Positions 1 to 64,000 of a DNA stretch of 64,000 nt are shown here, piece by piece. The stretch is taken from the NCBI GenBank assembly GCA_036172245.1, contig JAYWIR010000004.1, positions 310,001 through 374,000 on the forward strand, read 5' to 3'. The position numbers were made by a program, and so were the translations under genes. The notes beneath the pieces were generated by a model. That model made no database searches. It worked only from the letters and a program-made list of their open reading frames with translations, and was not told the DNA's origin. Positions within the stretch are counted from its first letter, which is position 1, and every line of letters begins with the position of its first letter. Origin of the DNA: Raillietiella orientalis. Its lineage: Eukaryota.

Positions 1-194
1 CTAAACGATCAGCCACACGGCAATCAGATCTCCAATGTCGCCACCACATGGAACAGCTGAACCAACCTGCAACGAAACCAATCTTCCCAGATGGAAGCTG
101 TTTCCGCTGCCGAGCAAGCGTATGGAAGAGACTCTGATCACTCCGTCCATCTGGTCACTTTTGAATGGTCTCTGAAGCATTCCCAGCGTTGCGA

Positions 195-560
195 ATGGCA
201 CGTCTTAGAAAAAAATGGCTTACGGATGACAGATTCGCGGACAGGCTGAGGAAAAATTTGGATTCAGATTCCTTCGATACTTCTTCACCCGAGTCGCTTC
301 GGTGTCTGAAGACATAGCATGCGAAACAGATGATTCCAACGAAACTGCACCGCAGTCTCCTTCCGAAGTTTCCGGCCTTGGTAAATTAGCGAACACGCAG
401 ATCGATCTTTCGAAGGAATCGAAGGAGGAAAAACGTGGAATGTTTCGTGTGTGTTCCAGGGCCGTTCGAACACGAGGGTCGCGTACTGAAATCCAAGCCG
501 ATGTTTAATCGGAAGGCTCAGCTTTCAGAGCAGCGATTGGCATGGATACACTTCCCATAG
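195..560 (+). mobile_element. Possible internally deleted piggyBac-like transposase relic
   Basis: MARLRKKWLTDD... plus an acidic S/D/E stretch (piggyBac-like N-terminus), followed by KRGMFRVCS (Cys-rich tail relic); broken frames and no clear TIR. Confidence 0.22.
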
Positions 561-3500
561 GCTAATGCTGGGTTGCCAGCTCCATTTTCTTATCCGGAAA
601 TAACATGAGCGGATTCATTTCTGCCCACGACAATTATTTTTAGTTCCTAGTAGTAGAAGGCAATTGAGCAATTTTCTTACTAGCAATAAACTGGTTTAGT
701 AAACATGTAGTAGGAACTACTTACCTCGATCTTTTTTTCTTTTTTTTTTGACCCCTCTGAACGATAGTTAATGATTCCGTTTGAACTGAAAATCATGCAT
801 CCGCGAGTGGCAACCGCAATAAAAAAAAAAAAACACGTGGACGATAAGAACCCCATCGTACAAGGAAATGCATATCTTCAGAGGGTCTTTCCATCGAATC
901 CAAGAGTCCAAAGTTTTACTGTTACTTTATGGGTATCAGTGGCTTAAAAACAGAGTGAAATGCTTTCTTCGTGCAGTTGCAAGGGAAGAGAGAGAGAGAA
1001 GAAGAAAAATGTAACACGTATGTTTGTTGTTCATCGCGATCCCGATTGTATGCTAATGTGAGTTACGGTAAAGAGACGTGTTTCTTTCTGAAAACATTTG
1101 TGTGTCGGTCTCGAATTTCTATTCAGGAAGGTAATCAATCGCCTCACTTATCATGTGTGTCCGTGTCGGTCGATCACCGTCGTCCAACGCTTCAAGCTGT
1201 ATTCACTAGCACAAGTTCAATAATTCCCAACTCAAAATGTGGTTTTGTTTATCCTGCTGTGCCAGGAACAATCTTAGAGATTACTTTCCCATATATGTTC
1301 CTGGCACAGAGATATTTCAAGGGATCTCTAAGATCACTTTGAAATATCTCGGTGACAACTGATGGACAGAACTGCTGCTGATTCGAAAACGTTTTTTGTA
1401 ATTAGCCAAATCTATTTTTTTTTTTTCTACTAAAATCCAGTTCCATGAACTTGGAGTTCGTGCCCCAGCTTTGCCCCAAGTACTGACATGAATAAGAAAA
1501 TGAGGCAGACATGAAAGAGGAAACAACACCATAAAAAAAAATAATTTTGAAATACATGAGTATTGAGAAAGGGAGGAGGAGGAGAAACAAAATATAATAG
1601 ATTTCCACCCATCATATCGAGGAAGAAACTTGTGGACATCGGATTATTTCTAACATTTTATTTGTCTGGAACAACTGTAAATCAGTAACACATACAGATA
1701 TTTTTTAAAAAGAATGGAAAGTGCAGTAAATCACTACAGGACAATTTCGTGCTTGTGATCCGCTGCATGGAAATGTAAACGCTAATACGGTCACATAAAA
1801 TTGACCTCCAAATCTACCGATTTTTGATCTCGGTAGGACAACTTTCTGGTTCCGCTGATATCTTTCGATTAATTGCAATTTTTTTTACTATATCCACAAG
1901 CAAAGTTTTTCCTTTGATAATAAAACAAGTCGATGGTTCTCAAGTTCTCCCCTTTTAATCGCATATCCCCAAATGAGTTTCAGGATGAGATTTTGAATCG
2001 GAAGTTGCGTTTTAAAAGTTTAGGAGAATGAAGCATCCCGGAAATGCAAAAAAATGTAGACCGAGGAATAAACGATAACTGTTGACAGCTTCATACAGCA
2101 ATAGTAACCTCATAGCTCTGTATACAGCATTGGGAATCGCTTTCAAATATTCTTAGTCAAATCAGGATCGCGATTAAGGATATGAAGTATTTTCATGGTT
2201 TGTCTGCGTGTTTGACCCTGGAAGGACTGTGAGGCAGCACTTTTCACGCGTCCTTGGGGACAACGAATTCCGTGCGCTCCCGTTAGTGAGAGCTTCTTCA
2301 GTTGCTGGGAATGATGGTCACAAGAAGTCGTGTGAAGATCATAGTTTCCAAAACATGATGCATAGCATCTGTGGGGGTTTTAACACATTGTGTCTTTCAG
2401 ATTTGCTCTCGCAGCATGCCCGTTCAAAATTCTGTGACTTCGACTGACACATCTTTAGAACATGGAATGCTACACGTATTCGCCTGATTCAAATACTCAA
2501 GTTTGAGATTCTATGACCACTTGAGGGATATATGGACATGAGTCCCGAGTACTCACCGATAGTGTCCTCGAATCTTGGCACCGTTCACTTATGAGTCCAC
2601 TTCCAGAGTCCACACAAAAACTCCTGAACACCAACAGCAATGTTGTGCGTCCTGTCACCAAATTCTCTGCGTGAGTGCACACTGCTGTCTCCGTTGCCCC
2701 CTCCTTCATGGGTCATCAATGATTTTTGAAGCTGAACTGTGATCAAATTAGTCACAGTTTTCTCTTGGGCGTTCAAAGGGAAAATCACAACCTTCAATCT
2801 GAAGAATCTCATTTGACCAAATAAAGAAATATGTAAAAAGAAAAAAAAAGAAAGAAAGAATGCAACTATTTAGTTAAAAATAATCAATGACAGAAATTCG
2901 AAGGGTAGGAAAAATATAGCGACTAATAGTTTGAGGAAAGTTGGTTCACATTTTTGGCACATCAAGCTGATAGAAAATTTTCAAAAATTTCTCACAACCA
3001 ATCCACCCCAATCCCTTTTGTACAAATAATAACTGCAGAAACTTTTTCCTGGGAGGACTAAGATAAGAAAGATATGAGTATTCCTCTGTTCGTCGAACTG
3101 CCCTGGTTCCATGCATGTTGCTCACCATTTACTGCCGCTAACCATATACATGCAACTCCAAATATAAAGTTAACTTCAAATCCGACACAAGAAAGAAAAA
3201 GCCAAAAAAAAACATGAAATAGTTTGCTTTTAAATGTATATGAAACTCCTCATTTTATGGACTCCCTAACAGTATTTTGGGGCATTCAGAGATCTGGAGT
3301 TGATTGTGAATTCTGAAGAAAACAAATGTCTTCTTTTAGTCGGTTACTGTTTATTGCAGCTTCACTAACTCACCATTTTTCCACAATTCCCTTTTGGAAT
3401 GAGGAAACCTTACGCTTTGATTTTGAATGCCTTAATCCAATCATTGTCTAATAACATCCATGGAAATGGCAATTTTTTTTCTTCTCCATTTTATCCCTAA

Positions 3501-5313
3501 TTATGAGATTTCAGCGTTTTGACATGTCCCTCAATGGGTTCACATCCAAGATATCGAAGCAAACTAATAACCTGCCAGCATTCCTGCATTTCATGTGTGG
3601 TAAACTTTGAAAGAAGGAATCCCGGGAACGGACTCTTAAGGAGTTATTCAACTAGTTATCGTATTCATCCCAATCTGCTTCATGGAGTATGCTGGTGAAA
3701 CGTATAAGCAGATGAAAAGTGGTAGGCAATGAGCCCCAAGCCACATAAGGGAAGCAGCCTACTTGGATACGATTTCTTCACAGTGCACAAAGTTATTCAC
3801 ATCAAGTTACAATGTTGAATTCTTTCCTAGAGTAGAATGCTGTGCTATGAAAAAACCGAAAATTCACTAAATGAAATTAAAAATGCAATTGTATTACGTT
3901 CAAAGTTTAAACGGTGTGCCAGTTTAGATTTGTTTCTGAGAATTTCCCACTGTCAATATCCGTAAACAGCTGTGCAGAATTCTGAAATCATAAACTGCTT
4001 AAGTAGTACGGTAGGAGCTGCTATGAGCATTTCCTATGTAGTCTTTTTACGGGTAAAGCCTTTTGTCAGTGTTGGCTTAAGCAACGTCCTCATCATTTGC
4101 AAACTCCGCTTCGAAATGGATTACTTTTTTGTTTCCAAAATTTTCAACCACATCAAAGGCATGCTTACTGCCGGCACTCAAGGTAAACTAATTTCAAGAC
4201 TCTCAGAAGGTTATGCAAAAGCTCATGCATATATGGAGGGACATCTCCAGTTATCAAAAGATGGCAAAGTCATCTTGGTTATCTTTTGATAAGTTGCCTT
4301 GGTGTGTCAAACCAGCATTGTTAAAATAGAGGGTGTGGTCGAACAGGTGAGGATGCAATTTTCAACGTGGTAAACGCATAAACCCATCCATCCCATTGGA
4401 AGGCTCTAGGACGGGTCCTGCTCGGTTATGCTGGTAGCACTTCGTACATCCGCTTTTGCACGTGAAGTTCGACTGAACACGTAAGTTGTAACCTGCTAGG
4501 AGCCTCTTCGAGCAGATCGGTTAAAAAGATGTCACCTGTTGGAGAGTTTGCAAGACTTTTCCGACACCCCAAGGCTGAATGCTGGAAACATTTTGCAATC
4601 ATGTGGATAATTTCAAGAAATAATTTGAAAGATTTCACGACAATCGGAACTTGCAGGGCGGTCAAATGGAACCTTTAGTCACAAGATAATGCACGACCAC
4701 AAAAGATGACCATCCGGTTACTCCAAAACATCGAAACATACGGGAGCTTTTGGAGATACCAAAAGAAATATACACACCTGGAAAAACTTTATTTAACTGG
4801 CAATTCAACAAAAACCTTCAAATGCCTCTGATAAGGTTTTTAAAGCTGTGATAAGCTGAAAAGCTGCTGCTCTAAATAAAAGTTCAATATCTTCGACTGT
4901 ATTAAGCTATAGATTAATACAATTATTTACATATAAAATCAAGTTTATTATCTGGACAGACTGTATGGGGCATCTCATACAAACGATATGCACATACTTG
5001 CATGCACCAAATATGAATGACAATAAAAATGAATTAATTTTTGGCTCACAGCACACAAAGCACTGGCAATATTTCTTGCTAGTAAGATTGCACTGCATTT
5101 TATTCTCAACACTTTTCAATCTAAAGCTAAGGGGCTGAAATCGAAGATTCTATGACTGGATTGCAAAATTTACTTGAATTTAATTTATGGAAAACAACCG
5201 TCCATGCATGGCAACATGTTTGGGTACATGGAACATACTGATAGTAATTCAGAAAGTTGCTGTCAGATGATATCAACAGAGATCTAAGAAGGAAATCACA
5301 CAAATGGAAGCAA

Positions 5314-8300
5314 TCATCTATTGATATGTAGCTTAGCTGCATGCAGCATATATTCCCACTTGTTGCACAAAGTGGGCAACACAGACATCAACAAACAGAC
5401 AGAGTCCTCTTTGGTCACATCTAAGTGTATTTTTCCCTTGATCTCATATAAAGTTGAAATTAATTGAGAAAATCCTTGCTGAAAGATGACTGGATATTTC
5501 AACATACTTGAGTCTTTCAATTACTCACTATGTGTGCACAGTTGACTAAAAGGTCTTCATCCAATGCCAAATCAACAAGAGCAAACACAGTCAACAGAAA
5601 ATAGTAGTCAAAAATTTCACGCCAACGGAATTTGCGTAACACTGCAATCAAGTGACATGGATATACATATTCTGTAAGGATATGTGTTTTCTCTGGCTCA
5701 CAAAGATCTTGCAAAATCATGAATGCTAATAAATGAGTAAGTTGCTGTCCTCGTTTAGTAAAGGGCATTAAACGGCATACATGCAGCCTGTTATGGTGAT
5801 GATCAAAGCGGCGCATAAGCAAGCAACATAGGTATATTTTCTGTAAAAAGCATTCTAAAGCTGAAAAAGAATACCATATAAAAATCCAAGAATCCATACT
5901 TTGCCATTTCTGTTGTTTGAAGACCACCAGGAGTGCTCTGAATATGCTTCCAAAAGAATACAAATGCACTGACGCAATTCATCTTCTAAAATAAAATCAT
6001 ATCGCACTTTTTCTTCTAATGCCAGGGTAACAAAAACATGCAAGAACACATCTAGATCTTCAATAGGATATCTATGAAGATATAAACGCATGACATGACA
6101 TAGCTAGTAAGAAAACTATATAGCAGCTACACAAATTTCAACTAAATACCTGAAAAACTTGATATCTTGGAAAACATGTATTCAAAGAAGTAAACGAATT
6201 CCGAGCAGGTAAAAAGTAGTGGGATGAAAATGCCTTCTGCAAAATGTCCCATGTGAAGCCTGGAAACAATAAAATTTTTGTACAGCCATTCAACACAGTC
6301 AGATCTAGTTCCACATATATCTACAGACTACACAAAGAAAAAGCGAATAATCCCTAAAGTTCTGCAGCTAGGAAAGCTTACATGATTAAAACACTAATAA
6401 ACATGTCTACCTGTTGAGTGTATGACTCAATAAATGCATTCAATAAACAAACATATAATAGTGTACTAGATAATGCGAAAGCACAATCTTTATCATCTTT
6501 TTTGCTAAGAATCTAAACAGAATGCTACATACACAATGTCTTGTTTACATCCTTAGTAATAACATATTAAGAAATCTATTTCTTATTGCAGAATTACCAT
6601 TCCTCGGAAATGATAATACTGCAAAACTGGTTATTGCTTGTGGTTCTAGCACAATACAAAGGAACATTTGGGTACAATTCTTGTGCCTATGAACTTGTTT
6701 CAAAATTATTTCCCTGATGCTTAATTCTGAATTTTACAGTGAAAACAGTCTGCCAGTATTTATACATTAAGTAATTTTTACATAAATCTGTGGATACAGA
6801 ACATTTGTAAATGGAACAAAAATCCCACATATCAAGAAATTAGTGCACTAATATGTGAAAGATACTACATACCTAAATTACCTAACACAAGTAACATATA
6901 CCTTAAAGATGGATACCATAAAGAATGTTTCAAGTGTGCCAATTCATAAAGTAAATGAGAACCTCTTTCCAGTGTTACTTCTGGAATTTCAACCAATCCG
7001 AACAGCAAAAAAAAATATTTCATAAAGGGCTGGACTTCCTGATCATTTGAAAATGCAGCCTAAATACGAAATTATGGAATGAATATGACTTGTACTTAAA
7101 AAATGCAAACAATCCACACATGCATCAAATGGTCCTCTTATGATTATGAACAGAATCAAATTTGTGCTTCACTTTGATTATTAATCATAAAAATTTTTAT
7201 TTTCAACATTTTACAAAATCTCATTCAAATGCACAACAATTTGCATACACTGCTACATAACTTCCTAAATTTTGCTCCTTTAATGACTTGAACAAGCTTG
7301 AAAGCATGAGCTCACATAGCACCCTTAATTCCTTTTTAAAAAAAAACTTATTGAGAAGTTCAAGGCAGTTTCTTTTCAAAAGAATATTAAGTTAAACACA
7401 GCTCACATATATTTGTGCTTAAGTTGCATATTGCATGGTGCATTTTAAACTTTCTCAGAATCAATTCAATCATTTTAGAAGTATCAACGCTGTGTAACAC
7501 AAAGACAAAAAACACCTACCTCTAACTCCTCACTTAAACATTCTCTTATATAGCTTACCACCTTGTTTCATTACTTAATATTGGATTTTAATTGAGATTA
7601 CTATTAGTATTGAGATTATTAAGATATGTAAACTATTTTAGTTTGCCTCATAAATTTAAATTTAAATAATCTACATTTCATTATTTCTGAGTGCATAACA
7701 TTGACCAAAAAGACTTTAAAACAAAACGAGAGGCATCTTGTTTAAAAATTCCTGCTTAAAAATGGCCACAAACAATACAACCTACAATGCATATCTGAGC
7801 ATCAATCATACTGTTTAAACTTCATACCATAAATGTGGCATCAAGAAAACATTGATCATGCAGCAATTTTTTCATCAATTTTTGGATACTGGATGCAGGA
7901 TTAGGTAATTTCTGAACCCATCTTGGAAGAGCACACTTAAGCATATCTAAAAAGGACACATCTTTATAGTTATAAAAAAACAAGTTTCCAAAAATTATGC
8001 ATTAATTCTTAATGTCTCAACCATGTTAATCAGTGTACAAATTAGTAATAGTATTTTTCCTGAATAATCAATACTACATTAATGCTATATTTTCTAATAT
8101 TAGGTCACCTACTGTTCCTAAAATTTCTAAGTAGTTCGATTTAATATTCACATAGAATTAATTCATACCCAAATGATCATAACGCATGAATCTTTTTACA
8201 ACTAATCTGTCTGATTTCTAACTTTCGGATGACCCAAAGATAATGAATAAGACACACATTACTGCAATCATGATAATGGTATATTTAAACAGCAGAGACT

Positions 8301-9100
8301 TCCTATAATCTAACTGATTCACATTCTTCAGTTCTTGGAATTTTGCAAGAGCTTGCCAAAATGCCAGTACCTACTGAGTAATACATACAAACTATAATTA
8401 CATTAGATCAAATGAAATGTCCGAAGTAAATGATAATTGCACTCCCTTATTAAAGACATACTAGGACCACTATGCTTGTTAGTTGATTCGACTTCATCTC
8501 CTACTTATGAGATGCCTAACTAAATAAGGATCACTACAACAGTAAGTGTATTCCTTGGAATCTAAGGAAAACTGCATGAAACAACATGCAAGATTCTACA
8601 TATTTAGCAGATTTATAAAGCATGCTATGAAAATGTCACAAATAAGATGATGCATCTGTCATAAAAGGCACTGCTTACCTAATGAATAGTAAGATCCAAC
8701 CAATTTTGTAACAAATACAGAAATTCCAGGATGAAGTAAATCACTTTCTGAAACAAATTGACAGTCATTCTGTTCTGCCAACAGATCAGCATCACTGGAA
8801 GAATAACTGAGATCTGCTGCACATTAAAATAACTGAATGCTAGTTGTTAATTAACCATTTATTCCATTCTTCAGCTCATTTTCCATAAATGCTAATTTTT
8901 TCATGAACGAATGATCTTGATTTTCATTCAACAAATAATCAAGGGAAAATTCATAATTTTTTTTTTTAAGAAACGCATCCTTTGCCTTGTTGTCCACCTC
9001 TACAAGAAATTCCATTCATGGGCTTTATTCTTTTCATGGGCTTTATTCCTCCCTCACCTCGTTTTTTCCGTTTTCGGCATATCGGCTTCTTTGAATCCAT
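5314..9100 (-). CDS. SLF2: SLF2/FAM178-like protein (SMC5/6 localisation factor, CANIN domain), ~507 aa, 12 predicted exons
   Basis: Phase-consistent GT-AG exons: 9100-9058, 8999-8856, 8813-8679, 8370-8315, 8217-8169, 7946-7828, 7059-6902, 6353-6325 (least certain), 6259-6150, 6103-5900, 5840-5529, 5478-5314 (sum 1524 nt). The translation has an N-terminal basic patch (RKRKKR) and, in the expected order, YEFSLDYLLNE, HPGISVF, WYPSL, LALEEK, DHHHNRLHVCRLMPFTKRGQQL and DYYFLLTVFALV, which resemble conserved FAM178/SLF2 segments as I recall them. Confidence 0.72.
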
Positions 9101-9834
9101 GTACTGATACTGTACAACTCACAGCCAAAGATACGGCCGCCACGTTATATATATATTATTTTATTTTGGGGTCTTGCAAGCTTTCAGTTAGATCATAGAT
9201 AATGCGGCTAACAAATAACTATAAACAAATCATGGTACAATGGCGGCACGATTCGATGTTGTCCCAACAATGGAAGAGCTCCCAATTGTACAACTTTTGT
9301 GGCTTCCCTCCGGCTTCCAAATACATGCATGCACAAAGCATAGTTTCGAAGTAATTACGTAATGTATGGACAGATGCTCGACCTCACCTAATTTGATTTA
9401 GCAGTCCATCTTAAGGATTTCCCGCCATCCCCATCGATGTACATGAGAAGGCGCTTCGCTCGAACTCGCGCTTCGACGTTCCGAAGTGTAAGGGAAGCAC
9501 CTGCTGCAACCAAACTTTGCATCCAAAAAGCTAAAAAGGGAAACTTGCAGACTGAATTTCTTCATCTGGCATTTTGGTGCCCGACCTTTCTCATCACCAC
9601 AAAACAATCACACGATGCTGATAATTTGTAAATAGCTCGACTGTGCACAGTCAAGTGAAGTGTCGTGGAATTGAGTTCTCTTTCAAAGGGTTGGGACCCC
9701 AAATGAGTCGGGACCTCCTCATCTTCTGTCTTGGGAATTACAGAAGCATGTAAGAAAGATACAGATCCTCTGAAAATCAGTCTGGGAGCTAGGAGCATCC
9801 AGAGATGAAGGAGAAAAGCCTGGAATGTTCTGGA

Positions 9835-10059
9835 ATGTGTCAAAGAGGTACGGATATCAAAAGTTATACTCGATGAAAATCATCGGTCGTGAATGATATA
9901 ATTCTCAAAAGAAAGCCTTCTGTGAAGAAAGTTATATTATTTAGCCAGTAAATACAGAATATAAGCGCTATTGTTAGGCTTGCTTTTGAAAATTATATCA
10001 TTCACAACCGATTATTTTCATCGAGTATTATTTATGATATCCGTACCTCTTTGACACAT
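9835..10059. repeat. Long inverted repeat (~84-bp arms, ~57-bp spacer), MITE-like or foldback
   Basis: atgtgtcaaagaggtacggatatc...aagcct (9835-9918) is the reverse complement, with scattered mismatches, of aggct...gatatccgtacctctttgacacat (9976-10059). Confidence 0.85.
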
Positions 10060-10358
10060 GTTTCTAGGATTTTCAAGACCTACAAGTCTACGTGTGTGTG
10101 TTTTTTTTTTTTAATTTGAAATAGTTTTAATGCATAAGAGAGTTCGCATTTTTACATTCTTGTTATTTGACAGTTTTGCAGTATTTTTCTTGAATAAGAA
10201 TTTGTCTCGCCCCATATCGCCTCAGATCTACGATGGTTTTCCCAAATATTTTCCATTCACTTTAACTCCAATCTGAACACTTCATTATATAAAAGCACTG
10301 TAGTTACTCCTGTGGTTTCAGACTGGAGTCATTTAGAGAAGCAATTATATAATGGAAA

Positions 10359-10578
10359 AAAAATGAAGCCTTCAGTAGCAATTTTGCACTAAGATCGTAT
10401 ATGGTAGCCATTCTAATGGAAAATCGAATCACGAAATCGATGTGGTTGTTCCTTCAGTGACAGATGCTGAAAATTTTCGAAGCAAAATCTTTGCCATTGA
10501 TTTCGTGACTTGATTTTCCATTAGAATAGCTACCAGATACGATCTTAGTGCAAAATTGCTACTGAAGGCTTCATTTTT
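10359..10578. repeat. Long inverted repeat (~84-bp arms, ~52-bp spacer)
   Basis: aaaaatgaagccttcagtagcaattttgcactaagatcgtat... (10359-10442) pairs with ...atacgatcttagtgcaaaattgctactgaaggcttcattttt (10495-10578). Confidence 0.9.
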
Positions 10579-10957
10579 AGTAGGCTTCATTTGTGGTTGT
10601 TCCTACAGTGACAGATGCTGAATTTTGTTTATTTTTATTTATTTTTTAAGCACACAGAGAGCGTCTATGCAGGCAGAGGTGAGTAACAGTCACAACCAGG
10701 ATGCACTTTGATGACCAAGGAGTAGTTTCGTCCATGGAATTTCGGGATGTAGTTTTTTATATTCCCATGTGGGTTCTCCTGCTTTCATCCATTTATTTGT
10801 AGAAGGAATCAAAGCGTCCATTGTTTAATGGGCTGCACTTGCTGGCATTGCAAATATAGATTGCACGAATCACAGATTCCTTGTTTTAATTTTGGAAATG
10901 AAACCTAGGCAGAACAATAAGCATTGTTTGTACTGGCCACCGTTGGTTGGAACACTC

Positions 10958-10993
10958 GGATATTTATAGCATCCGTGAATGCTATAAATATCC
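10958..10993. repeat. Perfect 15-bp hairpin, 6-nt loop
   Basis: ggatatttatagcat-ccgtga-atgctataaatatcc. Confidence 0.85.
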
Positions 10994-11249
10994 CTGAAGG
11001 TATTTTTAGCATATAAATTCGAACTCTCTTTTATAATGATTCTTGGATGACTCATGTATTGATTGCTATCAAAAGGAAAGACAGGGGCAAAAATGATTCA
11101 TAAAAAAAATAGCTACAAGTATTCCATATTGGAAACCATCAAAAAATTATCGTTTGTTCTTTCTGAAAAGTTCTGGAGCTTTCCGTAAATAGGAATTCAA
11201 TTAGCCACACAATAGGAATAAAGAAAATAGTTACTTTCCCACGGAATGC

Positions 11250-11438
11250 AAGTAATGATGAGGTTCAAGTGAGGAATTTTCCGATGAGGATGACATAGAA
11301 ATTGTGAAGAGAACGAAAGAATTGATGGGGAAATGCATTAAAAACCTAATGATGCTCAAGATGGTGGGGATGATAAAACTCCGCGGCTACAAAGATGGAA
11401 CGGTTCGTGTTGAACTACAAGGAGCTTGTTCTGCATGA
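11250..11438 (+). pseudogene. Decayed NifU/Nfu-family Fe-S carrier fragment, alphaproteobacterial (Wolbachia-like)
   Basis: With small frameshifts it reads EEFSDEDDIEIVKRTKELMGKCI-KPNDAQDGGD-LRGYKDGTVRVELQGACSA*. This is the Nfu domain (DGGD...LQGAC), with the second Cys of CxxC replaced by TGA; no introns. Confidence 0.75.
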
Positions 11439-14199
11439 ACAGAAAGATTAGGACGGAGAACTCTGAAGAGACAACGAAGAAGAAAAAAAAAAAAACACAC
11501 AGATACAAACACAACAAATTTCTGCAATAGAGAACACTGCGGAACTCCAAATACTTATTTCATCCATCTTGGTGTAATTCGATCAGTGCTTCTGCTTCCA
11601 TGTGTGGAACTGTGAGCTGAATACAAAAAACTGCATTTCAAAAATGAAGATGAACGCCAGGTAACTAACTTTAAAGAAGTGCATCCTCAATCCACACGGC
11701 TCTGGAATCAGTAATTTCTGATTGTGTGGTTAAAAGAGATCCAGAAGAACCTGAAACGTTCATTGAATCATTCTGCAAGCCCAATACGATTTCTTGTTGG
11801 TTTGAAACCTTCCAAGTGATCTCAGTATGCTTTTCAAATGAATTCTTCGATTCCATTCAGTGATCCGTGTTTGTTTCAAAAAGATCCTTAATAGCTTGGG
11901 CTGCAAACTAATTTAGAGGTCCCATATCACCCTTCATGACTTTTGACGACTTGTTCGTGCATTTGTTCCCTAAACGAAATGACCACATTGGTGTTCTCTG
12001 GAGCCTCTTACTCAACACCTTGCTGGTTTCTCTGTGACGGGCAGTGGCGATGCAGAAAAGTCAATTATGCAAGACATCAAAAATGCCGATCATGAAGATA
12101 AATAATCTGGTGAGGGAATCTCACACCAAATCGAGGTGTTTGGGTCCAGACTCGTGGAGGGGCCGCGCAGAGGTCACAAGCTGGTCCACATGGTCCCCGG
12201 ATGAATTGAATGCTGACAAAAGGCTCGCATTTTTAGATGTTTACTTCACTCTATTTCCCGAACACCAAAAGACTTTTGGTGTGCATTGGCTTCAGCAAAG
12301 AAGTGTGTTTCTTCACTGAGCATCTGCGATCCCTTCCGCTGGAAATTCTGATGCTCCTAGTTGAAGGAATTTCCCTAAGGGCATATATCAACGATAGTCT
12401 CGTTTTTTTTGTTTTGTTTTTTCTTTTCTTATTGTATTTTAGTCGAAACTTTTAGATTGGGAAATAAAGGAGCATGGGAGCATTTTTCTTCGAAACATCT
12501 CATGTCTTTTAAGCTATTTTTATACGTTTATTTCTTCGCCTGTCTTCAACTGCCTGTGAGCACCATTAGGATTTTAAGATTTCTTCTGTTTTCAGACCCG
12601 CTTTTCCATCGTGGAATAGTAGACTACTTCTACCTCTCTCGATTCCCTCCAGACGCTGAAAATTTCTCAATGCACAGTTCCATTTGCTGTGGGCAAGAAA
12701 CGCCGCGCGTGATGTGTAATGACAAGGAAAGTTAAGAAGGAACGGAAAAATATGAGGGTGCAACATATCTGTCCCATGGTCTGAGGAACGGGAATGTAAT
12801 GAGGCGAAGATAAGGCAGGGTGATACTCAAAGGGTGAAATCAGGAAAGACATAAAGATTGGAGGCCGAGCATAGAAGGCGCAGAGAAAATTGTGATCCTT
12901 GATGGGAACATCTTCTGAAGCATTTCGTTCCTGAACAGATTTGTCTTCCTTGGCAATTCCATCCTTAAGTGAATAGGCATTTCTATAATATTAGTGGACT
13001 CGTCCTTCATTCTCCGAGAAGTGAAGGAAGGTGAGTTTTTCTTGTTTGCTCCTGATGAAACCCTAACCTGTCACAGACACGGGCGCATTCTCTGCTTCTT
13101 TACCTTTGCAAGCTGAGAACAAAAAACTGTAGGTATTCAAAGCAAGTACATAAGAACCCATAGCTGCTCAGCGTTCTCATTGCTTTTGAGTTCAGTTCGA
13201 TGCAGTCTACGTAACTGCCCATCACACAAGTTTACTCTGACAAAACTGACGATTCTTCAAGCCACGTTGGGAAGCTACCCCATTTCGACCCTTACAAATT
13301 GAGCAGTCAAAATAGAAGCTCCAGGATGCTTAGAATGCAATTTCGGTCTGGAATTTTTTTGATAGCGACAATCTATCCTGATCACAAGAAGTTTTACCCT
13401 CTCGTTCGGTACCCCCTGCTCTTTTCACCATAATTTGACTTCTGGGCGCCTTTTCCTTCGAATTTTGATGATTTTCGGGTATGCTTCTCCGCTAAGTATG
13501 ATGTCGTCGGTTAAAAAAGGAACACCACCATTTACAGCAAGCCTGTCCTGTAACAATCAAGGAGTTGTTACAACTAACAAGGACACAGGGATTCCGCTCA
13601 CTGATCCCTATTATCGTTGTGCCACCTCGAACGTCCTAAATCGTTACTTTCAAAGGTCTTCATGGCATGTTCGCTCCCTCATTCTGTTACCAAGTGGCTG
13701 CAATCAAACGGAAAAAGAACCAAATTAATTTCTGATTCTCGTACACCGAGCTTGGCAAGATCCAGGGAGCAGTGGTTTTGAGGACCGGGAAAACATCTCG
13801 AAAGTAATGGAATTAGGCCGGCTGTATCCCTTCCCTCAAAGGCACATGCGAGCATCCAGTCGCAGTACAACCAATGCCCTGATCGATGGGTGGGTCATTC
13901 CGTGTGCCATCTCAACAAGTCGAAAATTCATCTTCCGGCGTCCTTTACAGATGTCAATGATCACACTGCAGCATCATGAGGAACTGGCTAGAAATTCAGT
14001 ATGCAAATGAAAGCACATAAACAGAAAATGGTCCCAGTCAAAACAGATTTCAGCACAAAGAACCATGGCATCCCTCCATCTCATTTCTGTGATCTGATGT
14101 CTGGAATTGAGAAACAGCATCGATGTATTTCGAAAGAAATCGAGACAGAAAACAGTGAATCAGGAAACAGAGAACTTTTCATTTTTTTTCCCTATGAGC

Positions 14200-15650
14200 T
14201 GAGCTGGCCAAAGAAATCGCGTGTCATGAAAACCGGGAATATCAGGAGATCCCAATGGAAAATCATAATCCCAATTAGTTATAAATTTGATCCTGGAACT
14301 CGAGGAAAAAATAATAGCAACTCTGCAGTCATGGAAGTTTCGGGAGCAGTAATCAAATATACCTTCTCGATGCATATCGCAAGGTCCTATCTTTTTAGAT
14401 AAACAAACTCATGGCAAAACAATGATCCACATGGATGTGGAAACTGTTTTACGTAATAAAATCAATCTCATTTATGCAATCTTTCGAGAAGTGATCTTCA
14501 GGAATACAAGACCTGAGAAGAAATCTCACCGAGCACGTGGCAGATGCATGACATTTGAACTTTTGAGTGACGACGAACCAAAACTCAAGATCGGATGAAA
14601 AAAGGTCCATCCCAAAACTTGAACCTAAGGTACTCATAATCAAGACCTTAGCGGAAGAAAAAAGCCAAGGGGTGGATGCCGAGTTGTAGAGGAGGTAATC
14701 ACATCAACTCCACAGACAGAAAGAGTAAGCACAAGGAAGACTCCATCCATATCTTTGGAGTATTCCTTGTATTCTGGCATCCTTGTATTCTTACATCAAT
14801 AAAGACTATGAATGCTGTATCAGAAAATTCAGTGAGGAATACCTGATATCATGCTACAAACAATTTACAGAGGCTGTTGGAATGTACTGACTCATTCAAG
14901 TGGGAAACTTCAATCGTCCAATCTCTAAGAAGAGTCAACAGGAAGCAATAGATTGTCTCTTGACAGCAATGAAAAATGCAATAAACGAAACATCCTAATA
15001 ACCGGAGATGGAGGTCACACGCCTCAATTCAAGAGGACCATTTCCGTGAGGGAGCTGGTGCCTTGCCGCTCGGAGAGGAGCTGAAACCCAAGAATTTCTT
15101 TGGAGGATTCTTACTTGGAGCTACACTACATCGTATGCAATTCAGAGCGGCTAGGTGTGAAGCCCACACTCCACCTGTGGGAAAAAGTCACACCTGAAGC
15201 TCAAGGTGGAACTTATAAGACTGGAGAGACATTCTTGGAAGAGATCTTGCGGACTGAAAAACACGTGCAGAATGAGGAGCTTGCAGTACATGCGTAACAT
15301 CTCGACACCTCTGCTCCATTGGATACAGCAGGGTACGCCATTCCCCAGTGGCCGAGGATGCTACTCCTATGCTGTCCTCACCTGCTGTTGTAAAACTAAC
15401 AGTGCAGTGTACCCTGCAGGACCGAACTAGAGTAGGTGGCCAGCCGAAGACTAGCGCAGACTTCCCAATCAACAAGCAATACCCACCATGGCGACGAGGG
15501 AAGCGTCCATTAGCCAAACGTTGGTGTCCTACGTGACGATGGCATCCTTCAAGGAAATGCCGCCGCGTCCGTATCAACCAGCAGAACAGGCATGTTGAGA
15601 ACATGCATGGAAATACGAACCCCTAGGAAATGTAGGTCCACACTGTTACT
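14200..15650 (+). mobile_element. Heavily decayed Ty3/gypsy-like pol remnant
   Basis: Motif relics in pol order: ISYKFDPGT (protease DTG-like), LQRLLECTDSFKWE (RT-RNaseH connection), TPFPSGRGCYSYAVL..DRT..RWP and PYQP..N..VENMH (integrase). Many stops and frameshifts. Confidence 0.4.
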
Positions 15651-16599
15651 CTTCAAATGGGAGTCATTCGTCACAGCGCGTTGCACGACATCAATCCCCG
15701 CGTCATGTAAGACAAAGCATTCCATTATACCAAAGCGACAGAGTTGATGGATTTCCGGCGTGCATCAGCCTCAATGGGAAAATGATAAGGAGCGTGAAAA
15801 AAGATGCCAGGACCGGACTCCCTACGGCCTCAGCTTTTCTCTCCCCAGAAGACCGTCTGGGAGTGCTTTGCCCCATGCCGCGAAGCACAAAAAATTCTGA
15901 GGAAAAATGTGATTGAGAATGTCTTCTTGAAAAAAAATGTTGTCAAGATCTAGGTACACAAGGATGCAGGAATCCTTGGAGTAGATGCCCACCGAGGATC
16001 TCGGGCCTGTACGCGCAAGCCACGTGCCAGCACCAGCGGGATGTTGTCGTAACTGCGGTTTGGCCACAGAGTGGCTAGTGTGTCCGAAGGCACGTTGTTA
16101 GAAGTGTAGAAAGATTGGCATTCCCGTTGGCTGGAGACTCTTAGGATCACAGAACCGTGACTGCCCCTCTCCTGTGTCACTGCACAACTTTGGCCCTGCA
16201 AAAAAGCGAGAATCTGTCCCTACCAGAGGTCTACTAACACTTCAAGGAGGTCAGAGAGTGGCGGTCCAAGTATGCAGGGATCCCTCACTCTGGAGAAACT
16301 GCAAAGCAGCATCCAGGGATTAGAAAAACTAGAGAAAGAAAAAGCTAACGAAATCGTTAGGGTGATTATCCACATCTAGGGGTAAGTGGACGATCAAATT
16401 CGAAGAAACAGCTGGGAGTTAAACATCTGAGAAACACCTCAGCATCATCTTATTGCGATGATGTCCACACAATGATGTTGAAAAGATAAATGAAGAAGAG
16501 AGCTGTGAAAATGAAAACCCTTTCTTTGGTTTTCAGTTCTCCGGCTGCACACGGTGACCCATCCATCCCGGGGTGCTGTGTGCTCGAGCACACCATTTA

Positions 16600-17090
16600 T
16601 TTTCTGATGCGTTCCGACTGCTTATTGGGTAAATTGAACTCCCTCAGCTTCATCTCTCAGACGAAGATCCTTCCACAATGCTCTTGCAGCAGCAGTCTCT
16701 CCTTTGGAAGCCGGGTGGAGGATCCATCGCCAAGACTCGCTCCCCTTCTTCTTCTGCCTTGCCTTTTCCTACGCTGCAGATCCAGGGGAGCAAGCGACGT
16801 CCAGTGCAACTGCATTTTCTCCGTCCTGGAACTCCAGATCCGGCTTGCGCTTTAAATCTCTTCCCGGAGCAGTCGGTCTGGTGGGAGGCTACCAGTTCCT
16901 GGGATTTCTAGGCAGCCTTCCCGATTTGGATCTCCAGCTTGTCATGCCTCGCCGCAGCCACCTTCTGTTCGCCCTGCTTTCCGAGAGGGTGACCCGACAA
17001 GAACTGGTTTTGCCGAATCCTCTTTGAGCCATGATCTCAACTTCAACGTGGCACCTGAGCCGCATTCTCCATGATCCAAGGAGACGCCTT
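16600..17090 (-). mobile_element. Decayed 3' end of an RLE-type (R2/NeSL/R4-like) non-LTR retrotransposon
   Basis: Minus-strand frames give RCHVEVEIMA (CCHC knuckle relic), ARHDKL, and KRKPDLEFQDGENAVALDVACSP...EKARQKK (PD..D..K restriction-like endonuclease), interrupted by stops and frameshifts. Confidence 0.55.
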
Positions 17091-18110
17091 GCGGCGTAGA
17101 GCCAGTTACCATGACGGCTAATTATAAACGCTCCAGTTGTGACGCAACAATGGTGCCGAGATTGCTTAACAATGCGCTTCGCCGGGATCGGCGCCCACGT
17201 CGCGGAGCATCAAAAGCAGGAGTGGCAAATGGCACGGACAAAAGGAAGAGCTGCGTAGAGATTAAAGTGGGAACCTAAAGCTGGGGTGGGTGACCGTGGG
17301 GCGATCGTCCCTGAGCCCAAGAGCCTCCTTCCTCGCGGGTTGCACCCAGGCGACCAATGGGTGATTCCTTGGGAGATCGGGAAGCAGCAGAACTCGTGGA
17401 GTGCGCGCTTTATGGGAGGGCAGGGGGACAGGAAAGGCAAATCGTAGTGCACCCCCTCCTTCCCCTTCCCGTGAACCCCTTGCGGGGGAAGCGCCACTGG
17501 CTTTCTGTCACGCTGGGAGCCCTCCGTCCGGGGGCCAGAAGACAGGTCCTCGTGCTGGGGTGTCGCCGTCGTCGAGGGATTGCGAGTCGGAGCTCTGGTG
17601 GCGCTGCAACAGCGCTGAAGAGCGGTCCCCGGGAGCGGCACGCAGATCGTGCCGCCGGTGGCGTCGCACCGGAGCCGGAGAGCGGCTGCGCGGCGCGCAC
17701 AGGTCCCTGAGTGGCAGGCGAGTCTGGTCCGGGAGTGGGTCGCGAAAGCGCGCTATCTTTCTTGCAGGGGCGGATCTCCAGGTGACGGCGGCGGCAAGGA
17801 GAGAGCATCTGGCGCTTCGACGGCGCGTGCGTGGGAGGGGATGGGGGTGGCGAGGAGCCGCCGCAGGTCCCCCCCGACGCGAGTCACTCCGCGAGGCGGG
17901 GATTCTGCAAAGCAAGATGGCGTCCGAGGAGCATCCCTGGTGGCGCGACTCCCCCTCCCTCCCCCTCTTGCGCGCCTCCATAGGAAAGTTCGAGCCGAAG
18001 GAGTCCCTGATCCCTCCTGCTAGAGGCGGCGCAGCGAGCGTGGCCGAGGCCACCCCTTTATTTCTCGGAAAGAGGGAAGACGGCTATGGCGCCCGGCCGC
18101 CTAAAGAGTC

Positions 18111-19203
18111 TTAGTCCTCATCATCGGGTAAATGGGACGGGTCGATCCTGAGCTCGTCCAGGGTCTCGTTGAGCCTGGCAAGGAACCACTGCGAGGCCTC
18201 GATGCGCTCCTGCAGGACGGAACCCAGCTGCACCAACAGCCCTCCCGCGCTGTCCTGGAGGGTCTGCGACGCGAGGTTGCGGAGGATGTTGAAGAAGGTC
18301 TCCGTGAGGGAGCTGGTGCCCTGCCTCTCGGCGAGCGCCTGGTCCCGGAAGGAACGGAGCACGGTCAGCAGCGTCCTCGTCTCCTCCGAAGTCGCGTTCG
18401 AGGACCTCAGGACGCACGAGCGGTGGCTGCGGAAGCGGCACGCCAGCGCCTCGGGGTCGAAATAGAGAGGGTAGGGGCACTGCAGGCGGTACAGCCTGCT
18501 CTGGGAGCAGCGGTAGAAGGAGGCGCAGTCGATGGGGTCGCTCCTGAGGGGGGGAGAGAAGGAGCAGGGCTCTTTCTTCTCGGAGGCGGCGCCCGCGGGT
18601 GGTGGGGCTGCAGGTGACCTGGAACGGGAGATCGCGAGAGGCCCGACGCTTTTTGCTGGAGGCAGTGCGTCAGGTTAGCAAGACGGCCGGCGTGACCCAC
18701 CCAAAGCAGGGGGGGGAGCGGAGCAAGGAAAGCGCGGAGAGCAACCTCACTCTTGTCCCCCAAGGGGGACAAGAGTGAGGATCTTCCGAGGGGGACGCAA
18801 GCCTTAGTCAGCAGGGGTGCCAGATCCCAGCCGGGACAGGTCGAAAACGGCTTACCACAGCGACGAGGACGAGCAGTTCACTTCCGAGGGCAGGTCGCAT
18901 ATGCGGAGGGCGAGGTTGAAGATCAACGGGCGGGGGCAGGAGAACACTGCCGCTTTCCGGTCGTGGCACAGGTGGAACTCTGAGCACGAGCCGGAGAAGA
19001 AGGGGTTCGCGTCTCTGCTACCGGACGTGCACTCCCTCAGGAACCGGGAGTATGCCTGACCCCATTCCTCTGCAGGCGGGACTCCTCCTCCTTCGGGTCC
19101 TTTCCCCGGGACTGGGTGGGGCGCGCCGTTGCTTGCCGTCTCGGTGCCCGACCTCGGAGCGGCAGCGGCCGCCGCAAAGAGGAAAACGCTCAAGTGCAAA
19201 ATC
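18111..19203 (-). CDS. Cluster gene A: secreted protein, signal peptide + 2 CBM14 (peritrophin-A) domains + C-terminal helical domain (exons 2-3; ~286 aa with first exon)
   Basis: Exon 19203-18856 (ttccag|G ... TG|GTAAG) encodes ILHLSVFLFAAAAAAP...CTSGSRDANPFFSGSCSEFHLCHDRKAAVFSCPRPLIFNLALRICDLPSEVNC. Exon 18618-18111 (ttccag|G) continues in frame with CSFSPPLRSDPIDCASFYRCSQSRLYRLQCPYPLYFDPEALACRFRSHRSC and then LLTVLRSFRDQALAERQ...RLNETLDEL. AATAAA at 18062-18057. Confidence 0.88.
18745..18780. repeat. Perfect 17-bp inverted repeat in an intron of gene A
   Basis: cctcactcttgtccccc-aa-gggggacaagagtgagg. Confidence 0.9.
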
Positions 19204-22200
19204 CTGGAAGACCGAGAGACTACGTCGTTTCCTTGGCAAGAATTTTGTTTTCTTCTTCCTTCCTTTGGAGAGGGGGGAAGAGAAAAGGGGATGAGAAAGG
19301 GATAGGGAGTCGTCTGGATCCTCTGGTGAGGTAAAGGCGTCACTGAAATGCACACTCACAGCATGTACGTGTATATACATGTATATACATGTACGTGAAT
19401 ACGAAAGGAGATTTTCTGGTCAGCGCCGGACCGAACATCACAGAATACCTCAAAGCTGCCCCCCTGAGTTTCCTTGCTGATCTGCGTGGTTTAGCCGATC
19501 GCCCTTCGAGTGTGCACTATTTGGTAGCCAGATGACCTGAGCACCCATCTATGCGTACACGCCCGCGTACGCATAAAACACACACGCACGCACACACACC
19601 CGTCCACTCCATACACCCCTCGAGGAAAAGAGACGTCTTTCCTAGCGGGAGCAGTCTAGAAGATTCCGAGCTCGCATCACTGAGGGAAACACCTAAAAAA
19701 TCCCTCCCGGCTGAGCGCACGAGACGTCTGGTTCCTGCAGCGATCGCCGACGGAAGAGGAACGAATGCCGTTGGTCAACGGGACGGTAAAGGTTTTCCAA
19801 GTGGCAGCGCTGACCGGTAATGCCCCATTCGGAGCTCGCTGGGTCGACTCGTGCACCTACGGGCAGGCGGGGTCCTGCGCACTGCCTTGCTGTTTCTAGC
19901 GCTGGCACCCGAAGCGTAGATGCCGGCGTCAAGAAGACGTTCCGGGGAAAAAGACTCCCAAGCGTGCGATCAGAGAGATGCAGTGGAGATGATGATCCGC
20001 ACCAACGGATTATCGCGAAAGGATGCCACCCCTTTTTTTGGTGAGGGGGGGGGGGCTTCGAAGGCGGAATTCTTTACTGGATAAACATGTTCCGGTAGCA
20101 GTTAAATGCACGCGCCAGGGCAGCTGAACAACAGCAAACTGCCCTCTCAGCAGCAGCAGGGACGCGAGCCATCTCTGCCGACAGCCTCAATGCAAGAAGC
20201 TCGCACGCTGTACCCATGCTCCTCATTCTTGAGATGAAGAGGAAGGAAAAGTCACGGTGCCTTTCTTTCTTTTTTCGGAAGTGTTGCTCCTGTTCCCAAC
20301 AGATGAGTCACCCCTGTCCATCCGGACCTAGGACACCCTGAACAAGAGTCCTTTGCAAGTTAACGATCTATCCCTGCAAAACAGGCATTCTTAAGAAGTA
20401 GCTGGAGTTCGGACAGTCCTGACTTGTGCGCCTCACGAAGGGGAAGAACGCGTCTGGAATGAACTGAGATAGAAAAGTGCTAGGACCTTGTTACACGAGA
20501 CTGAGTCTACCGAAAGCCACCAGATACATGATTCGTGTGGTCTTTACAATCTTGTCGTTCTTACACCAAAATGTTTCTACGGAAGACGTACTTTGCCTCA
20601 TTTCATGTGTTTTCTTTGTGCTTTCTTACACGACTTCAGGCTTAGCGTAGGTTGGGGTGGGCTGGGAAGGTTATGTGCTCAGTTTCGCAAATCTTGGTAA
20701 TTGTGCTGGAGAGCGCGCCCATTCTGGATAGCAACGCTCACCTAAGCTCTGCTGTGAGTTTCGGCTGCAGCTCGAGAATAATGACGTCCTTCCTACAAGT
20801 ACTGATTCCCCTACACACCTGGAACCGCTCAGCCAGAAAGATTGCCTCAGGATCCACACCTTTCAGGGTTCATTGCAACAAGAGCATTGCGAAAGTGAGA
20901 TCAATTTTTCCAACGCGGAAATGACCCCCTGCTTGGGATGCACGGTGGACTCTTGTTGGAGGAGGTGTTGTCGGCGCTGTTCAGTTCCGACAACTGAATA
21001 ACGCGTGATTTCAAGAGTTCTGGAGAACGCTTCTTCCAGGGAATGGAGCTCAACGTCACTGTCTCTGAGTACGACTGGCTCCACTGCTAAGCCATCTTGT
21101 TTGAGCAGTCGTTAGCAGCAAGAAGGTTCCAGAGAAGCCTTCTCGAACGCTGCCTTACCCGTCCGCAAAGGAGAAGACATCTTGCTCCGAAGGACAGCGA
21201 GGAAAACTGGACAGAGGACGAATTCTCGTCAGCAGTGAGTCGGTCCTAATCACTTCTTGCTTTCCTCTACGCGAAGGCACACTCTTTCCGAAGCCGCACG
21301 CACATCTCAGCGGATGTTTTCACCCGAGATGCTCGAAAAGCATCGGGGAGGCTGAGCGTGCGATTTTTCGATTCCGCACGCTTGCCGACAGGTCGAGACA
21401 GGGTGCGCTCTCGGAGCTCCCGGGTCATCACCGGAGGTTCTGTGGACCGGGAAGAGAAGTGTTCGACGAGGTGTACGCAACACAGAAGGCGGTGCATAAG
21501 AAGACCGTCGTCTCCCGTTGGAGGGGAACACAGCCGCGTGAAGGAACAACGATCCTCAGCAGCTGCTGGATGCAGCAACGGAAGACTGCTGAAGGACCGG
21601 AAAAGATTTAATGTGTGCAGCTTCGAGTGATCCCACTTCGGATATAAAAAAAAAAAAAAAAAAAACTACGAATCACAATTGCTGAACCTTCGCCATTCGG
21701 TTTCCCGTAATTCTGATTGAACGCATTTTGGCGGAATTTCTGTTGACCCTTACTACGTCATAGACTATTGTATTTTATTGCTATTCCATGCATTTATAGT
21801 AGTCATGAACTGAAGCGTATCTGCATTTCTAATATGCAGTTATAAAGATTATGTAAATTGCCGTGCGTAATACAGAATTATCTGGATAAACAGTGATGAT
21901 TTCAGTTGAATTGAATGGAGCCTTTTATGGATACATTTTTATATATGCATATATAAAAATGGATTGCAAATGTTCTAAAATGGCATTCAGGAGTTTCCCC
22001 TTACTTCTCCACTCACGTTCTGTAAGGAAGAAAAATTCTTTTTGGGATTTCTATGGTAGAATGAACACACGTAGACGTGCTTATTCTACCCAAGTGACGA
22101 TCATGTGAAGGAGAGGTCTTGCTCTATAAGAAGTGATCCCATTAGTGGAGCCGTCCAGGATGACCGCGAAAACAAATCGAAGAGAAAGCGATGGTAGAGA

Positions 22201-22928
22201 GGACCCTTCATGACAGAAAAAGGAGTGATAAAGAAAAAAATAGGGAATTCCAGAGCTGGACTTGGGCACGAAATCTCCTAGTACGTTGGAGAATTATCGT
22301 TTGAGTTCTTCGAGTCTTCGGTTGCCGTACTCGATGAATGTTGAGAAGGCTGTTGTTTTTCAGACGGTCATGTTTCCCTCCGGCGGAAGACGACACTGTT
22401 CGCCCCGAACATGCTTTCTCTATTGCGTCTCCATCGAACAGTTTCTCCCGGCAGGGAGAGAGGACGCCGGCGATGATTACCCGGCAGTTTCGAGAGCGCG
22501 CCCGAACACCGGAAGTTTGCCAAAAGTCCCCTGTGCCGGAAGTGCCAAAGAGCCTCGTGCAAGAATTTCGAAGATTCGGCGTTCGCATTCCCTTCTTTTT
22601 AGCTCACGAGAGACCTGTGCTGTTTGCAGATTGGCAGGGTTTTCAAACAAGCATCTCTCATCTCACTCTCGAAAGGAAAAGTTCCTCGAAGGCACCTCTG
22701 GGACGCATGAGGAAGAGCTAAGCTCTGCGCCGGACCACACAAACTCCATCCCCCACTCGCATGACCATTACGAAAGGCAAAACATTGCACACCCAGTTGT
22801 TGCTGCTACTATTCTGGTCTTTCAAGAAAAATACTAAGCGGCTTGCTCTGTTCGAGAAAATGACGCTAGTGGTTGCAGCTTTACGCTGGTCGAGAAGAAA
22901 TGCGAAGGGTATGAATTGAATTTCTTAC

Positions 22929-22933
22929 CTCAT
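22929..22933 (-). CDS. Candidate 5-nt coding first exon (ATGAG|GTAAGA) of gene A
   Basis: Same ATGAG|GT micro-exon as in the paralogs, strong donor, A at -3, and TCAGTT (Inr-like) ~30 nt upstream; gives MR-ILHLSVFLF. Alternative candidate: ATGCT|GTGAGT at 19364-19360. Confidence 0.5.
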
Positions 22934-25900
22934 GATGTCGCACCTTTTTCCGGACTGGGGAACTGACATCACCTGAGCTTCACGACTTCATTTCTAGCCA
23001 AACCGTTTGAAGACCTCGTCTGCGGGCGGTTTCGGGTCAAAGAACTTTCCTGCTGCCGTTAACTCACCAAGTTTTGGCACTTTGCAACGGTGGTTTCAGC
23101 AAGAAGTTACATAACACGGTTGTTTTCCAGAAGACACCGGCTGCTGTTCGTTCCTAACAGCCTTTCGAGATCTAAGTTAGAATAGAAGAGGCGGCATTTT
23201 TCTCAAGTTCTCCCGGAGAGGAGACGACGAGGAACACGGGTATGCCCCCATAGGAGAGAAGAGAGGAATACAAAACGGTTGGCTTTTCCTGGAAAAAAGG
23301 CACCGTCGCGAGCAGCGCCCCGAGAATCAAAGACAGTCAGCGTCCGTTGCGAAAGAAGGCTGGTTTGGTTTCAAACGGATGAGGAAGGAAAACTTCCCCG
23401 GGAAGGGACGGGATCGTCGAAACACGAAAGATGCTCCTTTAGAGAGATCGAGACTCGCCGTGCTTTTAGCTGCCACCTCAGCTAACTGTTCCTTTCGGTG
23501 GACTGAATTCCTCCTCGGGCCGAGCGATGCCGCTTGTTTTCCAAATGTACCACCCGGAGAATTCGTCGGCGAATTTTCGGTTCACCTGGGCAACGAATCA
23601 AATCAGACGAGCCGCTGACGTGAAAATCTGTCTTTCGTGTCGAAAATGTTTGGGCGCCCTCCAAAAAGGCGAGAAGTGTCTCCATGACTCAGACCGAGAA
23701 GGAGGAGAGGGGGTCTTGCAAGCAGAGAACGGACGCAAGCAGTCGGGAAGAAGCAAATCGTTTGTACGAGGTAGGAGCTTCCCTTTGTATACGCACACGT
23801 ACATGCTGCCTGCCGTATGCTTGTGCACGTCGCTGCTCTGGTGCGCGCGCTTGGATCCCGAATGAGATGGGAAATGGAGCAAATTTCCAACTGCACTATC
23901 CCGCGAGTGACGATCCACAGAGGGGCCACACTACTTTCAGGAAGCGCCCTCAGAGGCAGCATATTCCTGACTCGAAGGGAGCACAAGCAGCGGAGAGTCA
24001 GCACAAGGAAATATCACTGAGGTGAGTAGCGATTCTCGTCGTTCCTCGACAGCACTAAGGCATTCGAACATATATTATAAAGTATATATATATATATATG
24101 TATAAATCCCTGCTGATCCGTGTGATTATCTGATTGCGTCTAGTTTTCCTCAGTGTTAAAGGACTTTTCTGATCTCAGCAGATGCGAGTCAACCCAAGTA
24201 AGGATCCTAAGTTGACTTATCGGCCAGGGTCTGATGAGGATCTTCCTCGATGGGTTTCCTCGAAAGGTCCCTCACCTCACGCGCGAACATCCTGAGAGTT
24301 GCTCTTTGAATGCCTGCTGGTCATTTTGCATACGTGGACCTCCAAGTGGGTTCTCTTCAGCCTCCGTGAGCACGAGGCGATTTCGAAGCACTCGGCTGGT
24401 ATCCTTCAGTGATTTATGAATTGAGCAACCGTTTGCCAGCTGCAATTCTTAGGGCTGTTTTCTTTGTTAGTGTAACAAAAGTTTTCTTCATGTTCAATAG
24501 GAATTGCTTTCGCGGAAACAAAGATCGGGGGCGTTGGATTTGCATAATTGTAACGTGACTTCGAAAAGCGAAGTGTGATTTCAGGAGCTTGCAAATGATT
24601 TGGGGGAAAGAGGGTGGGGAACTGAGGTGTCGGCTGCCCGCGCTCTCTTACCAATGCTCCTGAGAGCCAACAGGTAACCATGGAACATCCCCCATTAAGA
24701 AAAACAAACAGCATCTCAACTATCTCAAGATGTCTCATCCATCGTCGACGGCACCATTATTTGTCGACTTCGACGTGGAAAACTAGGGCGAGCGATGCCC
24801 GAATATCGATTTTGTGGATGATGGTTCAATATGTGTGTGTTCCTTTCGGCTATTTCCTTGCTGAAGATTCCCATCATGGGTCCCTTCAAACTCGCCTCCT
24901 TCCAAGGAGCACTCTGTTCTAAACAGCGTCCCTGGTTCGTTCCCTCTAGTTAAGTTCAAAAGAAACATTTCAATTCTGGAAAAGCGCCCCGAAAACTCCT
25001 TACGCATACCTACGATCTCTCCGAAAACTTCGTCCTCAATTTGAATTTTTTTCTTCTTGAGGATGCTGGGAGTATCCCCTCTAAGGCACGAAACCGTTGC
25101 TCCACGAAGGCTCTTTCCGGAGAATTGGAGTAGATAGCGTCTTTCCGTTGCCTATGCTGGACAAGGTCTTAGAAGGATTAGGGATAGTCGGCGCACCCCC
25201 GAGGCCAAGAGAGTATCCTGTGTTCTCTTCCTTTGAATCAGTGACGCAGCTCTGAAGTGGGACGTTCTTTTCCCGATATTCCGTAGTAGACCTTGCGGCA
25301 GACTTGAGTCATCCAGCTCTAGATTCGGAAAGCAGTTCTCTCTGCTTGTTCTAGATCGAACAAACCCGACCTTTCTTGACATCGAGTTGGCTTTCCGAGC
25401 CCTTTGACAGGATCACAAGCAGGGTGTCCTCCTCTGGATGAAGCCTAGAACACAGACATCTCGCCTTTTCCCTCGCTAACCTTAGCGCACTGGACCGGTA
25501 GCAGTTTCCCTACAAACATCAAAGTGCCCCCAGAGAGGAATGTGCGTGAGAAGGTTCTGTCGTTTCGGCCCATCGCCGACATCCGCTATCGGGAGGCTGC
25601 ACGGTGTTTCCGGGCATTGGCTCGGTTGCTTTCCTTCCTGCCTCCAGCAAAGCCGAAAGCTTCAAACATGGACGCTCTGCAGAATCCCTTCGCCGATCCG
25701 TTCCCTGACTCGTTCACCTTTGCGGGAGGTCCTGCCGGCAACGGAACGGAGGTCGCGTGTGGTCCTTAAGAGACGAATTCCACGATGCCAGAGAGGCCAA
25801 GAAATGAAACCTCCTAGAAGGAACGTGGCTGAATGGCAATCATCTTGGCGCATCTCGGGGAAAGGAGGAGAGAGGGAATGGAAGAGGTGAGTTGCCTGGA

Positions 25901-28900
25901 CGCCACACAGGACACGCCCACCTGGACCACACACGAGGATGACTGCTTCCTCTTGTCAACGCATAAAATAGTTTAAGGAGACTGCACACGGCTCAAGGAG
26001 ATTACGTGTGATTTAAGCAAATTAGAGATGGACTGAGGAGAGTGCATATGGAGAGGTTTTTTTTTTTTTAATACTATTTTTTTCCGGTGGCTTTCCATAG
26101 AAACTGCAAGTATGCAAAAGTTTCGTATTCTTGTGGATGTGCAGTGAGCATCCGTTAGGAGCAACACGCTTACGTCTAAAAGGAGCGTGAAGTTAAGATC
26201 GCATTCTGGTCATAACATTCTCGATCTGTAGTCAGAAAAGCAATGGAATCCGAAGACCAGTATGAGTTTGTCTTTCCAGAAGCATTTAGGAGAAGAAAAA
26301 TGGTGAATGAAGCTTCTAATCCAGAAATCTATTTTATTTCATTTCATTTTTATTTTTTTCGGTTATGGAGTTCAGGGTAGTTCCTCGTGCAACCGCGGTC
26401 AGTCACCTGACCGCACACGCAGGTCTGGCTGCAACCTCGAGTGTCATCTAGCGTGAATGGCGCGAAGCACGACGGACGGCGCGTTCATTCCAGATGGCGA
26501 CGGCGACCCCTCCTCAAGGAGGGGGAATCAGGGAAACTGATGCGGTCAGGTAGGAGCCATCTGGAGAAGACAATCTCTGGTGGGTGGCTCTCAAAGAGCC
26601 ACGGAAGTGACATCGAGTGGGCGCTGGGGTTTTTGACTGGGGTGCGCGAGGTTTTCTGCCGAAAGACCTGCCTGCCTCTGAACTCCACGAAAGCTCCAAA
26701 GCTCTGTCAAGAGTTGTCCTCCGGCTTCGCCGCATGCCCTCTATGTTTTTGTTTTTATTTTTTGCTTAGCTGCGCACTCGGATGGCAATGAGCGGAGACG
26801 CCTGGCTCTTCCTTCGTCTCATCCCAAGCCATCTATTTCAAATGGATCGGTTGAAACTGTACAAAGTTGTACAAAGTTCGGTTGAAGATGAGGAGCATGA
26901 GGGGAGAGTGTATTTCTGTAGCCCAACAGTCTTTACCCTATCGGCTATGGTTACATCCTCCTATTTGCTCAGCCAGAGACTCTGGTTACTCGGACTGGGG
27001 TCGTTATCGAAGTTGGACCCCGCATCTCCCACGTTCACGCAGTCCAACTCCCACTGGAACACCGAATGGAACACCCCATTCAGGGTATTCATGCCCAATA
27101 TAGCTGCCGAGCTTCGAACCCGCATCCTTGGACTCTATGCCCGACCTCAAAGCCCACCGGCTGCCTCAACGTGCAGATGGGCCTCCTCCGAGTTCAGAAC
27201 CACCACTTCAATGTTTCCTCCGTCCGATTCCGCATCCCATGCGCGCCAGAATTTCTCACTGATGAACTTGCGTCGTGTAGGGTCTCCAGTTCTGTGGGAT
27301 GGACCTCCTCTTTCTCAAGTGCAGGCTGATGTTCTAGCCGTAGATGCGTAGATTCTTCAAGCTGTGCGTCCAAAAGATGTTCTACGGTATCTGATGTTGG
27401 ATGATGCAGTGAAGGTCCTTAGGCTGTTGGCATACTTCCGAGGAATGTGCTGATCTTGCAGCATTTGATTGCTGTCTGAGTCCCATGATAGCAGTGGTCC
27501 CATGAGGGTTGCTTTCTCTGAATTTGTGATCTCCTTGGAGAGAATCAGAACAGCACTGCCTCCATATTTGCTTTCCTTGTCCCTTGGCACAGTTCCGGAC
27601 TGCTTTCGAAGAGGCAGTCCACGTCCAGGGTGATTCTGAATCTCTTCGTCCAGACAGGGGATCCGAAGTTCGTCGCGAGTCGACGTCTGGCATTTTCCTT
27701 CCTCGCGAGAAGACTTCCTATCTTCCACCTGCGGCCTTTGCCATGCAATTGAAAATTGTAATTCATGAATGGACGAGAGTGCCTCTGGCAGCTGTTTCAG
27801 GCGTTCGACAGGGTCATGTCCCACTCAATGTACCTGTGGCGCGTTCGATCTCCATGTCTTCTGGCTGCTCTTATGCAGGTTTAGTCGAGCCCCATGTGTA
27901 AATCTATAGCCTGGAACCGTAGGTCTCGTCCAGAAAATAGGAAATGTGATAAGCATGCGCGACGTACCCCTGCTCAGGGCATGTCTTTCCTTCGGCCCGG
28001 GTACTTTTGAATAAGAGTTCTCTATGTCTCTTTGCTTAAGATATCGCTCACAACGGACACAGCATCCGACATGCTCCTTTCAATGATCATCGTATCATCT
28101 CCAACAATCAGCTGAAAGATCACGGAGGCGCAGGAAGTCTCAATTCGGCAAGTCGCCTGTTCTTCGGAGCCCTACATCTCTGGGTGACCTCGCACACTTT
28201 CTCTGTGTTTCCCTAGGCATGTGGTCTCTTGCGACCTCGTCGGAGGGGGCTGCTAAGATTCTCTTGACCACATCTTGTGGAGTGTAGCCGGGAGAGTTCT
28301 GCAAGGAGCAGCGTTCATCCATCTCCGGATGGTCCTTCGCAGATCGTTCTAGACATTGAAACACCCTCAAGCTGCTCTGTTCCCAAAGTGCCGGGGGGCG
28401 TTTCGATGCTCTCGACGATCCAGCACAGAACAGGCTGGTGTCGCTGTTCCCAAGCAAGGAAGAATTTCCATGGCGAGGAGAGCGTGGCCCTCGCTTGAGT
28501 TTATTTTGAGATGTTGCTACAGAAGGCATCCAAAGTATCCACACAGCGCAGTCGGAGGACGTCAGCAGCTTCAAGCAGCTGTCTATGAACAAGATGGTCA
28601 GCCTATTGATTTGCATTGTTAGGCATCTTTCCGCACACTCTTTGCACAAGGGTCGGTTTGCAGCTCTGTTTGGGAGACATTGTGTGACCATCATCCCAAT
28701 TTTCTTATTCATGAAGGTTGGTTCTCAGAAGAGGTTGGATGCTCCTTTTCTGAGCAGGAGGCCAAGCTCAAACCAGTTCGCCCCGGGACGCTTGTTGAAC
28801 CCCATCGGCGTGCCTCGGAGGCATGAGCCGGGGAACGCTGGCATGGAGGTTGGTAGCCAAGAGAAGAAATGCTCAGTACAGAGGGGTCAAGGGTGGGCAA

Positions 28901-31899
28901 TGGAGGGCAGTAGAAATAAAGAAATGAATAAACGTGTACAAGGTGTGGAAGAACTCCGGGACGAGAGACCAAGAGGGTAGCAGAGGAAGGGAGACTTTCT
29001 GTCCTGTGCCTTTCTTGCAGTCTTCCCGCGATCCGGGAGGCGTCCCCTTTCGTTTCCTGTCAAGCATGCGCCGCCCTCGTCATCGTGGCTGTCACGAAGG
29101 AATGACCGTCCTTCGGTGCTGCCCGCAGCTCCACCGCGTGGCGATTCACCACTGCTGCTCAGATGATGCAGCACAGCACCGCCAGCAGCCCGGAGGCCGA
29201 GGGCCCTTGAGGCGTAGAAGAGCCGCCTCAGAAGCCGCCGAGGGCAGTCCTCTTAATGCAAGAGGCTGCTGCCACTCGTTGCCATCCGCTACGGGGGTGC
29301 TGTTCCAGGTGCGCGGGAAGAAAGAGGGGAGGGGCGTTGCAATCGTTCATCACCTGGCACAGTTCAGGACGCTCATTCCCTCCTATCCAGTGGAAGAGCG
29401 CTGGTCGCGTGGGAAACCCGGGGGCAAGGAGTGCCACCGGAGGGAAAGCGCGGAACCGTCCAGGAGAACGATGAGGATCACTAGCTCGTCACCACACAAT
29501 ACTCTTGGGTCTTGCTCTTAGTTAGACCTTTCTACGCAGTCCCTCCAACAGGCAGGTCGCTTTTGTAGTTTCCTGGGTGCATCGAAGCGTTCAAAGACAA
29601 TTTATCCGCATGTGTGAGGAACGGACTCTGTGTAAACTTCGTTTTGATCTTCGGCACGGTTACGCTGAATGATAGCGATCTTGGGAGGTTCTTTTCTGCA
29701 CCCAACGACGAATCCTTGTAAACCGAGTGTTCCATTCCTCAGAGCTTGACTCTGTCCTGACTAAATTCCCTCCTATCCTTGCGGAGCGCCTAACTTTCTA
29801 CTGTAGCGAGGCTGCAGTCCCAGCTGATGCGAGACCGCACCAGAGACACCTCCTGGATCTATGAAGGCGCTGCACAGAAAGACCACTGGATCTCTGGCTA
29901 GCTCCCTCTAAGGTGGCTTGCATAAGAAAACTACACTAAAGAGCTATGTCAACCTCCCGAGATCCTCTTTTCTCTGGAAACTTGTTGCTGCCGATCGTCC
30001 ATTCCTGGAGCCCGTGAAACGGGTAATTTGCGTCCCGCTTATAAGCAGGGTTCCCCCGTGGATATATTGATCTCCATTTGTCAACTTTGTCTAATTCATA
30101 TGGAAATTCGGAGACAGCATACTCTCACCGGGACGGCGATTTTAACGGCTTTAGGCAGATGCGGTGGATTGTGGTTAACGGTCCAGCTTCTGGACCAACG
30201 CTCTCTGCTCCATGCCGCGTACGTGGCGCCATCCATGTCGGAAAGGCGTCGCTCCGAAAGATCGCTTCTGTTCCTTCTCGTATGAACCAAGCGAGATGCA
30301 GTGGAAAGGTTCGTTCGTCTCTTGTGCCCCTCCAGTTTTGCTTTGGAGGTCCCTTCACCAGGGTGGCTCGGCTGCGAGCACCCCAGCGAAGTGCCGTTGC
30401 TCTCTACCAGCCGAAATGCTGGGGTGCATTCCTGCAGCGCTTGCTACCTTTCGCATGGCCCTCAACCAGCTGATTTTGCATTTCCTATCGGCTGGTTTCC
30501 CCCTAGCCGATTCGACTTTTCGCATTCATCGAATGTCTTCCGGGATTCGTCCTCAAGAGCTTCCGGATCTGATCGCACATGCTGCTTCATTTTTGGTCCT
30601 CCCGAACTGATGTGACGAGGACGCAGGTCCACGGATTGATTCTAAGTCGCACTGTCCGGTGATGTCGAGCAATTCCGCCTCGCTGTACGCCCTATTTCTA
30701 GGGAAGGGAAGGAGGAGATGACTGCTTTTTCAACAGTCGAGGTGTTCCATGTGGCGCTGCCGGCAGCGTGGCTCCCGCAGGAGTCTTGGAGCTCCAAGAT
30801 CTTGGTCAAATGGGTCTGGAAGGAAGAGAAGGACTCACGCTCCCTTGCTTTCAGCAAAGGGACAGAGCTGACCTACGGTGGCGGACCGAGCACACTCGTG
30901 GTCACCTTCAGAACTCCTGGCTTCAGCTCTCCTGCCCCTGGGCCAAGTCGCGCGACCTCTGCACTTCGGTCTCTGGCGCCTCCAAGTGGCCTCTTCCTTT
31001 CGGTGACCGTTCGACGCAACATCGGAACAGAAACAGCAGCTTCTCACTCTCTTCCTTATTCTTCTCTAAGCCTCCAGACGTCTGGCGAGATGCCGTCCTG
31101 CATCTGGAGCTCTTGAACGGGAAGGGGAGGGGGTTCCACTCAGAACCTCCTCGAGGAGGTTAAGGTGGTGGCATTCTCATATCGGGAAGCATGGGGATTG
31201 CAGATGTGTCTGGACGCGCAGGAATGAGCGTGCTACAGGGTCTGCCCCGGAGGGCTTTCTCGACCACGCGCGCGTGCATGCACCGGACGAGGTTGAATTG
31301 GAACAGATTTCTCAAGGGAAGGGCAGGCATTTGCCGGTCCAGGGTGAAAGGATCTGAACCTCACCGGGACAGAACCACAAAAGAAAGAGGGGGAGGAGGG
31401 TTGAAAGTGAATGAATCAACAGAACCGGAATGGAACGTTACACAATGCTGCTTGCTATTCCCGAGGGACTGCGATGGGAAGTCTGGAAATGGGATATCCG
31501 GGACCGGTTCTAGCAAGTCTGGGGATTGCCCTGGGATGCCCTTGCGCTTCGCATGTGAGGTGAGGTCACCGTGACGCTCCCTGCGTGGGACGGTAGCGAA
31601 AGACTCCCTTTGGCCATTGCCAGCTCTTGCAAGGTTAGGAGAGGGATAAAGTCTGAAACCTGAAAAGGTGGAAGGGCACCGGAGGCATCATCAGGGAATT
31701 GAAAGTGCCTCTGTAATGAGCGTCTATGTCTGCTGCATCCCCTGGAGCTTCTTGAAAGCAGCGGGGAGGGAGCGCTTCCCCACTGTCCCTAAGCAGGGGA
31801 TCCTACCAGCCGAGGCCCCAGAAAGATCTCAGCGGCACCGCAGAGAGGACGGAGACGCCAGCGAGGCGCGCCGACGATCGCGTCAGACCCTGAGGCGGT

Positions 31900-32885
31900 G
31901 ATCACGGAGAGGCTTTCGCGCCCGCGTGGAGCCTTACGGGACACTCCCGAGGCAACGGCACGGGTTGACGACCGCGGCGGGTAGGGTAAAGAAGGGCTCT
32001 GGGCTGGAGCAGCGTGGCCAGGAGCACGTAAATAGAAGAACGCGCCGCCGCCCATCCGGCGTCTCCGGCTTTCCCTCCTCGACCTTCTGGCTCTTCCCCG
32101 TTTAACTGCGAAGAGACGGCCGCGAGAAGAGGTCTCCACTGCTGACCCTCGTCTCCTTCCCCGGGGAAAATGGAGAATCTTCCTGACAACCTTCATCCCG
32201 AGGCCTGGTGACACTGCGTTGAAATTCCGATCTTGGCCGCTGCAGGTCATCGTCGCTCTGGAGTCGGCGCTGTTTCCCTTCATCCTGCCGCGCCAGCGAT
32301 CCACGTGGGTTGGCTAGCCCCGAGAGACTGCAAACTCCGTGTTGGTGATGTCACTGCCCGGAGAGAAGCCGCAGGGAACCGCCAAAGACAAAGATCCGGG
32401 GATCGGGTCGCGTGGCTTGCCGGGGGAGGGAGCTACAAGGAGGCGAGAGACAAAGTCGGGAATGCCCGGACACACCCATCTTATTCCGCACGGAATTCAT
32501 CCGATGGCACCAGTGACCTTGAGGGATCTTTCGAGAAGACACGAGCTCGAGCCGAAGACCCCGAAGGGTGGTTCACGAGTCACCAGAAGGGCTTAGACGC
32601 AACGCCCAGATCTCCCTATGCGCGCCATTGGCGGCAGAAGCTTCCGACTCGAGCCGGAAAGAGAAAGCAAATTGTGGCGCCCATCCGGACCGAGAGATGA
32701 GGTCCGGTGCTTCCGGGAGGAAGAGGAGAGGAGGGAGCAAGCACTCGATCTCCTCGTAGAAGGTGCGCCACTGCGAGCCCGGGAAAGTTGACCCCTGGCC
32801 TCCGTCGGTCGGGCACCTGGTCATCTTCCCACCCTTGCCGCCCCGCGTTTTCCTGTCCTGATTGTTGAGGGAGCCAGAAGTCCCT
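31900..32885 (-). pseudogene. Probable decayed paralog of the CBM14-helical family
   Basis: After a good acceptor (ctctcag|) the frame reads MTRCPTDGGQGSTFPGSQWRTFYEEIECLLPPLLF (eroded CBM14; TGG at a Cys position). Further down are TCSGQD, QCHQ in a shifted frame with a stop, and PLLAAVSS...SSIYVLLATLLQ, echoing SLLAAVQS/SLLAAVRS of genes B and C. Confidence 0.4.
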
Positions 32886-33129
32886 CTGAGAGCACAGGGA
32901 GAGCAGAAGGATCTTCAGATGTGGGCATCTCCTTCACCTGACTCCCACCCTACTGCTGAGAAGATGCCCCGAGGAGGCCGGTAGGTTGGCTCCAGAGGCG
33001 CGCCCCGGAGGTCCCTCCTTCCCGCGAGGGAACGGATTTCCTGCTCCCCTCGGTCGCGTCTCTCCTCTTTCCCGTCTTCCCTTTCCTTTATTGGCGGCCG
33101 GAGGCGCGACCCTGAACAGGAAGCAGCGC

Positions 33130-35219
33130 CTAGCTCTGGAGGACGTTGAGGGTGGTGTTGAGACGCCTGAGGAAGGTCTGCGTGTTGTCGATGCGGGTCT
33201 GCAGGATCTGCCCCAGCTGGTCGAGGACTCCGGCGGCCCTGTCGCGGATGGCCTGGGTCGCGTAAGCTCCTATGTCGCGCAGCAGGATGAGCAGCAGGGA
33301 GGTGGCGTCCTGCCGCTCCTCCATGACGTCCTTGTCCAGGCTCTGGACGGCGGCCAGGAGCGAGTGGAGGTTGCCAGGGTGCAGCTGGATGGGCGGATCC
33401 TCCGTGCAGCCCGGGTCGCGGGGAACGTCGCAGGCCTGCAGCTTCTCGTCGAAGCTGAGCAGCGGGGGGCACTGGTAGAGGTACTCGACGCCGTTGTGGC
33501 ACTGGTAGAAGAGGGAGCAGTTGTGGGGGTCCCTCAGGAACTGCCTCTCGCTTCGGAGCAGGCAGCGTGTGCTCTGGCGGACCAGCTGAGCGCCGTCATC
33601 GTCCTGGAGACCATGACCTCCCTCTTCGGGGGCCGGTTCCGTTCCCGAACCGTCCACCTCGCCGCTTCCGGCCGCGTCCACATTGCCGGGAGCTTGCTTG
33701 CCGTCCGCGGTGTCGATTTTCAGGGAGCGCAATTTGAAGTTTTCCGGGTGGTCCTCAGAGGCGGGCTGGAACTTGCCCTTCGTCGCGGGCCTAGCAGCTG
33801 AATCCTGTCTGCTGTAGAAGGACGGGAGCCCCCTGGGAAGTGGAGAGAGGCATTCGCCCGTGGCCCGGAGCACTCAAGAGAAACGAGTGTTCGCAACCCC
33901 TCTGCGGGGAAAGGAGAAATGGAAGAGGGAGGAAGGAGGAGAAAGAAAAGGAAGGGAGCAGAGAAGAGGAGGAGGTGATGCTGACCGACAGAATGGGGAT
34001 CGAGAGAACAAGAGTGGGCCTTGCAGCAGAATCTCACCTGCCAAAAGAGCAGTTGACGTTGGTCGGGAAGTCGCAGACGCTCTTGTTCTCGTTAAAGTGC
34101 AGGCCCGGAGGACACAAGAGCTTCCAGGCGACCCCACTGTCGCACATGTAGAACTCCTCGCACCGGAAGGGGTGAGGCAGGAAGCGTGTGTAGTTCCCGT
34201 TCGTGTCGGGACACTGCTTGGACATCTCAACAGAGCGCACGGACAAGTAATCGGCCAAGTTCTCCCTGGACACGGTTAAGTCTGGTCGGTCCCTCGCAGC
34301 GGACCCGTTGTTCTGCTTCCCGGAGTCCTTCGATCCGACAGAGCTTCCCGCCATCAGCGCCGCCCACAGCACCAACAGGGTCCTGGAGGAGGCAGGCAGT
34401 CGGAGGCAGGAACAAGAGCGTCTCCAGCGGCTCCGACTGCTTCCGGACAGCTCGCCTTCCAGCGGGGCGGGCGAAGAGACCTGAGAGACTTCCGCGAGCC
34501 CTCTGGTTGCAGGGGAATCCCGAAAGGGGGCCCAACGATTCTCCTGGACGTTACGCTTTCCGCAATGCTCGGAGGGGAACTTCCACACAAGGGAATGCCC
34601 TCCCCGGGCCCGCAGCTCTTCGGCGACCCGCGAGCGGTGCTCACAGAGGACTCGTCGCACGCCAATTGTGGTCAGCAGGCAGGAAATGGAACGACCCGAC
34701 AGTGCCACTTCCTGTCATCTGGATCCTCGCCTCGAACCGCCTGGAGGCCTTTTTTTTCTTTGTTTCCTCCTATCTCCTCCCTCCCCTGACCCCAGGATCT
34801 TTCTTTCTCTACTGCGGTTTCCTCGAGGAGCCAACACTCCTAGGTTGCATTCAGGCCGAGAGCGAGAGGAGAAGAAACGCCCCCGCGACCTCCTCGGATC
34901 TCCGGCACAACCTTTCGGAGAGAACTGGAGCGCGCTGCCCTCAGAGTCGCCGGGAGAAGAGCAGGGGAAAAGGGGGGGAATCCCGGACCCTTTGCCACCA
35001 CCATCCGAGGTTCCTTTGGTCACCGCCCTCACGAGCCGTGACTGCACCCATGCGTACCGGTCTGCTCCCTCTCTTTCCTCGCCCACGGGGCAATGCGCTT
35101 GCAGCGCAGGAGGGGAAAAAAAATGTACCAGGGAGACCCCAACAGAATGACCCTCGTAAATCCAGCCCTGGGCAGAAGCCAGGGCTGCCCCTGTCCCTCC
35201 TCCTACCCACCTACCTCAT
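33130..35219 (-). CDS. Cluster gene B: secreted protein, signal peptide + 2 CBM14 + helical tail (~343 aa)
   Basis: Exons 35219-35215 (ATGAG|GTAGGT), 34382-34038, 33811-33130, all joined by phase-2 introns. MRTLLVLWAALMAGSSVG; CPDTNGNYTRFLPHPFRCEEFYMCDSGVAWKLLCPPGLHFNENKSVCDFPTNVNC; CLLRSERQFLRDPHNCSLFYQCHNGVEYLYQCPPLLSFDEKLQACDVPRDPGC; tail SLLAAVQS...RLNTTLNVLQS. AATAAA at 33092-33087. Confidence 0.92.
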
Positions 35220-37843
35220 TTCGAGCAGGAACGAGCCGAGCGCGCGACGAGTCCCCACGCAGAAGGAAGCGACTGGGAGCGGCCGGAAGGGCGGGCGACG
35301 AGGGCAGGGGTGCCCGAGTCATTGACCTACCGCGGGGGGAACGGCGCCTCCTTCGGGCTGAAACATCGCCCCCGCCTGTAGGATGAGGGTGTTGGGCATC
35401 ACGGACGTCTCCAGCACCGACCACTGTCCTCGTCAGACGGCACCCTCATGTGCAAAGGGTTGGCACCAGCCGGCGCACGAGTACGCATGGTCCCGCAAGT
35501 GACATCCTTGGGGACTTCCACTTTCACCCCCACCTGAGAGAGGCGTTCCTTCGGTCTTAGGCTTTGCGTTCATCCCGCAGTGGGTCTGGGGTCTGTCGGC
35601 GATCGGAAATGACGTCACACGCGCATCATGGCGGCGCAGCACTCTAGTCCATCGCAAAACCTACCCCCCATTCCATCTCCATGCAGCGTGGTCAGTAGGG
35701 CGCTGGCACTCCGGGAGAGAGAGGTCTTTAGCTTCGCTGATCCGCCAACCTCTCGCTCTTCCAAAGCAAAAACGAACCGAAGGACTTCTCGTCTTTTTTG
35801 CATTCGCCCAAAAGAATCCTTCGAGTCGGATGCCCGCCCTCAAAAGACCTCCGTCATGCCCGCAAGAGACGTTCTCGCAGCTCCCGCCTCGGCAACGAAC
35901 CGCGACGTAACCCCGTGAGAGGCACCTATCTATTCCGTGGTCTCTGCGCGGGTCCGCGTCTCTCCTGGCGCTCCCGCCCTCTCTTGCTCCCGGCGGCCGG
36001 GGAGAACGGGCGAGAGGTCGGACAGACGGCGGCGGTGCGGCCGGAGGGCAGCCAGGTTCTCGTCGCCGCCACTTCCTTGCCGGCGGGCGGGAGCGCGTGA
36101 CATTGTCCAGACCGGAAACGGCGCGGGTGGGAGCCCTCCGACGGGGCAACGGAGAGGGCGGCATGCGTCCGTCCACCATCGCCACGCGGCGGTCGCTCAA
36201 AACGGACTCGGACGAAGCGCCGTTGCCTCCTCGGGGCGGCGTTCCGAGCGACGCGCGGTCTTTCCGCGGAGACCTCCACCTGCATGGCACGAGGGCGCGC
36301 TCCGGCCCACGTTGGCACCCTCCCGCGGACGACGGCTCCATCCTAACTACTCACTCCTTGGGGGGTCGCGTTTGACCTGCCAAGGAGGGTCCGCTCCGCC
36401 ACTCCCTCCACAGGCCGGAATCCGTGGCGCCCGCAGAAAATTTCGCGATCCGCCATCAAAGAGGACGCGGACGGGAGGCAACTTCCCCCGGAAACTTTTC
36501 CTGAAGGGGGGAACGGCAATGCGACCGACCTTCACGCATCCCTGAAACGCGAAGAGAATCCAGAAGGAAGAGAAGCAGTTGGAATGAAGGGCCGTTGGCT
36601 GTCGGGAGTTCTTTCCTCAGAGTCGTCTCGGGGGTCTCCTCGGAGCAAGCCACGCACCCCGAACGCGAGGAGCGCGGAGGCCCCAAAGGAGTCCGCGCCA
36701 CGGGCCCGCCGTCTCGAAAGTGGGCGCACTCGCCGGACGGCATGCCCTCTATCATGGCCAGGCAGAGGACGCCCGCGGTTCACCCGCCGCGTCGGGAGCT
36801 CCTTCGAAGCTTTTTAGGAATTCTTGACCCTCCAGTGCCCTCCGTCCCGTTTGATCCCAGCAAAGCCAGCCGACGGGGCGGTCCGTTGTCCCCCACGTAA
36901 CTGAACTGGAACGCCCGGCAACCATCCTCCATTTCGTTTATGGGAAGACGGGAAGTCAAAGGACCAAGGGACATGGAACGAGTCATGGCTGTCCCTTCAC
37001 CCCCTGTCCTTCAGTCGTGGTCAAGCTGCTTGCCTCGCCAGGCTCTGCTGCTGCCCACCTGCTTTCGGAGCGCCTGAGCCACGGCAGAACCGTCCGCAGC
37101 TCTGATGTCCTCTTTTCCTTCTCAGAGAGCAGGAAGAGTACCTGCAAGAAGCGGTGCTGCCGACTATCCTCGCAGTGTCCTCTGAGGGCCACAGCGAGTC
37201 CGCTGGCTGCTTGGCGGGAGCGGACCAGCCCGGGTCACCTGTCCGAAGAACCTGGACCACCTGCTCTGTAGATGCGGGTGGTGAGTGTTGCGAGAGGACG
37301 ACCTTCCCTGGCAATGGGAAAGAGCTTGAGGAATCGAGGACACACCATGGCACCTCCTCGATGACCTTAGCTTTCTAGTATTTTTCCTATTGACTGAAAA
37401 GTCTGACACCTGAAACAGAGCTCTCTAGTGGCCTCCCCGCCCCGCCCTGAGAGAGCATTCACACGTGACCCCTTCTGGAGACCCACGTGGATTCTGCTTC
37501 CGGATAGGGGAAGGAGTTGCGTCAGAATTCGTCCACTACAGCGTGGACAAGCAGCAGAGATCCCAGAGAGAGGTGGAGTGGCTCGTAGCCCAGCTGGATG
37601 TTTCCGCGCTCGAAGGTGCGTTGGGATTGGAGCGCCTTCGCGAAGTGCGATCAAGGAGAGCCGGGAGGGAACGCCCCTGGAATCTTTGCAGGGCTGGAAC
37701 GGCTTCGCAGCTTCCTCGTGGAAGGAGAGCTGGCCGCTGATGTTCCTCTGCTCCGCTGCTGCTGACACTGCGGCCAAAAGTCTCGGAGTAAGCTGTCCTC
37801 TCTTGCCCGCATCGCTTAGGCAAAGGAAACCATTTATTCTGGG

Positions 37844-40800
37844 TTACTGATCACTCTTGAAGACATTGTTGAGCTTATCCAGGATTGATATGGTAGAGTC
37901 CATGCGCTTCTTCAGAATGTTCTCTACGTCCAGTAGGCCGTCCAGTTGCCTGCTCTCTGTCCACTCGGAGGTGTCGTCACCTCCCTCCGGATCGTTCAAG
38001 AGGGCATCCAGTTTGTTGTATGCATGGAACTGGTCTGCCAGCAGCTGCCTGCGGACCGTCTGCGTGACGAACAGAAGGAATTGCAGGTCGTTCGGGATTT
38101 TCTTTTCGGACTTAAGCAGCGTGCAGCTGCTACTCTCCGGCTTCAGGCAGAGCTGCAGATCTTCGTCGAAGTGAAGGCCGTCGGGGCACTTGAATGTGTA
38201 TTTGTTATTCCCGTCGAGCTGGTGGAAGACTTCACAGCTGCGTTCGTCACTTAGGAAACGAGTCGGTCCCGCCGAGCACTCCCCGTAAGAACTAACGTTC
38301 CCGTGGAGAATCTCTTGTGACCTGAAAGATTGCAGAGCTCAGTCTTACCCTCCTCGAACACCACCCTATCTCCTTCTCTCTCTTTGAGGGACACTCTCCC
38401 GACTAATAAGTGTTGTTTGGATAGCGGCCGACCTTCTGGAGAAAAATCAATACAGTCCTACGGGGAGAGGAGGGCGTCTTCTCTGAGAACGCTCTTCGGG
38501 CATAGAGGATTCGATGGAGTGGCCATAAAGGGTGAGGTCCCATTGTCAGTAGCGAACGCGGCAAAGCAGTTTAAATGCGAGCACCCGTCTGATGAACGCC
38601 ACCTCGAGATGGAAAATTTTGCTTTTGTCACCTTCTTGCATGGCTGCATCGCTGTTGATCAAGGAAAGGCGCAGACGTGGTTGGTTCTAGTGAAACTGCT
38701 GCACTGGCTGTCGCCTAGTGCGCAGGGTAGAGTCGCGTCCCCACCAACCCGTTGTTCGTCACTCGGGAATTTTTCCGAGTCACACATGATAAGGTGAAGG
38801 TCGCTTTGGAAACGGTGGAGGGCAAGCAGGACTTCCACGGCTGATCGACCCCTTGGATGCCCTATCAGTTGAAGTTCCCCAAGAGGGTCACGAGAGCAAA
38901 GATCCATTTTCCAGAGATGTTGAGATGCCAATCAGAGAAGAAGATCCGGATTTTCCGTGGAATTTTTCTGGGTTGCTCCAGGGAATAAAGTTTCGAAAAA
39001 TTGTCCTAGTGGAGAGATCAACCTCTGATCCGGTTCACTCTGAAGTCTCGCGCTTCTTCGGCCACTTGATATACTGCAACTTTTTGCAGCTCTCCGAACA
39101 CTGCTGAATTTTCCTGTCAACAAAAGAAGACTAAGGTCACCTCATGCTTTCTTGTGGATGTTTTTCCCGCATGTGGTAACCATCGTGGTCAGCATAGCCA
39201 CCACCTGATGAAGACTTCGTGGTCGTGACCGACCTGGCTGACAAAGTGGATCGCGACCAAAGCTCGGAAAGAAACAGCCAGATCACTTCCCTCGAGGGCA
39301 TCTTTGAAGCAAAAGTCGCGAGGCATGAAGTTTGTATCGCACGGCAGGGATGTGTTAACCATCAAAAGAACTCCGAAGACTCTGCAAACAGGGAACCTCC
39401 CTCCCACTCAGCACACCGTAGAATCCGAGGAGTAAGCAAGCAGGTTCAGTGTGCAGCATGGGAGCAGTCACCAAGGAGTCGCTCCCTCGAAAAATCGCCC
39501 CAGAGTGGAAGACGAGATCAAGCCGGAGAATTACAGCGGAGAATTGAAATGCCCAAAGGAGAAGCTGTTTTGGCTGAGTGGCGGCTGGACTTTGTTCCCG
39601 GTGGTTTCGGAAGCCGCAAAGATCTCGTCATGGAGTCGCGCCCGCGCTCCGAGGAAGAGCGCGGATTCCCTGAGATTCTCCGAAAGACCCGGAAAAATCC
39701 AGAGTCGGAAACAAGCAGAGCCACCGGTCTCAGTTTCAACCTCTTGACGGCGGGCTTGGGATGAAGTTCCTTGAGGATCGATGCACGCCAGGACTTGCAA
39801 TAGGGAGCCCAACTACTACTCATTCCTTCTTCTTCTGTCCTCCTGTTCCTCAGCAGAGTAAGCACCACCTTCTTTAGGAGAACAAGAGAAAGAATCCTCG
39901 ACAGCTGATTTCTCGCTGGATATAGTCAGACTCAGACTATTCCTCGGAGAGGTCTTCATCCAACACAAGGCCGCTGTGCAAGTGGCAGACAGGACCAGGT
40001 TCTTTTGCGATGTCTCGAAATCCGTCAAGGAGGAATTGGAGGCTTGGATGCAGTTCCGAAAGCGTTTCAGTGACGAAGAAAGCCGCGAGAGTAGGTGGAA
40101 GAGGTCGCTTTCTTCATCAGCCCTTCGACAGAAGGATCCCGTCCCCAGCTCAAAACCAAAGCCCAGAAGACCCTCAGACGAACTCGTAAGCGACTCGGAA
40201 TTTAAAATGCCAGGATCACCTTCCCTACGTGTGTGTGTGCATGGCACAATCTCCAGGGACGTGGAAACCGTCTCTGGGGTTATGCATTATCAGTAACGGA
40301 TACTTCTCTCGGGAACATGGCACTTCCCGACGGAAGCAGCAGTCCCGGGACCTTAGGGTAGCCACTCACCCCTGAGGAGTCTCGCAGTTGGTCCTGGAAG
40401 TGAGGTGGTTGCATATTCTGAAGAAACAATCGAAGTTGTAAGAAGTCGGGCATTCCTGCTTGTACGCGGTGCCGTCTATGCAAACGTAGTAGTTCCTGCA
40501 ATTATCTCTGTCCGCGACCAGGACAGGAAACCTGGAATTTTGAGGACAAGAGGCAGCACCTTCGTCGAGGTTGTTTCTCAAGTCAGTTTCCAAAGGGAAG
40601 TAACTCAGTAATTCGTCCGGGTCGTTTCCTGAAGAGTCTGCCTCCGGAGACTCCCTTAGGGAATATGGACCCGAGGAGACTTTGGAAGCAATGAAGAGGA
40701 CTGTCACGAAGAACCTAGGTCACAGAAAAAGTGCGAGTTAGAATACAACACTCGGCTACAGACTTCGAACAGGCAGCGATGACTCACGCACCGGGGCAGG

Positions 40801-41898
40801 AAACGGAAGCATCCCCCCCCCCGATCGAAGAAACCCGCTTTTTTAAGCACTCTCGGACCTCTGTCTGTAGCACACGCGTTTGACGGCACGATCGTGCGAA
40901 TGCGGGATGCAGCAGCAGATAGATCTCCAGGGAAAAGCCGGCGGAACAGTGGTGCCTGCAATGGTCAGCACCGCTCCAAAGCAGTGCGAATGTATGAGTT
41001 TGGAGGGGATAGTAGCAAATCTCCTGGAGCAAGGAAGCGGCGTCGGTTTCGTCTCTGCACTCTCCTTTAACACAGAGTGCATATTGAGGGCGGCTTTCGT
41101 ACTCCGTATACGTAGTACTTCTGACATCCGTCCGTAAATGTGGATCGCGTGTTGCTCAAAGGGAGACGGAGTTCCGCACGGTTAGTCACCTCCGCATATG
41201 AAGGGAATTGGAGAAGCTGCCGAGGAAAACAGCACTTATCGTGAGAAAGAGTACTTCTGGACGCTTTTTGGCCGGTCCCGGATTCTTCGTTCCTCTTTCG
41301 CAGGAAGCATACGAAGTTCGTCAAAGACTGAAGACAGAGACTTGGAGAAAGTTGGCACGTTTCTCCCGTCCCTTGGAAAGACCCCAAAGAGAGTTCAACT
41401 CGTTTGAAAAGCTTCTTTTTAATTCCATCTTTCCTTGCCGTCCAGAGCAACCTCATGCTGGAAGCGCGTGAACAGGCGCACGGTCTCCGCAAGCCACATG
41501 AACGCACCTCTGGTGAGCAGTTCCAGCCTGCGCAAGCCCACAGCCGACCGGAAGGTACGATGGTCGCTGGTTCGCCCGCTACGGCGAGAGCCAGCTCTCT
41601 GCGAAAGGCAACGCAGGAAGAACGAAAAAGATCACTATGTCGCCAACAAAGGCGCTCGGCGAGCGCCAGCGACTTTGGCGCGCGCGTGTCATGCGACGCG
41701 GAGCCGGAAAAATGCCAGGTCCCTTCGTAGCGACGCACTTCGTGTCTCAACCCACGGAAGGACGCGGGACACCACTCCGAACGCGGACTCTACGGGTAAC
41801 TTTCGGGAATCCGTGACCCCGGACCATGCCCCCTTCTATGCCCCCTTCTGTTTCTTCCTTCCCGGAAATAGATAAAATATAGAAACGTCCTACCTCAT
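37844..41898 (-). CDS. Cluster gene F: secreted protein, signal peptide + 2 CBM14 (7-Cys and 5-Cys variants) + helical tail (~275 aa)
   Basis: Exons 41898-41894 (ATGAG|GTAGGA), 40714-40370 (FFVTVLFIASKVSS...CPQNSRFPVLVADRDNCRNYYVCIDGTAYKQECPTSYNFDCFFRICNHLTSRTNC), 38321-37844 (absent from the ORF track; CSAGPTRFLSDERSCEVFHQLDGNNKYTFKCPDGLHFDEDLQLCLKPESSSC...ENILKKRMDSTISILDKLNNVFKSDQ*). Phases match. AATAAA at 37838-37833. Confidence 0.82.
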
Positions 41899-44800
41899 GT
41901 CGGTTCAAAGATCGAGACTTCGCATCGAATGCACTTCTCGTACTCGGCTTGAACTCGGGAGAAACACACAAACCCGGCAAAAGCCAATGACCTGCCGCAA
42001 AGCAGAAGAACTCGGCCCCTCGAGCCACATGCCTTCGGAATACCACCGGGGCGCTCGAGTCGAGACAACGACCGCCGATCTCCACGTTTTGTTGCCTGGA
42101 AACGGCTTCTATTTCCCTTCCTGTGAGTGAGGAAGCAGGAAGTCGTCCCGAAGCTGGACCAAGTCCCCCAATCGCCTCATGAGAATACTTTCGACATTAG
42201 AAAGAGGGCGCGAGGCCTTTGAGACACCCAGGAGTCTCCAGGAAGAGTCCCTGGAATCAAGGAGCTCGCTGGGGTCTTTCCGGGACGTTTCACTCCTTAG
42301 GGTCTTCCAGCATGAGGACGCGTGCCCTCCGTCCTGTGATGCTTTCTGTGGCACAGGCAAGACCTTTCAGTGTTTCATCGGAAGACGAAAGCGTCAGAAA
42401 ATGGCTGGATTCAGCGAGCGTGAACATTGACCAGCGTCTCGATTCTTCATTGGAAAGCACTCAACCGTTCCAAGTTTGTCTCATCCCCGAGCCGCTCCCT
42501 TTTTGTGGTAACTCCTTAGCAGTCCCTCCCTAATCGCTTAAGAGCCTGCTTGGACCCACGAAGGACCCGTTTTCTTTTTCTGCTGACCAGGAAGGAGTTC
42601 GCGGGTGCCGCGTGGGATCGGAAGATCTCTCGGTAAGAGTCTCCTCCAGAGGGAATATCTCTGTTGGCTCCAGAGATATGTCTCCTCCCTTTGCTGTCCA
42701 GGAGCTCATCTAGGAAAGGATGAGACGGAAGCGAGGAGATTAGTCAGTCGATGAGAAAGCCTTCTTCTGGGGACTACCAGAACATGTCACCACCATTCTG
42801 GTCCAGCTCGCCTCCCAACCGCACCATGGGCGCACAATCTGGAGGAGAAAACGGAAGCCACCGGACTCTTAGTCGATTTAAACGAACTTGCAGTCCAGAA
42901 GCACCGTTCTCATTCTTTCCAACATCGCATTAGGAATCTGGAAACGAAGACAGCCTGAAGATGCAAGAGTGGCGAAAGAAGGGACGGACAGGAGGACGGA
43001 GGCTTCACCCTGGGAACAGAGTCTTCCTTCTCTACTCCTCTCGGAGACTCAGAAAAATAGCTTTCCCGAGTCGAAGGATAAAACAGCGGAGGAACTGCAG
43101 CAGCTTCCTTTCTTCGACGAGGACGGTCTGTTTTTTTTTGGTCGCTTCATTCGCGGTTCGCTGTCTTACGAAGCGCGTTGACAATGTCCTCAGGCGAAGG
43201 TTCCCAACCCTGCTCCGGGAATCCGCAGGCAGTGTAACCGTTGCCTTTTACCATCTTTTTTCTGCTGTAGATGAGCGTTTCCTGGACGAGAATGGTTTTG
43301 TCCGTCCATCGATTTGCGGTCCCGATCAGATCCACCAACGCTAAGCGACATCTACAAGACCGAAAGGAAAGGGAGAAGAATCAAAAATAAGGAAAAAGAA
43401 CCTGGATGCATAGGTTCTACAGAAAGACCCTTGAAGAAGGACGGCCGGAAGAACGAGGATCCGGGACGAGGCAAAGTGCCTTCAGCTCCTGAGTCCCTGA
43501 CAAGACCAAATCTCGCACGATCTGCTCTTCGCAGCTTTCGACAAGGAGAACTTTCGTGAGCGGAGTTCGGCATTCGTACAAAAAGATGAGATACACCAAC
43601 CGGATAAAGCGATGCTGGAGAAAGGGTCCATTATTCTGGCGGGAGTTTTAGTCCCCTGGAAGTAGAGGACGCCTCGAGGACGACGCGAAAAATTCTCGAA
43701 ACTCCTGAACGTCGGTCTCCTCAAAAATTCCTGAGGGAAGGATTTCCAGTTACCTCCATCAAGGGATTTTAGAAGCACATAGCGTCTTGTACCCTGCATG
43801 ATGACATGTCAGCAAGAAGCCGATTACGAGGCCCGAAAGAAATTCGAAACAGGTCGCTGCGTTGCTGCCGGACGAAGGCACGGCTCATGAATGCTGCAGA
43901 AGGTGATGACTCGAAGATCATAATTGAGGGGTTGATAGAGGTGTTTCTCTTTGGACAGACCAGCGATCCCCTGCTCTTCATTATGAGCTTCTGCGTTGGG
44001 TTTTTTCTTGGTAACCCCATCTGCTCGACGGACGCTGGCCGGACTTTCACTTTCAACACCCCAAAGAATAATTTGGTTGGCCACCTCGGTTGTCTGGTTC
44101 CCTCGGCAACTGCCATCCGGAGAACGGAGCGTGCGTACCGGTCCATCCTCCCGCCTGCCGAAGAGCCTACCTCTCCTAGGTGTCCATCACAATGGTGACT
44201 GACTACAACGTCGGATGCTCCCGTGCTGAAGCCAGTAGGGAAACGGCTGGTCAAGAGGCAAGTCAAAAGAAACCCTTTTACTTATTTTGTTGGTGGCCAA
44301 GTCAGGGAAGCTACGGCTTGGGTGGCACGGGAACCACCCTCGAACACGACGAGAGATTTCAGGTCAACTTTTTCTTCCCTGCTGATATCGACTGAGAGGC
44401 GTTACCTCATCTCGGAAGCTGGAGGACCGATGCGGCCAGCACCGTTGTCTCGGCTCCAAGCTGCAGTACTTTGTCTGAAGCCTGGATGACAGCGGCCTTT
44501 TACCTCAGAAAAGGACGTTTTTGAAGGGAAGCTTGGCAGAGAATTTCGGGAGGGTTCTCAACGTAGCTTGCCGTAGAGAATCGCCTCCTTCCTGGCAGCG
44601 TTTCCCAGCGAGCTTCGGAAGAGAATCCTCGGGCTACTGGGTATCCCGGAGCGCGCCCTTGAGTTACCCGTTGACAACCTCGTCCTTCCCTCTGGAAGAG
44701 AACGCTCGGCCTCAAAGCACGCAGCCTGCACTCGAAACGCCTCAAGGGCGATGGGTAGGATGCCTTCAGTGCACTCATGCTCTCGGAGAAGCAACCCGGG

Positions 44801-45724
44801 CAGGGGGGAGGCAGGAGCGGAGCCGACTCCTCGGAGGAATCAGAACGCATCAGTGGGACCTCCCGCGATCCAGGAAGACTGTCCCCTATTCGGAAGCAGA
44901 TGTACTCCTTTTCATCTCATTTTTTGACTTGCTTTCTTTTTTCTTGGTTGCTCAAGCACCTTTGGCGCCCCGACCCTCATCCATCCAGAACGCCGTTTCC
45001 TAGCAACGCTGACGGCGACGTCTAACCTTCCATCCTTCCTGCTGCCCCCCGAGAGGACGTCCATCTCCCAGTGGAGGAAGAGGTAAGAGGGCTCTCGGTC
45101 TTCGTTCCCGGCTGGCCCGCCGCGGCTACTTCCCCCCCTGCCTAGCACTCCTGAAGTTCAGGAGAGCGGGGATGAGGGAAAGCAGCGGTAAAAGGAAGAC
45201 CATCTCAAACCGAGGGCCTCAAAGAGTCGACCTCTCTCTGAAGAACACGCAAAGGCGGCGGTTGCCATAGGGAATTCATCCCGACGAAGTCCACGTCTAG
45301 GCGGGACTGGACATCTTGGAAGTGATGGAGGGCGAGCGGACATCCTCCGAAGAAAGCAAAGGAGTCCGTTCCCCAAGGACCCACAAGGCATGCACCGCGC
45401 ACCAAAGGCTTTTGGGGAGGGCTCATCCCCAGAGCCAGAAATTACCGTAGGAGGCGGGCTAGAACGAGGAAAACACTTTTTATTTCTGGACTCGGGGCAA
45501 CTGGAATTCGAGCTTCCTGGTGCGAAGCAAAGAGCAAAAGAGGCAAGCGCCTTCCCTCTCGTCCACCGTTTGCTTCTAGAGAGGAGGGATGGGTTAGCAT
45601 GCAGTTTGCTCCTCTGTCGGAGGTCGCGAATTTTTCGACGAGGGGTCCGCAGACCTCTCGCGCACCTCCCGGTGCGAACTGCAGACAGGATGGAGAGAGT
45701 AGGGAGGCAGGGCGAGGCGGCGAT

Positions 45725-48473
45725 CTACTGGACCCCGTGGAGGGTGCTGTTCAGGCGGTCCAGGAAGTAGTGAGTGGCGTCGATGCGGTCTTGAAGGCCC
45801 TTGCCGATCTGGCTGAAGATGGACGACGCCCGCTCTCCGATGGCCTGCGAGGCGAACGATCTCAGGTCGCGGATGAGGGCAGTCAGCAGGGAGGAGGTGG
45901 TCTGTCTCTCGGCCCGGATCTGTTCATGGAAGGAGCGGACGGCTGCGAGGAGCGACTGGTCGAAAGCATCGCTGCCCCCGCCGTGGGCCAAGTCATCGTC
46001 GCACTTCTCCTCGAACACCACGTCGCACGTCTGACGGATCTCGTTGAACTGCAGTAGCGGGGGGCATTCATAGACGTACTGCACCCCTTGCTGGCACTGG
46101 TAGAAGAGTCTGCAGTTGATGGGGTGTCTGCGGAACCTGGTCTCCGACAGGTTGAGGCACAGGCCCTCCACGGAGCTCGACAGATTCCCAGAAACCGTGA
46201 CGGTGGAATTCTTCCTGAAAGACCAATGGTTCTCTTGTAAAGCAAGAAAAAAAAAAATCTGATTCTGTCCCCCTTTTCTTGCTGGAGAGATCAGGAAAGG
46301 TTCCTGGGTCCGCCTAGAGGCAGGGGGGGAGTAAGCCGAAGACTTCGGGGGAAGCTTTGGGAGCTTCCTCGAATGTCATTGGGTCTCGGTTGCAATGCAT
46401 TTCGAATCTCCTAGCATCTGCACTCAAGAGCAGATACAGATACAGACCCTCCTCCCACCAGACAATTGTCTTGACTAATTCCCCGCTCCTTGCCTTCCAG
46501 GACTCTTCAGTGAATGGGAGTGAAGAGAAAGGCGCAGGGATCTCCGAAGAAAATGGACAGAAAAAAAAAGCACGAAAGCTTGTCCTGCCTATGAGGACTT
46601 CCAATCTGAGAAGCCATCCAGGGAACATCGTCCTGTTCAAGGTCGTCTTTTCTTACTCTTCCAAAGACAAAGCACCGCTCTACGAAGACCGCACCCCGAC
46701 TAGCTATCGGACTCTTGGAGCGCAGGCTCATCCGTTCACGGTTCTCGCCATACAAGAAGTCCTTCTCAACAAGGGAGACCTTTCTTCTCCTTTCCAGTCA
46801 CGGGACCCCCCCCCCCCCTCCGGCACATTTCCCCTAACTCACTTCAGATTACACTTGGCGGATTCGGGAGCATCGCAAATCTGCCTCTTGACATTGAAAT
46901 GCAGCCCCTGAGGACACGTCGCGTGGTAGGTGACCCCGGAAACGCAAAGGCGGTATCGATCGCAGGAGTACTCGTTGGCGTGGGCGTAGGGGTGGTCCCG
47001 CGGCTCGCATGACTTCGAATCCTGAGAGGGAGAGACAAACAAGTAGGCACCATCCGTGAGCGGTCCTTCATCCCAAGGATGGAGAGTAGGGGGAGACGCG
47101 AAGGAGCGGCACAGTCGCTTACCGCATTGGTCTTCCCTTCAGCTTCCTCGGACTTGCCTGGAGGAGGAGACTTCTTCCCGGGAGCCTTCTTCTTGGTCTG
47201 AGCGTCGCTGGAAGCTGAGACTGTCAGCAACACCAGCATCAGAACCAGCAGGTTGGGTGTCGTGGGACCCATCCTACAAGAGGCAGAAGCTGAGTTCTGC
47301 TCCCGGCCGCTTCCTGAGAAGCAGATCGGACGAAACGATCCCCTTGCTCCCCATGTTGCCCGCCAGGAGCCACTCGTCTCTCTGATTGGGAGAGCCAACC
47401 ACTGCTACCGCGAGGCGTGGGCGCCGCTGCCCGCCATCAGCAGGTGCCAAAAATCTACCCGCTTCCTTTTCTCTCCCGACGACGAGACGAAGGAGCAGGA
47501 AGGGACGGCAGTGGTCCCCTTGAAGAACTTCCATCACGAAGAAGATCGCAAGGGGTGATCTTAAAACATAGGAGCGAAGGATCATCCCCCAACCCCTGCT
47601 CCCTGAGCGCTCCCTATCCGTCGGAGGTGAAGCCTATTCCGGCAGCGCGAGGGCTCATGCCCCCTCACCCTCTTCTATTCCCCGGACCGGCAGCAGCTCC
47701 TTGTTCAAGTTCTGTTGTCCGCTGTGGAGGAAGGGGGTCAAATTTTCCTCGATCCCCCTTTCTCCATGGTTCTCTTTTTGGTCCTCCTCCACCCCATTCC
47801 TGCCGTGGGTGAGCACTCCGGAGTTCTCCGCGCGGAATCGACCTGCTTCCTGGGGGAACCGCCAGGCACCTCTCCGCAGCGGTGGCAGAACGTGGCGAGC
47901 GCAAACCTCCTCGAGGGACTGCTGCTCAAGCACGCAGTACTTCTGCGTCCTGGCTGAGCGCGCATCCGTGGAAGCCAGCGTTACCTCCTCAAAGCAGACT
48001 GCGGCAGGAGAAAGAGAGAGAGAGAGAGAAAGGAGGGGGCGCAGAAGGCGGAAAACGGAAGAAGAAAAAAAAATAACAGAAAAGCCTCTCACGCACAGGG
48101 CGGAACTTCTGGGAGGCTCTCCTCCTCCCTCCGCTGAGCCGCACCGTCGCCACGCGGGCGAGAGCAGCATCGAGAGAGAGGGACGCAGAGCGGCCGCGGT
48201 GCCAACCTCGCGGAACCACCGACCGACCGCTCCGAGTGCCCGCGCACACGCCCCCTGCGAGGAAGCCATCGTGGCGGGCGCGTAAAGCGCGGTGCTGTGC
48301 TCACCTTGCCTGCACCGGGTTCCCGCCCACCCCCTCTCTTTCTGGCGGCGACGGCGGCGACGCCACCCGCGGGGCACGGGACACTCCCAACACGGACACA
48401 CTCCCGAAGGAGGGGAGGGGGAGGAGGGGGCGAGGAAGGAAGGGAAAGAAAGAAAAAAAGACCCTTACCTCAT
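45725..48473 (-). CDS. Cluster gene C: secreted protein, signal peptide + 2 CBM14 + helical tail (~274 aa)
   Basis: Exons 48473-48469 (ATGAG|GTAAGG), 47273-47123, 47021-46843, 46214-45725; intron phases 2, 0, 2 are consistent. LLVLMLVLLTVSASSDA; CEPRDHPYAHANEYSCDRYRLCVSGVTYHATCPQGLHFNVKRQICDAPESAKC; CLNLSETRFRRHPINCRLFYQCQQGVQYVYECPPLLQFNEIRQTCDVVFEEKC; tail SLLAAVRSFHEQIRAERQ...RLNSTL. Confidence 0.92.
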
Positions 48474-49011
48474 CCTGGAGACAAACGGAAACTCGGGTGT
48501 CGCTCGCATACGCGCAACCCTGGCACTCCCCACGGCTCCTCCGGAATTCCGCGGAGAGGAAAAGGTCAACGCCCTGAGCTAGCGGTTGGACTCGGCGTCC
48601 ATCCCGAGTCAACGCTCCGTCCGGACGCTCCCGGGCCTTCCCAGCAAGGGGAATACTCAGGCACACAGAGCGCGCTCCCTCCCCCCTTCCCTGCCCGTGG
48701 CCCTACACGCCCTTTCCACGGGTCGATTCTTCATGCTTCTGCCGCCGCCGCCCCGCCCGCCCACCTCCAGCACCTCCCGAAAAAGAGGCTGCTGCAGGAG
48801 TCGGATCGGAATTCCTCTCTCTTCTTTGTTCTCGGCTTCATTCGAGGGTCTCTTGGAAGGAATGACCTGTTCTCACCCGGTGGAGCCCCGTGTCTTTGAC
48901 CTCCGGCGGCAGCATCCTCCTCGGAACGCAAGGCAGCAGCCAGCGCAGAACCGAGGCGGGGAAAGGACGCGCGAGGATCCGTTCTCAGCCTGCACCGCAG
49001 ACCAAAGAGCC
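48474..49011. promoter_or_regulatory. Putative bidirectional promoter / 5'UTRs between head-to-head genes C and D
   Basis: Only 538 bp separate the two divergent ATG micro-exons; the interval is GC-rich and has TCATTC (Inr-like) on each strand around 48838-48865. Confidence 0.5.
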
Positions 49012-50309
49012 ATGAGGTGAGTTGCATCCTCTTTGTAAAGAAACGGCGAGTCGAGCCGTCGTCCGCGCGCTGCGGAACCCGTGACGCAGCGGCGTCTGGC
49101 AATGGCCATCGCGACTGAGGACGCTCTCCTCTCGATCCTTCATCGCGCCGTGCGCAACCGATGCGAAGTCCAACACCGTCCGACGCGCCATTGGGTCGCT
49201 GCTCTCTGAGCAGCAGCGCCGGGAGATGACCCCGAAAAGCAGCGCGTTGTCCTTCCCTTCACTGTTGTTTTTTTTTTCGTCCCTCTTGGGGCGGGAGGCG
49301 AAATCACTGATCGGGGGTCCCTCGCCGAGGGGGTAGTTGGAAGCCATGAAGGTACGTTGCTCTTTGTTTCCAGGTTGCCGTGCTTCCTGCTGATCTGCCT
49401 GTGCTCCGCGGTCCACTGCAGTACCATCTACAGGAGGAACGTGGAAAGCACCAACAACGCCACATGGCATGGTCGCGGCAAAAATCCAGCTGCCCCCTCC
49501 GATGCGGAAGTCTCCAAACTCTGTCCCAACGTAAACGGGCCTGAGCCCGTCTTCATCTCCAGCCCCTACTACTGCGAGGAATTCTTCATCTGCGACAACG
49601 GGGTCGCCTGGAGCCACATCTGCCCTGAGCCCCTGTACTTCAACCCGGGAAAGCAAGTCTGCGACTTCGCCTCCAACGTCGACTGCTCATCGCAGGCCAG
49701 GTAACGGAGGGGCGGCACGGAAATGCCCCCCCTCCGGCGGCGGCGGCTGGGAGGGCCGCGCCCGGATAAGGAGTCGCCTCACACCGCTCCGCCCCTTCCA
49801 GGAAACCCGCGTCCTTGCTCAAGGGCGAACAAACCTGCGAGGGGTCCGACGAGCTGCTGTTCTTCCGCTCGCCATCCGACTGCTCCTCCTTCTACCAGTG
49901 TCACGAAGGGTTCCAGCACACCTACAGCTGCCCTCAGGGCCTGGTTTTCGACGAGAACCTGCAGATCTGCTCCCGGGGCTCGGACTGCGACCTGAGGAGC
50001 GCTGGGACCGCCACCTTTGAGTCCTTGCCCTCCCGACCCAGCAACCAGGTCGTGATGAAGCTGGAGTCGCTCCGGAGGAACATGCGCTCCGACTTCCGCA
50101 ACAGATACAAAGTGCTGACCAACCTGGTCCGAGAAGCCAAAACGCGCCTCGACAGGCAACCCGATACGCAGAGTCGAATAGAGAATTACGTTACACGATT
50201 CCGAGAGTCTCTGTTAGATCAGATCCAGGGAACGCAGAAGCTGCTGACCGAGCTGTACGGAGTGCTGGTGGAGTGGAGAAACGCGCCCGGCAACCAGAAG
50301 TCTCAATAA
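49012..50309 (+). CDS. Cluster gene D: secreted protein, signal peptide + 2 CBM14 + helical tail (~279 aa)
   Basis: Exons 49012-49016 (ATGAG|GTGAGT), 49374-49700, 49802-50309. MRLPCFLLICLCSAVHC; CPNVNGPEPVFISSPYYCEEFFICDNGVAWSHICPEPLYFNPGKQVCDFASNVDC; CEGSDELLFFRSPSDCSSFYQCHEGFQHTYSCPQGLVFDENLQICSRGSDC; helical tail. AATAAA at 50305-50310 overlaps the stop. Confidence 0.92.
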
Positions 50310-53300
50310 ATGTGTCCACTGCTTTGAGCTCCCGTTCTCCTCTACCCCGCCCCGTTCGGCGAACGGCGGGCTCGGGTTGTTGCACCTCCCACTCTGGGCT
50401 CCATGAGGGAGCAGGGAGATCCATCACTGCTCGCAGACGACATGGTCGCAGCCTGTCCCAGGCAGAGCAAGAGCGGAAGAGCAACAGGAAGTTTCACTCT
50501 GCCGCAGACTGCTGGGACGGCCTCCCATTCCGAAGCGCCTTGGGATGGGACGTGTCAGTGAGTCGTCTCAGCGGCCTCCAGTTTCCGTGGGGCAGCACCC
50601 GTAGGCGTAAGCTCGGAGGGAGAATCCATCCTTCCAAGATTAGCGTCGGAGTTCCCCACACACATACACACCCTTCCTGGCTGGATGCCGCCGCTGACAG
50701 GGCTATCGACGAAAGGGTCTCGATAGAGGGCTACGTGAACCGCAATAGGGAACCAGCTTTCTCCATGTTTAGTCCCCAAGGCAGCTGACGGGAGCATTCA
50801 TGTGGCGACTGGGATTCCCTAGCTAGGATGGAAAATCGTAGCTAAAGTACCAACCTCTGAAAGGGGAAGAGGGAAACGGGAAGGACCTGCCAGATGGCCT
50901 CAGAGGTCCGACCGAGGACTTGCACGTGCGGGCCGAGAGCAGTACAAGAAAGTACGCCTTCCAGAGGCTTCAGTAAAAGAAGGGCTTCATGGGAACGCCA
51001 TCCTGAAGACAACAGAGTGAAGGGGATGGTTCTCTAGGTTTCTTTCCTCTCCCCTTGTGTTGAGGAGCATTCTTCTGGAGTAGGAGAGGGGGGTAATGGA
51101 CAGGATTCTTCTCTCTGTCGTCATTGCTAAACTGAATATCAGTTTGCTGCCGGCACCGTGAAGAGTGCTGGCAAGGAGGGACCCACCACCATCTGGCGTC
51201 CTTCCTTGCTCTGAACCCGACGGGTCTCGCCGCCTCCCGTAGCGTCGGTGGCATTTCGCCCCTTCCTCTCACCCCACTTGCCGGCTTTCTCGCGCCGCCA
51301 CCGGACTCTCGAAGCTCACCTTGCCACCGGTCTGGGATATGGCGGCAGCAGCGCCCCCACTCGGAGAATGGGGGAAGTGCAAAGGGAACATCCTGTTCCG
51401 CATCAACAAGGCGTCCCTCGATTCACTCTTGGGTTATCTCAGCGGAGTGACACGACCGTCGCGCCCCGAACGGTGGCGCGGGTCGCCATTCTGGCAGCCC
51501 TCTGCCCCAAATAGCTCCGGACCCACGCAGAAGTTTCATCCTGTAAGAGCACTCTACTGAAATCCCCAGGTTTAATACCCCAGGTTTTTATTACCGTGGA
51601 TCACCAAAATGGTTCCCACTGGTACAGCCCGGGGCTGTTTCTTGAAAAGATAAAAAGAAATAAGTGGAGGAAGGGGTGCTTTTGCTTAACCCACCGAGTC
51701 CTAGAAGGGAGGGAGGGAGCCACTGACCAACGCGCAGGTCGGCCGCTTCGCAAGACTGGAACAGTGAGGAGCAGGGCGACAGGCTAAACGAAAGATGGAA
51801 GAATTGGAAGCGTCCACACCGACCGACCCTTGAGGATTCCGCTCTTCCGGATGAGAACCGGGGGAAGGCTGTGCACCCGCTACAAGCTATCCATCACGAG
51901 CACGTGACTTAAGGTGACGAAGACCAGGAGGGACAGTCCGTTCTCCAACACCGGATTCCGACCTACGCGAGGAGGCCAAGATGAGAGCAGTGCCTGACCT
52001 CACCGGCTGCTGGAATTCTTGCGACGATGGGCCGCCGGTTGCAGCCCGCTCCGCATCTTCTGCAATCTACCTGAGTCTTCCTTCCTCATTTCTTTTGTTC
52101 CCGATCGGGGCCTGTTTCACCACACTTCCCAGCGAGTGGAGTGAGTGGCCTCTCCCCTGCCGGTCGCTGCTGCTCCTCGGACACAAGGCAGCACGGCAGA
52201 AATTCCGTCTTCCATGAAGCCGCAATCATTTTCATGAAGGAATTCCATCTCCAGTCTGGGAAATCATCAATCTGGGAATCCTTTTCAGACTCCCCCGCAG
52301 GGCTGCCTCCAGTCTTCGCCAGCTTTTCAAGAAGATACCATGGTCCTCAAGGGGTTCAGCAACTCTGCCACTTTCCCGAACTCGGCCGGATGCTGAAAAA
52401 ATAGTCACTGAGTAAGGAGACGAAGGAGTTGCTGAAGGCAGGTGCCTTTTCCGAGAAATTCTTTGCCTTTCCTTCTTTCCAAAATGGTCTATTTCCATGA
52501 TCCCTTTCGCTTAACTGAAGCTGGCGGAAATTGGCCACGATGTGCCCCGGAACGGCGATATAGGCTCCTTCGGCGTCTGCACCACCACCCTCGGACAATC
52601 CAGAACCCTTGGGAGTCTAGATGCCTCCGGTCTTATTCCTTGCACTCCATCTCAGAAAACACCAGTCTCCCGAAGAACTACTCTTCTTTAGGAGCTCACG
52701 TGTCCCTGCAATGAACCGTCGATTGTTTTTACCTTCCCAATGGCCCAAGCGTCTTCCTAGCTTCCCCAGAGACCTTGAATTTAACTCGTGGTCTGCTGCT
52801 CTTTTCCGTGTGCTTTGTCTTCTAATGCGATTGAGAGTCTGCTGACATCGGTTCTCCTCCATTTCAAAGGAGGCACCAAAGCGTTTCGCGGCGTCGAGTG
52901 CGTCTTTGTGCTTCCCTGGAACACTGGGGTTTCAAAGTCGATGGAAGCTCCGAATGGGAGTCGCTGTCGCTCAGGATTCGAAAGGAGCGGTGATTGACTT
53001 TGGCAGCTGTCGCCAGGCACGAACCACTGATCGGCTGAGCGGATGTTCAGTGATGGTGAAGGACTGGGAGATTGGACCTCTCTCCGTCAAAGGATGGCTT
53101 TCTCGTTGCCAAGAGCAGTCATTGGGGTTACGCTCGATGAGGTTTTTGCGCCAGCTGTTGACAGTTACCATCGTCGAAGATCAGTTGCCGTGCCGATAAT
53201 CGCACTTCATGGGATTGGGAATGGTCCAGGGTCACACAGTTCCTGGGCACGAGCTGTTCGTCACAAAGACAAGTTCACTCAGATCATTTTTTTTTCACAT

Positions 53301-54699
53301 GATGACCAATGAGATTCTGACGAAGAAACTCACTAATGCGATTTCCAATTCTTGTAAATAACTCGGCGAGAAACTCTTGTGGGCAATTGTTCCCCCTATT
53401 CTCTTTCAGAGATGAGCCGGCATCCACCTAAGAGTTGCTGTGGGATCGTGGGATCCTAGAAACGCCATAATAGCCCACGGCAGCTCAGCCTCCCTCGCAC
53501 ATAGGAAGCAAAATGAGGCATATTCCGGGGGCACACTGGATGCCCATTCTGGAACACCAGCCAAAAGAAACAGGGAGGCAGAACCTGTAGCAGCAGACGC
53601 CTCTACAATTAGCCTGCTTTTTTCGCTTCAGCATTCAGAGAAGGCAGTATCGCTTTTTAGAAGCGTTTACTGGGTTCATCCTGAAGGATGCAGTGGCTGC
53701 TTCGTCAGCTCGACGTCAGAGAACATCTCATTGTCGATGGAAGGAGAGGTGAAGATGACGCTCCAGTAGTATAGTCACTAAGTTCAGAATTTTGCTGTCT
53801 GCAGAAGAGAGCTGGTTGAAAAGGATTCCTCAAAAGGAGGATGTAGGGAGGACTTCGTGAGTGCTTCTCGCCCATGGGAGGAGAGCGTCACCTCCCTTGC
53901 AAGGCGCACAAGTGAGGCTCTTTCTCTGACTTATGAGAGTTTAATCATTAAGGATGCAAGAAGCTGAGAGTCTGCGTCAGGATGGATCTCATTGCCCGTT
54001 TCTTACAGTTTCAGCAGATACGGCGGAACCTATCGAGCGGCAACCATTGCGAGTGGCGGAGCTCATAACGAGCTCTCCCAACTGGACATTCTCCAAAGCC
54101 TGTTCTGTCACCCAGTTTCTCCAAAGCTGACAAGCAGCTTTGGAGAAATTTCCAAGACACGAGAAATCCTACCAATAGAAACGAACGGCATAGATGTACA
54201 GCAGAGGCAATAGCTGTACATGCAAGCACTCACAAGCTTTGGGGTAAGCCAAGCTTGGATCGCGAACGCAACGAGTGGGGTCGCATTAGCGGTGGCATCT
54301 CACGGAGAGTCAAGGCACCAAGAGTGAGTCGCAAAATCGAAGAACGCGAATTCGCAGATTTCAGCGAATCTATTCGATTCAGAGTATAGTGAGGGAAATG
54401 GTCACTCATTGGAATTCTATAATCATCCTCCTATCAGCTCATTATGGATTCCGAATCCATCCTTCCAGGAAAAAACGATCCACTATCTAAAGATGGACCC
54501 ATCTCATCTGCTTTCCAGACTTCCCGTTTGCTTCCCATCCTTAATGGCTGTCTGTCAGCTACGCTTTCAAGGCAATTTGTTGATAAGTAGCGCGTTAATT
54601 TTGGCCTCAGTTTGGTGTCACCTCCCTGGGAATGAACGGGAATTGACTTCTGTGCATCAAGGGTAAGCGGTGTGGAGATGAATCACCTGGGCCGCACTT

Positions 54700-55031
54700 C
54701 CAAGCCTTCCTGCAGCGAATCTAGAAAGGGAAGAGATGAAAGTGGAGCGGAAAGACATGAGAGCAAAGCAAACCAAGAAGATACCGCAAGAGGCAGGAGT
54801 TCTTCCCTGATTCCGTGCATCAACAAGGGGGTTTTTGCCATCGAAAACGCTTGCTTGCTTTCTCGTCTGACTGTCCTTCGCGTTCGACTTTTCTCAATGA
54901 GATCACATGCCTTGACCCGTGCCACGCTCCCAGAGTGATGCTTTCTGAAAGGAATCGCCTCTATGTGTCTCCTGATTGCGCTTATTTTGTTCTGGAGTCA
55001 TCCCGAAATGCACATTCTAGTCATGAAATGA
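54700..55031 (-). mobile_element. Decayed LINE (RTE-like) reverse-transcriptase fragment
   Basis: LIEKSR...KQAFS...LMHGI resembles the LINE RT segment LIEKxxE...KAFD...GI; ~100 bp is homologous to 56499-56602. Confidence 0.4.
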
Positions 55032-56498
55032 TACAACATGCAGCTTCCGGATGTTGTATCATTTCATTTCATGATGCCTTCTAAGAGCTAATGAACTCTC
55101 TTTGCTTTCGGGTCGGAAGGGTTGTTTCACTCAATGAAGAACTCCATAGTGACGATCAGAGACCTATCGCATTCTTTAAGGTCACACAACTTGATTCGAC
55201 TGCTCCCTCGAGACTCTTCATCCGCTGCTCTGAGCTATGCGAGTGACTTCACATCTTTCAGATTCCTCAGAACACCAGAAAGATCTCCTCACAAGAAGGC
55301 CTGGAAGATCACTGTGGTGGATATCCTGCTTGTTTTCTGTTTAACAGTTCACTTGGACAACATGCAGCCCAGTCCCTTTGCCGAACCACACAGTAGTACC
55401 ATGGTTACTAACCAACGCGACACTGTCTCTGCTTGCACACGGTCTGCCAGAGGTCGATTGAGGTCCCGTTTGGCAGCCTTCTGGATGCTGACTGGCACAA
55501 ACACCTCTCAGCAGAGTTAGAATGTAGGGTGGGGGTGAGTCTAAAGTAAAGACTTTCGAGTTTGTTTGAATTCACAGGAGCCAAAAGAGTTCCGAAAAAT
55601 CTTGCCCACAAACCTGCTCGTTTTCTCATCCTCCTCAGATTTTCTGATTCACTTGTTCCTTGCCGAAAGGTTTTTCGTGCTCCTGCTGAAGAGACTTTGA
55701 TGATGAGAAGCACCCAAAATCAGAACTGCTCTTACGATTACCACTGCAATCTGTCAACCTCATTAGAGGCCCTTGCTAATGAGGTTGACAGGAGTCAACC
55801 ATTCCACCCTCGTTCGACCTTGATTAGCGAACAGAATGCTTCACTGCTGACAATATACTACATATTGTGTTGATTATGATGCAATGCTAATATTGTGCGT
55901 AGCAAGTCTCGGTACATTATTGCTGCATTGATTACGGCCTTTCCATACGCCACTCACTTTTGAATAACAAGTGATGAAACCACTGTACTCGAGTGAGCAT
56001 AGAAATGAAGCAGGCAGAGTTTACAGAAATCGGTGTACACAATCGAAAACAGTGCAGGTTGAACTTCCTGGCTCTCCAGAACAAGCAAAGTGGGAAGCAG
56101 ATTTCTGCACAGCCCAGACCTACAAGCGCAAAAGTCCGTTCAGAGATGCGTCAAACATGAAGGCAGGCTCAAAGAATCAAGGGAAGTTCTCCGGAAAGCC
56201 GTTCAACAAGAAGCGAAGGCGCTGTCGTCTGGGCGACACATCCCAACCAAACATCCACCAGCGATAGGCACCCTGCGAGTACCTGCACAACTTCCGGCGC
56301 CGGACATCGGACCACGATTGCCCTGCTCTCTTCCTCAGAAGGATAGCGGAGCTTCCATTCTGCGCTTCAGTCCCACGTTTCGCGGGAGTATTTCTTGCAT
56401 ACGAATGGAGGAATGACCGCGAACAGTGGGCAGCAAAAATCAGGGCAGTGAAGCTGGCGTCGTCGACCAGTCGAATCCAGCCGCATAGCAAAACGACA

Positions 56499-56960
56499 TA
56501 TCATTTCACGAGTGGAATCTGCCTTTCGGGACGACTCCCCAAAGGAACAAGCGCAATCAGTAGACACACGGAGGCGATTCCTTCCAGAGAGCATCGCTCC
56601 GGGATTCCAATCGCAGGCAGATAAACAGCGCCTCGCCGTTCGGGAGGAATGGGAACAGGAGCTGAAAAAAGTCCCCTGGAAACTCAACCAGAGAAATTCC
56701 CGTGAAATCTGGTAAAAAGGATTTTTGCAAGGCACTTTGAAATGCGAATACTTTCGGGAAGAAACTTCCACTAGCTTTTGCCGAATCCTGTCTTCCTACC
56801 CATCTGTTTGTTCCCACAGGTCTTTTTGCAAAAATGAATGTTGAAAAGTCTGGACATATTTCTCTATAAAAGAATGCTTAGAAGGTGCAAGTGGAGCCAA
56901 AACGGCGAAATAAGAGAGTGTCCTAGAAAGGTGAGTTTCCTAGGAAAAGAGGGGAGGTTA
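56499..56960 (+). mobile_element. Decayed LINE (RTE-like) reverse-transcriptase fragment
   Basis: IISRVESAFRDDSPKEQA...PGFQS (EQxGF relic) and LKSLDIFLYKRMLRRCKW..NGEI (RTE-type C-terminal RRMLRIxW motif). Confidence 0.42.
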
Positions 56961-57618
56961 GCATTCCCCTCAACGAGAACTTTTCTCCCCGTTTCAAAAG
57001 TTTTCATCTGTTTTTTCCCCTTCCAAGAATGAATCTGGATGCTTCCCATTTGCTAGATGAAGCAGATGCGAAATCTGAAAATGTGCCTTTCTCAAGCATC
57101 TGTGTTGTGAGAAGAGGCCCCACCCGTTCCACTGTATTCCTCACCCAGTTCCAACTGACTTGATCCATGGTTTCCAGCAAATCAACAGTTGTCAAATCCA
57201 ACAAGTCTGCCTCGGAGATTCCCGACGGATGAAATCAACGCTGCTCGTTGCCACGGAATCCCGGGTGGATGGTTCCGCTCCCGAGTCCAATAAGGAGCAT
57301 CTTGCTCCTGGTGCAAACTCGATCTCAGTGCCCGCAGTGGAGCTGAGGATGCATGCCATGGCAGCAAGGAAACAATACAGGTGTGTTCTCCCAAGAAACC
57401 ATCACGCAACAGTGGAAGCGTCATTAAACGGTGGGACCACCCTCCAGGAAGCACTCTGATTTGGTCTTTCCTCTAGAGTCTAAGTTCAGTCCACATTAGT
57501 TTCAAATGATTTGCAGCGTTCCCTGGAAAAGCAGCGAGCAGTGGACCAGATCATTACAGAGATTATGCGTCAGATAAATTGAATCTATCCATGCGACCGA
57601 TGCACGTATACAGTAAAA

Positions 57619-57670
57619 GAATCGACACGACAAATTCTTTTCTCTGCGAATCGACACGACAAATTCTTTT
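57619..57670 (+). repeat. Short direct duplication (29-bp period)
   Basis: gaatcgacacgacaaattctttt occurs twice. Confidence 0.85.
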
Positions 57671-58044
57671 AGTGGGCACCGTTATTATCCAGGTGATCCC
57701 TCAGCAGGAACTTTTGAATCGAACGTCGAAGCATCGGGATCAGCAGTGAACGACCCAAACAAAGAGCCTCCTCCGCCAACGTTACTTCGAGATAGCAACA
57801 ACGAAACTCTCTCAAGCGTGCTGGAAACACCTAGGTCACGGGAAGCTTGCGTTTTCTCATTGGAAAAGCCTCAAGCAGGTTGAACTAGGCAACCAATGAC
57901 CTTTTACTTCGAATCGAACACAGGATGCTCATTGAAGCAGGTCATTGAACTGGCGCAGGAGCGTTATTCTTTGTTTGCCTACCTTGGAGGGTAGTTTCCT
58001 CTCCTTTTCCTGTTCGATCTGGTGGTTCCTGGTGGTTCTTTGCG

Positions 58045-59366
58045 ATGAGGTAAGAAGAAGCTTTGGCTTTCTGTCCTTCCTGTTTCACTCCTCTCTTTTT
58101 TGACTGAGCATCGTCGAGAATCCTGTGAGGGTTTTTCGCGTTCTTTTCCGCAGACCATCTTTCGAGTAGCTTGAGCGAGCGTTTGCGGAAGAAATCCGCA
58201 GGATGTCCTAAGAGTAGCGGCGATCGGAAAGACAAGAGCACCTCGTTCTGAGGTTCCGGTGTGTTACAAGAACTTGTGATTCGCGTGCTCTCCTGCCCTC
58301 GTTGCATGCGCCATACGGAAACCGTCTCTTCCAAAGTGTTACTGACCCTCCTTCCCGCCGTAAACAGGAAATGGCAGCAGCAGCGGTGGCTTGGTTACGG
58401 GAAATCCGGAGATTAATGTGTGCGGCATTACTGCGCGGATTACTGCACTCTGCATTATCTGCGGGATGCAGAGTGACGCCCCTGCCGGTCTCCGTTCTCC
58501 CCTCTAAGGGGGTCCATCCGAGGGCAGTTGGATGACTTTCCCCCAGACGCGGTGCAGCTCCGGAGTCTGGTTGAGAACGGTTGCCCGTCAACGCGCCCTC
58601 ACTGAACTTTCCGCGATGTTTCCGCAAGAGGGTGGCCTCCCTCGGAGGCAAGGATCCTCCGCCAAGGGCAAATGCTCCAGTTTGGAGAGGGGCGGATCTG
58701 AAAAGCAGCTCCCTTTTCCTAGGATCTCCTTATTGATTTCCTGCCTGATGGTAGTCGCCCTGGACGTGACAATGGGCTACCGCCTGGAGAACGATGAGTC
58801 CGCCGAGCAGCCAGACCTGAAGCTGCCACCCATCTTAAAGAACCCGAGGTACGCGGCCGAGAGTTTGGCCCCTCTCTCTTTCCTCGCGTGACGGCGGACA
58901 TTCTTGCAGGAACAGGAACTCCCGAGGTAACTGCGAGTCCTCGAGCGAGCAGGAGTTCTTCCGCGAGCCGGACAAGTGCTCCCACTTCTACCAGTGCCAC
59001 CAGGGCAGCAAGCTGAGCTTCCAGTGCCCCGAAGGCCTGCATTTCGACGAGGAGCTGCAGATCTGCGACGACCCAAGGACCGCGGGATGCAACGTGGAAA
59101 GGGCGCCTCCCCTCAGCGAGAACATGCAGAACCTGCTGGACCTGGTCCAGAATCTGCGTAGCCAGGTGCGCGCGGAGCGCCACCGCACGTCCACCCTCCT
59201 GGAGTCCCTGATTTACGACATTACCAACAACCCGGGAGAAGCCTCAGCGTCCAGCACCTCCGAGGTGCTCGACCAGCTAACCAACATCCTCAACAGACGT
59301 ATCCAGAGGACGCGCGATATCCTGAACAGCATCAGCAAGCAGATCGCAGAGGAACGCTCCCAGTGA
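58045..59366 (+). CDS. Cluster gene E: secreted protein, signal peptide + single CBM14 + helical tail (~195 aa)
   Basis: Exons 58045-58049 (ATGAG|GTAAGA), 58723-58848 (ISLLISCLMVVALDVTMG...), 58910-59366 (CESSSEQEFFREPDKCSHFYQCHQGSKLSFQCPEGLHFDEELQICDDPRTAGC...NLLDLVQNLRSQVRAERHRTSTLLESLIYDI...EVLDQLTNILNRRIQRT). AATAAA at 59370-59375. Confidence 0.88.
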
Positions 59367-61539
59367 GTCAATAAACGTGAGGAGCAGTGCCGTCATACGG
59401 ATCGGTCGTCCTGTCCTCGGGAACGCGCAACTCGCACCATTCCTCGTATCATCGTCCTACCTGTTGGGGAGCGAGTCAGAGTCGCTCGAAGCCGGCTGTC
59501 GGAGGCTCTAGCACCCCTTTCCTGCTTCTCCGAAGAGCGTGCGGACAGTGGCTCCCTGCGCTCTTCCTGCTGCCGAGTACCGCCGTGTGCGACTCCCTGA
59601 TGGCAGTCACCCTGCAGCACGTCGCGGTCTCGCCCTTACCTAGCCCTACTCTTTCCTTTTCGATCTTTCCTACCTCTCCAGTGGCTTTCAAGGGATGCCT
59701 GCGTGACACGTGAAGGAAAAGGACGGCCGAAGGATTTCTCTTCGGCTCTCTATCCCACCCGAGACCGTAAGCCACTGGCTCCGGCGATCGGGCAGTCAGT
59801 CGGCACTCTCCAGGTTGTCTCCCTGTCGGAGCTACGGTCATTTTGAAAGAACTGGCTCCAATCCCCCGTCTAGAGGGGCATGAGCGCCCTCGGGGTCGAC
59901 CTTGAGCAGGCTCTACCGAACAGCTGCGCTCTCCCCTACTGCCTCGCGTTGTTGCCACGCTGACGCGTCCTTCCGCGCTCTCCAGGGACGAAAGGAGATT
60001 CCAGGAAAGATCACCTGCAGCTCCTTCCAGGTGGATCACCTCTTCGGCCTGTCACCCTTGGGGGCGAACCCTCGCACCCGAACTTCTCGAGCCGCCCTCG
60101 AGCGATCGGTCATCAGGAGGAGGAAGCGGAACGCGCGTGTCGGAGGCCTTGTGATTAAGGCTTCCACGCGTGGCACCATGCCTCGCGGGTTCGAATACTC
60201 CGGCAGAAACTGACGCCACTTCGCCGTTGGGTTCCGAGTTTCTCCTGCAATGGCACTGGTTGGCATAATCATGCGGACGTGGCACCGGCGGTGGATTAAG
60301 CCGGAGGTCCCCGATGAAGGCCGGAACAATGGGAGTCGACCTTCGGGTCCTTCCAGAAATAAAGGAGTGGGGAGTTACCCCTCCGGTCGTGCAACGGAGA
60401 GCGGACCCCCGACCGGGGGACCCCTCCGGTTTCAAGATGGAGCAGGAGCCCTCACGGGCACCTCTCCAGTTGTTCAAAGAAGCGGACCCTCCCTGTTGCA
60501 GGGGACCCTCCGAGTCGCCATCTCTCCAGAAGAGTGCAAGGAAGCAAGCGAGAGCGATTCCCTGCGAGAAGCTGCAGCGCCCCTTCTGAATTTCGGAAGC
60601 GTCCCTTCGGGGTTCTCTTCAGAGTGAACAGAAGCGGTTCCCTTGCGGGTTCCCTCTGGAGAGGAAATTCCTAATAGCGGATCCTCTCCGAGTTCCCTTC
60701 GGAGAAGATGAAATGGAGAATACCACCCCCCATCCAGGGGGATCCCTTTCCAAGCGTGAGAGGAACGGACTCGAGCCCTTCCTGGATTCATAGGGCGGAC
60801 CTCCATCCCGGAGTGTCCCCTATCCTGAAGAATTACACGCCCCCCTGCGGGGTTGTCGCAGGGGAGAGGCGTGAAAACAAAACTGTTTAAAAGAGCCTCA
60901 GAGTACTTAGCGAACCAAAAAAAAAAGAAAGCTCTTAAAAAAAAAACAAAAGCTGGAAGGAAAATAGCGAAGACAGAAGAAAAAGTACCCAAGGATTTCC
61001 ATCATCCTAGCAGTGCGCGCCACCAATCAGCAGTCTCTCCTGTTTTCCTTCCTCTTTTTCTCCCCCCACCCCAGCTCCTTTATTCCCACCGCTCCCCCTA
61101 AGGAGGGAGATCTGGGGTGCGGCACAGCAAGAGAGTGGACCGCACCCAGAGGATGGTTTCCCTCCTTCCTAGGATGCGGGGGAGGAGAGGCGGCAGCCTA
61201 TCTCCACAGTACCCGCTGGTGGGTGGAATCCGAGCCGTCGTAGCGGCAGGAGAGCGGCAACCCTGCTGATGACCTCGTGGCGGCAACACAGGCAGCGTCC
61301 GCGCACTGAGGTCTTCGCGAGAGAGGAGGTCCTGCGACGGCGGAGGCCCAAGTGGTGTCGGCCCACTGCGCGCCTAGGCAACAAAGTGAAGGGAGGATTC
61401 GGATCGCTTGTCTCTGGCTCGTTTATTGTTCTCCGGAGACGCTGGGGCTCCCGCGAGCCGTCTCGTCGGAGACGTGCCGTAGTTCCTCGCCGGTGTTCGG
61501 CTTGTCTTTCGGGGGATGACGATCGTCCTCCGACTGCCC

Positions 61540-63346
61540 TCACGACGCCGAGGTGGAGCTCACCGAGTCGCTCGTCGTGGCACCGCCTGCCCTGGAAGAC
61601 ACGCGTAGGTATGAGCGAAGGACGCAACCTGCACCGGCGCCACCCCTAACTAGAGGGCCGCGTGCCCGCTCTGTTCCACCTCACGATGGACCCGAGAGGA
61701 GGACGGGAGGGAGGGAGGGAAGAACGGGAAGGAGACACTTCTCCTCCGACACACGCCATCCGGTTTCGCTCTGGAGTCTTCACGAGCCTTCGGACATCAT
61801 CTAGGAAACGTTCCGGAAAGTAGGGAGGAAAAGCAGTAGGTGCAGATCTTCCTCCGGTTCAGTCTCTTTCTTTCTCGACTTCGGCATTGAGGCTGCTCTG
61901 GTCTCCAGGAAGCGGTGCTCTGGGGCGCTCCGCGGCAGGCTGGTGCAACCCACAGTTGAAGCCAGCGCCATGGTCAGGGGGTGCGCTTCTTCCCTTCCTC
62001 GGTGGAAAGGATCTGTGGTCGCGTGGACAGGGACCACAAGGGTCGGAAGGACCCTCTGAGAGGAAAGGGTGGACAGTATTAGCAAAGGTAGATGAAGAGC
62101 ACTCTGAACCACAGGGATCTTTCCCTCTCCGACCTCTGGTCGCGCGCTTTACCCAGGAACGCCGCAACTCCGTCCGCGTTTCCTGGAAACCTATCCGAGT
62201 TCTTCTTTGCCTTGTCTTTTTCAAAGAAACCTGCGAAACTCACTCGATCGGTGGACAATGTGGATGGTTTGTGGATCGAGGAGGGGGGGAACTCTTTTTC
62301 CCGAGGAAAGGAAGGGACCTTGGCGCTGCGCTTTCGTGATCCCATGGAACCTGAGAGTCTCAGTAGACCCCGATGGGGGGATCCCTGGAGATTCCACTGA
62401 TCTTATTGGGCTCCCTTGAAGCCTAGCGCGCCAACGGGTCACAACCTTTCCCTCTCGGAGGGCAGGGTAAGGGAGGGGGGGGGGGGAAGCGAGTCGCGTG
62501 CGTCCTCGAGACACCTCTGCCTTTCCCTCATTCCCGTATGGGGCTGGGGAGCAGCAGACCATTGGGCGGCAGGAGCTTCGAAGGACAGGAGCAGGGGAAG
62601 GGGGGGGGGGGCGAATGCGTGATCCACAACCTCACCTGCTGGCCCGGATGCAGTTCTCTGGCCCCGCGCCGAACACACAGATGCCCCTCTCGCCGTCGAA
62701 GGTCATCTGGAATGGGCACCTTATCCTGAACCCGTAGCTTCCGATGCACACGAAGAAGTATCGGCAGTTGCCCAGATCCTGGACGACCCGGGGGAAGAGC
62801 GAGTCGTTGGGACACCTATTGGACGGTGCGAACAGGTACGGCGTCGTCGTCGTCTGTTGCGGCTGCCTGTTGTCCTCGGTGTTCAAGGAGACGGTTCCAT
62901 TGACAGCCTTGGGCGGCGGAGTCGCGGAAGTGGCTGCCGCTGCCTTGGTGGTGGCGTTCGATGCCGTCGCGTTGCCCTCGCCGGGCGACGGAGTCGCGGA
63001 GGTGGCTGCCGCTGCCCTGGTGGTGGCGTTCGGTGCCGTCGCGTTGCCCTCGCCGGGCAACGGAGTCGCGGAGGTGGCTGCGCTGCTGCTGTTGCTCCGG
63101 GTGATGTTAGCATTCTTCTCGAGAGCGTCCTTGGTTCCGCTTTCGCCACTTCCAAGCAAAGGTGGGCCCAAGGGCTGCGTCTCCATGTAGGGGGGCGCCT
63201 TCTCCTGGAAGCGCTGCGGCGCCGACGGTGGCACGATTTCGTTGCTGCCCTCTGGCAGGCTGTTATCGTGCTTCCTCAGCTTGGTGGCGGCAAACGCGGC
63301 CTCATGTTGCAAGGCCGCCCCCACGAGCATCACCAGCCAGAACGTC
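61540..63346 (-). CDS. Cluster gene G: secreted mucin-like peritrophin, signal peptide + S/T/A-rich repeats + single CBM14 (first exon probably beyond the window)
   Basis: Exon 63346-62636 (ttcaag|G ACG TTC TGG CTG...; TFWLVMLVGAALQHEAAFA; CPNDSLFPRVVQDLGNCRYFFVCIGSYGFRIRCPFQMTFDGERGICVFGAGPENC; AG|GTGAG). Tentative terminal exon 61591-61540 (AGGATTSDSVSSTSAS*) followed by AATAAA at 61427-61422. Confidence 0.8.
62913..63081 (-). repeat. Coding tandem repeat, 72-nt (24-aa) unit, ~2.3 copies
   Basis: AATSATPLPGEGNATAPNATTRAA / AATSATPSPGEGNATASNATTKAA / AATSATPPP; two N-A-T sequons per unit. Confidence 0.9.
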
Positions 63347-64000
63347 CTTGAAAGTGGCAGAAGTCAGAGAAAGGAAGTAGCGTGGCCTTCCTCCTGCGCC
63401 CGCTCGTACGATGACCCAGGACACCTCCGCTGTTGCCCTTGTTCGTTCGCGCTCACCCCCACCGCTCTCCTTTCCAGGCGGATTGGTTGAGAGGAAAAGA
63501 GTGAGGCATCGTCCCAGAAAGGACACCCCCTCCCTTTTTGAAAGATGCCTTCTAGCGGTACATCCACAGCGGCCATCCCAACTGTGGGCGTCCGGGGGGA
63601 TGAGCTGGAGAAACAGATTGCCTGAGGTTGACTGCGAAGTGCAGACATCTCGTGGAGGAAGCCGGGACGACGCCCTCCTCCTCCCTTCTCGCCTCTCGTG
63701 CTGCCACCGCCACTGTTGCCTCTTCGCGTGGTCGGCTGCAGAGGAGAACCGGGAGGTGCCCGGCCGGAAAAAGGGGTGCACATGCCTCCCGAGTCCTCAT
63801 CTCGGAACCACCATGAAGACTGTCACGAGGTGGACACAAATCGACTGCCGCAAAGGATCAGAAGGATCTTATGAGGCCCTAGGAGACCACCACCAACAGC
63901 ATCACTCTGAGAGGTGGTAAGAAACGACTCCCACCTTTCGAGTCACCAGACGGTAAAGAACCACCGTTACGTTGCTGGAAGGGTGGAACTTCAGTCGTTG

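Follow-up and report, generated by a model that had tools for sequence, protein, structure and literature searches.

A diverged tandem family of secreted-type CBM14 proteins with a predicted two-helix C-terminal domain

The window analysed here, a 64-kb stretch of DNA, contains seven genes with introns, located at 18.1 to 63.3 kb, that encode secreted-type chitin-binding (CBM14) proteins, together holding 12 CBM14/peritrophin-A domains and six C-terminal tails. Judged from their sequences, the genes are a diverged but intact tandem family, and we consider it very probable that they represent a real, expressed protein family that combines CBM14 with the tail. Five of them (A, B, C, D, and F) share the order signal peptide, CBM14, linker (16-93 aa among the paralogues), CBM14, and tail, while E has a single CBM14 followed by a tail and G has a repeat linker and a single CBM14 without a tail. 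The original prediction gave all seven genes a signal peptide and CBM14; the CBM14 part stands for all seven, but the signal peptides were called by eye from hydrophobic N-termini, and we did not find the start-codon exon of G within the window. Likewise, the predicted plan of signal peptide, two CBM14 domains, and tail describes the five genes above but not E, which has one CBM14 and a second exon free of domains.

The joins between the exons carrying the signal peptide and CBM14-1 and the exon carrying CBM14-2 and the tail are predicted GT-AG splices, and the resulting models are intact ORFs with hydrophobic N-termini; intron 2 is in phase 2 in all six tail-bearing genes. In each of these six, the tail and the CBM14 preceding it lie on one uninterrupted exon in a single open frame, so that the concern that the tail exons might not be spliced to CBM14 exons is partly moot. 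These exons are intact across 435-470 nt in every case, the stop codon directly follows the tail, and in five of the six genes a poly(A) signal lies -5 to +48 nt from the stop. A 5-nt first coding exon, ATGAG/GT, is also predicted to be possible for all six, for B, C, D, E, and F from a scan and for A from pairing the 22933 site with the modelled acceptor. The motif ATGAGGTR occurs 8 times (2.97 +/- 1.51 expected), a count that was reached in 0 of 100 shuffles. As to the co-regulation originally proposed, a comparison of 7-mers in the 300 nt preceding each first exon did not reveal any motif common to the genes apart from the ATGAGGT exon itself.

Gene A (18111..19364 (-), 286 aa model, an intact ORF with predicted GT-AG splicing) has exons at 19364-19360 (ATGCT/GT), 19203-18856, and 18618-18111, with an equally valid alternative start in an ATGAG/GT mini-exon at 22933-22929. 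It encodes CBM14-1 at 18873-19031 and CBM14-2 at 18414-18566 (Pfam CBM_14, 41.2 and 36.3 bits) and a tail at 18114-18413 (tail HMM E 5e-34), and AATAAA/ATTAAA is found 48 nt past the stop. The 350 aa model of gene B (33130..35219 (-)) comprises exons 35219-35215 (ATGAG/GT), 34382-34038, and 33832-33130, giving CBM14-1 at 34049-34213 and CBM14-2 at 33406-33564 (42.4 and 45.9 bits), separated by an acidic/Gly-rich linker of 93 aa, and a tail at 33133-33405 (leave-one-out E 1.9e-19); its poly(A) signal lies 37 nt past the stop. For gene F (37844..41898 (-), 275/276 aa model), the first exon is either 41898-41894 (ATGAG/GT) or 41197-41190, followed by 40714-40370 and 38321-37844. Its CBM14-1 at 40384-40548 has seven Cys and its CBM14-2 at 38123-38278 is without the third Cys (28.2 and 30.7 bits), the tail occupies 37847-38122 (leave-one-out E 9.9e-8), and a poly(A) signal is present 5 nt past the stop.

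Gene C (45725..48473 (-)) was modelled as 272 aa from the ATG at 47272, with exons 47272-47123, 47021-46843, and 46214-45725; an optional upstream ATGAG/GT mini-exon at 48473-48469 is predicted to splice in phase to the acceptor at 47273. Its domains are CBM14-1 at 46851-47009 and CBM14-2 at 46001-46159 (48 and 38.4 bits) and a tail at 45728-46000 (leave-one-out E 9.5e-22), and its poly(A) signal, 240 nt past the stop, is the exception among the six. Gene D (49012..50309 (+), 279 aa model) lies head to head with C, with 538 bp between it and the mini-exon of C, and consists of exons 49012-49016 (ATGAG/GT), 49374-49700, and 49802-50309, which encode CBM14-1 at 49522-49686, CBM14-2 at 49836-49988 (42.6 and 42.2 bits), and, at 49989-50306, a tail that is divergent and basic; an AATAAA overlaps its stop. 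The second exon of gene E (58045..59366 (+), 195 aa model; exons 58045-58049 (ATGAG/GT), 58723-58848, and 58910-59366) holds only the signal peptide and a short linker, and the third holds the CBM14 at 58932-59090 (52.6 bits) and the tail at 59091-59363 (leave-one-out E 1.1e-14), with a poly(A) signal 3 nt past the stop. Gene G (62632..63345 (-)) is a partial model of one exon from an acceptor near 63345 that encodes a hydrophobic N-terminus, a linker rich in Ser, Thr, Ala, and Asn in which a 72-nt unit is repeated 2.5 times in tandem (62911-63086), and a CBM14 at 62650-62814 (-) (24.1 bits). A GT donor in phase 2 overlaps with its TGA at 62632-62634, the nearest poly(A) signal is 1204 nt past this TGA, and none of 14 candidate acceptors gave a convincing third exon.

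The region is GC-rich and contains many long spurious ORFs on both strands. A Pfam search of the 179 other ORFs in the window (113 + 66) returned one weak, sub-threshold CANIN match at 5520-5978(-), for which a word-indexed search found no homologue, and there were 0 Rfam matches over the window.

The CBM14 assignment is confirmed. All 12 domains match PF01607 at 24.1-52.6 bits (Pfam gathering cut-off 22.1 bits), and 11 match a six-Cys regular expression, for example with the spacing CX14CX5CX9CX12CX7C in CBM14-2 of B; the exception is CBM14-2 of F, in which the third Cys is missing. Together these place CBM14 domains where they had been predicted. A local CBM14 HMM run over 1423 six-frame ORFs of at least 30 aa recovered exactly these 12 domains, with the next match at E 0.2. 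In the alignment, all 12 retain a pair of aromatic residues between Cys2 and Cys3 and a Phe following Cys4, positions that have a role in chitin binding in CBM14. An AF2 model of the A exon showed CBM14-2 (residues 1-50, pLDDT 70-86) as a small beta fold that matched CHIT1 (5hbf/6so0), Der p 23 (4zce), tachycitin (1dqc), and Avr4 (4z4a) at a Foldseek probability of 1.00, though at E values of 2.4e-3 to 6e-2. Identity between paralogues is 21-57% for the CBM14 domains and 14-44% for the tails, which, together with the intact frames, bears out the description of the paralogues as highly diverged but intact.

Measured between the last Cys and the stop codon, the tails are 91-106 aa long, with about 80 residues helical. 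In AlphaFold models, they form two amphipathic helices of ~37-40 residues each that fold into a hairpin, with helices at 61-97 and 103-140 in the model of the A exon (pLDDT 67) and at 10-46 and 51-90 in a tail-only model of B (pLDDT 80.2). The hydrophobicity periodicity of both helices is maximal at 100 degrees, which agrees with the helical character originally proposed. Across the 89 alignment columns, 19 core columns, mostly spaced by 3-4, have a mean BLOSUM62 score of 2.17 compared to 0.47 for the other 70. The tails lack Cys, and five of the six are acidic (net -1 to -7), while that of D has a net charge of +7.

A tail HMM run over the window found exactly six tails, at E values of 1e-32 to 1e-36, with the next match at E 0.65. 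Leave-one-out profiles recovered five of them at E 1e-7 to 1e-22, and by sequence the tails of A, B, C, E, and F are clearly homologous. A profile built without the tail of D failed to recover it (E 0.13), and hhalign aligned it only marginally, over 76 colinear columns at 17% identity (E 0.0015); it is 14-18% identical to the other tails. Its homology is marginal and rests mainly on position, length, and helicity; as it is very diverged and basic, it may not share the function of the others. The predicted set of six homologous helical ends of ~75-80 aa is thus correct as to six tails, five of them homologous, but marginal for D and too short for the full length.

We then looked for relatives of the tail, including the search with the tail profile alone that had been proposed for mapping its range. 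This search found no credible relative among 1.84 billion representative proteins, in Pfam, or among PDB sequences. Two matches among the representatives, at E 3e-6 and 2e-4, were judged spurious because both are long proteins matching over seven short stretches, one with WASH-complex and the other with SH3BGR domains. The window's own six proteins were absent from these matches, indicating that the proteins of the source genome are outside the library and that unannotated relatives would escape it. In Pfam, at E values up to 10, nine weak families each matched just one of the six tails, and the PDB sequence profile search gave nine weak helical matches, the best at E 0.017. In word-indexed searches, the exon of E that carries CBM14 and tail matched 0 of 20 candidates of similar length, and a six-sequence profile at longer lengths yielded five matches, all generic multi-CBM14 proteins with 10-29% query coverage. 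The protein atlas had no usable match to the tail, and for CBM14+tail it returned CBM14 clusters alone (0.76-0.81), while a search of metagenome contigs with a single protein gave 115 pattern matches, of which 0 were confirmed. A barnacle origin of the DNA, considered on account of its GC-rich coding sequence, found no support, and barnacle proteins in annotated sets did not match the tail. Our survey of the literature, including the available portion of PMC8917513, found no description of a CBM14 protein that ends in a coiled-coil or helical domain, and in the Lottia shell proteome, CBM14 and coiled-coil are reported on separate proteins in the part of PMC4094399 consulted. The tail therefore matches no family in the Pfam, PDB sequence, representative-protein, word-indexed, and protein-atlas searches, as anticipated, and judging from these comparisons it is probably a lineage-specific add-on to CBM14.

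The original prediction also held that the family is kept under selection. NG86 dN/dS for 15 pairs, split into CBM14 and tail, ranged from 0.47 to 1.6 at dS of 0.45-2.07, values that are uninformative because dS is saturated and biased by a GC3 of 0.72-0.94. Constraint can be inferred only from the intact frames, the conserved tail length, and the conserved hydrophobic core; these agree with the claim, but the saturated dN/dS check gave no evidence of purifying selection.

Based on these observations, we propose that this is a lineage-restricted tandem family, most likely from an animal, with one or two CBM14 modules, the last of which runs directly into an orphan ~90-aa domain in six of the seven genes, and that this domain would fold as an antiparallel two-helix, coiled-coil-like hairpin. 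The CBM14 modules would anchor the protein on chitin fibrils, while the amphipathic, Cys-free hairpin would pack its hydrophobic stripe on that of another copy or paralogue, forming a non-covalent helical bundle. Such bundling would convert mono- or bivalent binders into multivalent ones, able to cross-link or organise a chitin matrix, for instance that of cuticle, gut lining, eggshell, or shell. We lean, with moderate confidence, towards the tail being a protein-protein association module; that this association takes the form of oligomerisation with itself or with paralogues for chitin cross-linking, and with it the full mechanism, is a tentative proposal. The nearest folds to the tail model are designed homo-oligomers (5izs/5j73), prefoldin (1fxk/6vy1), and Nup58 (2osz), with Z of 9-10. 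All are helical hairpins of a generic kind, some of which come from oligomers, and the tail's fold matches, at Z 8-10, stay below ~13, the level from which a match between helical structures says more than that their helices are similarly arranged. A prediction of a two-copy tail complex had a score of 0.00 in runs without controls or alignment, in at least one of which the chain's own fold was uncertain, and speaks neither for nor against association.

Another protein, a lipid, or a surface would be an equally plausible target for a hairpin of this kind. It may be that the tail docks a different partner, such as a matrix enzyme or a structural or mineral-nucleating protein, making the family chitin-anchored adaptors. 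The conserved hydrophobic stripe of an amphipathic tail would fit this, some fold matches come from hetero-complexes (a designed heterodimer, 6dmp; Cep63-Cep152, 6csv; and the WAVE complex, 3p8c), and the divergent surfaces implied by the range of tail identities would suit different partners. However, these features do not separate hetero- from homo-association, and we found no candidate partner gene among the other ORFs of the window, so we regard this reading as unlikely. A somewhat less likely explanation is that the proteins are immune or barrier lectins, tachycitin-like coats on fungal or parasite chitin or on the gut lining, with the tail as an effector or opsonic handle. The structural matches to antimicrobial tachycitin and the fungal effector Avr4 are in keeping with this, as is the high divergence of both CBM14 domains and tails, given that fast divergence would fit host-pathogen pressure; pairwise dN/dS is near 1, though saturated. 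Nevertheless, the prevailing negative charge of the tails is unlike that of cationic membrane-active helices, and the regular, 3-4-spaced core of buried type suggests helix-helix packing over membrane insertion.

The tail might also resemble exchangeable apolipoproteins and be an amphipathic binder of surfaces or lipids, with an adhesive or envelope role in which chitin is tethered to a layer of lipid or wax or to a hydrophobic substratum. The two long, amphipathic helices, their strong hydrophobic moment at 100 degrees, the lack of Cys, and the secreted context would fit this, but only 19 of 89 columns make up the hydrophobic face, a narrow face of the sort typical in coiled coils and not in lipid-binding helices, and no similarity to apolipoprotein or lipid-binding Pfam families was detected at E values up to 10, making this explanation quite improbable. 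That the genes are non-functional, their open frames having arisen by chance in GC-rich sequence or belonging to pseudogene copies in decay, could be suspected from the long spurious ORFs on both strands and from a (saturated) dN/dS near 1, but it is extremely improbable given a Cys framework kept in 12 CBM14 domains bar one position in F, six intact tail exons with poly(A) signals close to the stops in five, conserved splice sites and intron phases, and selective conservation of the hydrophobic core.

Returning to helical association as the preferred reading, it is conceivable, if unlikely, that the tail evolved recently in one poorly sampled animal lineage as a combinatorial code, with the six diverged hairpins pairing in specific homo- and hetero-bundles through which a few small, bivalent chitin binders would build a tunable, non-covalent chitin-protein network. 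If true, chitin would here be organised in a manner that differs from those of the Rebers-Riddiford, CPAP, and mucin-peritrophin proteins. Few kinds of protein are known to organise chitin matrices, and a helical association module on CBM14 would be a further route to multivalency, while a compact, Cys-free module may be of use in chitin-based materials. The genes also illustrate cleanly how an orphan domain can be joined to an older domain and the fusion then multiplied by tandem amplification, and they offer a testable case for the origin of new extracellular matrix components. We regard the CBM14+tail family as a well-defined candidate rather than a discovery.

With the peritrophins and peritrophic matrix proteins (PMPs) of arthropods, the genes have in common secreted, six-Cys CBM14 (ChtBD2, PF01607) modules joined by short or mucin-like linkers. 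Arthropod peritrophin genes often occur in tandem clusters, and PMPs are defined by gut expression. Gene G resembles a small mucin-peritrophin, and it alone fits the domain content of PMPs. PMPs are described in the available part of PMC3504105 as CBM14 repeats without other identifiable domains; the number of domains here is compatible with this, but the conserved ~90-aa two-helix domain after the last CBM14 sets six of the genes apart. The CPAP3 (obstructor/gasp) and CPAP1 proteins have the same type of domain and, as far as sequence can tell, are alike in being secreted with a role in chitin matrices. According to the sections of PMC3504105 and PMC7379184 available to us, CPAP3 proteins have three ChtBD2 domains and CPAP1 proteins one. 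In PMC3504105, the three domains of CPAP3 are described as N-terminal and in tandem, with short, conserved linkers between them and a C-terminus that is short and variable; in CPAP1, conservation is confined to the single ChtBD2, and the non-CBM sequence is thought to mediate protein-protein contacts (PMC3504105, discussion). In contrast to CPAP3, the genes found here have two CBM14 domains (A, B, C, D, and F) or one (E and G), and the C-terminus is long and conserved. They are like CPAP1 in combining ChtBD2 with non-CBM sequence, but of the six genes with a tail, all except E have a second CBM14, and conservation extends to the tail in five. Neither class, as portrayed in those sections, fits the arrangement of signal peptide, two CBM14 domains, and hairpin, and no family in the libraries searched matched the tail, in keeping with the suggestion that it is not a named family.

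The CBM14 model superposes on small single-domain proteins such as tachycitin, Der p 23/Der f 23, Blo t 12, the chitin-binding domain of CHIT1, and Avr4, at Foldseek probabilities of 0.97-1.00; the rmsd is 1.0-2.9 A across 38-56 columns in most cases and 5.5-5.9 A against full-length CHIT1 chains. None of these proteins has a helical hairpin, and identity is 16-30%. Matrilins, COMP/thrombospondins, and collectins combine ligand-binding modules with a C-terminal coiled-coil oligomerisation module that multiplies valency, built from single parallel helices that are often disulfide-locked. By analogy, the same logic of valency would apply to the genes described here, but there is no sequence relationship, and the tail is predicted to be a Cys-free antiparallel hairpin. 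Among proteins of the peritrophin kind, the genes represent a variant that is real and lineage-restricted.

The original prediction of a cluster of secreted-type CBM14 genes between positions 18111 and 63346 of the window was borne out. A six-cysteine regular expression applied to all six frames found CBM14 (peritrophin-A, PF01607) domains at the predicted positions, and 11 of the 12 submitted ORFs scored above the Pfam CBM_14 cut-off of 22.1 bits (24.1-52.6 bits), with the correct exon for the first domain of gene C reaching 48 bits. An HMM built from the cluster's own CBM14 domains and run over all 1423 window ORFs of at least 30 aa found exactly 12 domains, the next match having an E-value of 0.2. 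The expectation of six-cysteine domains in all seven genes held apart from the second domain of gene F, which lacks the third cysteine. Gene E has one domain only. Foldseek searches with a predicted model of CBM14 plus the C-terminal tail gave matches in the CBM14 part only, namely CHIT1, Der p 23, tachycitin, Avr4, and Aplysia EHEP. The proteins are of the secreted type and join a genuine CBM14 fold to an amphipathic hairpin of two helices that is conserved.

The six tail-bearing genes (A, B, C and F on the reverse strand, D and E on the forward strand) share a common plan, in which a 5-base first coding exon is followed by an exon for a hydrophobic N-terminus and the first CBM14 domain, and then by an exon for the second CBM14 domain and the tail. 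Gene E is the exception, as its second exon has no CBM14 domain and the order is signal peptide, CBM14, tail. The predicted proteins are 286 (A), 350 (B), 272 (C), 279 (D), 195 (E), and 275 aa (F) long, and the second intron is in phase 2 in all six. The claimed joining of tail to CBM14 stands, since the junction lies within a single open frame in every one of these genes and requires no splicing. A poly(A) signal lies at -5 to +48 nt from the stop in A, B, D, E, and F and 240 nt past it in C; we put the probability that a GC-rich stretch of 55 nt has such a hexamer by chance, very roughly, at less than 1%. The predicted models of B, D, E, and F begin with the exon ATGAG and a GT donor directly after it, and such an exon is also available to C (48473) and A (22933), for which an internal ATG at 47272 and ATGCT|GT at 19364, respectively, are alternative starts. 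The motif ATGAGGTR, which combines a start codon, two further bases, and a splice donor, is present eight times in the window where 2.97 +/- 1.51 copies would be expected, a count that was not reached in any of 100 shuffles. All sites are inside the cluster (22926-58052), at 22933, 35219, 39145, 41898, 44410, and 48473 on the reverse strand and 49012 and 58045 on the forward strand. Five precede a signal-peptide exon with which they are in phase, and a sixth could serve A. For 39145 (-) and 44410 (-) no clear signal-peptide exon follows, and these two may represent alternative first exons or relics of them. C (-) and D (+) form a head-to-head pair, and if C starts at the mini-exon, only 538 bp would separate the candidate first exons of the two genes (48469-49016), which suggests a possible shared bidirectional promoter; no shared motif was found.

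The seventh gene, G (-), has a hydrophobic N-terminus and one CBM14 domain, with a Ser/Thr/Ala/Asn-rich linker, but its model is incomplete, as no start codon was found within the window. At 62632-62636, a TGA overlaps a GT donor in the phase of the paralogues' conserved second intron; from this TGA it is 1204 nt to the closest poly(A) signal. The tail HMM found no tail for G in the window, and there was no convincing further exon. G may have lost its exon for the second CBM14 domain and tail, or it may splice to an exon that was not recognised. Its linker contains a 72-nt tandem repeat (62911-63086, 2.5 copies, 94% matches) encoding a 24-aa Ala/Thr/Ser/Asn-rich unit with N-x-T sequons, a mucin-like spacer.

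The GT-AG introns of the cluster (61-2048 nt) and its AATAAA/ATTAAA signals point to a eukaryote, most likely an animal, as the source. The left 16 kb of the window is AT-rich (35-44% GC) and contained no convincing gene, and GC climbs to 50-62% from about 16 kb rightward, spanning the cluster; the compositional break at about 16000 (1-16000 vs 16000-64000) is sharp. The GC-rich part has many long spurious ORFs on both strands. To the left, the final part of the CANIN domain (PF14816) was weakly matched by an ORF at 5520-5978 (-), whose 20.6 bits fall short of the cut-off of 25, with no further exon or homologue found, and this may be a chance match.

The six tails (for example, A 18114-18413, B 33133-33405, and C 45728-46000) align along their full length. 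They are 91-106 aa long and contain no cysteine, and the linker between the two CBM14 domains is 16-93 aa. A tail HMM gave exactly six matches in the window (E 1e-32 to 1e-36; next E 0.65). The prediction of six homologous tails was confirmed for five, which are demonstrably homologous at the sequence level: in leave-one-out searches, profiles of the other five recovered C (E 9.5e-22), B (1.9e-19), A (1.2e-15), E (1.1e-14), and F (9.9e-8). Gene D was marginal, as its E-value of 0.13 was no better than that of a noise ORF, although hhalign gave a colinear alignment over 76 columns (17% identity, E 0.0015). The D tail is probably homologous but strongly diverged, as it shares exon, position, and length with the others, and the second CBM14 domain of D is 49-54% identical to the second of B and that of E. 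Net charge runs from -1 to -7 in the five acidic tails and is +7 in the basic tail of D. Three of the six tails (A, B, C) share an N-x-T glycosylation sequon, which occupies one and the same alignment column of the second helix, within an otherwise conserved L-N-x-T-L stretch.

The predicted helical nature of the tail was supported by AlphaFold2. The A exon, modelled with the six-sequence alignment, gave a beta-rich CBM14 domain followed by helices at 61-97 and 103-140 (mean pLDDT 67), and the B tail alone gave helices at 10-46 and 51-90 (mean pLDDT 80.2, pTM 0.56). When hydrophobicity is averaged by column, its periodicity peaks sharply at 100 degrees in each of the two helices. Nineteen tail columns are at least 80% ILMFVWY, mostly 3-4 positions apart, and the mean BLOSUM62 score is 2.17 in these core columns vs 0.47 in the other 70. 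The claim that the genes are kept under selection draws its support from structural arguments, namely intact frames, a steady tail length, and core conservation, and not from NG86 dN/dS, which is saturated and distorted by GC3 (0.72-0.94; codons of the tail exons have 72-94% GC at their third position).

Two-helix hairpins that bear a conserved hydrophobic stripe seldom hold their fold in isolation and, as a rule, hide the stripe within a bundle formed with another copy or a partner. For this reason we tentatively favour non-covalent association of the tail with another copy or a paralogue, which would multiply chitin-binding valency and might allow the proteins to cross-link or order chitin fibrils. 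A search independent of Foldseek matched the tail model to generic helical hairpins (designed homo- and hetero-oligomers, prefoldin, Nup58, and ESCRT-III hairpins), with Z-scores of 8-10 that are below the level meaningful for helical matches. Docking of the tail to a different partner is about half as probable as self- or paralogue-association, and an immune or barrier lectin role is somewhat less likely still. We consider it improbable that the tail is a lipid- or surface-binding amphipathic domain, as the acidity of five tails and a core that is narrow and regular speak against helices that bind lipid or act on membranes. Non-functional sequence or pseudogenes are very unlikely in view of the intact frames, the splice sites, the poly(A) signals, and the selective conservation of core positions.

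The original interpretation has partial support: judged from sequence, the architecture is real and was matched to no family among the libraries searched, in line with the original prediction, which did not recognise it as a named one. Pfam at default thresholds had no match for the tails, and at E up to 10 only nine weak families appeared, each matching one of the six. A PDB-sequence profile search gave nine weak helical matches (best E 0.017). Against 1.84 billion representative proteins, a library without the window's own proteins (the source genome is unannotated there) and to which unannotated relatives are likewise invisible, the tail profile gave two matches (E 3e-6 and 2e-4), each to a long protein that aligned over seven short stretches and has unrelated domains (WASH complex; SH3BGR); the two were judged compositional. 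A word-indexed protein search had no match at near lengths and, at longer lengths, five multi-CBM14 proteins of a generic kind, none of which spanned more than 29% of the query; a protein atlas and metagenome scan added no relative. The tail-bearing family is probably lineage-restricted, and what is new is an orphan helical-hairpin domain on otherwise peritrophin-type chitin binders.

In the literature searched, we found no description of a CBM14 protein whose C-terminus is a coiled coil or otherwise helical; in PMC4094399, the one paper to give prominence to both CBM14 and coiled-coil, the two belong to different proteins. Five insect classes are distinguished: CPAP1, CPAP3, PMP, chitinases, and chitin deacetylases (PMC7379184). 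CPAP1 proteins have one ChtBD2 (CBM14) domain and are conserved in that domain only, CPAP3/obstructor proteins have three N-terminal ChtBD2 domains and a short variable C-terminus, and PMPs are gut proteins of ChtBD2 repeats (PMC3504105). The combination of two ChtBD2 domains with a conserved helical hairpin lies outside all five insect classes as these are described in the available portions of PMC3504105 and PMC7379184.

Follow-up and report, generated by a model that had tools for sequence, protein, structure and literature searches.

A C-terminal tail predicted to form a helical hairpin in six clustered CBM14 paralogues

Chitin-binding and association modules in described systems

The organisation of chitin matrices such as peritrophic membranes, cuticles and egg or cyst walls is attributed to proteins that carry several chitin-binding domains per chain. 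The coiled coil of matrilins, a module of another kind, is stabilised by neighbouring cysteines. Placed at the C-terminus, this coiled coil is described as nucleating both homo-oligomers and hetero-oligomers between paralogues (PMC2427018). In Entamoeba, the Jessie3 lectin, the 'daub' of the cyst wall, is described as joining a chitin-binding domain to a separate self-aggregation domain and as complementing multivalent cross-linkers (PMC2698119).

Here we describe six paralogous genes (A to F) in a 64-kb stretch of DNA, hereafter the window. Their products resemble secreted proteins of the peritrophin or CBM14 (chitin-binding type-2) kind in having a signal peptide and one or two six-cysteine CBM_14 domains, encoded in a tandem cluster. 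They differ from known CBM14 proteins in a C-terminal helical tail, which was matched in none found among 1.84 billion representative proteins or in a 5.8-billion-cluster collection. The closest analogue of the mechanism proposed below is matrilin, in which, as the source describes it, a C-terminal heptad module likewise sits on secreted matrix-binding paralogues (PMC2427018). However, matrilins have one parallel heptad helix next to cysteines, whereas the tail has two helices predicted to form an antiparallel hairpin and is free of cysteine in all six proteins, as an earlier sequence-only reading had it. Moreover, no sequence similarity joins the two, and oligomerisation is here only proposed. 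With Jessie3, as described, the cluster would share the functional logic of a chitin-binding domain combined with a proposed association domain (PMC2698119). Yet the chitin-binding domain is of another type, the self-aggregating domain of Jessie3, in that description, is different and larger, and the likeness is drawn from that description.

The gene cluster and its C-terminal tail

The window is eukaryotic DNA with introns in which CpG is not depleted (observed/expected 0.41-0.97, mostly 0.8-0.97), which argues against a vertebrate-type methylated genome. Long spurious open frames are numerous in this GC-rich DNA. A tblastn search of the window with the terminal exon of gene C returned five additional copies, belonging to genes B (33136-33564, E 1e-39), A (18159-18548, E 8e-23), E (58926-59345, E 2e-20), F (49827-50267, E 3e-10) and D (37844-38263, E 1.5e-6). 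The six paralogous terminal exons lie at 18.1 (A), 33.1 (B), 37.8 (D), 45.7 (C), 49.8 (F) and 58.8 kb (E), and in each a Pfam CBM_14 domain is followed by a variable linker and then by a cysteine-free tail of about 80 residues that ends at the stop codon. On the minus strand are the tails of A (18114..18413; 100 aa, with an acidic C-terminal extension), B (33133..33405; 91 aa), D (37847..38122; 92 aa, divergent) and C; those of F (49989..50306; 106 aa, the most divergent) and E (59091..59363; 91 aa) are on the plus strand. Exactly six tails were counted in the window, plus one 35-nt relic. A conserved C-terminal tail in six paralogues had been proposed from the sequence, and tblastn, Pfam and leave-one-out profiles confirm that it is real.

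Gene C can be followed exon by exon on the minus strand. An exon at 47123..47272 carries the ATG and a signal-peptide-like N-terminus (MGPTTPNLLVLMLVLLTVSASS...), and a GTAAGC donor comes after it; since an acceptor stands immediately before the ATG, a further exon upstream is possible. The first CBM_14 sits in an exon (46843..47021) detected by a CBM14 profile built from the window; this exon ends in phase 2 and is bounded by an AG acceptor and a GTGAGT donor. Apart from a match at 38146-38250, which is an out-of-frame seed sequence of that profile itself and is disregarded, the matches of the profile are in accord with Pfam. The terminal exon begins at 46214, preceded by the acceptor tttcag, and contains both the second CBM_14 (Pfam; 46001..46159) and the tail. 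Its open frame spans 45725-46375 with the tail at the 3′ end (45725-45965), the last 78 codons running from DQSLLAAVRSF to LNSTLHGVQ ahead of the stop codon (45725-45727); counted from the last CBM14 cysteine, the tail has 91 residues (45725..46000). Within it, AlphaFold2 (AF2) predicts helix 1 at 45857..45979 (tail residues 8-48), with the conserved A-E-R-Q-x-T-S-S-L, and helix 2 at 45731..45847 (residues 52-90), with an L-Q-x-R-I-D-x-T motif and an N-S-T sequon.

All six terminal exons score 30.7-52.9 bits against Pfam CBM_14 (PF01607; gathering score 22.1 bits), and 41.2-42.6 bits were obtained for the CBM14 exons lying upstream in A, B and F. Only D departs from the full set of six conserved cysteines: it has five, the third being absent (HQL where YQC is expected). 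Proteins A, B, C and F have two CBM14 domains each, D may have a further one, and E appears to have a single domain. In five genes (A, B, C, E and F) a hydrophobic, signal-peptide-like stretch stands ahead of the first CBM14. An obvious ATG with signal peptide was found in gene C only; the first exon of B is placed by eye at 34718 to ~34645, and in F the nearby ATG is out of frame. The proteins of the cluster are probably secreted.

The tail shares one exon with the adjoining CBM14 (CBM14-2) in all six paralogues, whose stops fall within about 20 codons of one another. AATAAA occurs within 50 nt past the stop in four genes (A 49, B 38, D 6 and E 4 nt), 241 nt past it in C and nowhere within 1.5 kb in F, against a background of 0.2 per kb per strand. 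Because the hexamer follows so soon after the stop in most genes and its background is low, we regard the tail as a real C-terminus. As read from the gene structures, these features establish that the proteins, a small chitin-binding family duplicated in tandem, truly end in the tail as their C-terminal domain, with an architecture of signal peptide, one or two CBM14 domains, flexible linker and tail.

Searched alone by BLAST, the C tail matched those of B (8e-20), A (1.4e-16) and E (2e-8); the match to D (0.17) was confined to the last 24 residues and F was unmatched. Leave-one-out tail profiles gave 77.5 (C), 69.6 (B), 54.9 (A), 51.5 (E) and 29.1 bits (D), none of them reached in 1000 shuffles, and 10.0 bits for F, equalled by 1 of 1000; D and F had already been singled out as the more divergent copies. 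From these alignments, the tails of A, B, C and E are solidly homologous, the homology of the D tail is significant, and the case for F, tested on its tail alone, is marginal. Given its profile score and the missing BLAST match, the F tail is judged homologous chiefly by its position, length and helical character. Mean identity over the 15 pairs is 40% in CBM14, 28% in helix 1 and 29% in helix 2, against 12% in the linker and 17% in the loop, which the sequence-only reading had called variable. Indels are found in the linker, in the loop and C-terminal of helix 2, and the helices are spared. Between paralogues dN/dS is saturated and GC3 codon bias skews it, apparent omega ranging over 0.47-2.7 with dS undefined in one case, and only relative dN was used; in all six examined pairs dN is lower in the helices (0.46-0.80) than in linker plus loop (0.80-2.18).

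Polar residues are conserved in mid-helix, E-R in helix 1 and R-I-D/Q-x-T in helix 2, at similar height in the predicted hairpin. The ER and RI motifs, each put forward as conserved, hold in four of the six tails; D has DQ and RM in their place, and F has DF and QI. The N-x-T sequon assigned to A, B and C is there, as NET, NTT and NST near the end of helix 2, in three of the six tails. Five tails are acidic (net charge -1 to -7), and that of F is the sole basic one (+7).

Predicted fold and search for relatives

AF2 modelled the C tail alone as an antiparallel two-helix hairpin (residues 8-48 and 52-90; pLDDT 79, pTM 0.53) and did likewise for the tail together with CBM14 (residues 64-101 and 106-143; pTM 0.37, linker pLDDT <50). 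Tail pLDDT was 70-89 across the AF2 models, and the alignment behind them consisted of six sequences, all from this window. AF2 is able to give confident helices for segments that fold only upon binding. The two helices of the sequence-only reading are recovered in these models and are amphipathic, their predicted length being ~38-41 residues instead of the ~30 it had given. In the two-domain model the linker pLDDT and the pTM indicate that CBM14 and tail are independent domains. The tail is predicted to fold alone, as a hairpin of two amphipathic ~40-residue helices forming a short coiled coil; two antiparallel amphipathic helices with a short turn are the architecture of ROP and of ING4-like domains.

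Both helices have their peak of hydrophobic periodicity at 100 degrees. The 3/4 hydrophobic periodicity that had been claimed for both stands for helix 2, equalled by 2 of 2000 shuffles, and is weak in helix 1 (76 of 2000). The share of large hydrophobic residues is 30-42% per helix, all 12 helices are amphipathic (hydrophobic moment 0.15-0.50) and each contains 0-1 Pro.

No Pfam family matched the tail, and the terminal exon of C had no relative among proteins of near lengths. An exhaustive search of the 1.84 billion representative proteins with the tail profile gave no true relative; two matches at E<=1e-3 were judged spurious, both long, internally repetitive and aligned in 7 stretches. Among the longer proteins of the 5.8-billion-cluster collection the tail profile retrieved none, and a CBM14 plus tail profile retrieved a single generic CBM14 protein (E 3e-4). 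The best ESM Atlas scores, 0.81 for the tail and 0.75 for CBM14 plus tail of B, are both under the useful range. Metagenome contigs scanned with the C exon yielded 106 pattern matches, 0 of them confirmed, and a sequence-profile search of the PDB with the tail gave a designed protein as its best match (E 0.018). A search of the literature for CBM14 or peritrophin proteins with a helical domain, or with one for dimerisation or oligomerisation, found nothing relevant, and for coiled coils it found only a baculovirus genome paper. The best reading of these sequence searches is that the tail is a lineage-specific module.

Structural comparison of the tail model by Foldseek, a check suggested in the sequence-only reading, matched the hairpin shape, all hits in the PDB being generic hairpins (best E 0.24). 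Its neighbours include oligomerising hairpins, namely the ING4 dimerisation domain, designed hairpin oligomers, prefoldin and ESCRT-III. The N-terminal domain of ING4 (4afl) and the designed hairpin oligomers 5izs and 6dmp are alike in predicted shape, with two antiparallel helices of ~35-40 residues, at Foldseek E of 0.24-0.83 and 8-14% sequence identity. Against hairpin structures the model gave TM 0.65-0.84 and rmsd 1.5-3.0 A (TM <=0.70 for 4afl and 0.72-0.84 for the designed homo-oligomers 5izs). In VIA its best Z was 10.0, where helical models reach ~13 by common arrangement. On this model, no structural neighbour of the tail exceeds the noise level of helical folds, and the hairpin matches reflect a common arrangement and say nothing for kinship or a shared oligomeric state. 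The similarity to the oligomerising hairpins 4afl and 5izs is support by likeness, and only an analogy.

Possible roles of the tail

We tentatively favour, from the predicted model, a hairpin that is a protein-protein association module, pairing with itself or between paralogues and raising chitin-binding valency. Hairpins of one protein or of different paralogues would pack into helical bundles, the bundles would hold at least two CBM14 units together, and the units so joined would cross-link chitin fibrils with higher avidity. The polar residues in mid-helix (E-R; R-I-D/Q-x-T) would probably set helix register or partner specificity. Gene E has a single CBM14 and could therefore cross-link chitin only if associated. 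Multivalency does not strictly depend on the tail, since A, B, C and F have two such domains each. A complex prediction for two copies of the C tail (residues 12-91) gave a score of 0.01 in a run without controls, which weighs neither for nor against association. If true, self-association through a separate helical module would add a second way of attaining multivalency, and could explain chitin cross-linking by single-domain members such as gene E. As it has no detectable relatives, the tail would found and define a new domain family, and it is potentially a compact, cysteine-free hairpin for protein engineering.

A bolder version, to which we give little credence, makes the tail a lineage-restricted 'zipper' domain. 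Paralogue-specific surfaces (F at +7, the five others at -1 to -7) would then form a combinatorial code of homo- and hetero-oligomers, and one cluster would yield chitin cross-linkers of graded valency and geometry. Such a code, if true, would parallel the matrilin/collectin strategy in an invertebrate or protist, having evolved independently on a CBM14 scaffold.

The foremost rival to association, unlikely in our judgement while deserving real weight, is a monomeric hairpin that a different partner (matrix protein, enzyme or receptor) docks onto, or that forms a rigid ~6 nm spacer, without associating with itself or with paralogues. A monomeric two-helix coiled coil is compatible with 30-42% large hydrophobic residues and with a narrow a/d-type stripe, both of which could be satisfied inside one hairpin; the conserved ER and RID-x-T motifs could make a binding surface, and four of the six proteins have two CBM14 domains already. 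Against a monomer, isolated two-helix hairpins this long are usually of marginal stability and are mostly seen inside larger bundles, as among the structural neighbours. Moreover, the window offers no candidate partner, as Pfam on its 150 longest frames found CBM_14 alone, bar a CANIN match at 5520-5978 on the minus strand that is under the curated cutoff. Were the tail a monomeric spacer, the cluster would be an ordinary lineage-specific expansion of peritrophin-like genes.

It is improbable that the tail lacks a stable fold and is a fast-evolving, helix-prone, conditionally disordered extension, for example a processed-off region or a glycan carrier. The family does evolve fast, with an apparent dN/dS in the helices that is high (0.6-1.1) yet saturated and unreliable; pLDDT is merely 70-89 from a six-sequence alignment, no relatives were found in protein, PDB or ESM Atlas searches, and A, B and C carry the N-x-T sequon. 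The pattern of change argues the other way: the helices exceed linker and loop in identity (28-29% against 12-17%), have the lower dN in six of six pairs, are free of indels and retain hydrophobic periodicity in all six copies.

We likewise doubt that the amphipathic helices bind lipid or membrane in the manner of exchangeable apolipoproteins or antimicrobial peptides, tethering the chitin-bound protein to a lipid layer or attacking microbes. The amphipathic character of all 12 helices would suit such a role, as would the strongly basic tail of F, but the other five tails are acidic. In exchangeable apolipoproteins, amphipathic repeats of 11/22 residues follow one another in tandem, often with proline between them, and known lipid-binding bundles are longer than a two-helix module. 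The tail has just two helices with at most one Pro each, its alignment shows no evident internal repeat and no proline-punctuated 11/22-mers, and the six proteins match no apolipoprotein-type or other lipid-binding Pfam family at E<=1. An apolipoprotein-like surface, the alternative raised from the sequence, has thus gained no positive support.

That the frames are non-coding, being pseudogenes or chance open frames of the long spurious kind that GC-rich DNA yields here in number, is very hard to credit, given tails that are in frame with Pfam-significant CBM_14 domains, conserved at the protein level over six copies, flanked by canonical splice sites and, in four of six genes, followed by a polyadenylation hexamer in under 50 nt.

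An Rfam scan of the 64-kb window gave no match. The 35-nt relic, at 15043..15077 on the minus strand, matches the part of gene A that encodes helix 1 (18301-18335) at 91% identity and is probably the remnant of a lost seventh copy. Lastly, genes F and C are oriented head-to-head, a layout through which they may be co-regulated.

A six-member CBM14 gene cluster with a constrained Cys-free tail

The interval 45725-45965 (-) covers the final 78 codons and the stop codon of the open frame 45725-46375, which belongs to gene C. A three-exon model for this gene was derived by reading the DNA. Exon 1 (47272-47123, -) carries the ATG and a signal-peptide-like N-terminus and ends at a GTAAGC donor, exon 2 (47021-46843, -) encodes the first of two CBM14 domains and closes on a phase-2 GTGAGT donor, and exon 3 (46214-45725, -) encodes a short N-x-T-rich stretch, a second CBM14, a linker and the tail, giving a product of ~272 aa. 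An acceptor-like site lies immediately before the ATG and therefore an additional upstream exon is possible. Using the terminal exon as a tblastn query against the window, we matched five further copies, at 18.1 kb (gene A, -), 33.1 kb (B, -), 37.8 kb (D, -), 49.8 kb (F, +) and 58.8 kb (E, +). All six terminal exons contain Pfam CBM_14 above the gathering score, followed by 91-106 Cys-free residues up to the stop codon. A second CBM14 is found in an upstream exon of genes A, B, C and F. For gene E none was seen between 57 and 58.9 kb, and its hydrophobic leader exon (58723-58848) joins the terminal exon directly across a 61-nt intron; therefore, gene E seems to encode a signal peptide, one CBM14 and the tail. 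A same-phase acceptor just upstream of the hydrophobic leader is common to A, B, C, E and F, which fits one ancestral gene structure. In gene F the sole nearby ATG (ATGAAG; 49340-49400, +) is shifted by one base from the frame of the leader and the apparent gt...ag interval between them, at 22 nt, is too short for an intron; the mismatch could reflect an assembly indel or a true first exon further upstream.

Across the 15 pairs of paralogs, mean identity is 40% in the CBM14 (34% without the shared Cys), 28% in helix 1 and 29% in helix 2 of the tail, 12% in the linker and 17% in the loop between the helices. Indels are confined to the linker, the loop and the C-terminus past helix 2. Moreover, dN was lower in the helices than in linker plus loop in all six pairs examined, where relative dN alone was taken, the dN/dS ratios being saturated and unusable. 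The cluster has a conserved Cys-free C-terminal region that is more constrained than its flanks. Tail-only BLAST with gene C matched B (8e-20), A (1.4e-16) and E (2e-8); for D the match was limited to the final 24 residues (E 0.17), and F went unmatched. Leave-one-out profiles scored the C, B, A, E and D tails at 77.5, 69.6, 54.9, 51.5 and 29.1 bits, scores reached by none of 1000 shuffles per tail, and the F tail at 10.0 bits, reached by 1 of 1000. The sequence-only reading had described D and F as more divergent and these scores bear it out; homology of the F tail rests mainly on position, length and character. That reading had also taken an ER motif in helix 1 and an RI motif in helix 2 as conserved, which holds for four of the six tails in each case and fails for two, and the N-x-T sequon near the end of helix 2 was recovered in three.

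A profile of the six tails, searched against all 1679 six-frame ORFs (at least 25 aa) of the window, returned the tails and one weak match at 15027-15110 (E 0.032). This match is a 35-nt relic (15043-15077, -), 91% identical to the gene A helix-1 coding sequence (18301-18335), which translates to ...ERQGTSSLTE... in a frame otherwise closed and is probably a remnant of a lost seventh copy.

Predicted fold of the tail and search for relatives

AF2 modelling of the gene C tail with the six-sequence alignment placed helices at residues 8-48 and 52-90 (mean pLDDT 79, pTM 0.53), and with moderate confidence we predict an antiparallel helical hairpin that folds autonomously. When CBM14 and tail were modelled together, the CBM14 strands had pLDDT ~86, linker residues 55-63 fell below 50 and both tail helices recurred, at 64-101 and 106-143 (pTM 0.37), which indicates, at the level of a model, two independent domains joined by a flexible tether. 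All 12 helices of the six tails are amphipathic, and each contains 0-1 proline and 30-42% large hydrophobic residues. Both helices have their maximum of hydrophobic periodicity at 100 degrees, reached by 2/2000 shuffles for helix 2 and 76/2000 for helix 1. With the turn at residues 49-51, E31/R32 of helix 1 would stand approximately level with R72-I73-D74 of helix 2, and a polar contact between them is a reasonable inference.

No Pfam family matched the tail, with sub-threshold coiled-coil noise only, in E and F, and a sequence profile search of the PDB reached a best E of 0.018. Word-seeded sequence searches and the ESM Atlas gave no relatives. An exhaustive profile search across 1.84 billion representatives yielded two matches, both to long repeat proteins aligned in seven pieces, which we regard as spurious. 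Foldseek returned no match at E<=1e-3; its top rows were the ING4 dimerisation domain, designed hairpin oligomers and histidine-kinase helical hairpins. A structure search independent of Foldseek found generic hairpins (best Z 10.0), within the level that helical models reach by common arrangement. Full-text searches of the literature on CBM14 or peritrophins with helical, coiled-coil or oligomerisation features brought up no description of such a tail.

Possible roles of the tail

We tentatively favour a protein-protein association module, in which tail hairpins would associate protein with protein and so raise chitin-binding valency. In mechanism, its nearest analogues are the C-terminal coiled coil of matrilin, a nucleator of both homo-oligomers and hetero-oligomers between paralogs (PMC2427018), and Entamoeba Jessie3, a chitin-binding domain fused to a self-aggregating domain (PMC2698119). 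Association may be paralog-specific, since the F tail has a net charge of +7 as against -1 to -7 in the other five, and genes C (47272, -) and F (~49210, +) lie head-to-head ~1.9 kb apart. These two genes could have a bidirectional promoter in common.

A less likely possibility is a monomeric hairpin acting as a docking site or spacer. We consider a conditionally folded extension unlikely, and likewise lipid binding, which the sequence-only reading had offered beside dimerisation.

There is very little chance that the tail is an artefact: in A, B, D and E an AATAAA lies 4-49 nt beyond the stop, and in C one lies at 241 nt. The background for this hexamer where the window is GC-rich is just 0.2 per kb on each strand, and therefore the stop after the tail is a real gene end. 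For gene F no AATAAA was found within 1.5 kb after the stop. We regard the tail as a genuine and apparently novel C-terminal domain, carried by proteins of a known kind.

Further features of the cluster and window

The 4-49 nt between stop codon and AATAAA in A, B, D and E imply that 3′ UTRs are unusually short in this family. The C-terminal residues are Q or QS in five of the six proteins (VQ, LQS, DQ, SQ, SQ), unlike gene A, which ends in an acidic run, PDDED. The CBM14 of gene D (37847-38338, -) is without the third conserved cysteine, HQL replacing YQC, and an odd number of Cys remains; possible readings are decay of the domain or an intermolecular disulfide made by the free Cys. Two more CBM_14 frames of a different subtype occur in the cluster (62635-63363, - and 40369-40719, -), each with a hydrophobic leader and a single CBM14 bearing the motif NCR-Y-[YF]-VCI; gene D may use the latter frame. 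The former also has a mucin-like region rich in Thr, Ala and N-x-T, encoded by a 72-bp tandem repeat (62911-63086; 2.5 copies, 94% matches).

Canonical GT-AG introns mark the window as eukaryotic. CpG observed/expected is mostly 0.8-0.97, which argues against a genome methylated in the vertebrate manner. GC content is uneven (31-63%) and, in contrast to the GC-rich gene cluster, an AT-rich block at 4001-8000 has a GC of 31-38% and a CpG observed/expected of 0.41. Within this block, a frame at 5520-5978 (-) matches the Pfam family CANIN below threshold (E 2.7e-4; 20.6 bits, cutoff 25).
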